From Rebecca billardiae RCC1528 (Eukaryota; Protista; Haptophyta), in NCBI GenBank assembly GCA_965240325.2, contig OZ251255.1, positions 62,001-126,000 on the forward strand: DNA of 64,000 bases, in the 5' to 3' direction. The position numbers and the translations under genes were made by a program. Each line of letters starts with the position of its first letter. Position 1 is the first letter of the stretch. The notes below the pieces were generated by a model that was not told where the DNA came from, made no database searches, and saw only the letters and a list, made by a program, of their open reading frames with translations. Positions 1 through 64,000 of the stretch are shown here, piece by piece.

Positions 1-302
1 CGCGGCACGAAGTGGACGGCCTGCTCGGGCTGCGGCCTGATGGAGGCGCTGCCGCTGAGGCGCGCACGCGCGTGTTCGACACCAGCCACATCCGCATGGT
101 GCGCTGTGCCATGGGCGACTCCCACACGCTGTATGTGCGTGCGGACGGCAGCGTGTACTCGTGCGGCGTGCGCTCGGCTGCGCTCGGCCTGGGCATGGCG
201 GCCGGGGACGATGTCCAGGCCATGGCCATGCTGGAGATTTCTGCGCAGCGGGTGGTCGACCTCACGCGCGTCGAGACGGCGTGGCGCGCGCGGGCCTGCT
301 GA
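1..302 (+). CDS. RCC1-repeat protein, 3' fragment (5' end outside window)
   Basis: Translation contains the RCC1 blade signature CAMGDSHTLYVRADGSVYSCG...LGLG; stop TGA at 300-302, followed by an AT-richer intergenic stretch. Confidence 0.7.
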   Translation, partial: RHEVDGLLGLRPDGGAAAEARTRVFDTSHIRMVRCAMGDSHTLYVRADGSVYSCGVRSAALGLGMAAGDDVQAMAMLEISAQRVVDLTRVETAWRARAC

Positions 303-583
303 TGACTCGGGTGGAATCTTAGTAGGTAGTAGACGTAGTCAACGCGCGCAGTAGTCTGCTTCAAAGGTCCGCGCGCATCATACTGTAACGTCATCAGTAG
401 CTCTCTTCCATCACGAATGATGACGACGACTGTCATCAGGATCCCGACAAATTCGTCGGAATTAATCCCGATCCCACGATTTTCATAGGGCGGCGGGCGC
501 GCCGCCGCGGCGGCGGCGGCTCAAGGCGAACCGCGTCCCGGCAAGCCCGTCCCCCGTCCCCGCCCTTCCTCGTAGTCATCAGC

Positions 584-2076
584 ATGATGCTGATGACGCC
601 GCCCGCGCGGCGCCCGCGCCTCGCGCGCGCCGTCGCGCTCGCGACGGCGTGCGTCGCCACGCTCGTGCTCGTGCGCGTGCTCGGCGGCGCCCGCCTCGCC
701 GAGCTCGCGCCGGGCGCGCGACCGCTCGCGCGCGGCGCGCGGCTCGACGCCGAGCCGACGGCTGACGGCGCCGCCGCCGCGGCTCCGGCGCGCAACTACT
801 CGTGCTACCTGGCGGACCGCTCGCAGTGGGGGTTCTACGTGTACCCGGAGACGACGTGCGCGCAGATCCACGCCATGTCGATCGGCTCGATCGGCGGCGC
901 GGGCGCGCCGATCGAGAACGACGGCTTCTGCTGCTCATGGCCGAGCTGCTCGGACGCGCCGCTGCCGGAGCGCTGCTACACGTGCTCGGGGTACGGCTGC
1001 CCCGCGGGGCCGACGCCGTGGTGGACGCCGGTCGGGCCCGTCCCGCCGTCCCCGCTCGAGCGCCCCGTCGTCGCCACGTACCTCGGCGTCAACCCTGGCC
1101 CGAACGCCTCGCCCGTGCCCTCGCCCTTCCGCGCGCTGCCGCCGTCGGTCAACCTCGCGATGGTGGGGTACGCGGCGGACGCGAGCGGCACGGGCGAGTT
1201 CGCGCCGGACGCGGCGTGGGCCGGGCTGGAGATCACGCCCGAGGCCATCGCGGCGAGCCGCGCCGAGTACGTCGCGGCGCGCCCCGGCGGCGTGCGCTCC
1301 TTCCTCGTGTGCCTCGGCGGCGCGGTCGGCTGGGGCGTGCCGCAGGAGCAGTACGTGGCCAACGCCCTGCGCAGCGCGGGCGCGATCGTGGACGCGCTCG
1401 GCGCGCAGGGCGTGGAGATCCACTTCACCGAGGGGCTGATGGGCGAATCCTTCGGCGCGCGGATGGACGCGCTCGCCTCCGCGTTCAAGGACGCGGGCTA
1501 CGCCGTCGCCGTCGCCTCGGCCTCGCAGGTGACCGCGCCGCGCTTCATCACGATGGCCAACGTCTCGGCGCTCGACGCGATCGTGAACGACATCGCGGCG
1601 AGCGGGCGCGACGACAGCTACTCGATGACCTGGCTCAACCTGCAGAGCGCGCTCGTCTCCGGGCCGGGCGCCTTCGACCCCGCCACCGCGATCGAGTCGG
1701 TCTCCAAGACGGTGGTCGCCCTCTCCTCCACCGGCCGCGTGCCGCCGCCCCCCCTCGGGCTGCACGTGCTCAGCCAGCTGCTGGGCGAGCGGCTGATGGG
1801 CGTGGCGACGACCAGCGCGCAGGGCTCGTACTGGATGGACCCGCCCTTCTGCATCGAGGACGTCGGCGCGCAGATCTTCGGCTCGGAGGGCCAGGCGCCC
1901 GTGCCGCAGGACCGGATCGAGTGCGCCTGGCGACCCGCGCCCGGCGGCGGCGACGACGACGATGACGACGACGACGAGGTCGGTGATGACGACGACGGCG
2001 ATGACGATGACGACAGCGGTGACGGCACTGGCGACGACGACGACGACGACGAGGTCGGCGATGACGACGGCGGCGA

Positions 2077-2115
<39 letters not shown>

Positions 2116-2197
2116 CGACGATGGTGGCAAGGGCGGCAACAGCATCAAGGGCGGTGGCAAGGGGAAAGGCAAAGGCAGCGGCGGCAATAAGCAGTAG
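584..2197 (+). CDS. Secreted or signal-anchored GH18-like (narbonin/chitinase-2-like) TIM-barrel protein with Cys-rich N-module, poly-Asp tract and Gly/Lys tail
   Basis: N-terminal hydrophobic stretch; order of motifs TYLG, ITPEAIAA, LVCLGG, YVANALRS...IVDALGAQGVEIHFTE resembles narbonin-type GH18 (SLGG...WVSNAVSS...LDGIDIDYE); strong GC3 bias; no intron needed. Confidence 0.7.
1951..2121 (+). repeat. (GAC/GAT)n coding repeat, poly-Asp tract
   Basis: Directly visible; encodes DDDDDDDDEVGDDDDGDDDD... Confidence 0.95.
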
Positions 2198-2561
2198 GCG
2201 CCGTGGGCGCGCGGCAGGCCGCCACGCGGCCCAAGCAGGCGCGGGCGCGCAGGCGCGGTCCCGTTACTACGACGACACGGGTCGTCCGCACTGTGACTGG
2301 TCGCCCGATCGGCGCCATCACTGCAGACGGTGAGCCGACGGCTAGCGGCAGCAGCATATATATATATATATATTATACTATTGATGCTGATAGTGATATG
2401 CCGGCACGACACGACTATAATCTATATATCGCGCAGCAGTTCACGGCGCGCGTGAATGCATATATATATATATATATGATCAGACGACCACGACGATGCG
2501 ACAGCATAGCTATATAGCATCATCATCAGCAGCAGACGCGACTACTCAGCATCAGCGCCAG

Positions 2562-3196
2562 TCAGTGTGCGCGCATCACGTCTGCGTGTGCAAGCGCGTG
2601 CAGCTCCTCGCAGAAGACGAGCTGGTCGACCAACGGCCAGTACGCGAGCTTCTCGCGAGAGCCCACCAGCGCCTCGATCGCCGCGAGCTCTGCCGCCTCC
2701 GAGTCGGACGCGCCGTCGGCCACGTCCGCTGCGTACGCGCCGTACGCCCCGCCGTGCTGCTGCTGCTGCTGCGTGCGCCCCTTGAGGAATGCGTACACCG
2801 CGCTGAAGGCAGCCTCGCCCAGCCGCTCGATGCACATCGCACGCAGCGCGCCTGCGGGCGGGTTGGGGGGGGGGGGCAGGGGGGGCAGCGGGGCGGCGGG
2901 GGCGGGGCGGTGGTCACGACGACCGCGCGAGGCGATTCCGGGCGGACGGGCGTGCGCGGCCGCGCCGCGTGGCGCGCAGCCGGCGCGCGTGCAGGCGCCG
3001 CGCCGCGCCGTTCCGCGCGCCGCGCCGCGCGCCGCGCCGCGCGCACCGTCTCGATCGTGATTGCGCGCGGAGGCGGGGCGGCTGGTCGGGGCGGCCATGC
3101 CCGCGCCCGCGCCGCCGCGCGCGCGCGCCGCGCCCGCCGGCGGCGCGGGGGCCGCGCCCGCCCCGTGTCCGCCCTGCTGCCGCGCCAGCTGCTGCG

Positions 3197-3234
<38 letters not shown>

Positions 3235-4704
3235 GCCGCGCCCATCGCCTGCGCCTGCCGCTGCGCGGCCTCTGCGTTGGCGCGCGCGCGGCTGGCGGCG
3301 GCGGCGGCCGGGCTGCGGCCGAGGGCAGCTGGCTCGGCGCGGGGCGCGGCGTGCGCGGCGGCGGGCGGGGAGAGGGCGGCGCTCGCGGGGGGCGGCTGCC
3401 GCGGCTGCTCCTCCGCCGCCGCAGCGGCCGCGCCCTCCGCCCAGTCCGCCGCGCGCGGCGGCGGCGGCGGCGGCTGCGGGCGCGCCGCGCTCGCGGGCGC
3501 GGGCGCGCGCGCGCCCGCCCGCGCCGCCGCGACGGCTGCGGCTGCGGCCGCGGCTGCGGCTGCGGCTGCGGCGGCCGAGGCGACGGCGGAGGTGGCCGGC
3601 GACACGGCGGCGTCCGAGACCGCCGTGCCGCCCGCGCCCGCGTGGGCGCACGGCGCGCCGCCACGCGCCGCCCCGCCGGGCGGCGGCGCGGCTTGGCGCG
3701 CGCCGCCGCGCATTGCGGCCGCGGCCACCGCCTCGGCCGCCACCGGCTTGGCGGCGGCCGCCGCCGCCGGCTCTGCCGCCGTGCGCGCCGGCCGGCTGTG
3801 CGCGTGCACCGCGTCCAGCTCCGCCGTGTACCCCAGCCCGGACGCCAGCAGTCCGGGCGGCGACAGTCCGGCGCCGGGCGGCGCGTGCGCGGGCGGCGAG
3901 GGCGCGGCGGCGCGCGCCGAGGCGGGCGCGGCGCGCTGCCGGGGCGGCGAGGCGGGCTCGAGGCCGCGCCACCACGCGGCCGGCGCGTCGGGCGCCGACG
4001 GCTGCGCGCACTCGTCGCACGCCACCGCGGCCGCCTCTGGCGCGTGCGGCGCGGCGGCGGCCGGCAGCGGCAGCGGCAGCGCGGCGGCGCGCCCGGCGGC
4101 GGCGCCGCCGCCGGCCTCGGCGGCGGCAGTGGCGGTGCCGAGCTCTGCGGCGAGCAGCTGCGAGCGCAGCAGCTGGACGGTGAGCTCCTGCCGCCCCAGC
4201 GTGCGCTCGAGCTCGTCCAGCCCGCCCTCGCCCTCGCCCTCCTCCACCGCCTCCGCCTCCGCCTCCGACTCCGCCTCCTCCGCCTCCGCTGCCGCCTCCG
4301 CTGCGGCTGCCGCCGCCTCCGCCGCCGCCGCCACGGCGGCCGCCTCCGCCATCGCCTCCGCGGCTTCCGCCGCGTCGTCTTCGCCGCCAGGCGGCACCAC
4401 GCACGCCGCGCCAAACGCAGTGTGCGCCGCCGCGACCGCCGCGCCGCGCGCGCTGCCCGCCGCGCGCGCGCGCGGCTCTGCGGGAGCGCTCGGCGCGCGC
4501 GGCGCGCCGGCCGCGGCGCGCGCGGCGGTGCGCTGCGCCGCTCGCACGGTCGAGGCAGCCGGCCCGCGCCGGCTCGCGCGCGAGGCGCCGAGCGCCGCGC
4601 TGCCGCCTGATGCCGCCGTGCGCTGCCAGGGTGTGGGGCCAGCGGCTGCGGCCCCGCCTGCGCCGCCATCGCCGCCGCCATCGCTGCCGCCGTCGTCGTC
4701 GCCG

Positions 4705-4746
<42 letters not shown>

Positions 4747-5340
4747 GTGCCGCTGTGTCGCTCGCCGGGCGCCCAGTCCGCCGCCCAGTCCGCCGCTGCG
4801 TCCAGCGGAAGCGGCTGCTGCTGCGGCTGCGCTGCAGGCGTCTCCCACGGCTCCGTCAGCTCGTAGTCGCCGTACATCGAGCCCTCCCCCTCGCCCCCCT
4901 CCTCCTCCTCCTCCCCCGCGCTGCCATCCGCCCCCGCCTCCGCCTCCGCCTCCGCCTCCGCCTCCGCCGCCTCGCCGCCCTCCGCGCGCGCTTGGCCCCA
5001 GTGGTTAGGGTTAGGGTTAGGGTTAGGGTTAGGGTTAGGGTTAGGGTTAGGGTTAGGGTTAGGGTTAGGGTTAGGGTTAGGGCGCGCGTGGCCCCAGTGG
5101 CCCCACGCCTCCGCGCTGGGCGGCCGCTGGGACGAGGCCGAGACGGGCGCGTCCGCGTCCGCCTCGCCGCCGTCGCGCCCGCCCTCCGAGGCGAACGCGA
5201 CGTCGTCGTCGTCGTCGTCGTCGTCGCTGTCGGCGGCGGCCACAGCGGCCGAGGGCGGGAGAAGGGGCGCGCTTGCCGCGGCCGCGGCCGCCGCCGGCGC
5301 GGCGCGCGCGGCCGCCGCCGGCTGCGTGCCGCCGCGCGCT

Positions 5341-5371
<31 letters not shown>

Positions 5372-7763
5372 GCTTGACTGTCGCCTCCAGCCTGCGCGCG
5401 AACGCGTCCGCCGTGAGAGGCTCCGCGCGCGGCGGCGGCGGCGGTGGCGGCGCGGCCGGCCGCGGCCCCGGCTGCTGCGACGGCAGCGGCGGCGCGCGCG
5501 CCGCGGCGGTGCCACTGAATGTGCTGCGTGTGGCTGAGCACGGCGCCGCCGGGCCCGGCGGCGGCGCGCGCTGCAGCGAGCGCTCCATCGCCTCCGTCAG
5601 CGGCGTGTGCGCGCGCGCGCACGCGGGCGGCGCGGCGGGCGGCGGTGCGCGCGGCGACGCGGCCGCCGCCGAGCGCGCGCGGCCCGCGCCCGCGCCCGCG
5701 CCCGCGGTGGCGGGCGCGCGCGGGGGCGGCGCGTGCGCCGCGCCCGCCGCCGAGCCGGCGCGCGCCGAGCCCGCCGCCGCGGTCGAGGGCGGGCGCGCCG
5801 AGCACGCGCCTCCGCCGCGCGGCGACGCCACCGGCGTGCCGCCCGTCCGCACCGGCGTGCGCGGCGTGTGCGCACCCGCCGGCACCGCCGCCGCGCCCGC
5901 GGCCGCGCGCGCGCCGCCGTCGGCGTCGCCCTCCGGCGGCGCGTCGGCGCGCGCGCGCTGCGCGGGCGCGGGCGAGACGAGCGCGGCGAGGCGGCGCTCG
6001 AAGCGCTCGAGCTCGTCAAGCTCGTCCGCGCCCGCCGCGCGCGGCGTGCACGCCCCCCCGCGCGAGCCGCCGCCGCCGCCGCCGGCGGAGGCGCGCGCCG
6101 CCGCGTGCGCGCCGCCGCCGGGCGCGGGCGCGGCGGGCGGCGGCGCGCGCGCGGGCGCGAGCCCGCCGCCCGTGCGTGGCGGCGGGCGCACCGCGGGCGC
6201 GGCGGGCGGCGGCGCGCCCGGCGCGCGGCGCGGCGGCTGCTGCTGCTGCTGCTGCTGCGCTGCCGGCCGCGGCTGCGGCTCCGCCGGCGCCCCCCCGCCC
6301 TCCACCCTGCCCTCCGCGTTGGCGCGAGCGATCGCGGCGCCGAGGGACGGCGGCAGCGGCGCGGGCGGCGCGCCGGCCGCGCCGCCCGGCCGGCGCGGCG
6401 CGGCGGCGGGCGCGGCGGGCGCCGCCGTGTTGCGCACGCGCGCGCACGCGGGCTGCTGCTCCTGCGGCGGCCTCGCCGCCGCGTCCCCCGCGCCGCCGCC
6501 GCCGCCGCGCGCCGCCGCCGCCGCCGCCGGTGGCGGCCTTGGCCGGCCATGCCGCGCGCGCTCGTCCGCGGCCGCGGCGGCGCGCGCGCGTCGGCGCGCG
6601 GCGGCGCGCGCCTCCGCCTCGCGCTGCTTGCGCCGCAGCGCCTCCGCCGCGCGCCGCCGCTCGCGCTCCTCCGCCTCCAGCCGACGCACCAGCGCCGCGC
6701 GCGTCGGCGGCGCGGCGCCGGCCGCGGCCGCGCCGCCGCCCGCCGCGCCGCCGCCCGCCGCAGCCTGCGGCGGCTTGGGCGCGCGCGCCGCCGCGTCCGC
6801 CGGCGCGGCGCGCGCCGGCGCGGGCGCGGCGCGCGGCGAGGGCTGCGCGCGCGCCGCGCCGCCGGCCACGGCCGGGCCGCTGCCGCCGCGCGCACCGGAC
6901 GCGGCCGCGCGCGCGCGCGCGGCGGCAAAGCACGCCGCGCCGCCCGGCGGGTGCGGCGCGCCGCGCGCCGCGCCGCCAGCCTCCGCCGCGCCGCCCGGCA
7001 CGGGCGCGAACGGTTGCTTGGCGCCGCCGCCCACAGCGCCCGGCCCCGGCGGCGCGGGCGGCGGCTTCGCACCGCCGCCGCTGGCGCCGCCGCCGCCGGC
7101 CGCCGGCTGGTGCGGCGCGCGCGCGCCGCCGTGCCCCTTAGCCCTGGCGGCTGTGCCTGCGGCTGCGCCTGCGGCTGCGGCTGCGGCTGCGCCTGCGGCT
7201 GTGTCGAGCAGCGCGGCCACGTGCGGCTGCAGCAGCGGCGAGGCGAGCAGCTGCGCGCACGACGGCCGTGCGGAGGGCGACGTGTCGAGCAGCGCGCTCA
7301 CCGCGCGCCGCATCGGCGCCGAGTACTGCGAGGGTGAGGGTAGGGTTAGGGTAGGGTTAGGGTTGGGGTTAGGGCGCAGAGGGCGGGATGGGCGGGGTGG
7401 GCGCGTGTGCCGCCTGCCTCCGCGCGGAGGCCCCCGCTTCGCCCGCCAGCGCGCAGCGCACGCGCGCACCTCCGCCGGCACGGGCGGCGGCTGCCCCCGC
7501 ACGATCTTCATCGCCAGCCCGCTCATGTCCTTTGCGTCAAACGGGTGCCGCAGCGACAGCAGCTCGTACAGCACGCAGCCCAGGGCCCACATGTCCGCCT
7601 TGGCGGAGTACGGGACGCGCTTGAAGATCTCGGGCGCCATGTAGTACGGCGTGCCCACCGCCGTGCGCGCCAGGTCCGTCGGCCGCTCGAGCACGCGGCT
7701 CACGCCAAAGTCGCCCAGCCGCACGTCCTGCTGAGGGGGCGCGGTGAGAAACACGTTTTGGGA

Positions 7764-7805
<42 letters not shown>

Positions 7806-8252
7806 GAGGGCGAGGGCGATCTGCGTGAGCCAGCGCGCCGCGTGCTCCTCCCGCACGCGCCGCCCCGCCGCCCTGTGCCGCGCCACCACCGCGTGCAGGT
7901 CGCCCCCCGCGCAGTGGTCCATCACGATGCACAGCTCGTTGGTGCGACGGTCGAGGAACGAGTCGCGGTACGCGCAGATGTACTCGTGGCGGAGGCGCTG
8001 GAGCAGCCGGACCTCCTGGTACGAGGCCTGCTTCTCCTTCGAGCGCATGTTGCTCAGGCTGATCCGCTTCATCACCAGCTGGTGCGAGCCGCCGCCGCCA
8101 GCATGGCCGCCGCCGCGGCCGCCGGCATGGCCGCCGCCGCCCACCTCCCTGGCGAGGTAGACGGCGCCGAACGAGCCCTTGCCCAGCAGCCGGCCCAGCT
8201 CGTACCGCACGCGCGGCGCGGGCGGAGCCACCGCCGCCGCCGACGACGACAT
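2562..8252 (-). CDS. NEK: NIMA-related (NEK) Ser/Thr kinase; intron 7326-7469; long low-complexity linker and conserved NEK C-terminal helical domain
   Basis: GKGSFG, VMKRI, HRDLKSQNVFL, LGDFG, GTPYYMAPE, KADMWALGC motifs; ATG at 8252; removing the 144-nt GTGCGC..CGCAG intron restores kinase subdomains X-XI; C-terminus LRAMCIERLGEAAFSAVYAFLK...LVDQLVFCEE resembles NEK1/4-like kinases. Confidence 0.93.
5005..5082 (+). repeat. Interstitial telomeric tract (TTAGGG)13 inside the NEK gene
   Basis: 13 perfect TTAGGG units; reads (CCCTAA)n, i.e. PNPN, on the sense strand. Confidence 0.97.
7331..7374 (+). repeat. Degenerate telomeric tract at the 3' end of the NEK intron
   Basis: Sense strand reads CCCTAACCCCAACCCTAACCCTACCCTAACCCTACCCTCACCCTCGCAG|. 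Confidence 0.9.
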
Positions 8253-9605
8253 CGCCGCGGGCGCGGAGCGCTGCGGCGCGCGCGGAGCGCTGCCGAGCGT
8301 TAGGGGGCCTCCAGTGGCAAGCCGCAAGCCCGCGCTTGCTTGGGGCAGGCGGCGGCCAAAGCGCCGCACGATGGCGGCCGTCCAACGGGCGGCACGTGCT
8401 CTTGCTTGCTCCTTTCCTTCGCCACGAGGGCTCAACGGCCCTCCCACTTCTCGGCTGCAGTCGGGCGGGCACCGCCACGCGCGCACCCCGATGGCTCCCC
8501 CGCCCCCACTGCGTCGGACACGACGCGGTGGCCTCCGCGGTCGCATCGTCCCGGCCGCGCACGCGCGGCGGCATGCGATGCTCAGACTCGGCGCGGCAGT
8601 TCTGAGCCGTGGTGGGGCGAGGGCGCCCGTGCGGCGGCGCGGAGGCGGGTCCTCGGCGGAGCGCAAGAATACGCACCGCCGACGCCCGCGCGCGCAGAGC
8701 AGCCTCTCCTCGCACCCCCGCCATCTGCCCTGTGCCTCCGCCTCAGCAGCCCGAGCTCGCTGGCTGCGCGCGCGCCGTGAAGCCAGCGCGCTCGGCGCAA
8801 GTCGGGCCAAGTGCGGCGCAGCAGCCGCAATCACGAGATGCGCCCGGCAAAGCGCATGCGCGCGGCCTGGGGCTCGGCGCGCGGACCGGTGCGCGCGAAA
8901 ACGGATCGGTTCTCCCGCGGGGCTCCCGCTCTCAGGCGCAGGTGCATGCCCGGGCACCGTAGTGCTGCAGCCGCCTCGGCCCGTGCATTTGCTGCTGCCG
9001 CCAGGTCAGCGCCCGCCTGCCGCACACGCCGCGCTGCCAATGGCTCGGGCCGTGGCAACGTGCAGGCTGTCGCAACCGGTCGTGCGCCGTGTGCAGCCTC
9101 ACGCGCGCGCCGCGCGTGGCGGATGAGTGGGCGGGCCCGGTGGACCCACGGCCAACGCCCAGCCGGCCGCGCGGCGGCACTCTGCTGTCTGCATTGCCAG
9201 GCAGTGTCGCAGGCCGCAAATCGGAGCGCTCCCGCCGGGGCCCGCTCGTGCGGCGGCCATCGGCGCTCGCGCCGCGCCGCGCGCAGTGGGCCTGACCGGC
9301 CACGCGCCGCGTGCGCCGACGCTGCTCGCCACCCGCCACTGACCGGGCGGAAGCAACTTGACGCGATTCGGCAGGTCTGGTACCCGCGGCTGCTGATTAG
9401 AAGCTCGGTTTCAGGGTCTCAGGTTTGTTTGAGCCACTCAGCCCTCGGTCGAAGCGCCAATCAGAAGCCGCGAAAGGGCCGGCCCAGGACCGGCGGAAGG
9501 TGGAAAGTGGAAAAGTGGAAGCCCTTCGGCGAGCGGCCGCCGCACGCCGACGCTCACGCGGTGCATCCACGCCCTTCGCTCGCTCGCCCCACCCCGCCCG
9601 CACGC

Positions 9606-11775
9606 ATGACGGACGTCGCGACGCCGGAGCCCACCCCCGCCGAGGCGGCGCGGCAGGCCCTCCTCCGCGGCAAGACCATCGTCTTCTTCACCCCGGGCTC
9701 GCCGTCCAAGCGCTTCGTGTACGAGCGCGCGCACGCGCTCGGCGTGCGCGTCGTGATCGTCGATGAGCCGGGCTCGTGGGCGCGCGCGCTGGTGGAGGAG
9801 GGCGTGGCGGCGCGGCTGCTCGAGCTCGAGATGGCGGGGCTGGACGAGGACGACCTCTTCGACCGCGCGCTCGCCGCCCTCACCCACCTCCGCCACGCCG
9901 ACCCCTCCTTCCACCACCGGCTCGACGGTCTGACCACCTTCTGTGAGATGGCGGTCGGCACTGTCGCGCGGCTGGCGGAGGCGCTGGGGCTGCCGGGCGC
10001 GCCGGTCTCGGCGATCGAGATCGCGCGGAACAAGTACGCCACGCGCGCGTGCATGAGCGCCGCCGGCCTCGCCACCCCCGCCAACGCCCTCGTCACCGAC
10101 TCGGACGACCTGGCGGGCGCGCTGCACGCGGTGGGCGTGCCCGCGGTGCTCAAGCCGATCTGCGGCGCTGCCTCGCTGGGCGTGGTGAAGGTGGGCGCGG
10201 CGGAGGAGCTGCCGGGCGTGTTCGCGAGGGCGCGCGCGCAGATGGAGGACACCGTCGTCACCTCCGGCGCGCTCGTCCCGCGCTCCTCCACGTCCGGCAG
10301 CTCGGCGTCCGGCGGCGGCGCCGGCCTCGATGCCACTGCTGCGGCTGCGGCTGCGGCTGCTGCGGCCGAGGCCGCGGGCGGCGGCCTGGCGCTGCTCGTC
10401 GCGAGCTCGGCGTCCGCCGCGTCGTCGGTGGGCTCGGCGCTCGTGCTCGACGAGGGGTCGGAGGCGAGCCCGCGCGGGGAGCGCGGCGCCGCCCCGCCCT
10501 CGCTCAGCGGCGGCTCCAGCGCGGCGGGCGGCGCCTGCGCGTTCATGTGTGCGCATGCGCGTGCGCCACCGCGCGCCACACCGCGCGCGCCGCACACGGC
10601 TGCGCCGCGCACACGGCTGGGGCAGCGCTCACGTGCGTGTCTACGCCCCGGCGCGTGCTGCGCCCACCCCCCGCGCACACGCGTGCGGGGGGCTGCCCTG
10701 CCCTGCCCTGCGACGCTGCTGCGAATTCGGACTGCGTGGCCTGCTGCTGCCGCCGCTGCTGCTGCGCCTGCCGCTGCCGCTGCCGCCCCCCGCGCCCGCC
10801 GCTGCGTGCGCCGCGGCCGCAGGCTGGAGGAGTACCTCGACGGGTGCGAGGTGGACGTGGACGTGGTGCTGCGCGAGGGGGAGCCACTGTACGCCGTCGT
10901 CGTGGACAACGGTCCGACGCAGGAGCCCTACTTTGCCGAGACGTGGGGGCTGTGCCCCTCGCTGCTGCCAAGCCACACGCAGGCGGAGCTCCGGGTGTGC
11001 TGCTGCTGCCGCTGCGGCTGCGGCCGCTGCGGCTGCTGCGGCTGCTGCGGCTGCTGCTGCTGCTGCCGCTGCGGCTGCGGCCGCTGCGGCTGCTGCGGCG
11101 GTTGCTGCTACCGCGCGGCGCGCGTGATGGGCAGCCGCGCGCGTGCGCACCGCGCTGACTGCCCACCCGCGTGCCCCCTTTGCCCCCTTTGCCCCCTTTG
11201 CCCCCGCCCGGCCCCGCCGCCCCGCCGCCGCGCGCGCGCTTCAGGAGCTGGCGGTGGCGTCCCTGCGCTGCTGCGGCTTTGTGGACGGCGTCTTCCACGT
11301 GGAGCTCAAGGCGACGAGCAGGGGCCCGAGGCTGATCGAGATCAACGCGCGGATGGGCGGCGGGCAGGTGCGCGAGACCCACCGCCGCGTCCACGGCGTC
11401 GACCTCGTGGACGAGGCGCTGCACTGCTGCGTGGGCACGCACGCGCCCGCCGCGCCGCTCGGCCACTGCGGCGGCGCGGAGGGCGGCGGCGCGCAGCCGG
11501 CGGCGCGGTGCAGCCTGGCGTACTCGTACGTCTTCGCGGCCAAGTCGGGCGTGGTGGAGCACACCGACGCGCTCCACGGCCTCGCGCAGCTGCCGCACGT
11601 CGTGTACGCCAAGCCGCTCGTCGCGCGCGGCGACGCGGTGACGGGCGCGTGCGATGGCCTGCCCACGTGGGTGGCGGACGTGATGGTGACGCGCTCCACC
11701 TCCGCCGAGGCACTCGAGAGCGTGCTCGCGCTGAGCAGCGGGCTGGAGATCCCGCTGCAGCCGCACGGCTGCTGA
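9606..11775 (+). CDS. ATP-grasp amino-acid ligase (carnosine-synthase-like); introns 10547-10822 and 10995-11244
   Basis: ARNKYATR, PAVLKP.CGAASLGV, M|LEEYLDGCEVDVD, GVFHVELK...GPRLIEINARMGG motifs; GT-AG introns join the frames correctly. Confidence 0.9.
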
Positions 11776-12483
11776 GCGCGCTGCGCGCGCGCCCCACGCC
11801 GGCGGCGCCGCACTCCGGCCACACGGACGTGGTCAAACCGCGGCGGGATGGCCGGACACCGGACTTTGCACACTCACCCGGACTGCAAATATTAAGATAT
11901 ATAAGTGCTACGGAAAACGGTAAAAAACGTCCAGGACGGCTGTTAGCAATAATTTGATTGTTTGGACGAAGCGCTTTGCGCCGCGTTAAAAACGCGTGCG
12001 TGGCGATGTTCGGTGTTTTCAGGTCGTAGGATTCGAAGTCACGTCGCTACCATCCAATACATTCGCAGTAGTTGATGAGCTGCTGATGAAAGCGAAACCT
12101 GAAAAGTCATTTGCGAAGCGACGTTTTACAAGGGGAATCTTGAACATGCGTAGTCTGGTGCATGGCCTCATCAGCTGCGCGTAGTACTAGTACTAGTATG
12201 TCTTTCACCCTTGCCCAATGAGAATATATATATATACTCATTCCATGATTTAACGACGCAGATAGGACAAACTTGGTAGGACGACGACGCGGTCTCCCAA
12301 TACTGCTTATTATTGAACCGAACTTCAGTCAAGGAATTTCGATAGGTTCGATCCAAACACTTCTACTTTACGACCTTAAGTTGAAAGTAGTACTCATCGA
12401 ACCGCGCCGACACGCAAGTCGCGCCAGCCGGCGGCTCAAGAATCGCCGGCGCCTGTGACAGTGTGATGGCCTGAGCGGTTCAG

Positions 12484-13824
12484 TCATTGCCGCGCGGAGC
12501 GGATGGTCGCCGGCAGGCTGCCGACGCCGTCGGGCGCGCCGGGCGCGGCCGCCCTGCCGCCGGCCGCGTCGGCGCGCGCGCCCGCGCCGCCGCCCGCCTC
12601 GCGCGGCAGCGCCGTGCCGGTCGCCGAGCGCGGCAGCGCGCGCGCGCGCGCGAGCGGCGAGCAGCCGTGCGGCGTGCGCGTGGCGGCGCGCGCGCTGTCG
12701 GGCTCGTCCACGCCGTCGGCGAGCTCGGCGCGGCAGCGCGCGCGCACGCCCTCGACGTGCACCTCCGAGAACGGCGCGAGCTCCGCCGTCGTGCGCACCG
12801 TGCCCAGCTCGAGCACGCCGCGCCCGAGCGGCTGGAAGAGCAGCGAGCGCACGTGGCACTGGTCTGCGAGCCCGTCGCGCACGTACGGCGTGGCGCAGCC
12901 GAGCGGCCCGGCGGGGCCGAGGTCGGCGGAGGTGTCGGGGATGCAGAGGGGGCGGCGCGTGGTCCACACCTGCCCGGGCACGCACCCGCCCGGCGTGAAC
13001 GTGTACGCGCGGCTCCGCTGCGTGTACATGCTGCCGAGCACGTACGCGTCCTCCGCGCCGGCCGCGCACGCGCGTGCGGAGAGGCAGGTGAGCTGCACGG
13101 ACAGCATGGACGCCGAGAGCGTGGACGCCCAGTAGATGGCGAAGTCGGCGGCCGACTCGTCGAGCAGCGCCTGCACCGTCGCGTGCAGCGCCGCCTCCTC
13201 CGCGCGCGCCGCGAGGTCGAACGACGACAGCGAGCGCCGGCCGCCGCGCTCCATCGACGGCGGCGCCGGCGCCGGCGCCGCCGCCGCCGCGCCGGCGGCC
13301 GCGGGCGCGCCGGCGCGGCCGGGGTCGTCGCCGGCGCTGCGCGAGCGCGCGAGCGCGCGGCGGAGCGGCGAGCCGAGCTGCGCGTCGGACGCGCGGAAGC
13401 GCGACGGCTCGAGCGGCGCGCCCTCGGCGAGCAGGTACGGCGGGAGCGGCGCAGCCGGCGGCGGCGGCGCGAGCGACGCAGCCGTCGTCGTGGGCGGCGG
13501 CGGCGCCGGCGCGTCCGCCGCGCCGACGGGGGCGGCGGCGGCGGCCGGGGGGGCGGGCCAGCCGCGCGGCGGGTGCGTGTCGAGGGCGGCGTCGCGCAGC
13601 GCGAGCTCCTCCTCGTCCACCGAGAACGTCGACTCGGACGAGTTGGAGCTGCCCTCCTCGGCGCGGCGCACGGCGGAGGGGCTGCGCGCCTCGGCGCGGC
13701 CGGCGCCGCGCCGGTGGTCGGCGGGCAGGGCGCCGAGCGGCTTGAGCGGGGGGACGGCGTCGGCGGCGGGCGGGGCGTCCACGCCCATCAGCCCGCCGAG
13801 GCGGCTGAGCGGCAGGCCGAGCAT
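12484..13824 (-). CDS. Protein with a stand-alone GAF-like domain resembling bHLH-MYC_N
   Basis: FAIYW ... YTFTPGGCVPGQVW ... YVRDGLADQCHVRSLLFQPLGRGVLELGT parallels plant MYC N-terminal YAIFW ... F..G.GLPG ... R...A...GI.T....P...GVVELGS; no bHLH visible. Confidence 0.7.
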   Translation of the reverse strand: MLGLPLSRLGGLMGVDAPPAADAVPPLKPLGALPADHRRGAGRAEARSPSAVRRAEEGSSNSSESTFSVDEEELALRDAALDTHPPRGWPAPPAAAAAPVGAADAPAPPPPTTTAASLAPPPPAAPLPPYLLAEGAPLEPSRFRASDAQLGSPLRRALARSRSAGDDPGRAGAPAAAGAAAAAPAPAPPSMERGGRRSLSSFDLAARAEEAALHATVQALLDESAADFAIYWASTLSASMLSVQLTCLSARACAAGAEDAYVLGSMYTQRSRAYTFTPGGCVPGQVWTTRRPLCIPDTSADLGPAGPLGCATPYVRDGLADQCHVRSLLFQPLGRGVLELGTVRTTAELAPFSEVHVEGVRARCRAELADGVDEPDSARAATRTPHGCSPLARARALPRSATGTALPREAGGGAGARADAAGGRAAAPGAPDGVGSLPATIRSARQ

Positions 13825-14755
13825 GGGTGTGTCGCGCCGGGGATTCTCGCGCGCGGCGTCTTTCGGGCTTGGGGGGGCGCTCGCGCCGAGACCGGGGTCC
13901 CAAAGCGGGCTTAGGAGCGTGCGAATTGGTGGTAAGATTCTTTCGGAGCCAAAGCCGACGCCTGTCGCGTCAAACGGCGCGAGAACACCGACGCGAGAAG
14001 TCGAATTTGTTCGATTGGCTTCGCGAGCCCGGTAGCAATTGATTCGGCTTCTCTACCGGCCACCCCTGTTTCACGAATCATCGCCCATGAAGGCTGATAG
14101 CTGCCCGAGCTGATTATGCACGTTAAACATAGGAAATGGAGCGTCGGTATGATCTGCTCATGATGAACCAGCAACATGTACAGAATCTTGCGCTCGGCCG
14201 CACTACTGAATTATGCAGAAGGCGGGGTGCCATTATTGACGACTTCACCGGCGTGCGACTGGTGAGTAAGAAGCGAGCCCACTTGCCACTACCGCACTAC
14301 GAATCATTGTCTTACTCCTACCCATTGGGTATCTTCATTGATCTACGGAACGAGCGGCCGGAAAGCTCACAAATTTGCTCGGTCCATCAAGGGGGTGTGA
14401 TTGCAAGTGATCAATATGAAGCTGAAGGGCCCGCAATTGACCCGTCGGTAGCGAGCGGCGGTTGGGAAGGTGTTTCTAGAGTTTGCGCATACCGCGTTTG
14501 CTATAATCCGTCTTATTTCGTGAGTACGAATTGCGGGTCACGGCGAAGCGTCGTCAATCCGATTAATACATGGTCCCCCTGCACAAAGAATACCGCGAAT
14601 GTTCTGATTATGAAAAAGAAAAAAAGCAGGCCGGCCGCGCGACAAAAAAACGGCGTCCGGGACCACACCCAGCAGGCCAGCACTCCAGCAGCAAGCCGGA
14701 CCAGGCCCGAGCTGCGCGCACAGCACAGCTAAATAGTCACTGCAGGCGGGCCGGG

Positions 14756-15445
14756 CTAGAACTGCGGCTTGGGTCCCTGCGTCGGCAGCAGCTTGAACCG
14801 CTTCTTGCACGTGTAGCGCTGCGCCGAGAACTTGTCGTCCGGCGAGAAGCGCGCTGCGGCGCGGGGCACGCGGCGCGCGGCGCGGCCCGCGCGCGCGGCT
14901 CGGTGGTCAGCTCGGCGGGCCACAGGCGAGGCAGGAGGCGCCCAGCGGCGGCGGCTCGACGCGCGCGGGTCGGCCAGGCACGCACGGCGCGCCCAACGCG
15001 CGGCACACCTGGGTGCGCCGAGATGGTGGGCTTGCCGTCGGGCGCCAGCTTCTGCGCTCGGCAGCCGGCGCGAGCGCGCAGCCGCGGCGGCGCGGGGGCG
15101 GGGCGCCGGGGCGCAGCGCGACGGCGGAGGGCGGCGGAGGGAGGCGCGCAACGGCGACGCGCAGAGGCGACGCGCGGGGCGCGGAGGGGGGGCGATGTGA
15201 GCGCGCAGTGCAGGCGCGCAGCGGCGCACGTGCGCACCGCGCGCGCTGCTGCTCCCCCCTCCCGCCCACGCGCGCGGGAGGCCCGGCGGGCGGAGGCCGC
15301 CCCGAGCCCGGCCTGCCGGCCGAGCGCGCACGGCGGGCGGTGCGCGCCGCGGAGGCGGGCGGGGACGGGGCGCGCGCGCGCGCGCGCGCACCTTGAGCGT
15401 GTACACGCGCTTCCCCTCCGCGTCCTCGTAGTACATCAGGTGCAT
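14756..15445 (-). CDS. NOP10: H/ACA RNP subunit NOP10; exons 15445-15392, 15051-15009, 14853-14756
   Basis: Spliced product is 64 aa: [64 protein letters not shown]; both introns GT-AG. Confidence 0.97.
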   Translation of the reverse strand: [229 protein letters not shown]

Positions 15446-15623
15446 GGCCGCCGACGCGCGCGCGCGAGTGCCTCGATGCCAAGGGCCTCCGGGGCCGCCC
15501 TCGTGCCGCCGCTGCGAGGCCTCACCGCCTCAGCGGCCGCAGCGATGGCTGCCTCAAAGTCCGGGCGCGTCCGGACTCACCCAGTTGGTCGCGCGCCCGC
15601 GCGGCGGCCACTTTCGCTTCGCC

Positions 15624-17301
15624 ATGGACGCGCACGGCGCGCTGCAGCCGGTGGACCTGGCGCCGTACCTCGCCGACCCGACGAGCGCCGAGTCGCGCGC
15701 GCTCTGCGCGCGCGTCGCCGCGTGCCTCGTGCGCACCTCCGCCCTCGTCGTGCGCGACCCGCGCGTCCCCCCCGCCCAGAATGACGAATTCCTCGACCTG
15801 CTCGAGCGGTACTATGCGCAGCCGCGCGCGGCCAAGGCGGCGGACGAGCGGCCGGAGGTGCACTACCAGGTGGGCGTGACGCCGGACGGCGTCGAGCGCC
15901 CGCTCTGCGCCGCGGACGCCGCCCCCGCCTGGTGCGCCGCCAAGCGCGCCGCCCTGCGGCCGGACGCGCAGCCCGCGCCCGTGGGCGGGCCCGACCGCAA
16001 GTGGCGCTTCTTCTGGCGGGTGGGCGAGCGGCCGGCGTCGACGGGGTACGCCGAGCTCAACGCGGCGCAGGTCGTGCCCGCCGCCTTCGAGCCCGAGTGG
16101 GCCGCCACGCTCGACGGCTGGGGCGCGCGCATGCTCGGCGCCGTGCGCACGGTCGCGCAGATGGCAGCGGTCGGCCTCGGCCTGCCGCCCGACGCGCTCG
16201 CCGGCCGGATGGCGGCGGGGCCGCACCTGCTCGCGCCGACGGGTGCGCGCGCGCTGCTCGCGCTGCTCGCGCGGCGTCGCGCCGCGCCGCCCCCCCTCGC
16301 CACGAACCCTAACCCTAACCCTACCCACCCTAACCCTACCCCCACAAGGCTCCGACCTGTGCGCGCACTGCGCGGAGGGCTGTGTGCTGGCGGGGTGGCA
16401 CCGCGACCTCAACCTGCTCACCGTGCACGGCAAGGCGCGCTTCCCCGGGCTGCACCTGTGGCTGCGGGACGGGACCAAGGTGCGGAGCCTCGGGCGCGCG
16501 AGGGTAGGGGTAGGGGTAGGGGTAGGGGTAGGGGTAGGGGATGGACGCTTGCGGGCGGAGGGCGTGGGGCATGTGTGCGCTGGGGCGGGGGCGGAGGAGG
16601 GCGCGGCCAGCCAGGCAGCGGGCTGCGCGGCGCGGCGCGGCGGGGCGCGCGGCTGAGGCAGGCCGCACGGGGGCGCTGCTGCCTGCGCGCGCACACGCGC
16701 ACCGCTCACAGCCCTCCCGCCACCGCGCCCGCCACCGGCCCGCCGGCCCTCCGCCGCGCACCCCCACCCGCACACGCGCCACCCACGCCCCGCCCCCCTG
16801 CCCGCCCCCGCGCAGGTGGCCACCTCGGTGCCGCCCGGCCACCTGCTGCTGCAGGCGGGCGTGCAGCTCGAGTGGCTCAGCGGCGGGCTCATCGCCGCGG
16901 GCATGCACGAGGTGGTCGTCACGCAGGCCACGCGCGAGGCGGTGCGCGCCGCGGCGGCGCGGCACGGGCTGCCGCCGCCGCGCGGCCTGGCCGACGCGCC
17001 GCCGCCCGAGGCCGAGGCGGAGGCCGAGGCCGGCGCCGCCGCGCCGCCGCCCTCCGGACCGGCGCCCCTGTGGCGCGTCTCCTCCACGCTGTTCGCGCAC
17101 GTGGCCTCGGACACGGAGCTGGCGCCGCTGCTGGGCGCGCTGCCGCAGGAGCTGCTCGAGGCCGCGCCCGAGCTCGGGCCGATCGCGGCGGCGCACGACG
17201 CGGCCGCCGCGGCGCGCGCGTACCCGCCCACGACGGCGGGCGAGCAGGTGCTCGCCGAGCTGCGCGGCATCGCGCTCGCCGAGCCGGCGCGTGCCGAGTA
17301 A
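15624..17301 (+). CDS. 2-oxoglutarate/Fe(II) dioxygenase-like (IPNS/clavaminate-synthase-like fold); introns 16243-16348 and 16480-16815
   Basis: HYQVGVTP, DRKWRFFWRVG, HLLAPTG|SDL, WHRDLNLLTVHGKARFPGL (HxD), GMHEVVV (distal His), WRVSSTLF (RxS). Confidence 0.88.
16305..16341 (+). repeat. (CCCTAA)-type telomeric tract just before the 3' splice site of oxygenase intron 1
   Basis: AACCCTAACCCTAACCCTACCCACCCTAACCCTACCCCCACAAG|. Confidence 0.9.
16501..16540 (+). repeat. (TAGGGG)n telomere-variant, G-quadruplex-capable tract near the 5' end of oxygenase intron 2
   Basis: Six TAGGGG units directly visible. Confidence 0.9.
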
Positions 17302-18159
17302 GGCCACGCGCCGGACTGGCCGCCCGAGCCGTAGCGCTGCTGTCATCCGCCGCGGGGCAAGGCGGCCGGACCGTCCGTGACAGTGGGCGGGCTGGACGGC
17401 TGCCGCTGGCGTGATGACGACTAGGCAGGCTTGGGGAGCCCACGGGCGCGGCCCGCCACGCTGTTTGCATCGTGATGCTGTTGTAGTAGTTATTGCGCAT
17501 CGACTCTTATTCGTAGACGCGCTGCCTCGCTCTCAGCTGAGCTCGGGCCGCCGGGTGATGCGGCGATCGACGGCTCGGGCGGGAGCCCGCTCGGACTGAC
17601 GTGACCGGTCATGAGACGACGACATATATTACGACCGAGTTCAGCCCGCGGGCCGAGACGGCGACGCCACGGCTCCCGGCACTCGGCCGCAGGTCGCGCA
17701 CGATAAGACACGACTGCTACACGGTACTGTCAGCGCAGGCGCCCGTAGAGTCTCGTCTATGCTGCGCGCCCTGACTGGCTGCCCACGCCGCCACTGCGGA
17801 GCCCGTGCCGCCGCGCCGCCGCCGCGCCGCCGGCCGCGCTGCCCGCCTGCGTGAGTGAGTGAGTGCGGAGAGCAGAGTAGCAGTAGACCGGAGTGCCAGT
17901 CGTGCCGGCTCGGAGTCGCGGACTGCGGAGCGGCCGGGCCGCGCCCCCGCCCCTCCCTCCAATCGCCCAGAGCAAAGCCCCCCCTCCCTCCCCTCCCCAC
18001 CCAGCCCCGTCCGGCCGCTCGCTCTCGGCCCGGCGTGCGGCCGTTGGCGCCGCCCGTGGCCTCGGCGCGCGCCGCGCTGCCGCCCGCGCGCCGCCGCGCC
18101 GCTCGCGCCGCTGCCGCGCTCGCGCGGCGGCGGCAGTGCCGGCTGGCAGCGCGGCGCGC

Positions 18160-19719
18160 CTACGGCTTGGTGACTGTGAGGTCCGTGCCGCCGCGCAGCA
18201 CGTCCGCCGCCTCCGCCCAGTCGATCACCGTCGGCCTGCCCGCCACGATGTCGTCCAGCTCCGCCCAGTGCGGCAGCCGCTCGTCCAGCAGCGCACCGCC
18301 CAGCAGCACCGCGCGGTCGGCGTGCGGCCGCGCGAGCAGCTCGGAGAGCGAGCGGCCGTCGAAGAGGACGCAGCCCAGCGCGGCGCCCGGGCGCAGCTCG
18401 GAGCCGGGGGCGAACGCGTCGGCGTGCAGCGGCTGCGCCTGCTGCTGCTGCGCCGGCCCCTGCCCCGGCCCCTGCTGCCCCGTGCGCTGCGGCTGCTGCG
18501 GGCTCGGCGCCTGCTGAGGGTTAGGGTTAGGGTTAGGGTTAGGGCACGGCGGTGCCTCCTGCAGCCGCAGCGCCTCGGCGGGCCAGCGGCAGAGGAGGCC
18601 GAGCCACGCGGCGGGCCCGGCGCGCCCCGCCCCGCCCTCGCCGCCCTCCGCCCCCACCCTCGCCGTCTCCAAATGGCCCAGCCGCACCGCCAGCGCCGCC
18701 ACTTCGAGCGGATCGTGGTCACCATACGGGTGCCAGTAGTCGCGCACGTTGTCCGACGCGGCGCCGAGGCGGACGCCCGCGGCGGCGAGCTCGTGGAGGG
18801 CGGTGAGGCCGCGCCACGCGGGGGTGCGCGGGCCGCTCGCCGGGCTCGGCGCCACGCCCACCGGCGGGCGCGTCGCCTGCCTGTCCTGCAGCCCCACGTT
18901 GGTGTGTGGCAGACACAGCAAAGTCAGACCGCCGCGCGGGCGGCCGTTGGTTGGCGCGCGCGCGAGCGCGCCCAGCGCGGCGATGAGGGCGCGGCGCGCG
19001 TCGTCGTCGGGCGTGGCGCGCGCGGCGCCGGCCTCGCCCCGCCCCAGCCCGAGCGCGAGCGCCGTCACGTGCCCCAGCACCACCTCGCCGCCGTACCCGC
19101 CCGCGCGCGCCTCCGCCAGCGGCCCCAGCAACGCCGCGAGCGCGAGGGAGGCGACACTCGGGTCGTTGTGCTCGTCTAGGTGGAGGTCGAGGTCGAGCTG
19201 GCGGCACACGTCGGCGGGGGCGGGGGCGGGGTCGTCGGCGTCGGCGTCGGCGCCCGGCGTGCCCGCGCCGCACGGCGGCGGCGCGAGCGCCGGCGGCTGC
19301 GCGCGCGGCTGCGCGGCCGCGTGCTTGAGCAGGTCTCTGAACCAGCCTTCAAGCTGCGCGCGCGAGGGGCCGTCCGCGGCCGCGCTGCCGCCCTTCGGGA
19401 CGTACGCGCCGAGCACGACGCCGTCGGTCGCGGCGGCGCGCGCGACGAACTCCGCCGCGCCCGCCGCGCTCCGCCCCATCTCCCCGCCGTACTGCGGCAG
19501 GAACAGGTTCGCGACGCCCTGCAGCGCCACGCCGCGCGCGGCCCAGCGCGCGCGCGCGGCAGCAAACTCGGCAAAGACGTGCGCGCACAGCGCGGGGTCG
19601 CCGTCCTGCGCGCCGTCGAGGTGCGTGCGCACGGCGCGCGAGCCGTGCGCGCGCGCGCAGCGCAGCGCAAAGTCCAGCCGCCGGCGCGTCGCGCGCAGCT
19701 GCAGGTCCGTCGGGCCGGA

Positions 19720-19766
<47 letters not shown>

Positions 19767-20125
19767 CGGCGGCGGCGGCGGCGGCGGCGCCGCCGGGCTG
19801 CGGCCGCGGCTGCGAGGGGGCGGGGTCGGGGGCAGCGCGGCCGGCGAGTCGCGCGTCCTCCGCCGCGTCGCGCGCGACCCACCGCCTCCGGTCGCGCGCG
19901 TCGCACACCAGCGCCTCGTTGATCGCCCCCGTCGGGTTGGGTGCGCGCGGCAGCAGGCCAGACTTGAAGAGGTGTGTGTGCGCGTCCACAAACCGAGGGA
20001 GCAGCACGCGCCCGGCCGCGTCGAGGACGAGCGGGGCGGGGCTGAGCGCGGCGCGCAGCGCGGAGCCGAGGCGCGAGGCGAGCGACGCCGCCGGCGCGCG
20101 CGGGGCGCTCGCCGCCGGCACGCCG

Positions 20126-20169
<44 letters not shown>

Positions 20170-20538
20170 GGCGGCGGCCGACGGCGTCACGGAGACGACG
20201 GTGGCGCCGCACAGCGCGATGTCCACGAGCGCGAAGCCGTCGGCGTCCGCGTTCGCGCCCAGCGCGCGCGGCAGCTCCACCGCCGGCACGCGGCACGCCG
20301 CGAGCGTCCAGCGCAGCCCGCGCGCGCGCGCGCGCGCCGAGAGCTCGCGCAGCCGCGCGCACAGCGCGTGCCACTGCGCGGTCGACGTGCACGGCGCGCC
20401 GAGCGGGGGCGGGGCGTGCGCGTCGGCGCGGAGGGCACGCACGAGGCCCGCCGCGGCGAGCACCGCGCCGGCGCCCAGCGCCGCGCCGGCGACGAGCGCC
20501 GCGGGCGAGTCGGCGGCGGCACGCGTCGTGTTCGGCAT
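18160..20538 (-). CDS. Metal-dependent amidohydrolase, bacterial-type cytosine deaminase (CodA)-like
   Basis: FVDAHTHLFK, VRTHLD, LDLHLDE, LGHVTAL, LPHTNVGLQDR, RGLT...AASDNVRDYWHPYGDHDPLE motifs; start at 20538 is inferred. Confidence 0.88.
18515..18544 (+). repeat. Interstitial telomeric tract TGAGGG(TTAGGG)4 in the deaminase gene
   Basis: Sense strand reads (CCCTAA)4CCCTCAG within a P/Q-rich insert. Confidence 0.9.
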
Positions 20539-20778
20539 GGGCGAGCTCGGCGCGGCCGCGCGGGCCCGAAGCGGCACGGCTCGGCCGAATGGCATCTGGT
20601 TGGCCGAGCCGCCAGGTGGCCGCGGGCTGATGAATAAACGGAACGCCGTGAAAGGGCACGTTCGTGCCCGCTTTTGTACGGGGGACTCTGAAACTCCGCG
20701 GCACGGCGAGTGCGCCCTAAAACAAGCTCGCGAAGACGCGAACGGCACGGCGCGAGCGCGACTGGACTTGGGAGCGCG

Positions 20779-21198
20779 ATGATGATGGCGGCGCGGCGGC
20801 TGCACGTGCTCGGCCGGCAGCTCTCGACCGTGCCGGGCGGTATCGCGCGCGTGGGCACCACCGACCCGCGGATGAGCGTCGCCGTCGTGCACGAGCGCTC
20901 CGGCCTCGTCTTCGTCTCGGGCCAGACCGCCGCCTCCGAGGACGGCATCGGCGCGCAGACGCGCGCGGTGCTCGCCAAGGTGGACGCCGCGCTCGCGAGC
21001 GCGGGCACGGACAAGTCGCGGCTGCTGCAGGCGCAAATATGGCTGAAGGACATCGATGCGGACTTCAAGACGATGAACGCCGAGTGGAACGCCTGGGTCG
21101 ACCACGAGAACAAGCCGGTGCGCGCGACGGTGCAGGCGCCGATGGCGCGAGAGGCCATCCTGGTGGAGGTGATGGTCGTGGCCGCCACCAAGGACTGA
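20779..21198 (+). CDS. Rid (YjgF/YER057c/UK114) family protein, YoaB/Rid2-like, with an N-terminal PTS2-like motif
   Basis: RMSVAVVH, VFVSGQ, QTRAVLAKVD..LA.AGTDKSRLL, MNAEWNAWV, PVRATVQA (conserved Arg), LVEV; intronless. Confidence 0.93.
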   Translation: MMMAARRLHVLGRQLSTVPGGIARVGTTDPRMSVAVVHERSGLVFVSGQTAASEDGIGAQTRAVLAKVDAALASAGTDKSRLLQAQIWLKDIDADFKTMNAEWNAWVDHENKPVRATVQAPMAREAILVEVMVVAATKD

Positions 21199-21874
21199 GG
21201 ACCCGGACTGGGGCGCGCCGGGCGGACGCAGCAGCCGCGCCGGGTGGGCGGCGCGAGCGCGGGGCGCGGCGGGGCTCGAGAGGGCGCTGCCCGCGCGCCG
21301 AGCGCGCGCGCTGCACGGCGCGTGCGCCTCGCTCGGCACTCGACGGGGCGCGGAGACCTTGCCCGGCCCTGATGATCCATCACTCATCAGGGAATGTCGT
21401 GATCTGCGTCCGACACAGTCGTCAGCTGCCAGGCGACGTACAGGCCGCGCGGTCGTCGGCTGTGACATCAGACGAGTCTGTCTGGTCAGCATAATTATGG
21501 TCGTCAGACGTGACTAGATTATATATGCCCCGGTTCGGACACGTTGACTCGGGCGCGGCCCGGCGGCGCGGCGGCCGCGGCGGCGCGGCCACCCGCCGGC
21601 CGCGGTCTGCGGCGCAGCACTCTGTGGCTGGTCGTCGTCGGATGGCGAGACATCATGGGGTTGTCGTCGTATGACCGACCCTACCTTCACAGCTGGCGGT
21701 GACGCGTACTTCACAGACACAGTATCGTCATCGTCGCACCAAGAAGCGCTGCTTGCCTGCTTGATTGCTTGAAGGGCGGGGCCGCCAGGCACGGCAGCCA
21801 TGCTGATCCGTGCGCGGAAATGGGCGAGTGCGCCTGCGCGACTGGGGCCTTCGCGCTGGCACGACGACGCCGCC

Positions 21875-22481
21875 ATGGCCACGCCGCCGCAGCACCTGAA
21901 GCGCGTGCTGCTCAAGTACTGCCTGCACTCGGGCTCGAGCCGCGGCGTGCGCTTCTTCCTCGAGCGCGAGCTCCTCGCCTTCGCGCGCGAGCACCCGTCC
22001 ATCCGCGTCGACGTCGCCATCGCGCCGGGCCGGCACCCGACGATGCTCGCCGAGTTTGGTGCGCGCGCGCGCCGCGCGCGCGCGCGGCTGTGGGCGGGCG
22101 GGGGCGCGGGCGCGCGAGCCGGGTGCGCGTGTGCACGGCACGGCGAGCGCCCTGACGCGTGCCCGACCCCCCTCCACCGGACACCCCGCCGCGCGCCGCG
22201 CGCACGCAGCGACGGGCGCGCCGCCTCGGCTGATCTCGCTGCGCAAGGCGACGCCGGCGCACGTGCTGCACTTCCTGCACCGAGTCCGGGATATGTCCGG
22301 GTGGCGCGTGCGCAAGTTCACGCAGAACGGGATGGGACAGACGCCCAGCGTGCAGGGCGAGTGGATGCCCTTCCACGCGCTCGAGCGGCCGCACGAGGTC
22401 GTGCTGGCGGGCGGCGGCGGCGCCGATGGCGGCGGCGGCGCCGAGCGCTCGGCGGCGGGCGCAGCCGCGGGCGCACGGTGA
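21875..22481 (+). CDS. MRPL43: Mitochondrial ribosomal protein mL43; intron 22059-22209
   Basis: LKRVLLKYC.HSGSSRGVRFF...FAREHP...GRHP...AEF|...PSVQGEW is the mL43 (L51/S25/CI-B8) pattern. Confidence 0.88.
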
Positions 22482-22691
22482 GGGCGCGCGCCTGGCGGCC
22501 GGCCGTCGGCGGCGTGCGCTCGGCGGCGGTGGCGATGCCTGCCATGCCGGGCCGGGCGTACCTCGGCGGCGTGCTCCGCTTACGACGGTAGTGACCGCGT
22601 GAGACTACTAGTAGCAGGTCGTTATGATGACGAAAGTGCGCTAGGCAATCACGCTTCCGGAAAAGTGTGCCAGTGATCCAGATTGAAGATC

Positions 22692-23263
22692 ATGACGACG
22701 GTCGGCGGCGGCCGGGCGATGGCGGCTCTTCGGATCGACAACGCGCTCGTCGGGCTCGGCGCGATGACGGCGCTGAGCGTGCTCTGCGCCGCGTACTGCC
22801 AGCGCTTCGTCGCCTCGCTCCCCGCGCGCCACGCCCGCCTGCGCCTCGTCCGCGCCGCGCCGCTCCTCGCCGTGCACGCCCTCGCGCCCCTGGGCTTTGA
22901 CCCGGCCACGGGCGCGGTCGTGTGCGCGCAGCTGGCCGCGACGCTCTTCACGTGGTGGGGCACGATGAAGGTGTTCGCGCTGGTGCTCTCGGACGCGGGG
23001 CCGCTCGCCGACTTTGCCAACGCGGGCGGCGCCACGTTCTGGCTCGCGTACTACATGCCCATCACGCTCGCACGCGGCTCGGCGGAGGCGGAGGCCGGCG
23101 CGGCGGCGCGCAAGGCGGCGCGGCGCGCGGCCGGCGCGGCGCGCGGTGGGTCGGCGCGCGAGGGCGACGAGCGGTTCGTGCCGACGCGCACGTACGCGCT
23201 GCGATTCGCCGCCAAGCTCGTGCTGATGCTCGCTCTGCTCCTCGCACTCGACCCGGCCGGCGA

Positions 23264-23294
<31 letters not shown>

Positions 23295-24420
23295 GCGCGC
23301 GGCGGCGTGCCGGGCGCTTGGCTCGCGCGCGCTGCGCGCGCGCTCGGCGGCGGCGGCGGGGCGGGGCCGTCCGCCGCCCCGCCCGCGGCGCTGCCGCTCG
23401 GCGCGCCGCACGCCCGCCCCGCCTCGCACCCCTCGCTGCGCGCCGGCCTTCTGCTGGGCGACGCGCTGTGGGCGTGCGTGGTGCTGCTGGCCGCCTCAGG
23501 GCTGATGGACTTCGCCAACGGCGCCGCGCAGGTGTGCGCGCACCGTGCACGCGCGCGCGCGCGTGTGTGCGTGTGTGTGTGCACGCACGCGCGTGCACAC
23601 GCGCGTGTGTGTGCGTGCACAGGCACGCGTGCGTGCGTGTGCCGACGGGGAGCGCCGCGCACGCTTGAAGCCGCGCGCTGCGGCTGCGCTCGAGGCTGGG
23701 CGGTCGTGGCGGGGGCGGCCGCGGCTGCAGCACTGGCTGAGACCGCGGGCGGCGCACGCGCGCGGTGCCGCGCGGGAGGGCGGGGCGGCTGTGCGCTCAC
23801 GCGCTGCGCTGCGCCCGCGCCCCTCCCGTGGCGCGCAGGCGGCGAGCGGCGGCCGCCTGCGCGCGCTGCCCGCCTTCAACTCGCCGCTGCTCTCGGCGTC
23901 GCTGCGCGAGTTCTGGGGCGGGCGCTGGAACCTGACGGCGGGACGGCTGCTGCGCGCGTGCGCGTACCAACCGATGCGCGGCGCCGGCGTGCCCGCGCAC
24001 CTCGCGGCCGGAGTGACCTTCGTCACCTCCGGACTCGCGCACGAGGCCATCGTCTTCTACGGCTCGGCCACCGTGGCTGAGTACTGCGACGGGCGCGTGC
24101 GCGGGCAGTGGCTCGCCTTCTTCGCGGCGCAGGGCGCGCTGGTGGCGGCCGAGAGGGCGGCGTGCGGCGCGGCGGCGCGCGCGCTCGCGCCGTCCCGCCC
24201 GCCCGGCCCGCCCGTCGCCGCCTCCGCGTGCCCCGCGCACGCGCTCGGCCGCTCGCTGCTGCTGCTGTGCCGGCGGTGCCTCACCCTGGCCATCGTGCTG
24301 CAGAGCGCGCGCGTCTGGTTCCTGCCGCCCGCGTACGCGCTCGGCTGGCCGTGGCAGCTCTCGCAGCTCTTCACGCGCGCGCCGCGCGCGGCGTGGCGCG
24401 CGCTCGCGCGCTGCCGCTAG
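22692..24420 (+). CDS. MBOAT_2 wax-synthase/sterol acyltransferase-like membrane O-acyltransferase; intron 23532-23838
   Basis: PAFNSPLLSASLREFWGGRWNL, TFVTSGLAHE (catalytic His), WLAFFAAQG; several TM stretches; start could be 22719. Confidence 0.88.
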
Positions 24421-24896
24421 GCCGCCGTGGCACCCCGCGGCCGCGCCGCGCGCGGCACGCGCTCGGCGCGCGCGTGGGCCGCGCGAGGCGGGCTGCCACG
24501 GGCTGGCGGCCTCTCCGGCAGCGCCGCCGTCTTCTCTTCGACTTCTGCCTAGGAAACATAGTAGTAGTCTCTCTCGCTCTCTCGCGCGCGCGTACACGTT
24601 GCAGACTGATCACTGATGATGACGATAGTGATGACAATGTCGTCCTACTCTGTACTCACTCAGCAGTAGCTCGCTAGCTCATAATGAGGCGTATGGGGCG
24701 GTCTGGGCGGTATCGGGTATTGTCTGATGGCTAATGGCGGCCATCAATCACGGCCCTTGCATCAATATCAATCAATCATCAAATAATCCTGCTTATTATT
24801 GGGCGATGGCGGCCGCCGCATCGCCGCGTAGGCGGTAGCAACGCAAGCCGCCCGAGCCCTCGGCGTTGCGCCTCCGCCGGGCGCCGCGGGCACGCG

Positions 24897-25556
24897 ATGG
24901 AGAAGACGGACGACCCGTCGTACGAGAAGGAGCTGTGCACCAGCGTGGCGTGCGCCGTCGGCGACGACCGCGCCATCCGCCGCGCGGCCGGGCAGCCGTC
25001 CAAGCGCGAGGCGGCGCGGCTCGAGCGGCAGGCGCGGCGCGCGCAGCGCAGCGCGCCGCCGGCGGGGCGCGAAGCGGTGGTGCTCGTGGATGGCGTGCTG
25101 ATGCGCACGCGCGTGCCACGCGTGGCCGAAGCGCGCGCCGACGGCGACCTCCCGCCCGTGACGCTCGTTGACCCGGCGGAGGCGCTCACGGCCGACGAGC
25201 GCGCGGCCGCGGCCGCGGCCGAGGTGGCCGATCGGTTCCGGCACAGGGCGCCGCGGCGCGAAGGCGGCAGGGCCGGGGCTCCCGCCGCCGCGCCCGCCGT
25301 CGAGCACGCGTCGGGCTGCCACGGAGTGCCACCGGACCACCCAGCGGGCGCGCCAGCCGCCGCCCCCTCGTGGCGGCCCGTGTTTGCGCCGCCGCCGCGC
25401 GCCGAGGGCCGCCGCCCGCCCCTTCCGCCGCAGCAGGACGCCGCGCGACGCGCGCAGGGCAAGCGACCTCGCCCAGACGCGCAGGCCACACGGCCGTGTG
25501 GCGCGAGGCCGCCGGGTTCCGCTGGTCGCTTGTCTTTCGTCGACGACGATGACTGA
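24897..25556 (+). CDS. Hypothetical protein (219 aa)
   Basis: ATG in a gcgATGg context after an AT-richer spacer; GC3-rich N-terminal half; no family recognised. Confidence 0.55.
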   Translation: MEKTDDPSYEKELCTSVACAVGDDRAIRRAAGQPSKREAARLERQARRAQRSAPPAGREAVVLVDGVLMRTRVPRVAEARADGDLPPVTLVDPAEALTADERAAAAAAEVADRFRHRAPRREGGRAGAPAAAPAVEHASGCHGVPPDHPAGAPAAAPSWRPVFAPPPRAEGRRPPLPPQQDAARRAQGKRPRPDAQATRPCGARPPGSAGRLSFVDDDD

Positions 25557-26029
25557 GACCGCGAGCGCTAAGCCGATGCTATAGCGACCCTGCTGCAACG
25601 GAGTGACCGGGTCTGATGAGGCGCGGTGCCTCCACGCAACTCCGACTCGGCATCAGCGTCAATCTCTCACTCGGCAGCTTCGACGATCTGTCGTCATCAA
25701 TCGTCAGGCGGAGCTGCTTGGCAGGCCCTCGCCAGGCGCACGCGTGGCCTTGTCGTCCGGGCCCGGGCACACCCGGTCGCCCAACCTGTAGATAGGCGCA
25801 GATTAGTTCGATTACCCGGGTGGGGTGGCTATTTTAGGAACGGCGGTCAAAACAGTACATAGGAACTCCGACACCCGCGCCTTGGGCGTCATAAGAGACA
25901 AGTGGTGCTCAACAGACTCGGAGATTGGTATGGCTAAAGGCTAACGACATCCGGGCGATGCTCTATATCAATCGTACTGATCTAGGGGTAGCTCGGCGCC
26001 AGCTCGGGGTGCCTCCACGCCGAGGCACT

Positions 26030-29000
26030 ATGGCGAGGACCACGGGTACCCGCTGCTCGCCAGCGCGGCGAGCCCTCTCCACGCTCGTCGTGCTGGCGGC
26101 GATGGGCGCGAATCACATGCCGCGGCATCTGCTCACTCGACTGGGGATCCTCGACGGCCCAGAGCCCGCCGCCTCCGCCCCGCCCCTCGGCCCCGCGCTC
26201 GCGCGCGCCCAGACCATCACCGCCGTGAAGGTGGGCCTCTACCACGCGTGCGTGCTCACGGACACGGGCAAGGTGAAGTGCTGGGGCGAGGCGGAGTGGG
26301 GGGCGATCGGCACCGGGGATATGTCCAACCGCGGGGACGGCCCGGGCGAGCTCGGCCTGGCGCTGCCGTACGTCGAGCTCCCGAGCGGCCTCAGCGCCAC
26401 GCAGCTCTCCGTCGGCGCGTACCACAACTGCGCCATCCTCTCGGACAGCACGCTGCGCTGGTGCGTGCGCGCCGCGCGCAGCGCGACGGCGCGGGGCGCT
26501 GGCGCGCGTGCCGCCGCGCGATGCCGCTCACGTGGCGCCACGTACCCGCCACCCGCCCGCGCGCGCCTTCCCCTGCGCGCGCGTGCGCTTGCGCCCGCCC
26601 GCGCGCGCGCTTTGCGCGCCGCGCGCTCGCAGCTGGGGCGACGGAGGGTACGGGCGGTGTGGCACGGGCGCGACGACGGACATCGGCGACGAACCCGGCG
26701 AGATGGGCAACGCGCTCGTCGCCGTCAACCTCGGCACCGGCCTCACCGCCAAGGCCGTGAGCTGCGGCAGGCGGCACACGTGCGTGTTGGTCTCACAGAC
26801 CGACAGGCTCAAGTGCTTCGGGGACAACCAGCGGGGGGAGCTGGGGTACGGCGACGGCTTCGAGCGCGGCGATGTCCCCTCGAACCTGGGCGACGTGCTG
26901 CCCTACCTCGACCTCGGCACGGACGGCTACGCCGCGCCGCACGCCGTGCTCAAGCTGAGCGCGCGCTTCTACCACAACTGCGTCGTGCTGGCAGGGGGAC
27001 TCAAGTGGTGCGTGTGTGTGTGCAACGCGCACGCGCGCGATGGCTGGCTGGCCGGCCGAGCGGCGGGCGCTCGCGCCGCGCCGGGCAGCTCGCGGGGTGC
27101 GAGCGCGCCGCTTGGTCGTGTGCACCAGCGCGCGGCGTGGGCGCGCCCGAGGCCTCGCGGGCCGCTCGGCCCCGGCGCACTGGCTGACGCGGCCGCGCCC
27201 CCTCCGCCTGTGCCTCGCGCCTTCTTTTTCGATTCTTCTTCGCGTCCTCTTCGCTGCCTCCTCCGACGTGCCGCCGCGCGGCGCAGCTGGGGCCTGAACA
27301 GCCACGGGCAGCTGGGGTACAACGACAAGCTCGACCGCGGCGGCACGCCCTCCGAGACGGGCGACAAGCTGCCGTTTGTCGAGGTGGGCGTGGCGGCGGC
27401 GAGCCTGCAGTCCGTGAGCTTGAGCGAGCTGCACACGTGCCTGCTGCACAGCGGCGGCAAGGTGAAGTGCTGGGGCCAGGGCGCGGACGGACGGCTCGGG
27501 TACGGCGACACGGCGGACCGCGGGTTCTCGGGCGGGATGGGCGACGCGCTGCCCGACGTCGACCTCGGCTGGGGCCTCAGCGCACTCGAGGTGCAGCCCG
27601 GCACCATCAGCACGTGTGCGCGGCTCAACACTGGCACGATCAAATGGTGTGCGCGCGCGCCCGCGCTCGCGCGTGCGTAGCCACGGGCACACGCGCACGC
27701 GCACGGCGTGCCGCACGCGCGCCCTCGCCTGGGCGCGGCCGCACCGGCAGTGGCGACCCTTGGGCGCGCCGCCCGGCCCCGCGCTGCGTGCACCCGCCGA
27801 CCGAACCGCGCGCCTCCTCTCACTCCCGCCGCGCGCGCGCCCGCCCGCAGCTGGGGCGGCAACGACCGCGGCCAGCTCGGGTACGAAGACACGAGCTCCC
27901 GCGGCGGCGGCAGCGGCGAGATGGGCGCTTCGCTGCCCACCGTCCCGCTGGGCTCGGGGCGCACCGTGGCCGCGTTCGACACGCTCGACAAGTCGGTGTG
28001 CGCGCTGCTCGACGACGGCACCGTCAAGTGGTGCGCGCACCGCCTGCGCGGCACACCGCCTGCCCGGCGCGCGCGGCGCGCGGTGGTGGGCTGGGCACGT
28101 GCCGCGGCGGCGAGCGAGGGCGGGGGGTGGGCGCGGCGCGCGTGCGCCTGCCCGCGCGGCGGGCGCGGGGGCGCGTCGACGCGCGTCAGACGGCACAGCC
28201 TGCCGCCGTGCCGCCGCGCCGCGTGTGGAGACGGCCGCTGCCTGCATGGCCACGCACGCGTGCGCCGCGCGCCGCGCTACGCCTCACGCACCCTCGCCCC
28301 CGCGCCGTGCCGGCCCGACCCGCCTTGCGCCAACGCCATGCAGCTGGGGCGAGGACGCCAAGGGAGAGCTCGGGCAGGGGAGCCCCGACAACATCGGCTT
28401 CGCGCCCGGCTCGATGGGCGATGCGCTGCCGCCGGTCGAGATCCTGCCGCCGCAGCCGCCCTCGCCGCCGCCCTCGCCTCCACCGAGTCCGCCGCCCTCA
28501 CCGCCGCCGTCACCCCCGCCTTCGCCGCTGCCGTCGCCGCCGCCATCGCCGCCGCCATCGCCGCCGCCGCGACCTCCTCCGAGCCCACCGCCGCTGCCTC
28601 CGCCGCCATCGCCGCCTCCGCGCCCGCCGAGCCCGCCGCCGTCGCCGCCGCCGTGCCCGCAGCTCGAGGCCCACCCGCTGTGGGTGGGCTGCGGCAGCAC
28701 GTGCACGCAGATCTCGACCGAGTTCGAGTACGTGTGCGGCACCATCCCCACCGAGGTGGCGCACTTCTCCTCGCTCACGCTGCTCGACCTCGAGGCGAAC
28801 CTGCTGACGGGCACGCTGCCCACCGAGCTGGGCGCGATGACGCAGCTCAAGTACGAGATCGACGTGGAGGCCAACCCGATCTCGGGCACGATCCCGACGG
28901 AGCTGGGCCGGCTGAGCCTGCTCTGGCTGCTCATCTTCACCAACACGCCGCTCACCGGCACCCTCCCGACCGAGCTCGGCGGGCTGAGCGACCTGATGCA

Positions 29001-32000
29001 TTTGTGCGCGCGCGTTGCGTTGCGCGTTGCGCGACGCGTGCCGCGTGCCGCGTGCGCGTGCGCCCTCCGCGTTGCCGCGGACTCACGCATGCCCCCGCGG
29101 CGCCCCCGTGCGCGCAGCCGGCTTGCGGACGTGAGTGGCGTGACCGGCACTGTCCCGAGCGGCATGCTCACGCTGCCCGACATGACCTCCGTGCAGCTCG
29201 CCAACTCGGGGCTGTGCGGAGGGCCGTACTCGTTCACGCGCTCGGGGGCGACGTACACCTTCCCGCCGTGCCCCAGCCCGCCGCCTTCGCCGCCCGGCCC
29301 TCCGCCGTCGCCGCCGCCACCACGCCCGCCGCCCAGCCCGCCGCCGAGCCCGCCACCGCCGTCTCCTCCGCCGAGCCCGCCGCCGAGCCCGCCACCGCCG
29401 AGCCCGCTGCCGTCGCCGCCGCCCAGCCCGCCGCCACCGTCACCGCCGCCGAGCCCACCGCCGAGCCCGCCACCGCCATCGCCGCCGCCGAGCCCTCCGC
29501 CGAGCCCTCCACCGAGCCCGCCGCCGAGCTCGCCGCCCAGCCCTCCGCCGTCACCACCGCCATCGCCGCCACCAGCGCCGCCACCGCCCAGCCCGCCGCC
29601 TTCGCTGCCACCGAGCCCCCCGCCGTCGCCGCCACCGAGCCCGCCGCCGAGCCCGCTTCCGTCGCCGCCACCTGCGCCACCGCCCCCGAGGCCTCCGCCA
29701 TCGCCGCCACCCATCCCGAACCCGCCGCCCTCACCGCCGCCGTCACCCCCGCCTTCGCCGCTGCCGTCGCCGCCGCCATCGCCGCCGCCATCGCCGCCGC
29801 CGCGACCTCCTCCGAGCCCACCGCCGCTGCCTCCGCCGCCATCGCCGCCTCCGCGCCCGCCGAGCCCGCCGCCGTCGCCGCCGCCGTGCCCGCAGCTCGA
29901 GGCCCACCCGCTGTGGGTGGGCTGCGGCAGCACGTGCACGCAGATCTCGACCGAGTTCGAGTACGTGTGCGGCACCATCCCCACCGAGGTGGCGCACTTC
30001 TCCTCGCTCACGCTGCTCGACCTCGAGGCGAACCTGCTGACGGGCACGCTGCCCACCGAGCTGGGCGCGATGACGCAGCTCAAGTACGAGATCGACGTGG
30101 AGGCCAACCCGATCTCGGGCACGATCCCGACGGAGCTGGGCCGGCTGAGCCTGCTCTGGCTGCTCATCTTCACCAACACGCCGCTCACCGGCACCCTCCC
30201 GACCGAGCTCGGCGGGCTGAGCGACCTGATGCATTTGTGCGCGCGCGTTGCGTTGCGCGTTGCGCGACGCGTGCCGCGTGCCGCGTGCGCGTGCGCCCTC
30301 CGCGTTGCCGCGGACTCACGCATGCCCCCGCGGCGCCCCCGTGCGCGCAGCCGGCTTGCGGACGTGAGTGGCGTGACCGGCACTGTCCCGAGCGGCATGC
30401 TCACGCTGCCCGACATGACCTCCGTGCAGCTCGCCAACTCGGGGCTGTGCGGAGGGCCGTACTCGTTCACGCGCTCGGGGGCGACGTACACCTTCCCGCC
30501 GTGCCCCAGCCCGCCGCCTTCGCCGCCCGGCCCTCCGCCGTCGCCGCCGCCACCACGCCCGCCGCCCAGCCCGCCGCCGAGCCCGCCACCGCCGTCGCCT
30601 CCGCCGAGCCCGCCGCCGAGCCCGCCACCGCCGAGCCCGCTGCCGTCGCCGCCGCCCAGCCCGCCGCCACCGTCACCGCCGCCGAGCCCACCGCCGAGCC
30701 CGCCACCGCCATCGCCGCCGCCGAGCCCTCCGCCGAGCCCTCCACCGAGCCCGCCGCCGAGCTCGCCGCCGAGGCCGCCACCGCCGTCGCCTCCGCCGAG
30801 CCCGCCGCCCAAGCCCCCTCCGCCGACCCCGCCGCCTTCGCCGCCGCCCAGCCCTCCGCCGTCGCCACCGCCGTCGCCGCCACCGCCAAGGCCTCCGCCG
30901 ACCCCGCCACCACGACCGCCCAGCCCACCGCCGTCGCCCCCGCCGCGCCCACCTCCCAGCCCGCCACCTGCGCAGCCGCCACCGAGCCCGCCGCCGAGCC
31001 CGCCTCCGTCGCCGCCACCTGCGCCGCCGCCACCGAGCCCGCCGCCGAGCCCGCCTCCGAGCCCGCCACCTGCGCCGCCGCCGCCGAGCCCGCCGCCGAG
31101 CCCGCCTCCGTCGCCGCCACCTGCGCCGCCGCCACCGAGCCCGCCGCCGAGCCCGCCTCCGAGCCCGCCACCTGCGCCGCCGCCACCGAGCCCGCCGCCG
31201 AGCCCGCCTCCGTCGCCGCCACCTGCGCCGCCGCCACCGAGCCCGCCGCCGAGCCCGCCTCCGTTGCTGCCACCTGCGCCGCCGCCACCGAGCCCGCCGC
31301 CGAGCCCGCCTCCGTCGCCGCCACCTGCGCCGCCGCCACCGAGCCCGCCGCCGAGCCCGCCGCCGAGCCCGCCACCTGCGCCCCCGCCACCGAGCCCGCC
31401 GCCGAGCCCGCCTCCGTCGCCGCCACCTGCGCCGCCGCCACCGAGCCCGCCGCCGAGCCCGCCTCCGTCGCCGCCACCTGCGCCCCCGCCACCGAGCCCG
31501 CCGCCGAGCCCGCCGCCGTCGCCGCCACCTGCGCCGCCGCCACCGAGCCCGCCGCCGAGCCCGCCTCCGTCGCCGCCACCTGCGCCGCCGCCACCGAGCC
31601 CTCCGCCGAGCCCGCCTCCGTCGCCGCCACCTGCGCCGCCGCCACCGAGCCCGCCGCCGAGCCCGCCTCCGTCGCCGCCACCTGCGCCGCCGCCACCGAG
31701 CCCGCCGCCGAGCCCGCCTCCGAGCCCGCCACCGGCGCCGCCGCCACCGAGCCCTCCGCCGAGCCCGCCTCCGTCGCCGCCACCTGCGCCGCCGCCACCG
31801 AGCCCTCCGCCGAGCCCGCCTCCGAGCCCGCCACCTGCGCTGCCGCCACCGAGCCCGCCGCCGAGCCCGCCTCCGTCGCCGCCACCTGCGCCGCCGCCAC
31901 CGAGCCCGCCGCCGAGCCCGCCTCCGTCGCCGCCACCGGCGCCGCCGCCACCGAGCCCGCCGCCGAGCCCGCTTCCGTCGCCGCCACCCGCGCCGCCGCC

Positions 32001-35000
32001 ACCGAGCCCTCCGCCGAGCCCGCCTCCGTCGCCGCCACCGGCGCCGCCGCCACCGAGCCCGCCGCCGAGCCCGCCTCCGTCGCCGCCACCTGCGCCGCCG
32101 CCACCGAGCCCGCCGCCGAGCCCGCCTCCGTCGCCGCCACCTGCGCCGCCGCCACCGAGCCCGCCGCCGAGCCCGCCTCCGTCACCGCCACCTGCGCCGC
32201 CGCCACCGAGCCCGCCGCCGAGCCCGTCTCCGTCGCCGCCACCTGCGCCGCCGCCACCGAGCCCGCCGCCGAGCCCGCCTCCGTCGCCGCCACCGGCGCC
32301 GCCGCCACCGAGCCCGCCGCCGAGCCCGCCTCCGTCGCCGCCACCCGCGCCGCCGCCACCGAGCCCTCCGCCGAGCCCGCCTCCGTCGCCGCCACCTGCG
32401 CCGCCGCCACCGAGCCCGCCGCCGAGCCCGCCTCCGTCGCCGCCACCCGCGCCGCCGCCACCGAGCCCGCCGCCGAGCCCGCCTCCGTCGCCGCCACCTG
32501 CGCCGCCGCCACCGAGCCCGCCGCCGAGCCCGCCTCCGTCGCCGCCACCGGCGCCGCCGCCGCCGAGCCCGCCGCCGAGCCCGCCTCCGTCGCCGCCACC
32601 CGCGCCGCCGCCACCGAGCCCTCCGCCGAGCCCGCCTCCGTCGCCGCCACCGGCGCCGCCGCCACCGAGCCCGCCGCCGAGCCCGCCTCCGTCGCCGCCA
32701 CCTGCGCCGCCGCCACCGAGCCCGCCGCCGAGCCCGCCTCCGTCGCCGCCACCGGCGCCGCCGCCACCGAGCCCGCCGCCGAGCCCGCCTCCGTCGCCGC
32801 CACCCGCGCCGCCGCCACCGAGCCCTCCGCCGAGCCCGCCTCCGTCGCCGCCACCGGCGCCGCCGCCACCGAGCCCGCCGCCGAGCCCGCCTCCGTCGCC
32901 GCCACCCGCGCCGCCGCCACCGAGCCCGCCGCCGAGCCCGCCTCCGTCGCCGCCACCTGCGCCGCCGCCACCGAGCCCGCCGCCGAGCCCGCCTCCGTCG
33001 CCGCCACCTGCGCCGCCGCCACCGAGCCCTCCGCCGAGCCCGCCTCCGTCGCCGCCACCTGCGCCGCCGCCACCGAGCCCTCCGCCGAGCCCGCCTCCGT
33101 CGCCGCCACCTGCGCCGCCGCCACCGAGCCCGCCGCCGAGCCCGCCTCCGAGCCCGCCACCGGCGCCGCCGCCACCGAGCCCTCCGCCGAGCCCGCCTCC
33201 GTCGCCGCCACCGGCGCCGCCGCCACCGAGCCCTCCGCCGAGCCCGCCACCGAGCCCGCCACCTGCGCTGCCGCCACCGAGCCCGCCGCCGAGCCCGCCT
33301 CCGTCGCCGCCACCTGCGCCGCCGCCACCGAGCCCGCCGCCGAGCCCGCCTCCGTCGCCGCCACCGGCGCCGCCGCCACCGAGCCCGCCGCCGAGCCCGC
33401 CTCCGTCGCCGCCACCCGCGCCGCCGCCACCGAGCCCTCCGCCGAGCCCGCCTCCGTCGCCGCCACCGGCGCCGCCGCCACCGAGCCCGCCGCCGAGCCC
33501 GCCTCCGTCGCCGCCACCTGCGCCGCCGCCACCGAGCCCGCCGCCGAGCCCGCCTCCGTCGCCGCCACCTGCGCCGCCGCCACCGAGCCCGCCGCCGAGC
33601 CCGCCTCCGTCACCGCCACCTGCGCCGCCGCCACCGAGCCCGCCGCCGAGCCCGTCTCCGTCGCCGCCACCTGCGCCGCTGCCACCGAGCCCGCCGCCGA
33701 GCCCGCCTCCGTCGCCGCCACCGGCGCCGCCGCCACCGAGCCCGCCGCCGAGCCCGCCTCCGTCGCCGCCACCCGCGCCGCCGCCACCGAGCCCTCCGCC
33801 GAGCCCGCCTCCGTCGCCGCCACCGGCGCCGCCGCCACCGAGCCCGCCGCCGAGCCCGCCTCCGTCGCCGCCACCCGCGCCGCCGCCACCGAGCCCGCCG
33901 CCGAGCCCGCCTCCGTCGCCGCCACCTGCGCCGCCGCCACCGAGCCCGCCGCCGAGCCCGCCTCCGTCGCCGCCACCGGCGCCGCCGCCACCGAGCCCGC
34001 CGCCGAGCCCGCCTCCGTCGCCGCCACCTGCGCCGCCGCCACCGAGCCCGCCGCCGAGCCCGCCTCCGTCGCCGCCACCTGCGTCGCCGCCACCGAGCCC
34101 TCCGCCGAGCCCGCCTCCGTCGCCGCCACCTGCGCCGCCGCCACCGAGCCCTCCGCCGAGCCCGCCTCCGTCGCCGCCACCTGCGCCGCCGCCACCGAGC
34201 CCGCCGCCGAGCCCGCCTCCGAGCCCGCCACCGGCGCCGCCGCCACCGAGCCCTCCGCCGAGCCCGCCTCCGTCGCCGCCACCGGCGCCGCCGCCACCGA
34301 GCCCTCCGCCGAGCCCGCCTCCGAGCCCGCCACCTGCGCTGCCGCCACCGAGCCCGCCGCCGAGCCCGCCTCCGTCGCCGCCACCTGCGCCGCCGCCACC
34401 GAGCCCGCCGCCGAGCCCGCCTCCGTCGCCGCCACCTGCGCCGCCGCCACCGAGCCCGCCGCCGAGCCCGCCTCCGTCGCCGCCACCCGCGCCGCCGCCA
34501 CCGAGCCCGCCGCCGAGCCCGCCTCCTTCACCGCCACCTGCGCCGCCGCCACCGAGCCCGCCGCCGAGCCCGTCTCCGTCGCCGCCACCTGCGCCGCCGC
34601 CACCGAGCCCGCCGCCGAGCCCGCCTCCGTCGCCGCCACCGGCGCCGCCGCCACCGAGCCCGCCGCCGAGCCCGCCTCCGTCGCCGCCACCCGCGCCGCC
34701 GCCACCGAGACCGCCGCCGAGCCCGCCTCCGAGCCCGCCACCTGCGCTGCCGCCACCGAGCCCGCCGCCGAGCCCGCCTCCGTCGCCGCCACCCGCGCCG
34801 CCGCCACCGAGCCCGCCGCCGAGCCCGCCTCCGTCGCCGCCACCTGCGCCGCCGCCACCGAGCCCGCCGCCGAGCCCGCCTCCGTCGCCGCCACCTGCGC
34901 CGCCGCCACCGAGCCCGCCGCCGAGCCCGCCTCCGTCGCCGCCACCTGCGCCGCCGCCACCGAGCCCTCCGCCGAGCCCGCCTCCGTCGCCGCCACCTGC

Positions 35001-38000
35001 GCCGCCGCCACCGAGCCCGCCGCCGAGCCCGCCTCCGAGCCCGCCACCTGCGCTGCCGCCACCGAGCCCGCCGCCGAGCCCGCCTCCGTCGCCGCCACCT
35101 GCGCCGCCGCCACCGAGCCCGCCGCCGAGCCCGCCTCCGTCGCCGCCCCCGGCGCCGCCGCCACCGAGCCCTCCGCCGAGCCCGCCTCCGTCGCCGCCAC
35201 CTGCGCCGCCGCCACCGAGCCCGCCGCCGAGCCCGCCGCCGAGCCCGCCACCTGCGGCCCTGCCACCGAGCCCGCCGCCGAGCCCGCCTCCGTCGCCGCC
35301 ACCTGCGCCGCCGCCACCGAGCCCGCCGCCGAGCCCGCCTCCGTCGCCGCCACCTGCGCCGCCGCCACCGAGCCCGCCGCCGAGCCCGCCTCCGTCGCCG
35401 CCACCTGCGCCGCCGGCACCGAGCCCGCCGCCGAGCCCGCCTCCGTCGCCGCCACCTGCGCCGCCGCCACCGAGCCCGCCGCCGAGCCCGCCTCCGTCGC
35501 CGCCACCTGCGCCGCCGCCACCGAGCCCGCCGCCGAGCCCGCCTCCGTCGCCGCCACCGGCGCCGCCGCCACCGAGCCCGCCGCCGAGCCCGCCTCCGTC
35601 GCCGCCACCGGCGCCGCCGCCACCGAGCCCGCCGCCGAGCCCGCCTCCGTCGCCGCCACCGGCGCCGCCGCCACCGAGCCCGCCGCCGAGCCCGCCTCCG
35701 AGCCCGCCACCGGCGCCGCCGCCACCGAGCCCGCCGCCGAGGCCGCCTCCGTCGCCGCCACCGGCGCCGCCGCCACCGAGCCCGCCGCCGAGCCCGCCTC
35801 CGTCGCCGCCACCTGCGCCGCCGCCACCGAGCCCGCCGCCGAGCCCGCCTCCGTCGCCGCCACCTGCGCCGCCGCCACCGAGCCCGCCGCCGAGCCCGCC
35901 TCCGTCGCCGCCACCTGCGCCGCCGCCACCGAGCCCGCCGCCGAGCCCGCCTCCGAGCCCGCCACCGGCGCCGCCGCCACCGAGCCCGCCGCCGAGCCCG
36001 CCTCCGAGCCCACCACCTGCGCCGCCGCCACCGAGCCCGCCGCCGAGCCCGCCTCCGTCGCCGCCACCTGCGCCGCCGCCACCGAGCCAGCCGCCGAGCC
36101 CGCCCCCGTCGCCGCCCCCGGCGCCGCCGCCACCGAGCCCGCCGCCGAGCCCGCCTCCGTCGCCACCACCTGCGCCGCCGCCACCGAGCCCGCCGCCGAG
36201 CCCGCCTCCGTCGCCGCCACCTGCGCCGCCGCCACCGAGCCCGCCGCCGAGCCCGCCTCCGTCGCCGCCACCTGCGCTGCCGCCACCGAGCCCGCCGCCG
36301 AGCCCGCCTCCGTCGCCGCCACCTGCGCCGCCACCACCGAGCCCGCCGCCGAGCCCGCCTCCGTCGCCGCCACCTGCGCCGACACCCCTGAGCCCACCTC
36401 CGAGCCCGCCGCCCATGCTGCCGCCCTCGCAGCCGCCCTCGCAGCCGCCCTCGCAGCCGCCCTCGCAGCCGCCGGCACAGCCGCCCTCGCAGCCGTCGCC
36501 GCCACCGCCGAGCCTGCCGCCCTCGCCGCCGCCGCGCCCGCCGCCCTCGCCGCCGCCCTCCGCGCCGCCGAGCCCGCCTCCGTCGCCGCCACCTGCGCCG
36601 CCGCCACCGAGCCCGCCGCCGAGCCCGCCTCCGTCGCCGCCACCTGCGCCGCCGCCACCGAGCCCGCCGCCGAGCCCGCCTCCGTCGCCGCCACCGGCGC
36701 CGCCGCCACCGAGCCCGCCGCCGAGCCCGCCTCCGTCGCCGCCACCGGCGCCGCCGCCACCGAGCCCGCCGCCGAGCCCGCCTCCGTCGCCGCCACCGGC
36801 GCCGCCGCCACCGAGCCCGCCGCCGAGCCCGCCTCCGAGCCCGCCACCGGCGCCGCCGCCACCGAGCCCGCCGCCGAGGCCGCCTCCGTCGCCGCCACCG
36901 GCGCCGCCGCCACCGAGCCCGCCGCCGAGCCCGCCTCCGTCGCCGCCACCTGCGCTGCCGCCACCGAGCCCGCCGCCGAGCCCGCCTCCGTCGCCGCCAC
37001 CTGCGCCGCCACCACCGAGCCCGCCGCCGAGCCCGCCTCCGTCGCCGCCACCTGCGCCGACACCCCTGAGCCCACCTCCGAGCCCGCCGCCCATGCTGCC
37101 GCCCTCGCAGCCGCCCTCGCAGCCGCCCTCGCAGCCGCCCTCGCAGCCGCCGGCACAGCCGCCCTCGCAGCCGTCGCCGCCACCGCCGAGCCTGCCGCCC
37201 TCGCCGCCGCCGCGCCCGCCGCCCTCGCCGCCGCCCTCCGCGCCGCCGAGCCCGCCGCCGCCGCCGCCGCCGCCCTCGCTCGCTCGCGTGCAGCTCGACG
37301 GGCTCGAGCCGCTCGGCGCGCCGGTCGGCGCCGAGCCGCGCGCGGCCGACGGGTCGCACGAGATCACCTTCCGCGGCGTGGGCCTGGTCGGCGTGGGCGG
37401 CGGCGGCGTGTGCGTCTTCACGCCGCCGCCGCCCGCCGCGCCCGTCGTCGTCGGCGCGGCGCTCGGCGCGGACGGCCGCACGGCGCGCTGTCTGCTGCCG
37501 GCGTCCGCGCCCGCTGCGTCGTACTTGGCCGAGCTGCGGCTGGGCGGCGGCGCGCACGCCGTGCGCACGCTGTTCGGCGACGAGCTGCGCTTCGAGCTGT
37601 ACGACGCGACCGCGGTTCTCGTGTCCGCGCTGCGCCCGTCCGCCGGCCCGGTGCGCGGCGGCACGGTGGTGACGCTCGAGGGCGTTGGCTTTGCGCAGCA
37701 CGGCGCGGGCGAGTTGTGCTGCGTGCTGCCCGCGCTCGGCGGCGGCTGCGCGGCGCCCGCGGCGCTGCTCTCGCCGCTCGCCGACGGCACGGCGCGCGCG
37801 GCGTGCGCGCTGCCGCCGCTGCCGCGGCCGCCGCGGCCGCTCGCGCTCGAGCTCTCGCTCGGCGCCGGCCGCGCGAACACGACGAGCCGCTCGGGCGCGC
37901 CCTTCACGGCGTACGCGGACGGCGCGGCGGCCGTGCACGCGCTCGCGCCGCGCTCGGGCCCCGCGCGCGGCGGCACGGCGGTCACGGTGGTGGGCGCGGG

Positions 38001-41000
38001 CCTCGACGCGGGCGAGGGCCTCGCGCTGGCCTTTGCGTTCGGCGCCGGCGGCGCCGCCGTGCCGGCCGAGTGGGCCAACGGCACGCACGCGCTCGTGCGC
38101 ACGCCGCCGTCGGCGGAGGGGCGCGCGGCGGTGCGCGTCTCGCTCAACGGCGGCGCGCAGTACGAGCCCGCGGCCGGCGGCGCCGAGGGCGGCGCCGAGG
38201 GCGGCGCGTGGTTCGAGTTTATCGGGCTGCACGCGCCCGAGCCGCTCGGCGCGGCGTTCGACGGCGCGCTGCGCGTCGTGCGCGTGTGGTTTGGGCAGCA
38301 GCCGACCGACCGCGCGCGCATGGGCTCGGCGCTCGCGCCGTGCGAGTCGGTGCTCGACGACGACACGGTCGCGCTGCTGCGCGGGCCGGCGGTGGCGGCG
38401 GCCGCGCCCGCGCCGCGCTGCTACTGGGCGGACGACTCGACGCTCGTCGCGCAGCTCGGCAGCGGCACGCTCGCGCGGCCGGGCGCGCGCATCGGCGTGC
38501 GCGGCGGCGTGCTCGCGCCCGCCGCGTGCGCGCCCGCGCCGTGCGCCGAGCCGTCGCTGCTCGCGCCCGCCGCGGCCGTCGCCATCGACGCGGACGCGCC
38601 GTGCGAGCTCGGCGCGGCTGACGGCGGCGGCGGCGGCGCGTGCGCCGCGCCGCTCGCGGCGCTCTCGGGGCCGGCGGCGCTCTCCTCCGCGTGCGGCGCC
38701 GACGCGGACGGCAGCGTAACGCTCGACGGCAGCGGCTCGAGCGGCGGCGGCGTCGTGCCGCTCGACTTTGAGTGGCGGCTGGTGCCGCCCGCCTCGGAGG
38801 ACGGCGGCGCGGCCGAGGCGGCGAACGCGGCGCTCGCGGCGCTGCCGCCGCGCACGCCCACGCTCACGCTCGGCGCGGGGGGCGCGGCGCCGCTGCCCGG
38901 CGCGGGCGACTTCACCGTCGCGCTGCGCGTGCGCTCCTCACTGCTCGGCCTCGTGTCTGCGCCCGCGCACCACGTCGTGCGCCGCCCGGCCGCGCGCGCG
39001 CCGCGGCTGGCGGTCGGCGGCCCGGCGGTGCGCGTCGCGCGCGCGGGCTCCGAGCTGCTGCTGCACGCCGAGGCGGCGGCGTGCGGCGCGGGCGGCGCGC
39101 TCGGCTTCGCGTGGCGGCTTGTCTCGGTCGCGCCGCTCGGCGCGCCCAACGCGACGGCGCTCGGCGCGGCGGGCGCGGCCGCGCTCGGCGCGCGCGCGCC
39201 CGAGCTCGGCGGCGGCGCGGGCGCGCGCGCGGCGCTGCTGCTGCGGCCGCACGCGCTCAGCGCGGGCTTTGCGTACGAGCTCGAGGTGCGCGCGTGGGTG
39301 GCGGCGGCGGCGGACGGCGCGTCGAGCACGGCGCGCGTGCGCGTGCTCGTGGCCGCGCAGCCGGTGCGCGCCGTGCTCGGCGCCGCGTCGCTCGACGTGC
39401 GCGCGAGCGCCGCCACGCCGCTGCTCCTGCAGCCGGCGCAGCGCGCGAACGGCACGGCGAACGGCACGGCGGCGGTGCCCGGCTGCGAGCCCTTCGTGCT
39501 CGACGCCTCCGCCTCCGCCGACCCGGACCAGCCGGACGGCGCCGGCTCGCTCCGATTTGCGTGGGCGGCGCGCTCGCTCGATCTCGGCGCCGAGATCGCC
39601 CTGCCGGCGTGGGTTGACACGTCGCGCGCGGCGCTGGCGGTGCCGGCGGGCGCGCTGGGCGTGGGCACGTACGCGCTCGAGGTGACCGTCTCGCGCGCCG
39701 CGGCCGCGGCCGGCGCCGCCGCCGCGCACGCCGTCGCGCGCGCGACCGTGCGCGTGGTGCCGTCCGCGCGCCCGCTGCCCGCCATCGCCATCGCGCCGCC
39801 GCGCGGCGGCCGCCCGCCGAGCGCGGCGTGGGCGCTGCCGTCGAAGCGGCTGAGCGTGCGCGCGAGCGTCGGCCTCGGCACGCCCGACCCCGCCGCGCCG
39901 GGCGGCGCGTGGGCGTGGGCCGAGCGCGACTTCAACCTCAGCTGGAGCGCGCGGCCGCTCAGCGGGCCCGACGCCGACGCCGACGGCGCGGGCGGCGCGG
40001 ACGGCGGCGCGGTCTCCGCGCCCGACCTGTCGGACGCGGCGCGCGTGACGACGACGGGCGCGCTCGGCGCGGTGCTCGCCTTCCGCTCGGGCGCGCTGGC
40101 GCCCGGCGGCCGCTACGCGCTCACGCTCAGCGCGACGCTCGCGCCCGCCACCGCCGAGCGCGCGGCCGCGGCCGCGCGGCTGGGCGTGCTCGGCGCCTCT
40201 GCCGCGGCGACGCTCGTGCTGGCGCTCAACCGGCCGCCGCACGGGGGCGGCGTGGGCGTGGAGCCGCGCGCGGGCGTGGCGCTGCGCACGCCCTTCGCAC
40301 TCGCCGCGCCCGGCTGGAGCGACGACGACGACGACGACCTGCCGCTCTCCTACGCGTTTGGGCACGCGGCCGACGCCGCCGACGGCGCCGCCGCCGAGGG
40401 CACCGCGCTGGCGGACGCGCGCGCGGCGCCGTGGCTGCTGCGCGTCGCGCTGCCGCCGGGCAACGGCTCGGTGCTCGTGGACGTGTGCGACGCGCACGGC
40501 GCGTGCGCGCGCGCCGCGACGAGCGTCGCCGTCGCGCACCCCGCCGCCGCCGCAGCCGCCGCCGAGTTTGCGGCCGCGCTCGGCGCCGCGCGCGCGAGCG
40601 CGGCCGCGGGCCAGCTCTCGAGCGCGCGCCGGCAGCTGCGCGCGCTCGCTGAGATGCTCGGCGCGGGCGCGGGCGGGAACGGCACGCTCGCCGCCGCGGC
40701 CGCGTCGCGCGAGCTGCTCGACCTCGGCGCGCAGCTGCTCGCCGCCGAGGCGGCGGGCGGTGGCGGCGGCTCGAGCGCGGCGGCGCGCGCGCAGGCGGCG
40801 GGCGCGCTCGCCGCCGTGCTCGCCGCCGCGCCCGCCGCCGCGCTCGACGGCGCCGCGCGCGCGTCGGCGCTCGCGCAGGCGGGCGCGATCGCCGCCGCCG
40901 CCGCGGAGTCGGGGCTCGGCGCCACCGCCGCCGCCGACCTGCTCGGCGCGATGGACGCCGCGCTCGCGCGCGGCGGCGGCGCGGGCGCGGACGCGGACGC

Positions 41001-44000
41001 GGCCGCGGACGCCGAGGCAATCGGCGCGGCGGCGCGCGCGGCCGCGTCGGCGCTGGCGGGCGCGCTGCTCGCCGGCGCGGCGCCGGGCGAGCCGCCCGCG
41101 TCCGCGGCGGGCGTCGCCGTCGCCGTCGCCGCCGCGCGCGCCGCCGCGTCGGCGCTCGAGGCGCAGGGCGCGACGCTCGGCGGCTCAGACGGCGGCGGCG
41201 TTGGCGGCGGCGGCGGCGGCTTGGTCTCGGTGCCGCCTGGCGTGCTGAGCGGCTCGGGGCTGGCGTTGGGCGCGCTGGGCGGCGGCGTGGACCTCGTGGT
41301 GTACTCGGTCGCGCGCAACGTGCGGCCCGGCGCGGCGCTGCCGCTCGGCGCCAACGGCACCGCCCTCGCCTCGCGCGTCTTCTCCGTCACGCTCTGGCCC
41401 GCGCCCGGCGGCGGCGGCGGCGGCGGCGGCGCGGGCGGCGCTGAGGCTCTGAGCATCGCCGGACTGGAGGCGCCCATCGTGCTCGGGCTGCCAAGGCGCG
41501 GCGGCGTGGGGCTCCCCGCCGCGCCGCCGCTGCAGTACGCCCCGAGCGGCACGTGCGCCGAGTGGCTGCCGCCCGGCTGCGCGCACGGCGCGGACGCGGG
41601 CGCGGACGCGGACGCTGCGGAGGCGGCGGCGGCGGCGGCGGCGGCGGAGGCGGGCTGCGCGGTGTGCGGCGGGCGCGGCGCGTGCGTGCGCGAGCACCCG
41701 GGCGCGAACGGCACGGGCGGCGGCGGCGGTGGCGCGTGCGCGTGCGAGCCGCCCTTCTACGGCCCCGGCTGCGGCGCGCTCGACGCGTGCCACTGGTGGG
41801 ACGAGGCCGCGGCCGCGTGGTCCACCGCGGGCTGTGAGACGGTGGCCGCCGGGCCTGCAGCCGCCGCCGCCGCCGACTCGTCGCTGCTCTGGTGCGCGTG
41901 CACGCACCTCACCGAGTTTGCGGGGATCGCCGTGCAGCTGCCGAGCACCGAGGCCGCGGCGGCGGAGGAGGCGGCGGGCGCGGTGCGCCCCAACACCTTC
42001 TCCGCCGCGCACGCCGCCGCCGTCCTCGCCACGCCCGCCGCCGGGCAGCGCGACAACCCGACCGTGTACCGGCTGGTGTACCTGCTCGGCGCGGCGAACG
42101 CGCTCGCGCTGCTGGCGGGCGCGGCGCTGGACGCGCGCGCGCGCCGGGAGTACCTCGCGTGGCGCGCGCGCGAGGTGGGCACGGCGGGGCACGTCTCGAA
42201 GCTCGCGGCGGCGCGCGAGCGGCTGCAGCACGAGTCGACGCAGGCCACGCCCGCGGGCGGGCGCGGCACGCTCGCCGCCGCGACCGCGCTGACCGACGCG
42301 GCGGCGGCGGTGGGCGCGCGCGGCGAGCGCGCGCGCGCGCGCGCGCGCGAGCGCCGCACCTCCGACGGCGCCGACGAGGCGGAGGCGGAGGCGTCGGACG
42401 GCGGCGGCGCGCGCCCCCGCCGCGCGAGCGCGCGCGTGCGCCCGCTCCGCCGCTCGCCCCGCCACTCGGCGGCGCCGCCCTCGCCGCAGGCCTCGGACGG
42501 CGCCTCGGCCACGCAGCTGCGGCTGGCGCCGCAGCTGCAGCGCTCCTCCTCCGTCGACACGGCGACGAGCGAGGGCGCGGGCGGCGGCGGCGCCTCGCCG
42601 CCGCGCGCGCGCGCCGACGGCGGCGGCTCAGAGCCAGCGACGCGCGGCGGCGGCGGCGGCGGCAGCCCGGCGCGCTCGGCCGCGCCGGGCTCGGCGCGCG
42701 CCTCCTCCCCCGCCGCGTTGGACATCCGGCTCGCGCCCGCGCCCGCGCCCGCGCCCGCGCGCCGCGGCGGCGCGCGCGCCGCGGTCGGCCCCGCCGACGA
42801 CGACTCGGCCGGCGGCGCTCGCTGCCGCAGCGCCACCGAGCGTGTCACGCCGACGCGCTGCTCCCCGCAGCCCCCGCCGGCGGTGGCGGCGCTGCGCGGC
42901 TCCGCGCGCAGCTCGGCGCGCTCATCGCCGCTGCCGCTCGCGCATGAGCGGTTTGGAAAGTCCGCGCGCTGGGACTCGGGCTCGGGGCGACGCGCCGCGC
43001 CGCCCAGCTCGCGCGCGCAGGCGTGGCGCGCGCGCGCGCGTGACGCGCTGCTGGCCGTGGCCGACGGTCACACGGCGCTGGGGCTGTTGCTCGCGCCCGC
43101 CGAGGCGTTCCCGCGCCGCGCCGAGCTCGTGCAGACGCTCTTCAACATGGGCGCGCTGCAGCTGGTCGCCGAGTGCGTGCTCTACTCGGACGGCGGCGCA
43201 CAGCGCGCCCACGCCGCCGGTGCGACGGCGGAGGCGGCGGCCGAGGGCGGCGAGGGCGGCGGCGCGGAGGGCGTGCGCCCGCTGACCGTCGCGCTCTACG
43301 CCGCGCTCGGCGCGCTGCTCGCCGGCCCCGCGCTCGGCCTCTTCAACGCGCTCTGGGCGACGTGCGGCGCGCGCGCGCGCGCCGCGCCCGCGCGCCGGCT
43401 GTACCGCGGGCTGCACGCGCTCGTCTCGCAGCGCGCCACCGAGGCGGAGGCGGCGGCGGCGCGCGCGGCGCGCGCCAAGGCGGCGCTCGCGGCGCGCGGC
43501 GCGGCGGGCGACGCGCCGCCCTCGCCCGCGCGCGCGCCCTGGCGCCGCGCCGCCGCCTCGCCGCGCGCCGCGGTGCTGCAGGCCGCGAGCACGCTGCTCG
43601 CGTGCGCGCGCACCTCGCGCGGCGGCGGCGCGCCGCAGCCGACGCCGGCGCGCGGCAGCGAGGCCGCGCCGCCCGACGAGGCGGACGACGCTGCGGGCGG
43701 GTGCGGCTCGACGGCGCGCGCGGTCGCGGGCGCGCGCGCACCCGCCGGCGGCGCGCCGCCGGCCGGCCGCCTCGCGCCGCTGCGCGTGGCGGTGCCCTCC
43801 GCCTCCGCCTCCGCCTCCGCCTCGTCCGCGCCGTCGCTCTCGCCGCCGCGCGCCGCCGGCGCGCGGCAGCAGCCGCGCGCGGGCTCGGAGCGCGGCTCGC
43901 CGCACCGCGCGGCCGTGCCGCGCACGCTGCCGCCGCTCGGCACGCCGCCCTCGGCGGGTGGCGGCGTGCACTCGCGCACGCCGCCGCCGCCGCCGCCGAC

Positions 44001-45503
44001 GACCGTGCCGCCGCCGCCGCCGCGCGCGCCGCACGCGCCCGCCGCCGCGTCGCCGCCGCTCGGCGCGCGCCGGCCGAGCACCCTGCCGCCGCCCACCGCC
44101 GCCGCCGCTCAGCGGCAGCCGCCGGGCGGCTGGCGCAGCGAGGGTGCCGAGGGCGGCGAGGAGGGAGCCGAGCCCCTCAGCGTCGTGGTCGTGCCCATCG
44201 GCACGCCCACGCCCACGCCCGCGACCGCGGCCTCGCTGGTGCCGGCGGCGGACGCGCCCGCGGCGGCGGGCGCGGCGGCGGCGCGTCCGCCCGGTCCGCC
44301 CTGGGCGTGCCGCGCGGCGGAGGCGCTGCCGCCGCCGGGCGCGCAGCGCGCGCCGCGGGCGCACGCCGAGCGGCCGCAGAGCGCGGCGGGCGCTGCGGCG
44401 GCGGCGCCGGGCGGCCGCGCCCACGGCCGCGTGCTGCCGTGCGCGCCGCTGCGGCCGGCCGGCGCCGCCGCCGCGGGCGGCGCGCCCGAGCTGCTCGCAC
44501 CGCCGCTGGCGGCGCGCGCGCCCGCGCGGCCCACCTCGGCCGCGCCCGCGCTGCGCTCGCCCGGCGCCGGCGCAGCGGCCGCGCGCGCCGCGCGCGCCTC
44601 CGCCCTCTCCGACGTCTCGGCGTGCTCCGAGCTCTCCGGAGCGTCCGGACAGTCCGGAGCGTCCGGAGCGTCGGGCTGCTCCTCGGGGGACGAGGACGCG
44701 GCCGAGGGCGTGCGAATTGCGCCGCAGCTCTCCGAGGGGGCGGCGCAGCCGCAGGGGCCGGCGCAGGCGGGGGCGGAGGTGGGGGCGGAGGCCGACGCCG
44801 ACGCCGGGCGGCGCGTCGAGGCGGAGGCGGAGGCGGAGGCGGCAGCGGAGGCGGACGGGCGGCGCGCCGCGGTGCGCGCCGCCCACTGCGCGGCGTCGCC
44901 GCGGCCGAGCGCTGCCGAGCCGGCGGCGGCGGCGGCGGCCGCGTGCGGAGGCGAGCCCGAGCCCGAGCCCGAGGTCGAGGTCGAGGTCGTGGGCCCCGCG
45001 AGTGACGCGGACTTCTTCGGGCCCGCCATTGTGCTCGGGCACACGGCGCCGCGCTCGGCCGGCGGCACGAGCGCGCGCGGCTCGGCGAGCGGCGCGGCGG
45101 CGGGCTCGGTGCCAGGCTCGGCGCGCGGCGGCGCGGGCGCGACGCCGCGCGCGACGCCGGGCTCGTGGCGCCAGCCGCAGCACGCGGCGCCCGGCTCGGC
45201 GCGCTCCGGCGGCAGCGGCGCGTGCAGCGCGCGGCGCGCCGTCGCGCCCGGCAGCGCGCGCGGCGCGTGCGCCGAGCCGGCCGCACGGCTGGTTGCGGCG
45301 GGCTCCGCGCGCATCAGCGCGGCCGCGATCGCCGCGGCCGCGGCAGAGGAGGACGACGACGACGACGACGGCGACGTGGACGCGCCCGCGCGCCCGCCGC
45401 CGCCGCCGCCGCCGCGCGCGCCGCCCGCCGCGCCCGACTCGCGCCGCGCCTCCGTCGGCTCCACCGCCACCGCCGCGCCGCGCCGCGGCCCGCGCCCGCC
45501 AAC

Positions 45504-45549
<46 letters not shown>

Positions 45550-45694
45550 CGCGCGCGCGCGCCCGCGCGGCGCCGCTCGCGCAACCCGGCGCCGCCGCTC
45601 GCGCCGCGGCCGAGCGCGATCGCGCGCGCGGGCTCGGCCGCGGACGTCGGCCCCCCGCAGACCAGCGGCCGGGTGGGCATCGACGGCCGCCGCC

Positions 45695-45725
<31 letters not shown>

Positions 45726-47211
45726 GCCGGCAGCTGGGAGCACGCGCCGAGCCACCATCGCCGCCACCTCCGGCGCCGCCGCCGCCGCCGCCGCCGCCGC
45801 GGCGGCGGAGGCGGTCGCGGGCGGGTACAGCGCGCGCGGCGGGCTGCACGGCGCGGGCAGCAGCAGCCGCAGCGCCGCCGACCTGCGCGCCGCCGTGCCC
45901 AGGGCCGTCGGCGGCGTCGCGACGCGCGGCGAGCTGCGCGCGGCCGCGCACCGCGCCGCGCGGCGCGGCGGCTGGGACCAGGTGGTCGCGCCGGTGACGG
46001 CCGACCTGCCGCTCGGGCTGGCGGGGCGCGCGGCGGACGGCGCGTCGCCGCGCGCGGGCGCGTCGCTCACGCCGCCGTCGCTCGGCTCGAGCCGCGCGAC
46101 GCCGCCGGGCGGCGGCAGCGCGGCCAACTCGCCGCCGCCCTCGCCGCCGCGCCCGGCCTCGCCCAGCCCGCCCGCGCGCGCGCGGCCGGCGCTGCCGCCC
46201 CTCACGCCGCGCCGCGCCGCCGCCGCCGCCGCCGCCGCCGCGCCCGCCGCCGCCGCCGAGCGCGCCGCGCCGCCGCGCGCGCCGAGCGCGCCGAGCGCGC
46301 CGCCCGCCGCGCCCGCGGCCGCCGCCGCGCCCGCGGGCAGCGGCGGCGGCGCGCCGCGCCGCCGCCCGTCGCTCCGGCTGCTGCGCGGCCGCGGCAGCAG
46401 CAGCCGCAGCAGCAGCAGCCAGCGGCAGCAGGACGGCGCGGCGGCGCAGCAGCCGGGCGGGTGCGGAGCCGGCGCGGGCGCGCGCGCGCCCACCGGCACC
46501 TCCTCGGGCTCCGTCAGCGCGCGCTCGCACAGCAGCGCGTCGGACGACGCCGCCTCGGTCGCCTCGGCCGAGCTGCACGCGCTGCGCGTCGCCTTCAAGA
46601 TGTACGACCTCTCGGGCAGCGGCGCGCTCGACGCGGCCGAGGTGGGCGTGCTCATGACCGAGCTGGGCGAGCCGCTCACACTCATCGAGCGGCGCAGGCT
46701 CACGCACGAGCTCGCGGCGGTGCCGCTGCGCGGCGCGGGGCAGGCGCCCGTCGCGGGTCGCGTGCTTGAGTCACAGCTCGTGCGCTGGTACGCGGCGCGG
46801 CGCGAGGCGCACGCGCGCCGCCGGCGCCGGCGCGGCGGCGGCGCCGCGGCCGGCGCGGCCGACGACGACGACGTCACGTCGGGCCGCGCGCACTGGCGGC
46901 TGCGCGCGCTCGCCGCGTGCGCGTGGGCCGCGATGCTCGGCACGTTCGTCGGGCTGTGCGCCCTCGTGATCGTGTACGGCCGCCTCTTCGGCGAGGCCCA
47001 GACGCGCGCGATGATCGGCTCGTGGGGCGGCGCGCTGCTCGGCGCGCTGCTCGTGCACGAGCCCGCGCTGCTGCTCGCCGCGCACGCGGGGCCCAGCCTC
47101 GCGCACGCCGCCAACCGGCTGGTCGCGCGCTCGGACCGCGCGCTCGTCGGCGCGATGGGCGCGGCGATCGCGCGCGCGCTCAGCGCGCTGCACTTCATCT
47201 TCCGCGGATGA
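26030..47211 (+). CDS. Giant (~6,660 aa) polycystin-1/REJ-like receptor: signal, RCC1 propeller, 2x LRR, Ser-Pro stalk, IPT/TIG, PKD/REJ, EGF, GPS, TMs, EF-hand. Introns 26461-26632, 27008-27286, 27647-27850, 28031-28343, 29004-29117, 30237-30350
   Basis: Spliced length of 19,986 nt is in frame. Seven xCWG/CFG RCC1 blades; plant-type LRR (LTGTLPTELG); PSAGPVRGGT.VT IPT; LDASASADPD and NRPPHGG..V.P..G.AL.T.F...A.GWSD REJ motifs; CACEPPFYGPGC EGF; CHWWDE...WS..GC...CACTHL|TEFA GPS; AFKMYDLSGSGALDAAE EF-hand; PKD1-like YGRLFG...W...EP TM region. Confidence 0.85.
28489..30770 (+). repeat. Near-perfect internal tandem duplication (period 1,233 bp) containing the LRR cassette and its intron
   Basis: 28489-29537 recurs at 29722-30770, including the 114-nt intron. 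Confidence 0.95.
30960..37270 (+). repeat. Coding minisatellite, 51-bp unit (SPPPSPPPSPPPAPPPP), >100 copies, with a 678-bp higher-order duplication at the 3' end
   Basis: Unit cctgcgccgccgccaccgagcccgccgccgagcccgcctccgtcgccgcca; variant block GACACCCCTGAG at 36381 and 37059. Confidence 0.97.
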
Positions 47212-47529
47212 GTCGTCCGCCCGATCGAGTGAGACAGCGCGCGGCCTCGGCGCCGCTGATGATGCAGTCGGCAGCGCGCGCTGCTCTGAGCAGCAGCTGC
47301 TGAGCCGGAGCGTAGACGAGGCTCTGACTCAGTCTGACCGGCGGCATAGCCGCGACGACGACGCATATATCACCAGCTAGCAGCCCATGGCATATCATCC
47401 GACGCCATCACAGTAGTCACGCAGGGCGCGGGCGCCTGGCCGCCGCGGGGCCGGGGCCCGGCGGGCCGTCCGCGCGGCCCGCCTGACTCCGGGCCGGGCG
47501 CCGGCGCCTCGACCGAGCAGTGATATGCT

Positions 47530-50164
47530 CACAGTGCCGGAAAACTGCTCAGGGTGACGTTTTAAGTTGTCCGCACCACTAGTCGAATCATCGGACAATT
47601 CTGAAGCGGTGCGCCTAAATTCGGCGCACCATAGGCGCGTCGAATCGTGGCACAGACCTTGGTAGCAGGCCACACCTGAGCGCGCTGCGCGCGCCGACGC
47701 GCGCTCGGCGCGGGCAAAAAATCATGCGCCGTTGGCATTACGCAGCCCCGCGCAGCGCTGTGCTCGAGCTCGGCGGCGGCGAAAGCGGGCGGGCGCACAC
47801 GGCGGTGCCCGTGCGCGCTGCTCCGAGCGCAGCTGCGGCCACCCCGGCGGCATACCGCCGGTCGAGGGCACGAAAACCGATTTTTCGGGAAAATGCAGAG
47901 CAGCGGCGCCCGAGCGCGCCCGAGCTCGTCGCAGCACAGTCTCCTGGTGGCTGCGCCCCGTGAAGCCACGCCACGCGGGGCGCTGGCGTGCGCGTGGCCT
48001 GCGCCCACCGTGCGCTGCCCGATCATGGCCGTCGACCGCTCCGAGCGCCTCACCACGCGTGCTCGAGCCCACCGATACTGACGCCCGAGCACGGTGCCGG
48101 CAGCGCTCGCAGGTGGGCGTCGGAGAAAACACGCCGGCCGAACGAGCTTGAAGCGTCCGCCGCGATGCCAACGGCAGCGGACGACGTGCGCGCCACCTCG
48201 GCGCCAGTCGCCCAGCCCTTGCGCGGCGGTGCGGGCTCGCTCGTTCGCCGCCATCAGCTGCGCGCGCGCAGCCCGATCACTGCCCGCTGGTTCTGTTGTC
48301 GAGCAGCTGCGGCCTGCCACGCGCACTGCCGGACATTGAGCCACAGCGCGAGCACGCGCCTCGTCTGGCACGCGCGAGCACTCAGCATCGTGCGTGGCCA
48401 CCATGACGCGCCCATCTGCGCCAGCAGCGATGAGCACGCCGCCGTTCAGCTCGCATCGGGCTCGCTCGCGACGCAGCAACGCGCGGCCGTAGCGGCAGCA
48501 GCGGCGCCGTCGAGCACGCGCAGCAAACAAATATGCAGCGCGGGCGAGTCGACGGTCTGGAAAATGCGCGATCACGCCACAGCAGGCTGGCAGAGCCCGC
48601 CCGAGCTGCAGCATGCCGTAGGTGCTGCCCCAAGCTCTCGACTGCCCGTAAGCGGCGGCATGTGCGGCGGCGCCGGCGGCGGCCATGCTGCCACGCCGTT
48701 GCGCGCCGCGGGGCGCCGTCGGCACCTCCGTGGTGAAGCGCACAGAGCTCGAGCCCACGGGGGCTGGCGACCGTCAAACCGACACCCCATGACGCGGGGC
48801 TGCGTGCGCCAGCTGCGCGCACTCCGTGGGCCCACCTAGCCCGCTCGAGCAGCTCGTCTTGGGTGCGCGCAGCGGCTCGAGCACACTGGTATGGGACGCC
48901 TGCCTGCGGTGCCGCCGAGCACATGCGGCCGACGGTCACTCAGCACGGGCGACTCGACGGCGGCGAGCAGGCGCGACGGCCTCGCCGCGCCGCGGAAAAG
49001 CCTGCCCGGGCTGCAGCACGCCGTAGGAGCAGCCCAGCGCCCTCCTCCGCCCTCCAGCTTCGGCGCGCGCAGCAGGCCCGGCGGCGGCCATGCTGGCGTG
49101 CCCAAGCATGAAGATGGGCGCGGCCGGCCGCGCCGTCGCAAAGCGCGCAGAACTCGAGCTCGGGGGGGCGGACGGCCGCCAAACTGGCACGGCAGGACGT
49201 GGCACTGCGTGCGCCAGCTGCGCGCACCCGCTGCGCCCGCGTGGCCCGTGCGAGCGCCGCGCCTCGAGCACACGCAGCTGCTCGACACAGCCACGGCAGT
49301 GTGGCTTGTGCGCGTGCACGTGATCAGTCTCAGCTCTGAGGCGCGCGCCCAGGAGGGCTGCGGCCGGGCCGAGCGCGATCTGCGCGGACGGTACAGCCTG
49401 GCGGCTCATGCCAGCCAGCCCAAAGCCCGCTCCGCCATCCGCGTCATGGCGCTCCAGCCTCTCGCGTGCTGCGCTGCAGCCGCGCTCGCGGCAAAGACGT
49501 CGCCCAGCCCGCCTTGCACGCGGCTGAGCAGTGGCAGCCAGGCGAAGCGTCGTCGCGGGCGAGGCTGCGCTGGGTGATGCGGCTCGGGTCGATGGGCAAG
49601 TCGCACCCCGCCGTCGGTCGCCTCCACGCCTCAGGCTCGCTCGAGGTCAAAGACAACTGCGCGGCGCGGCGTTTGCGCGGGCGGGCCGCGGGCGTGGCGG
49701 GGTGTACGCGTGCAATGTCACAGCCTCCCACACAATTTCAGGAGGGTGAGACGCACCGCCAGCGGCACCCGCACACAATCCCACCCTGCGCGAGCCACCT
49801 GCCGTGTCGACTGAAGCATCAGGCTCGGGCGCAACCGCGGGCGGCGCATGCAAGAAGCTCGCGAAACGCACCGCGCGCGCCGTGAGGGCGAAAGGAGAGC
49901 ACCCGTCAGGGCGGCGAGGAACTTGCCCAGCGCCACGCGGAAGACGACCCCAGCCCGCGTCGACGCATAGTCGGGCCCGCGAGCAGCCTCGTCGGTCTTC
50001 GCCGAGTAGATCGCGCCGCGAGCCGAGGCACCGCTCGTTTGAGGCTCCGTCCGCCGCGAAGTCGCGGCTTCCACCCGAGTTCCACTGTCCGGCCGAGACC
50101 GGATTCGCTGACTCGAGCTGCGGACCGTCCGAAGCGTCACGGAAAATTCCAATCCTGCACTGTG
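47530..50164. mobile_element. Non-autonomous TIR element with CACAGTG termini (CMC/Transib-like ends), 2,635 bp, possible 2-bp TSD (CT)
   Basis: Left end CACAGTGC.GGA(N12)GTGACG(N9)GTCCGCA matches the reverse complement of 50119-50164 block for block; CT on both flanks; no transposase ORF. Confidence 0.7.
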
Positions 50165-52148
50165 CTACTGATGGCGCGCATATCGCCGCATGCTGCACGC
50201 ATCATATGGGTCGATCGACGCGATTTCTTTATTGGCTTCGGCGGCACGGGAGGGCTGGTAGCGCCGATGGGCGCCCATGGCGCCCGCCGGCGCCCCAGTG
50301 GTCGTCCGCCCCAGTGGCGCCGTCCACTGTGAGCGCGTCTACATCAGGCAATCGCGGGCAATACGGAGCTGTCACGTTAAGCAGAAACTGGGGCTTGCTA
50401 TCTGCGGATCTGGCCTAGAAACTGAGGCTAGCGATTGGCTGGTTCGCTATACGCATAGTCACACTAAGAAACCGGGACTACGCGTCGTCCCGGCCGGACG
50501 AGTGGTCCGCCGAGGGGCCGCGGAGGCGCAGTCGGCCCCCTGTCGGGGACGACGCGGCGCGCGGCCCGACTACGAGTACAGGCCAAGTCCCGACTTCTCC
50601 TGATGACTGACTCCTGGCCAGTGCACCGCAGCATCCATGCAACATCATGCCAGATTTGCTCCAAATAAAAATAAGGCCCAAAATATATATTTCGTCGGCC
50701 TCGCCGGCCGGGCCTAAAGACTCAGCGGCGGCGGAGGCTCTGCCCCTCCGTGCGGCCCGCCCCGCGCCTGCGCGGCGGGCGGACCTAGCTAAGACGAAAC
50801 TGAGACTCCGCGTAGGCGCTCGGGCTACCGAACGGCCAAGAAACCGAGGCTAGCCGTGAGATCTCTGACTTCTTATTGCCCGCGATTGCCTGTAGTGACC
50901 GTCGACTGAGTCGGCGCACTCCTGGCCGCCACGAGCACGCCCGCACCGACTGCCTCGTCGCATCATTCGAACCAGTGGGCCGCGCAAACATGCGCGTGGG
51001 TAGGCATGAGTGAGGTGAGCGCGCTCGAACGCTCGCTTGCCTGGAGGGGAGCTCCGTATCGATGAGTCTCGCACGCGTTTGCCTCGCGTCGAGCCCATCT
51101 GGGAGCAGTCACTGCACGCGCAGACACGCGTTGCGAAAGGCGGATGATCAGCCGGCCACGCGTGCAGAGCAAAGCAGATGACTGCCCGTGCGTCCAACCG
51201 CATCAGACTGGTATCCGCCGCTGCGTAGCATGCGAGCCGTACCCAGGCGCGATTGCACAGCCAGCAGACGCCGCGCCCAACGCCTTCAAACAGCGTACGC
51301 ACCGCCTGTTGTCATCCTCGTGGATTGCTCGGAGCCGACGATCGCAGCACGCGGATAGCAAACAAGCTCTGGCCGACGTTTGAAGCCCGTAACGATGCCG
51401 AGCTGCGCTGTGTGTGTGTAGTACGGGTCGATCGCGTGCGCGCCACAGCCACGGCACGCACCCCAACTCCACTGTGGGCCCATGATGCGTGCGTACCAAC
51501 CAGCAGTCAAAAACACACCGCCGAGCACCGTCGACGTGTCAACCGTGCACACACTCAAGGCGAGTGCGAGCACAGCCGGGTGCAGGTGGCTGGCCGTGGC
51601 AGCTGGGGAGAGCGCTGCGTCATGCTAGCCGCCGCTCGCCTCGATGGCCTCGCAGAGGAGCAGCAGCTTCAAATTTTCAAGCTCACCTGCGCGGAGAGCA
51701 CGTGATGCGTGTAGCGCGCGCAGGTGGGGCGTCATGCGGTTAGGTCTTCCAGTTCCTGTCACAACATCATCTGAACCATCTCAAACTGCCAAACCTAACC
51801 GCATGACGCCTTTTCTCGTCCCGCAACGTGGCGCGCAAGCATGCGCAAGAAGGCAACATCCAAATGCAATCGCTGCGTGTGCGCGAGGCAGACGCGGAGA
51901 GGGGCGTGGCGGCGCGCGAGATGGCGCACCTGGGTGTCATCGTCACCGCCGACCAGCGCCAGGGGCCGCGCGCCCTTCGCCCGCGTCGCACGACCGCGGC
52001 AGCGCGAGCCCCCGCGAACGCAACTTTCGCGCGCTTTCACGATGGCCGCTCGTTGACGAGATCGGCGCACCGTGCGCCGAAGCCAAAAAAATCGACCCAT
52101 ACCACGTCGTTAATATATTAGCGCGCAGCGCGCGTAGCGCATCAGTAG
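50165..52148. mobile_element. Older element with degenerate inverted ends (boundaries uncertain)
   Basis: CTACTGATG, TATGGGTCGAT, TTGGCTTCGGCG(G)CACGG and GGT(A)GCGCCGAT at 50165-50270 recur inverted, in the same order, at 52061-52148. Confidence 0.5.
50345..50892. mobile_element. 548-bp MITE with perfect 19-bp TIRs, nested in the preceding element
   Basis: CAGGCAATCGCGGGCAATA (50345-50363) and TATTGCCCGCGATTGCCTG (50874-50892); TA on the right flank; five internal GAAACYGRGRCT motifs. Confidence 0.75.
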
Positions 52149-52150
52149 TA

Positions 52151-52932
52151 CAGGGTCTCCAACATTAAACTGGACACTTTGGGCAGCAGCTCAGCGTACG
52201 GCCTGTGGCTGCCTCGCGCGGGGTCAGGAGCGGCCAGCTCGGCTCGTGTGCACCCCACTAGGTCTGTCTGCGACCGCGCATAGCCGGGCAGCCCGCGTGG
52301 AGCACCCCTCTGGGTCATGCGGACAGTCGGCACAAGGCTGGTCGTGAGGGCCGTGAAGCAGCCGTGTGGCTTCTGCGCATGTCTGTAGCCAGCAAGCCCG
52401 CTCAAGGCCGCGCAGATATTATTACGTGGCATGGTCGATGACTATGCGGCATGCGCTCGACAGCCCTGGGCAAGCCCGGACGTAGCGCTACACCAGGAGT
52501 ATATACGGCTCGATCGGACCAGCCTACCAGTTGCGCACCTCGCTTGCACAGCTGCTGCACAGCCCATCGATCGGCTCTGGCCGTGCAGGCAAGGGCTACA
52601 GTCGGCGCCACTACCCGCAGCGAACGCTGGAGACCCACCAGTGCGCGCACCAACCCGCCCGCCGCCAAATGCAACCGTGCGCCAGATACGAATTTTAGCA
52701 GGCATGCCACCCGCGGGGGCTCCGTGGACCTGTTCAGAGCCAACCGCTAGTCGGTTGAGCTGTACACCCAAGCCAGCCCTGGCCACACGCTGAGCGCGCC
52801 GCTCGCTGCACCCACACCCTGTCGTCATCCGAGGAGTAAGGTCCATGGCGCTCATGCGAGCCTCTGGCCCATCTCATCGTTAGCAGCCGTAGTCAGCAAA
52901 AATCAGTGTCCGAACAATTGTTGGGGACCCTG
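52151..52932. mobile_element. 782-bp Tc1/mariner-like MITE, copy 1
   Basis: 28-bp bipartite TIR CAGGGTCYCCAACA-N7-GGACACT at both ends; TA immediately to the left. Confidence 0.85.
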
Positions 52933-53034
52933 TGTGCACACTCGCCTGCCGCATGTTGAGTGACTGTCAGCCAGGGAGCTGAAGACGACGGCTTCTCAGA
53001 GGCCGCGCGAGCTCGACGGCGGCGCGCGCGGGCA

Positions 53035-53711
53035 CGGTGGGCTGGCGCGGCCCCGGCGCGCGCCCATCCGGCCGCACGCCGCCGCGCCAGCCGCTCCTGC
53101 ACGCGGGCTGACCGAGGCGCCAGCCTCACCCAACCGCCGCTGCTTGCCGTGGAGCTGGTCGGGAGATGATGGGGTGGGTCGGCTGCTCCCAGAAGCTCTC
53201 CACGCGCGCCGCGCGCGCTGCATACGGGTGCGGCGGGTCGGCGCGGCCCCGCCGCGCGCCCATCCGGCCGCGCGCCGCCGCGCCAGCCGCTCCTGCACGC
53301 GGGCTGACTCAGGCGTCAGCCTCACCCAACCGTGAGCCGCCAGCTGCTTGCCGTGGAGCTGGTCGGGAGAGGATGGGGTGGGTCGGCTGCTCCCAGAAGC
53401 TCCCCACGCGCGCCGCGCGCGCTGCATGCGGGTGCGGCGGGTCGGCGCGGCCCCGCCGCGCGCTCATCCGGCCGCGCGCCGCCGCGCCAGCCGCTCCTGC
53501 ACGCGGGCTGACTCAGGCGTCAGCCTCACCCAACCGTGAGCCGCCAGCTGCTTGCCGTGGAGCTGGTCGGGAGATGATGGGGTGGGTCGGCTGCTCCCAG
53601 AAGCTCTCCACGCGCGCCGCGCGCGCTGCATACGGGTGCGGCGGGTCGGCGCGGCCCCGCCGCGCGCCCATCCGGCCGCGCGCCGCCGCGCCAGCCGCTC
53701 CTGCACGCGGG
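53035..53711. repeat. 204-bp tandem repeat (~3.3 copies) between the two MITE copies
   Basis: GCCGTGGAGCTGGTCGGGAGA at 53146, 53350 and 53554. Confidence 0.93.
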
Positions 53712-54148
53712 CATGGCTGCCGAAGATCCGCACGGAATCGGCCGGGCATCAGACAGCAGTACCCGAATAACGGTTCGAATCGCTCAGTAACGTCGAAAGC
53801 AATGCCTGCCGGCCGCGGCGCGCCGGCGCGCAGGTCAGCACGGCGGGCACGCGCTGGTACGGACCACTGTGGTGCTCCTGCGAGCAGCTGCTGACGCGTT
53901 GGCGCGATGAGACCAGCGTCCTCGCAAACACGTGACCAGGTGGCCCAGTGCCACTGCCCTGCCTCCACACGCTAGTCGAGGGAGTGACGCGTGCCGAATG
54001 TGTCTCGCCGGATGACCACCAAGGCGGCTGTCAATAAATATGAGGTGGGTCTCGTCGACAACCCGAACTGCTGGGTGTCTATTTGAAATATACTCCGCAG
54101 ATTCTGCCAGTGGCAGCTACGGAGCTACGCTCGTCGCCGAGATACCTT

Positions 54149-54930
54149 CAGGGTCTCCAACATTAAACTGGACACTTTGGGCAGCAGCTCAGCGTACGGC
54201 CTGTGGCTGCCTCGCGCGGGGTCAGGAGCGGCCAGCTCGGCTCGTGTGCACCCCACTAGGTCTGTCTGCGACCGCGCATAGCCGGGCAGCCCGCGTGGAG
54301 CACCCCTCTGGGTCATGCGGACAGTCGGCACAAGGCTGGTCGTGAGGGCCGTGAAGCAGCCGTGTGGCTTCTGCGCATGTCTGTAGCCAGCAAGCCCGCT
54401 CAAGGCCGCGCAGATATTATTACGTGGCATGGTCGATGACTATGCGGCATGCGCTCGACAGCCCTGGGCAAGCCCGGACGTAGCGCTACACCAGGAGTAT
54501 ATACGGCTCGATCGGACCAGCCTACCAGTTGCGCACCTCGCTTGCACAGCTGCTGCACAGCCCATCGATCGGCTCTGGCCGTGCAGGCAAGGGCTACAGT
54601 CGGCGCCACTACCCGCAGCGAACGCTGGAGACCCACCAGTGCGCGCACCAACCCGCCCGCCGCCAAATGCAACCGTGCGCCAGATACGAATTTTAGCAGG
54701 CATGCCACCCGCGGGGGCTCCGTGGACCTGTTCAGAGCCAACCGCTAGTCGGTTGAGCTGTACACCCAAGCCAGCCCTGGCCACACGCTGAGCGCGCCGC
54801 TCGCTGCACCCACACCCTGTCGTCATCCGAGGAGTAAGGTCCATGGCGCTCATGCGAGCCTCTGGCCCATCTCATCGTTAGCAGCCGTAGTCAGCAAAAA
54901 TCAGTGTCCGAACAATTGTTGGGGACCCTG
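54149..54930. mobile_element. 782-bp Tc1/mariner-like MITE, copy 2 (direct orientation, apparently identical to copy 1)
   Basis: Offset of 1,998 bp from copy 1; the ORF track gives identical translations; TA immediately to the right. Confidence 0.85.
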
Positions 54931-57028
54931 TATATCGTCCGCCGCCGACTACTGCGGCTGCTGCGCTATGCTAGCCTGCTGACGTGGTCCACGTGGCGGC
55001 GGTACTGAGTACTGACGACGACCGCCGGCGGTATACGTACTATATTACGACGACTACGACTATAGCGTCGATCGCCCCTGGCGTCGTCCGGGACCGGAGT
55101 CAGGCCGCCGGCGCTTCTAATCCCGGTCCCGGCGGCCCATGACGTGCTGGTGACCGCTCAGCCGGGTCATCACTTTGTCGTCATCACTCACAGTCTCGCC
55201 ATCGGACCCCGGACCGCGCGGACCGCGTAACTCGATCTGCTCTGCCGGCCCGCAGCCCCGGGCCTGGCCCGGGTGGCACTCTGCAGCATCATGCGTATCT
55301 AGCGCCGAATCACGGGCGCCGCAGGGCGGACCGCCACCCGTGGTGATCGGTGACGGATGGCGCCGCGGACTCCACCGCGCCGCCATCATCATATATATAG
55401 TAGTTTCGTCCACCATATAAGTCGCTGAGTCCGGGCCCGGTGCTCGGGCGCGCAGCTAATCAGTAGCAGAGTACCGGGCGGTACCGCGGTTGGCGGCATC
55501 ATCCGTTGGCGGCATCATCCGATCTGCGCGGCGGCCCCTCACCACGGCGGGCCCGCGATGGCCGAGTCGGGCGGTCCCGGATCGGATACGCCACCGGCCA
55601 GCGGTCGTGACTGGCGTGGCCGCTTGGTCCGCGCCGGCGCGGTGCCAGTGGCCCGTGTCAGATCCGCGCCGGCCGCGCGCTGCACGCCCACTCACCGGCA
55701 CTGCTCCGCCGACGATACGGGCACGCACGGAGTGTAGCCGGGCAGCTGGCACCGTGCCGCCGCTCCGCGGCCGCAGATGCGGCTGCATCGCTATCGGGAG
55801 TGCGTGCCTGATCCGCGCCGTGCTACTTAGTCACAGCCCTGATAGCAGCAGCAGGCGCCACTAGTCGAATTATTCGGTACTTACTCGATCGCGGTCCGAC
55901 GAAGATGGATGATGAGCACGCCAGTACCAGGTATTTGCCGTGGCCGAGCCATATAGTTCGTGCGCGTGCAGTCCGCGAGTCCCGTGCCTCAGTTGGGGCC
56001 GGCGGTGAAGATGACGATGATGCGCGTCGTTCATCCGCGGGCTCACTGCGACCGCGAGTCGCCCGGCGCCAGCTGACCGAGACGGTCAGACGAATTCTCG
56101 CGGTCCCTAACGATCCAGCGGGATGGTCCGTCATCCGTGAGACCATGCAGACAGTGAACGCCCGCTCTGGATATACGCCGAGGTATTACCGCCGACGCAT
56201 GGCAGTCTTCAGACGACAACTGGACAGACGCCTGGCCAGCTCAGCCGAGTCACACCTGCCCCTGGGTAGCACAGACCCCGGCATTCGGCGGCGCGTCGCC
56301 CGTCACTCGTCAGGCGTCTTGCAAGACGGCGCACGCGGGCCGCGGGCGGCGCACGGCCGGCTATTTTGTCGGGAAGTTCATCAACCATGTCGTGCTGCGT
56401 GCAGGAGCACGTCTAGAGGCGTGCGGGCACTTGTGCTTGCATGTCGGCCATCGCCTCCGCAAGTCGTGAGCAGCCGGATGGCCTGTCGCATCACCGATCC
56501 CGCTAACCGAATCTGTTAGGTGTGCTCACGTTCGACTACAGAAATACTTATTGAGTGCCCAAAATAGATCCTTAATGATCGGTTCCGGGTGAATTCGCCG
56601 CGTGATCATTGGACGCCTTCGACTCACATTGATGACGTCTTGCGCGGTGAGCCTCTATGTTAAATTGCAGGCTCCATGATATGATCAAGCCTGATAATCA
56701 GCTTCTGGCCCGCGCGAGCAAACGCGAGTGCCCGATCAGGTTCGTCGGCCAGGCGATCACCCGTGATTGGTAGGACCAAGATCGCATCTCGGAAGATTCG
56801 CGCGCGAGTGACGCTTGGCTGGGCCGCTCACCCACTGACAAAATAATCCGCCCCCCTGCTAAAAAGGTTAGAAAGGTATCCACTGCCACCGCTGCCGCTG
56901 GGACGGGCGGGCGGCAAGCTCTGCTTCCAGCAGTCGAAGGCTGCGCGCTTGCAATGGCCTCGAGCCTTGCTGCGCCGCCATCCCCGTGGCCTGGCACCAG
57001 CCGGGCGGGTGACCTGTGCGCGCGCGAC

Positions 57029-60000
57029 ATGCCGCGGCCGGCGTCGACCGATTGTCCCCGCGACGCGACCCCGCACGCCCGGCGCGCGCCTCGCGCACGC
57101 CCCGTCCCGGCCGTGCCGCCTCGGCGCGTCGGGCGCTCTCCGGCGGAGGCCACCCGCCGCCTCTCAGCCGCGCGCCGCCCCTCCGGCTCCGCACGCGCGC
57201 TGCGGGTGCGCAGCCGCCGCCCCGCGTGCCTCGCGCACGAACCGACCCACCTCTCGAGCGAGCCCCCAGCCGCTCGAACGCGCTTCGCTGGCCTCGTCGC
57301 AAGCGCTCTCGGCGGAGCGCGGCGCTCCGAGCGCCGCCCTCTGCCGCGGCTCCGCCCGAGTCCGCTGACGTTGACGCTGCGCCCGCGGGCGGCGGTGCCA
57401 CGACTTTGGCAGAGCTGCGTCGTGAGTGCCGCCAGCTCCATCCTCCCGCCGCCAGCCGCTGCGCTCACCGTGCTCTTGCTGCTCGCCGCCGCCGCCGCCC
57501 TCGCGGTGACCATCGCAGCGCTGGCGTTGCGCGGCCGCGCGCCACGACACCGCGCGCGCGCGCCGGGCGGCGTGCGCCCGCGCGCGCATGGGCCCTCGAC
57601 GCTGCTATGCTCGGCGCGCCGCTGGTTCCCCGCGGCGCACGCCTCGCCGCGTGCCTTGCGCCTCGCCGCCGTGAGCATGGCGCTCGCGCTCAGCGGCCCG
57701 ACCGCCGTGTCCGCGGACGCCGCGCCGACTGCCACGTCCACAGACGTCGCCCTCGCGTGGGGATCGAACCAGAATCTGAGCCCACCGCCGCCGAGCCCGT
57801 CGCCGCCGCCGCCGAGCCCGCCGCCCAGCCCACCGCCGCCCCCGCCGTCGTCGCCGCCGCCGTGCCCGCAGCTCGAGGCCCACCCGCTGTGGGTGGGCTG
57901 CGGCAGCACGTGCACGCAGATCTCGACCGAGTTCGAGTACGTGTGCGGCACCATCCCCACCGAGGTGGCGCACTTCTCCTCGCTCACGCTGCTCGACCTC
58001 GAGGCGAACCTGCTGACGGGCACGCTGCCCACCGAGCTGGGCGCGATGACGCAGCTCAAGTACGAGATCGACGTGGAGGCCAACCCGATCTCGGGCACGA
58101 TCCCGACGGAGCTGGGCCGGCTGAGCCTGCTCTGGCTGCTCATCTTCACCAACACGCCGCTCACCGGCACCCTCCCGACCGAGCTCGGCGGGCTGAGCGA
58201 CCTGCTCCAATTGTGCGCGCGCGTTGCGTTGCGCGTTGCGCGACGCGCGAAGCGCGCCGCGTGCGCGTGCGCCCTCCGCGTTGCAGCGGACTCACGCATG
58301 CCCCCGCGGCGCCCCCGTGCGCGCAGCCGGCTTGCGGACGTGAGTGGCGTGACCGGCACTGTCCCGAGCGGCATGCTCACGCTGCCCGACATGACCTCCG
58401 TGCAGCTCGCCAACTCGGGGCTGTGCGGAGGGCCGTACTCGTTCACGCGCTCGGGGGCGACGTACACCTTCCCGCCGTGCCCGCTGCCGCCGAGCCCGCC
58501 GCCTTCGCCGCCGCCCAGCCCTCCGCCCAGCCCTCCGCCGAGCCCGCCACCGCCATCGCCGTCACCGCCGCCGCCATCACCGCCGCCGCCGCCGCCGCCA
58601 TCCCCGCCGCCGAGCCCTCCGCCCAGCCCTCCGCCGCCGTCACCGCCGCCGTCACCACCACCAAGCCCGCCGCCCTCGCCGCCGCCGAGCCCGCCGCCGT
58701 CGCCTCCGCCGAGCCCGCCACCGAGCCCGCCGCCGAGCCCGCCGCCGTCGCCTCCGCCGAGCCCGCCGCCGAGCCCGCCGCCGAGCCCGCCGCCGCCCTC
58801 GCCGCCGCCGAGCCCACCGCCGAGCCCGCCACCGTCGCCGCCACCGCCGCCCTCGCCGCCGCCGTCTCCGCCGCCGAGCCCACCGCCGTCGCCTCCGCCC
58901 AGCCCGCCGCCGTCGCCGCCACCCAGCCCGCCGCCATCGCCACCGCCGCCGTCGCCACCGCCGTCCCCGCCGCCATCGCCGCCGCCGAGCCCGCCGCCGA
59001 GCCCGCCGCCGCCGTTGCTTCCGCCGCTGCCGCCTCCATCGCCGCCGCCCAGCCCTCCGCCCAGCCCTCCGCCGCCGTCACCGCCGCCGTCGCCACCACC
59101 GAGCCCGCCGCCATCGCTGCCGCCGTCGCCGCCGCCATCGCCGCCGCCATCGCCGCCGCCGAGCCCGCCGCCGAGCCCGCCCCCGCCGTTGCTTCCGCCG
59201 CTGCCGCCTCCATCGCCGCCGCCCAGCCCTCCGCCCAGCCCTCCGCCGCCGTCGCTGCCGCCGTCGCCACCGCCGAGCCCGCCGCCCTCGCCGCCGCCGA
59301 GCCCCCCGCCGTCGCCTCCGCCGAGCCAGCCACCGAGCCCGCCGCCGAGCCCGCCGCCACCCTCGCCGCCGCCGAGCCCACCGCCAAGCCCGCCACCATC
59401 GCCACCGCCTCCGCCCTCGCCGCCGCCGTCTCCGCCGCCGAGCCCACCGCCGTCGCCTCCGCCCAGCCCGCCGCCTTCGCCGCCACCCAGCCCGCCGCCA
59501 TCGCCACCGCCGCCGTCGCCACCGCCGTCCCCGCCGCCGGCGCCGCCGCCGAGCCCGCCGCCGAGCCCGCCGCCGCCGTTGCTTCCGCCGCTGCCGCCTC
59601 CATCGCCGCCGCCCAGCCCTCCGCCCAGCCCTCCACCGCCGTCGCCACCCCCGTCGCCTCCACCGAGTCCGCCGCCATCGCCGCCGCCGAGCCCGCCGCC
59701 GTCACCGCCGCCGAGCCCGCCACCAAGCCCGCCGCCGAGCCCGCCGCCGCCCTCGCCGCCGCCGAGCCCACCGCCAAGCCCACCACCATCGCCGCCACCG
59801 CCGCCCTCGCCGCCGCCGTCTCCGCCGCCGAGCCCACCGCCGTCGCCTCCGCCCAGCCCGCCGCCTTCGCCGCCACCCAGCCCGCCGCCATCGCCACCGC
59901 CGCCGTCGCCGCCGCCGTCCCCGCCGCCATCGCCGCCGCCGAGCCCGCCGCCGAGCCCGCCGCCGCCGTTGCTTCCGCCGCTGCCGCCTCCATCGCCGCC

Positions 60001-63000
60001 GCCCAGCCCTCCGCCCAGCCCTCCACCGCCGTCGTTACCCCCGTCGCCACCGCCAAGCCCGCCGCCCTCTCCGCCGCCGTCGCCTCCGCCGTCACCGCCG
60101 CCGAGCCCGCCACCGAGCCCGCCGCCGAGCCCGCCGCCGCCCTCGCCGCCGCCGAGCCCACCGCCAAGCCCGCCACCATCGCCACCGCCTCCGCCCTCGC
60201 CGCCACCGTCTCCGCCGCCGAGCCCACCGCCGTCGCCTCCGCCCAGCCCGCCGCCTTCGCCGCCACCCAGCCCGCCGCCGTCACCGCCGCCGCCGTCGCC
60301 GCCGCCATCGCCGCCACCATCACCGCCGCCGAGCCCGCCTCCGAGCCCGCCCCCGCCGTTGCTTCCGCCGCTGCCGCCTCCATCGCCGCCGCCGAGCCCT
60401 CCGCCGAGCCCTCCGCCGCCGTCGCCGCCACCGTCCCCACCGCCGAGCCCGCCGCCCTCGCCGCCGCCGAGCCCGCCGCCGTCGCCTCCGCCGAGCCCGC
60501 CGCCGAGCCCGCCGCCGAGCCCGCCGCCGCCCTCGCCGCCGCCGAGCCCACCGCCAAGCCCACCACCGTCGCCGCCACCGCCGCCCTCGCCGCCGCCGTC
60601 TCCGCCGCCGAGCCCACCGCCGTCGCCTCCGCCCAGCCCGCCGCCGTCGCCGCCACCCAGCCCGCCGCCATCGCCACCGCCGCCGTCGCCACCGCCGTCC
60701 CCGCCGCCATCGCCGCCGCCGAGCCCGCCGCCGAGCCCGCCGCCGCCGTTGCTTCCGCCGCTGCCGCCTCCATCGCCGCCGCCCAGCCCTCCGCCCAGCC
60801 CTCCACCGCCGTCGTCACCCCCGTCGCCACCGCCAAGCCCGCCGCCCTCGCCGCCGCCGTCGCCTCCGCCGTCACCGCCGCCGAGCCCGCCACCGAGCCC
60901 GCCGCCGAGCCCGCCGCCGCCCTCGCCGCCGCCGAGCCCACCGCCAAGCCCGCCACCATCGCCACCGCCTCCGCCCTCGCCGCCGCCGTCTCCGCCGCCG
61001 AGCCCACCGCCGTCGCCTCCGCCCAGCCCGCCGCCTTCGCCGCCACCCAGCCCGCCGCCGTCACCGCCGCCGCCGTCGCCGCCGCCATCGCCGCCACCAT
61101 CACCGCCGCCGAGCCCGCCTCCGAGCCCGCCCCCGCCGTTGCTTCCGCCGCTGCCGCCTCCATCGCCGCCGCCGAGCCCTCCGCCCAGCCCTCCGCCGCC
61201 GTCGCCGCCACCGTCCCCACCGCCGAGCCCGCCGCCCTCGCCGCCGCCGAGCCCGCCGCCGTCGCCTCCGCCGAGCCCGCCGCCGAGCCCGCCGCCGAGC
61301 CCGCCGCCGCCCTCGCCGCCGCCGAGCCCACCGCCGAGCCCGCCACCGTCGCCGCCACCGCCGCCCTCGCCGCCGCCGTCTCCGCCCCCGAGCCCCCCGC
61401 CGTCGCCTCCGCCCAGCCCGCCGCCGTCGCCGCCACCCAGCCCGCCGCCATCGCCACCGCCGCCGTCGCCACCGCCGTCCCCGCCGCCGGCGCCGCCGCC
61501 GAGCCCGCCGCCGAGCCCGCCGCCGCCGTTGCTTCCGCCGCTGCCGCCTCCATCGCCGCCGCCCAGCCCTCCGCCCAGCCCTCCACCGCCGTCGCCACCC
61601 CCTTCGCCTCCACCGAGTCCGCCGCCATCGCCGCCGCCGAGCCCGCCGCCGTCACCGCCGCCGAGCCCGCCACCAAGCCCGCCGCCGAGCCCGCCGCCGC
61701 CCTCGCCGCCGCCGAGCCCACCGCCAAGCCCGCCACCATCGCCGCCGCCGCCGCCCTCGCCGCCGCCGTCTCCGCCGCCGAGCCCACCGCCGTCGCCTCC
61801 GCCCAGCCCGCCGCCGTCGCCGCCGCCCAGCCCGCCGCCATCGCCACCGCCGCCGTCGCCACCGCCGTCGCCACCGCCATCGCCGCCGCCGAGCCCGCCG
61901 CCGAGCCCGCCGCCGCCGTTGCTTCCGCCGCTGCCGCCTCCATCGCCGCCGCCCAGCCCTCCGCCCAGCCCTCCGCCGCCGTCGCCGCCGCCGTCGCCAC
62001 CTCCGAGTCCGCCGCCCTCGCCGCCGCCGAGCCCGCCTCCGTCGCCTCCGCCGAGCCCGCCACCGAGCCCGCCGCCGAGCCCGCCGCCGCCCTCGCCGCC
62101 GCCGAGCCCACCGCCAAGCCCACCACCATCGCCGCCACCGCCGCCCTCGCCGCCGCCGTCTCCGCCGCCGAGCCCACCGCCGTCGCCTCCGCCCAGCCCG
62201 CCACCTTCGCCGCCGCCCAGCCCGCCGCCATCGCCACCGCCGCCGTCGCCACCGCCGTCCCCGCCGCCATCGCCGCCGCCGAGCCCGCCGCCGAGCCCGC
62301 CGCCGCCGTTGCTTCCGCCGCTGCCGCCTCCATCGCCGCCGCCCAGCCCTCCGCCCAGCCCTCCGCCGCCGTCGCCACCGCCGTCGCCACCGCCAAGCCC
62401 GCCGCCCTCGCCGCCGCCGAGCCCGCCTCCGTCGCCGCCGCCGAGCCCGCCACCAAGCCCGCCGCCGAGCCCGCCGCCGCCCTCGCCGCCGCCGAGCCCA
62501 CCGCCAAGCCCGCCACCATCGCCGCCGCCGCCGCCCTCGCCGCCGCCGTCTCCGCCGCCGAGCCCCCCGCCGTCGCCTCCGCCCAGCCCGCCGCCGTCGC
62601 CGCCGCCCAGCCCGCCGCCATCGCCACCGCCGCCGTCGCCACCGCCGTCGCCACCGCCATCGCCGCCGCCGAGCCCGCCGCCGAGCCCGCCGCCGCCGTT
62701 GCTTCCGCCGCTGCCGCCTCCATCGCCGCCGCCCAGCCCTCCGCCCAGCCCTCCGCCGCCGTCGCCGCCGCCGTCGCCACCTCCGAGTCCGCCGCCCTCG
62801 CCGCCGCCGAGCCCGCCTCCGTCGCCTCCGCCGAGCCCGCCACCGAGCCCGCCGCCGAGCCCGCCGCCGCCCTCGCCGCCGCCGAGCCCACCGCCAAGCC
62901 CACCACCATCGCCGCCACCGCCGCCCTCGCCGCCGCCGTCTCCGCCCCCGAGCCCCCCGCCGTCGCCTCCGCCCAGCCCGCCGCCGTCGCCGCCACCCAG

Positions 63001-64000
63001 CCCGCCGCCATCGCCACCGCCGCCGTCGCCGCCGCCGTCGCCGCCGCCATCGCCGCCGCCGAGCCCGCCGCCGAGCCCGCCGCCGCCGTTGCTTCCGCCG
63101 TCGCCGCCTCCATCGCCGCCGCCCCGCCCTCCGCCCAGCCCTCCACCGCCGTCGCCACCCCCGTCGCCACCGCCGAGCCCGCCGCCCTCGCCGCCGCCGA
63201 GCCCGCCGCCGTCACCGCCGCCGAGCTCGCCACCAAGCCCGCCGCCGAGCCCGCCGCCGCCCTCGCCGCCGCCGAGCCCACCGCCAAGCCCACCACCATC
63301 GCCGCCACCGCCGCCCTCGCCGCCGCCGTCTCCGCCGCCGAGCCCCCCGCCGTCGCCTCCGCCCAGCCCGCCACCTTCGCCGCCACCCAGCCCGCCGCCA
63401 TCGCCACCGCCGCCGTCGCCGCCGCCGTCCCCGCCGCCATCGCCGCCGCCGAGCCCGCCGCCGAGCCCGCCGCCGCCGTTGCTTCCGCCGCTGCCGCCTC
63501 CATCGCCGCCGCCCAGCCCTCCGCCCAGCCCTCCACCGCCGTCGCCACCCCCTTCGCCTCCACCGAGCCCGCCGCCATCGCCGCCGCCGAGCCCGCCGCC
63601 GTCACCGCCGCCGAGCCCGCCACCAAGCCCGCCGCCGAGCCCGCCGCCGCCCTCACCGCCGCCGAGCCCACCGCCAAGCCCACCACCATCGCCGCCACCG
63701 CCGCCCTCGCCGCCGCCGTCTCCGCCCCCGAGCCCACCGCCGTCGCCTCCGCCCAGCCCGCCGCCGTCGCCGCCACCCAGCCCGCCGCCATCGCCACCGC
63801 CGCCGTCGCCGCCGCCGTCCCCGCCGCCATCGCCGCCGCCGAGCCCGCCGCCGAGCCCGCCGCCGCCGTTGCTTCCGCCGCTGCCGCCTCCATCGCCGCC
63901 GCCCAGCCCTCCGCCCAGCCCTCCACCGCCGTCGCCACCCCCTTCGCCTCCACCGAGTCCGCCGCCATCGCCGCCGCCGAGCCCGCCGCCGTCGCCGCCG
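57029..64000 (+). CDS. LRR/extensin-like surface protein, paralogous to the giant receptor; intron 58213-58326; runs off the window; start uncertain (56954, 57029 or 57677)
   Basis: Open frame with hydrophobic AALTVLLLLAAAAALAVTIAALAL, then the same LRR cassette as 28653-29273, then uninterrupted Ser-Pro repeats. Confidence 0.8.
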   Translation, partial: MPRPASTDCPRDATPHARRAPRARPVPAVPPRRVGRSPAEATRRLSAARRPSGSARALRVRSRRPACLAHEPTHLSSEPPAARTRFAGLVASALGGARRSERRPLPRLRPSPLTLTLRPRAAVPRLWQSCVVSAASSILPPPAAALTVLLLLAAAAALAVTIAALALRGRAPRHRARAPGGVRPRAHGPSTLLCSARRWFPAAHASPRALRLAAVSMALALSGPTAVSADAAPTATSTDVALAWGSNQNLSPPPPSPSPPPPSPPPSPPPPPPSSPPPCPQLEAHPLWVGCGSTCTQISTEFEYVCGTIPTEVAHFSSLTLLDLEANLLTGTLPTELGAMTQLKYEIDVEANPISGTIPTELGRLSLLWLLIFTNTPLTGTLPTELGGLSDLLQLCARVALRVARRAKRAACACALRVAADSRMPPRRPRARSRLADVSGVTGTVPSGMLTLPDMTSVQLANSGLCGGPYSFTRSGATYTFPPCPLPPSPPPSPPPSPPPSPPPSPPPPSPSPPPPSPPPPPPPSPPPSPPPSPPPPSPPPSPPPSPPPSPPPSPPPSPPPSPPPSPPPSPPPSPPPSPPPSPPPSPPPPSPPPSPPPSPPPSPPPPPSPPPSPPPSPPPSPPPSPPPSPPPSPPPSPPPPSPPPSPPPSPPPSPPPSPPPPLLPPLPPPSPPPSPPPSPPPPSPPPSPPPSPPPSLPPSPPPSPPPSPPPSPPPSPPPPLLPPLPPPSPPPSPPPSPPPPSLPPSPPPSPPPSPPPSPPPSPPPSQPPSPPPSPPPPSPPPSPPPSPPPSPPPPPSPPPSPPPSPPPSPPPSPPPSPPPSPPPSPPPPSPPPSPPPAPPPSPPPSPPPPLLPPLPPPSPPPSPPPSPPPPSPPPSPPPSPPPSPPPSPPPSPPPSPPPSPPPSPPPPSPPPSPPPSPPPSPPPPPSPPPSPPPSPPPSPPPSPPPSPPPSPPPSPPPPSPPPSPPPSPPPSPPPSPPPPLLPPLPPPSPPPSPPPSPPPPSLPPSPPPSPPPSPPPSPPPSPPPSPPPSPPPSPPPPSPPPSPPPSPPPSPPPPPSPPPSPPPSPPPSPPPSPPPSPPPSPPPSPPPPSPPPSPPPSPPPSPPPSPPPPLLPPLPPPSPPPSPPPSPPPPSPPPSPPPSPPPSPPPSPPPSPPPSPPPSPPPSPPPPSPPPSPPPSPPPSPPPPPSPPPSPPPSPPPSPPPSPPPSPPPSPPPSPPPPSPPPSPPPSPPPSPPPSPPPPLLPPLPPPSPPPSPPPSPPPPSSPPSPPPSPPPSPPPSPPPSPPPSPPPSPPPSPPPPSPPPSPPPSPPPSPPPPPSPPPSPPPSPPPSPPPSPPPSPPPSPPPSPPPPSPPPSPPPSPPPSPPPSPPPPLLPPLPPPSPPPSPPPSPPPPSPPPSPPPSPPPSPPPSPPPSPPPSPPPSPPPSPPPPSPPPSPPPSPPPSPPPPPSPPPSPPPSPPPSPPPSPPPSPPPSPPPSPPPPSPPPSPPPAPPPSPPPSPPPPLLPPLPPPSPPPSPPPSPPPPSPPPSPPPSPPPSPPPSPPPSPPPSPPPSPPPSPPPPSPPPSPPPSPPPSPPPPPSPPPSPPPSPPPSPPPSPPPSPPPSPPPSPPPPSPPPSPPPSPPPSPPPSPPPPLLPPLPPPSPPPSPPPSPPPPSPPPSPPPSPPPSPPPSPPPSPPPSPPPSPPPSPPPPSPPPSPPPSPPPSPPPPPSPPPSPPPSPPPSPPPSPPPSPPPSPPPSPPPPSPPPSPPPSPPPSPPPSPPPPLLPPLPPPSPPPSPPPSPPPPSPPPSPPPSPPPSPPPSPPPSPPPSPPPSPPPSPPPPSPPPSPPPSPPPSPPPPPSPPPSPPPSPPPSPPPSPPPSPPPSPPPSPPPPSPPPSPPPSPPPSPPPSPPPPLLPPLPPPSPPPSPPPSPPPPSPPPSPPPSPPPSPPPSPPPSPPPSPPPSPPPSPPPPSPPPSPPPSPPPSPPPPPSPPPSPPPSPPPSPPPSPPPSPPPSPPPSPPPPSPPPSPPPSPPPSPPPSPPPPLLPPSPPPSPPPRPPPSPPPPSPPPSPPPSPPPSPPPSPPPSPPPSSPPSPPPSPPPPSPPPSPPPSPPPSPPPPPSPPPSPPPSPPPSPPPSPPPSPPPSPPPSPPPPSPPPSPPPSPPPSPPPSPPPPLLPPLPPPSPPPSPPPSPPPPSPPPSPPPSPPPSPPPSPPPSPPPSPPPSPPPSPPPPSPPPSPPPSPPPSPPPPPSPPPSPPPSPPPSPPPSPPPSPPPSPPPSPPPPSPPPSPPPSPPPSPPPSPPPPLLPPLPPPSPPPSPPPSPPPPSPPPSPPPSPPPSPPPSPPPSPP
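59160..64000 (+). repeat. Coding Ser-Pro array with a 390-bp (130-aa) higher-order unit, at least 12 copies
   Basis: Marker ccgttgcttccgccg (PLLPP) recurs every 390 bp: gcttccgccg at 59191, 59581, 59971 ... 63871. Confidence 0.95.

What the first reader, a model, noticed from the sequence alone, without database searches (positions are those of the whole stretch)
26030..47211. ~6,660-aa self-cleaving polycystin-1-like receptor carrying an RCC1+LRR head on a ~0.7-um polyproline stalk
Seen: a single spliced frame joins an RCC1 propeller, plant-type LRRs, ~2,250 aa of SPPP repeats, IPT, PKD/REJ, EGF, an intact GPS HL|T site (~41905-41913), PKD1-like TMs and an EF-hand (~46580-46670). No PLAT or TRP channel domain is evident. 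Known: GPS/GAIN domains autoproteolyse, PPII helix rises ~0.31 nm per residue, and SPn motifs are hydroxyproline-glycosylated in plants and green algae. Inference: a chimera of LRR-extensin and polycystin, i.e. a long-reach, sheddable mechano- or ligand sensor with its own Ca2+ sensing. I do not recognise this architecture as described.
Basis: partly seen in the sequence, partly recalled or inferred. Interest (0 to 1): 0.75.

Follow-up and report, generated by a model that had tools for sequence, protein, structure and literature searches.

The report
Giant stalked RCC1/LRR-headed REJ-GAIN surface receptor
A very GC-rich haptophyte alga (Pavlovales) encodes a single surface protein of about 6,660 residues: a propeller-plus-LRR head on a serine-proline rod about 0.7 micrometre long, anchored by the self-cleaving, channel-less front half of a polycystin-1-type receptor. 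It is real, but it is one mosaic member of a family of about 100 such genes, not a one-off.

Summary
Seven exons (26030-47211, + strand; 6,661 codons by arithmetic) encode, in order:
- a signal-peptide-like start
- a 7-blade RCC1 propeller
- two nearly identical plant-type LRR units
- a 2,282-residue (SPPP)3-APPPP array
- IPT/TIG
- REJ
- a GAIN domain (fold match Z 19 to adhesion-GPCR GAIN domains) with the HL|T site at 41905-41913
- five membrane spans
- one canonical cytoplasmic EF-hand loop

There is no PLAT, PKD repeat or channel domain. The 'PKD1-like' nature of the membrane spans and the EGF module are not supported by sequence.

One gene is well supported by in-frame continuity, GC3 of 0.90-1.00 throughout the last exon, four identically placed phase-2 GT-AG introns, three diverged paralogues, and a Diacronema lutheri relative with the same order in one open frame.

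It is not unique. The genome holds at least 103 REJ/GPS loci. Pavlovales relatives exist in public data but are annotated short. This scan already reported sibling genes on other DNA of the same genome (s1-341030, s1-363204).

This copy is a mosaic: its RCC1 head, LRR unit and base each have a different closest paralogue.

The nearest described design is Chlamydomonas MST3/Mstax, a poly-hydroxyproline rod on a PKD2-like anchor.

Function (tethered adhesion or force sensor versus structural hair) is inferred, not shown.

The parts
26030..26460 (+). Exon 1: start codon, signal-peptide-like N-terminus (charged start, then a 13-residue hydrophobic core), RCC1 blade 1 and the start of blade 2
   Evidence: Translation. 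Pfam RCC1_2 47.5 bits, RCC1 22.8 bits. The donor TG|GTGCGT is at 26460/26461.
26461..26632 (+). Intron 1 (172 nt, GT-AG, phase 2), splitting the K/R-C|W-G motif of a blade
   Evidence: Sequence. No codon periodicity: GC at the three positions is 0.83/0.84/0.88.
26633..27007 (+). Exon 2: RCC1 blades 2-3
   Evidence: Pfam RCC1 32.2 bits, RCC1_2 32.9 bits. 90% identical to two loci on contig C13, 60% to C37, 53% to C3.
27008..27286 (+). Intron 2 (279 nt, GT-AG, phase 2, same position in the blade)
27287..27646 (+). Exon 3: RCC1 blades 4-5
   Evidence: Pfam RCC1_2 29.8 bits, RCC1 23.3 bits
27647..27850 (+). Intron 3 (204 nt, GT-AG, phase 2; holds an in-frame stop)
27851..28030 (+). Exon 4: RCC1 blade 6
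   Evidence: Translation shows the WGxNxxGQLG motif. The Pfam match is weak (E 0.022).
28031..28343 (+). Intron 4 (313 nt, GT-AG, phase 2)
28344..28653 (+). Start of exon 5: RCC1 blade 7, running in frame straight into the first SP linker (about 28405-28653)
   Evidence: Translation. The same blade-7-to-SP junction is found in the long open frames of paralogues C37, C3 and C13.
28654..29274 (+). LRR unit 1: Cys-capped, about five plant-type LRRs, with an in-frame GT-AG intron at 29004-29117
   Evidence: Pfam LRR_1 29.5 bits. Intron sequence. Against the neighbouring gene the exons are 99.1-99.4% identical and the intron 95.6%.
29275..29886 (+). SP linker 2 (about 200 residues, 67% Pro)
29887..30507 (+). 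LRR unit 2 (intron at 30237-30350). It is part of a tandem duplicate: 29723-30778 equals 28490-29545 with about one mismatch.
30466..37311 (+). Main SP array: 2,282 residues, about 100 units of SPPP-SPPP-SPPP-APPPP, with one block duplicated at the end
   Evidence: TRF: 51-nt period x 127.7 copies, 90% match. The 95 identical 17-residue units are encoded by 18 DNA versions. The unit type is homogeneous from end to end.
37357..38154 (+). IPT/TIG region: one significant TIG (37933-38154), a second weak one, and a third seen only by eye
   Evidence: Pfam TIG E 5.3e-9. Second copy E 0.011.
39487..40557 (+). REJ module (the matched parts; the true extent is probably larger)
   Evidence: Pfam REJ E 7.7e-8 (profile positions 100-208) and 8.7e-6 (339-420)
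40531..41940 (+). GAIN domain: a helical subdomain followed by a beta-sandwich, with an EGF-like six-cysteine insert at 41656-41790
   Evidence: AlphaFold2 model: pLDDT 79.4, pTM 0.73. The top nine Foldseek hits are all GAIN domains, E 1.7e-6 and weaker. VIA-align gives Z 19.3 with 290 residues aligned to BAI3 and Z 19.1 to BAI2.
41788..41913 (+). GPS motif. The predicted cleavage is between Leu (41908-41910) and Thr (41911-41913).
   Evidence: Pfam GPS 23.4 bits. The paralogue profile hits adhesion-GPCR GPS motifs in the PDB at E 3.7e-6. CxCxHLT is kept in 29 of 29 paralogues. In the model, HLT sits in the turn between the last two strands.
42064..42129 (+). Membrane span 1
   Evidence: Hydropathy. 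Conserved in paralogues.
43117..43356 (+). Membrane spans 2 and 3 (43117-43185 and 43282-43356), with a short outer loop between them
   Evidence: The block is conserved in 18 paralogues.
46606..46641 (+). Canonical 12-residue EF-hand loop (D-x-S-x-S-G-x-L-D-x-x-E). The partner loop downstream is degenerate.
   Evidence: Pfam EF-hand_6 E 2e-3. Aligns to the EF-hand pair of the CCMP2436 relative.
46900..47091 (+). Membrane spans 4 and 5 (46900-46989 and 47011-47091), followed by a tail of about 39 residues. The stop codon is at 47209-47211.
   Evidence: This module is found at 65 or more loci, each inside the same long frame as a GPS.

Best explanation
**What it is**
This is one seven-exon gene for a surface protein of about 6,661 residues. 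It belongs to a Pavlovales-specific family of stalked, channel-less REJ-GAIN receptors.

**Shown or directly read from the sequence**
- The order of parts: signal peptide, 7-blade RCC1 propeller, two LRR units on SP linkers, a 2,282-residue SPPP array, TIG, REJ, a GAIN domain with an invariant HL|T site, five membrane spans whose flanking charges fit an N-out/C-in topology, and two long disordered cytoplasmic loops. The second loop carries one canonical EF-hand.

**Inferred mechanism**
- The array forms a polyproline-II rod of about 0.7 micrometre, probably hydroxylated and glycosylated. The rod holds the binding head far from the membrane.
- The GAIN domain cuts itself. This leaves a fragment of about 4,895 residues non-covalently attached to a 1,766-residue membrane fragment.
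- Binding or drag on the head pulls on this joint. That either sheds the rod or exposes the tethered TEFAG... strand.
- The five-span bundle and its loops pass the event on. Cytosolic Ca2+ is read by the EF-hand.

**History of this copy**
The gene is a recent mosaic. Its RCC1 head, LRR unit and base each have a different closest paralogue. That suggests heads are swapped between family members, probably by recombination in the SP repeats.
For: **One gene**
- RCC1 blade 7, both LRR units, the array, TIG, REJ, GPS and the C-terminal module share one frame with no stop.
- GC3 is 0.90-1.00 in every 240-nt window from 37312 to 47208. In the introns GC is 0.77-0.88 at the third position and shows no codon periodicity.
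- Four phase-2 GT-AG introns cut the same blade motif.
- Paralogues on C37, C3 and C13 have RCC1 exon 2 at 60%, 53% and 90% identity. Each carries blade 7, a P-rich array of about 3,000 residues, TIG, REJ, GPS/TM1, TM2-3 and the EF/TM end in a single frame of 5,825-6,023 codons.
- The D. lutheri relative has a signal peptide, a 1,900-residue SP array and the REJ base in one 5,921-codon frame.
- An MMETSP transcript of a CCMP2436 relative spans REJ to the C-terminus.

**Array read as SPPP**
- The 95 identical 17-residue units are encoded by 18 DNA versions.
- Copy spacings are multiples of three.

**GAIN and GPS**

**Family**
- At least 103 REJ loci and at least 103 GPS-TM1 loci.
- At least 65 EF/TM ends.

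**Mosaic origin**
- Closest paralogue by part: RCC1 90% to C13. The LRR is 99% identical only to the neighbouring gene, with the next best at 51%. GPS-TM1 is 76% to C33, and the C-terminal end is 79% to C11.

**No PLAT or channel**
Against: - There is no transcript, protein or localisation data for this gene or genome.
- At about 85% GC, other frames and the opposite strand are also open for up to 3,600 codons. Open-frame length alone proves little.
- The two LRR+SP units differ by one base in about 1,050. That could be a very recent duplication or an assembly artefact.
- The five spans show no detectable sequence similarity to solved PKD1 chains, so a PKD1-like signalling mechanism is only an analogy.
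- The second EF-hand loop is degenerate, and the first scores below Pfam's cut-off.
- In the D. lutheri relative the SP array starts right after the signal peptide with no head at its tip. That fits a structural fibre as well as a 'head on a stalk'.
- Hydroxylation and glycosylation in haptophytes were not tested.
Confidence: 0.5

Rival explanations
1. Same gene and same architecture, but the protein is mainly structural. It would be a membrane-anchored, glycosylated hydroxyproline-rich fibre: a cell-surface or flagellar hair, or a coat element. In that case the REJ-GAIN-5TM part serves only as anchor and release point. This is how MST3/Mstax forms the shaft of Chlamydomonas mastigonemes.
For: - The rod length (about 0.7 micrometre) and the SPPP composition match the 660-800 nm poly-hydroxyproline shaft of MST3/Mstax. 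That protein also has a polycystin-family anchor and a long cytoplasmic tail.
- The D. lutheri relative has no head distal to its array.
- From my own knowledge, not found in the library: Pavlovales are described as bearing fine non-tubular hairs and knob scales.
Against: - About 100 paralogues with varied binding heads (RCC1, LRR) look more like a recognition repertoire than a single structural polymer.
- The HL|T site is invariant in 29 of 29 paralogues, and the cytoplasmic EF-hand/TM module is conserved. Both suggest more than passive anchoring.
- No MST1-like sheath partner was looked for.
Confidence: 0.3
2. The locus is not one gene as assembled. Either the RCC1/LRR head and the REJ base are separate genes fused only by the lack of stop codons at 85% GC, or the assembler joined or expanded loci through near-identical SP repeats.
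For: - Long open frames occur by chance in this composition.
- The three parts have different closest paralogues.
- The LRR+SP unit is duplicated almost perfectly.
Against: - Each part is unique in the genome. A 100% match exists only here; the next best is 90% for RCC1 and 76-79% for the base. So none of the parts is borrowed from another locus.
- The array is one homogeneous unit type from start to end, with no switch point.
- GC3 periodicity is continuous in the last exon.
- The head-array-base order recurs in three diverged paralogues, and the array-base order recurs in an independent D. lutheri assembly.
- The assembly has 41 contigs for 72 Mb, which suggests long reads.
Confidence: 0.07
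3. The gene is a very recent, possibly non-functional by-product of recombination among family members. It is open only because stop codons are rare in this composition.
For: - The composition is a mosaic of different paralogues.
- The LRR unit is 99% identical to the neighbouring gene, intron included.
- There is a near-perfect internal duplication.
- REJ, GPS and EF-hand scores are weaker than in most paralogues and relatives.
Against: - No frameshift occurs across 20 kb or seven exons, and all splice sites are canonical.
- The key motifs are intact: HL|T, the GPS cysteines and the EF-hand loop residues.
- GC3 is 0.90-1.00 throughout the last exon.
- The LRR intron has diverged more than the LRR exons, though the counts are small.
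Confidence: 0.08

Closest known systems
Pavlovales 'REJ domain-containing' / 'EF-hand domain-containing' proteins: Diacronema lutheri KAG8459354.1; Pavlovales sp. CCMP2436 KAJ1635852.1 and KAJ1633484.1
   Same: True homologues, 35-42% identical over REJ-GAIN. They share the base: TIG, REJ, GPS, membrane spans, a long loop, an EF-hand pair and two terminal spans. The D. lutheri and CCMP2436 loci also have an SP array directly upstream.
   Different: The public models are cut short and lack the array. In D. lutheri, 3,751 aa are annotated against a 5,921-codon open frame. No RCC1 or LRR head was seen on these relatives. The D. lutheri array follows the signal peptide directly.
Chlamydomonas MST3/Mstax, and seven related PKD2-like proteins with poly-proline regions and LRR/SRCR/SEA/lectin heads (PMC11015965; bioRxiv 10.1101/2024.12.24.630281)
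   Same: The design is the same. The protein has about 8,000 residues. Binding domains sit at the N-terminus, a poly-(hydroxy)proline PPII rod spans 660-800 nm, a polycystin-family membrane anchor follows, and a cytoplasmic part of more than 1,000 residues ends the chain.
   Different: The anchor there is an incomplete PKD2-type channel domain, completed by SIP and assembled with PKD2. Here it is REJ + GAIN/GPS + five spans with no channel domain. The lineage differs (green alga versus haptophyte), and no sequence relationship was shown. The resemblance is most likely convergent.
Polycystin-1 family (PKD1, PKD1L1-3, PKDREJ, sea-urchin REJ proteins; PMC1934368)
   Same: The REJ module is followed by a GAIN domain with an HL|T GPS just before the first membrane span. 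There is an LRR at the N-terminus, as in PKD1. The five spans have the same in/out order as PKD1's first five.
   Different: There is no PLAT in the first cytoplasmic loop, no PKD repeats, no TOP/channel half (spans 6-11) and no C-lectin or WSC domain. It adds an SP rod, an RCC1 propeller and an EF-hand.
Ectocarpus Esi0130_0068, a male-gamete-specific REJ/GPS protein with 6-7 predicted spans (PMC4700764)
   Same: It is an algal REJ + GPS multi-span surface protein, proposed to act in gamete recognition.
   Different: It has 1,427 aa, no SP rod and no RCC1, LRR or EF-hand. It has a polycystin channel-like hit.
Adhesion GPCRs (BAI, latrophilin, GPR126, CELSR, CD97)
   Same: They are the best structural matches for the GAIN domain (Z 14-19) and for the GPS motif. 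They also follow the logic of a large adhesive ectodomain joined non-covalently to a membrane fragment.
   Different: There is no 7TM domain and no HormR domain. Here the GAIN domain follows a REJ module, as in polycystin-1.
Plant LRR-extensins, and volvocine HRGP rods such as the sexual agglutinins (from my own knowledge)
   Same: Plant-type LRRs are joined to Ser-Pro(n) repeats. The agglutinins are rod-plus-head fibrous adhesins.
   Different: Those proteins are secreted or wall-bound and have no membrane spans. The array here has no tyrosine cross-link motifs and is mostly SP3, not SP4.

Membership tests
Polycystin-1 (PKD1/REJ) family | REJ module | tested here: met
   PF02010 matches in two pieces, E 7.7e-8 and 8.7e-6, both at or above the 25-bit cut-off. 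Paralogues and relatives score up to E 1e-44 to 9e-50.
Polycystin-1 (PKD1/REJ) family | GAIN domain with a GPS (HL|T) immediately before the first membrane span | tested here: met
   Model pLDDT is 79. VIA-align gives Z 19.3 and 19.1 to the BAI3 and BAI2 GAIN domains. GPS scores 23.4 bits. HLT lies at 41905-41913 and TM1 at 42064.
Polycystin-1 (PKD1/REJ) family | PLAT domain in the loop after span 1 | tested here: not met
   There is no PF01477 hit in the gene at E <= 0.01. The genome has only two PLAT loci, neither on this contig. The loop is low-complexity Ala/Arg/Gly/Ser/Pro.
Polycystin-1 (PKD1/REJ) family | C-terminal six-span channel-like half (PKD_channel / TOP domain) | tested here: not met
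   There is no PF08016 hit in the gene. About 30 PKD_channel loci lie elsewhere in the genome, none on contig C39.
Polycystin-1 (PKD1/REJ) family | The first five spans homologous to PKD1 TM1-5 | tested here: inconclusive
   Five spans are predicted, with the same in/out order. A profile of spans 2-3 from 18 paralogues finds no PKD1 chain in the PDB at E <= 10. The segments are short, so a blank result is weak evidence.
Polycystin-1 (PKD1/REJ) family | Autoproteolysis at the GPS | not testable with these tools
   Only the motif, its conservation in 29 of 29 paralogues and the fold are available.
Pavlovales stalked REJ-GAIN-EF-hand family (the family of this genome and its relatives) | TIG-REJ-GAIN/GPS-TM1, the conserved TM2-3 block, a long loop, and an EF-hand followed by two terminal spans, all in one frame | tested here: met
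   Block-by-block BLAST matches to the neighbouring gene and to the C37, C3 and C13 paralogues. Matches to D. lutheri and CCMP2436 proteins.
Pavlovales stalked REJ-GAIN-EF-hand family (the family of this genome and its relatives) | A long Ser-Pro array N-terminal of the TIG/REJ base | tested here: met
   The array here is 2,282 residues. It is about 3,000 residues in C37, C3 and C13, about 5,700 in the neighbouring gene, 1,900 in D. lutheri, and at least 380 in CCMP2436.
MST3/Mstax-type mastigoneme shaft proteins | PKD2-like transmembrane domain that pairs with SIP and PKD2 | tested here: not met
   There is no PKD_channel match in the gene. The anchor is REJ-GAIN-5TM instead.
MST3/Mstax-type mastigoneme shaft proteins | Poly-(hydroxy)proline rod hundreds of nm long between N-terminal binding domains and the membrane anchor | tested here: met
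   The sequence feature is met. Hydroxylation, glycosylation and the PPII conformation were not tested.
Adhesion GPCRs | Seven-span secretin-like domain after the GAIN domain | tested here: not met
   There is no 7tm_2 hit. Five spans are predicted, separated by loops of 330 and about 1,180 residues.
RCC1-like propeller | Seven RCC1 repeats | tested here: met
   Pfam RCC1 / RCC1_2 score above the cut-off in exons 1-3 and weakly in exon 4. Seven (C)WG...G.LG blades can be read in the translation. The closed propeller was not modelled, because the exons were not joined.

The most novel reading that the evidence does not exclude
The roughly 100 stalked REJ-GAIN genes form a combinatorial cell-surface recognition repertoire of Pavlovales. 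Interchangeable heads (RCC1 propeller, LRR, lectin arrays) are shuffled between genes by recombination within the SP repeats. This gene would be a freshly made three-parent mosaic. Each receptor would be a force-gated, self-cleaved tether reporting through a channel-less five-span module and a Ca2+-binding loop. This would be a signalling route from a GAIN domain that needs neither a 7TM nor a polycystin channel, and the first use of an RCC1 propeller as an extracellular ligand-binding head.
Probability: 0.25. Interest if true: 0.8.

Novelty: new variant of a known kind. Interest (0 to 1): 0.6.

Why it matters
If expressed as predicted, this family shows three things.
- The REJ-GAIN 'front half' of polycystin-1 exists as an independent, hugely expanded receptor chassis in a haptophyte, with no channel partner domain.
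- Micrometre-scale proline rods anchored by polycystin-family modules arose in more than one algal lineage. The other case is Chlamydomonas MST3/Mstax.
- Repeat arrays may act as recombination hinges for swapping recognition heads.

It also has practical uses:
- It flags that public Pavlovales annotations cut these genes short. The D. lutheri model is 3,751 residues against a 5,921-codon frame.
- It offers a simple system for asking what a GAIN domain signals to when neither a 7TM nor a channel follows it.

Tried and rejected
- **Single-sequence search of the PDB.** The REJ-GAIN region gave nothing useful. A paralogue profile was needed to see the GPS.
- **Profile of spans 2-3 against the PDB.** No PKD1 hit, so 'PKD1-like TMs' could not be upheld.
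- **Pfam domains.** No PKD repeat, EGF, PLAT, PKD_channel or 7TM. EGF is kept only as a cysteine pattern.
- **The genome search with the 570-residue GAIN query.** Failed twice. A 192-residue GPS-TM1 query worked.
- **Loci for the C-terminal module.** As a result the heads of the two closest-base paralogues (C33, C11) remain unknown, and no model of the EF/TM end was made.
- **Genome-wide RCC1_2 search.** It was swamped by a separate family of hundreds of small RCC1 genes and could not answer that question.
- **Literature searches.** Searches for a description of this family in haptophytes and for Pavlovales surface hairs found nothing relevant.
- **Hidden introns in the long cytoplasmic loops.** Considered and rejected, because GC3 stays at 0.90-1.00.
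- **Chimeric join inside the array.** Considered and rejected, because the unit type is homogeneous.
- **Joined protein.** Exons were searched one by one by reference, and the 6,661-residue length is exon arithmetic.
- **Large word-indexed protein search.** Not used.

Full report
**What is in the sequence**

The window is 64-87% G+C. The + strand is open from 27616 to 47211, a run of 6,531 codons. At this composition open frames are cheap: other frames and the opposite strand are open for up to 3,600 codons. The case therefore rests on content, not length.

Pfam found the following:
- RCC1 repeats in two frames between 25925 and 27677
- LRRs
- one IPT/TIG (E 5e-9)
- REJ in two pieces (E 8e-8 and 9e-6)
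- a GPS motif
- a weak EF-hand

There was no PLAT, PKD repeat, PKD_channel or 7TM hit.

**Gene model**

Three-frame translation and the DNA at the junctions give a start codon at 26030 with a signal-peptide-like N-terminus. Seven RCC1 blades follow.

Four introns interrupt the blades: 26461-26632, 27008-27286, 27647-27850 and 28031-28343. Each has GT-AG ends and phase 2. Each splits the same K/R-C|W-G motif, as exon ...TG | GTGCG...CAG | C-TGG-GG. Uninterrupted blades show the same KCWG motif.

Blade 7 begins at 28344. It runs in frame straight into the first SP linker, then the LRR units, the array and everything downstream.

Each LRR unit holds one further in-frame GT-AG intron of 114 nt (29004-29117 and 30237-30350).

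Exon arithmetic gives 19,983 coding bases, or 6,661 codons. I searched every exon separately, by reference.

**Is the long last exon really coding?**

In the frame of the long open reading frame, third-position G+C is 0.90-1.00 in all 42 windows of up to 240 nt from 37312 to 47208. This includes the two low-complexity cytoplasmic loops. The four RCC1 introns show 0.77-0.88 at the third position and no periodicity. So no sizeable hidden intron lies in that stretch.

The main array spans 30466-37311:
- 2,282 residues, 74% Pro and 18% Ser.
- About 100 copies of SPPP-SPPP-SPPP-APPPP.
- TRF reports a 51-nt period x 127.7 copies at 90% match.
- The 95 copies with the identical 17-residue unit are encoded by 18 different DNA versions, including AGC/TCG serine switches.
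- Copy spacings are multiples of three. This is what selection on the SPPP reading predicts.
- The unit type is the same from the first to the last copy, so nothing suggests a chimeric join inside it.
- At 0.31 nm per residue, the main array would span about 707 nm.

**The GAIN/GPS joint**

- Scanned alone, the GPS reaches Pfam's cut-off (23.4 against 22.5 bits).
- All 29 paralogous loci that I cut out keep CxCxHLT.
- A profile of 28 paralogues hits the GPS of adhesion GPCRs in the PDB (E 3.7e-6).

An AlphaFold2 model built on that alignment has pLDDT 79.4 and pTM 0.73. It shows a helical subdomain followed by a beta-sandwich, with HLT in the turn before the last strand.
- Foldseek's top nine hits are all GAIN domains.
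- VIA-align gives Z 19.3 with 290 residues aligned to BAI3 and Z 19.1 to BAI2. The top ten rows are all GAIN domains.

The fold and the motif for autoproteolysis are therefore present. Cleavage itself is untested.

**Membrane part**

Hydropathy and paralogue conservation give five spans:

| Span | Coordinates |
|---|---|
| 1 | 42064-42129 |
| 2 | 43117-43185 |
| 3 | 43282-43356 |
| 4 | 46900-46989 |
| 5 | 47011-47091 |

Arg-rich flanks sit on the predicted cytoplasmic side of every span. This fits N-out/C-in, with two disordered cytoplasmic loops of about 330 and 1,180 residues.

The EF-hand loop (46606-46641) lies in the second cytoplasmic loop. It has the canonical D-x-S-x-S-G-x-L-D-x-x-E pattern. 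Its partner loop is degenerate.

There is no PLAT and no channel half. A profile of spans 2-3 finds no PKD1 chain in the PDB. 'PKD1-like' therefore describes the topology only.

**A family, not a one-off**

- The genome (72 Mb, 41 contigs) has at least 103 REJ matches in open frames of 2,000-21,000 codons.
- It has at least 103 GPS-TM1 loci.
- It has at least 65 EF/TM ends in the same frames.
- The next gene downstream on the same strand (C39:118774-148095, 9,774 codons) has one LRR unit, a pure SPPP array of about 5,700 residues, and the same base.
- RCC1 exon 2 has four relatives elsewhere. For three of them (C37, C3, C13) I fetched the loci. Each has blade 7, a P-rich array of about 3,000 residues, TIG, REJ, GPS/TM1, TM2-3 and the EF/TM end in one frame of 5,825-6,023 codons, with no LRR unit like ours.

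This recurrence at 53-90% identity is the strongest argument that head and base belong to one gene.

**Relatives elsewhere**

The best hits among 1.84 billion representatives are only 35-42% identical, and they are Pavlovales:
- Diacronema lutheri KAG8459354.1
- Pavlovales sp. CCMP2436 KAJ1635852.1 and KAJ1633484.1
- an MMETSP transcript

All have REJ-GPS ... EF-hand pair ... two terminal spans; the D. lutheri protein also has a TIG. D. lutheri is 73% G+C (PMC8379373). The window's genome is thus most likely another Pavlovales.

The public models are short. At the D. lutheri locus the frame is open for 5,921 codons. It begins with a signal peptide and a 1,900-residue SP array immediately upstream of the annotated start. 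The CCMP2436 locus also has an SP array, followed by an assembly gap, just upstream.

**This copy is a mosaic**

| Part | Closest paralogue |
|---|---|
| RCC1 exon 2 | C13 genes, 90% |
| LRR unit | neighbouring gene only, 99% (next best 51%) |
| GPS-TM1 | C33 (76%), C11 (67%) |
| EF/TM end | C11 (79%), C33 (74%) |

- Against the neighbouring gene, the LRR exons are 99.1-99.4% identical and the equal-length intron 95.6%.
- The RCC1-type paralogues C37, C3 and C13 are only 59-60% identical at GPS-TM1 and 43% (C13, C37) at the EF/TM end.
- The LRR+SP unit was then duplicated in tandem: 28490-29545 equals 29723-30778 with about one mismatch.
- I read this as recent head shuffling between family members, plausibly through the SP repeats. 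The near-perfect duplicate should still be checked against raw reads.

**How it probably works, and what it resembles**

Two things are shown. The first is the order of parts. The second is a GAIN fold with an intact, conserved HL|T site.

The mechanism is inferred, in these steps:
1. A rod holds a binding head about 0.7 micrometre out from the membrane.
2. The protein cuts itself into a fragment of about 4,895 residues and one of 1,766 residues.
3. Force or ligand acts on that joint.
4. The event is relayed by the five-span module, with Ca2+ read by the EF-hand.

The main rival is a purely structural hair or coat fibre.

The closest described design is Chlamydomonas MST3/Mstax. It has about 8,000 residues: N-terminal lectins, a 660-800 nm poly-hydroxyproline shaft, a PKD2-like anchor completed by SIP, and a 1,600-residue cytoplasmic tail. 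Seven further Chlamydomonas proteins have LRR, SRCR or SEA heads and poly-proline regions. The anchor here is of a different type (REJ-GAIN-5TM, no channel).

REJ/GPS multi-span proteins in algae are known from Ectocarpus (PMC4700764). I found no paper describing this Pavlovales family.

**Earlier notes from this scan**

The scan has already reported sibling genes on other DNA of this genome. These are an LRR-head version (s1-341030) and a lectin-array version (s1-363204). It also noted the neighbouring gene's five-span block (s1-358131). My results agree with those notes and add three things: the RCC1-headed subtype, the mosaic origin of this copy, and the D. lutheri evidence.

**Verdict**

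The finding is a new variant of a known kind, and a further, mosaic member of a family this scan has already met.

Noticed in passing
G000 contigs C31, C35, C34, C25, C20 (e.g. C31:245478-256768): A search with the RCC1_2 family gave 3,116 first-look candidates. All 150 that were scored pass the cut-off, nearly all in open frames of 450-750 codons and often in tandem. Earlier notes of this scan describe about 390 intronless F-box/RCC1 genes. The RCC1 head studied here differs from those: it has four introns and a signal peptide.
   Followed up: partly
L044:4051-21813 (Diacronema lutheri JAGTXO010000041.1, reversed): The public protein KAG8459354.1 (3,751 aa) is annotated short. The frame is open for 5,921 codons. 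It starts with a signal peptide and a 1,900-residue SP array just upstream of the annotated start. A second P-rich stretch at 10261-10560 was removed as an 'intron'.
   Followed up: partly
window 56774-64000, continuing to G000:C39:148095: The next gene on the same strand is a 9,774-codon paralogue. It has one LRR unit 99% identical to ours, a pure SPPP array of about 5,700 residues (about 1.8 micrometre as PPII), and stronger REJ (E 9e-20) and GPS (E 3.6e-9) matches.
   Followed up: partly
G000:C16:881490-881921 (-): This is the only PKD_channel match that lies in a very long open frame (6,448 codons). It could be a full-length polycystin-1-like gene with a channel half, unlike the roughly 100 channel-less ones.
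   Followed up: no
G000:C37:39235-40575 (-) and C32:532088-533242 (-): REJ matches lie inside open frames of 21,132 and 16,357 codons. If these are real genes, their products would be among the longest known proteins.
   Followed up: no
G000:C13:2753264-2753635 (-): A second RCC1-head copy, 90% identical to ours, carries an in-frame TGA. It lies 20 kb from its intact twin at C13:2733259. It may be a broken duplicate.
   Followed up: no
window 28490-30778: A 1,233-nt tandem duplication of the SP-LRR-SP unit differs by about one base in 1,050. This is either a very young duplication or an assembly artefact. It should be checked against raw reads.
   Followed up: partly
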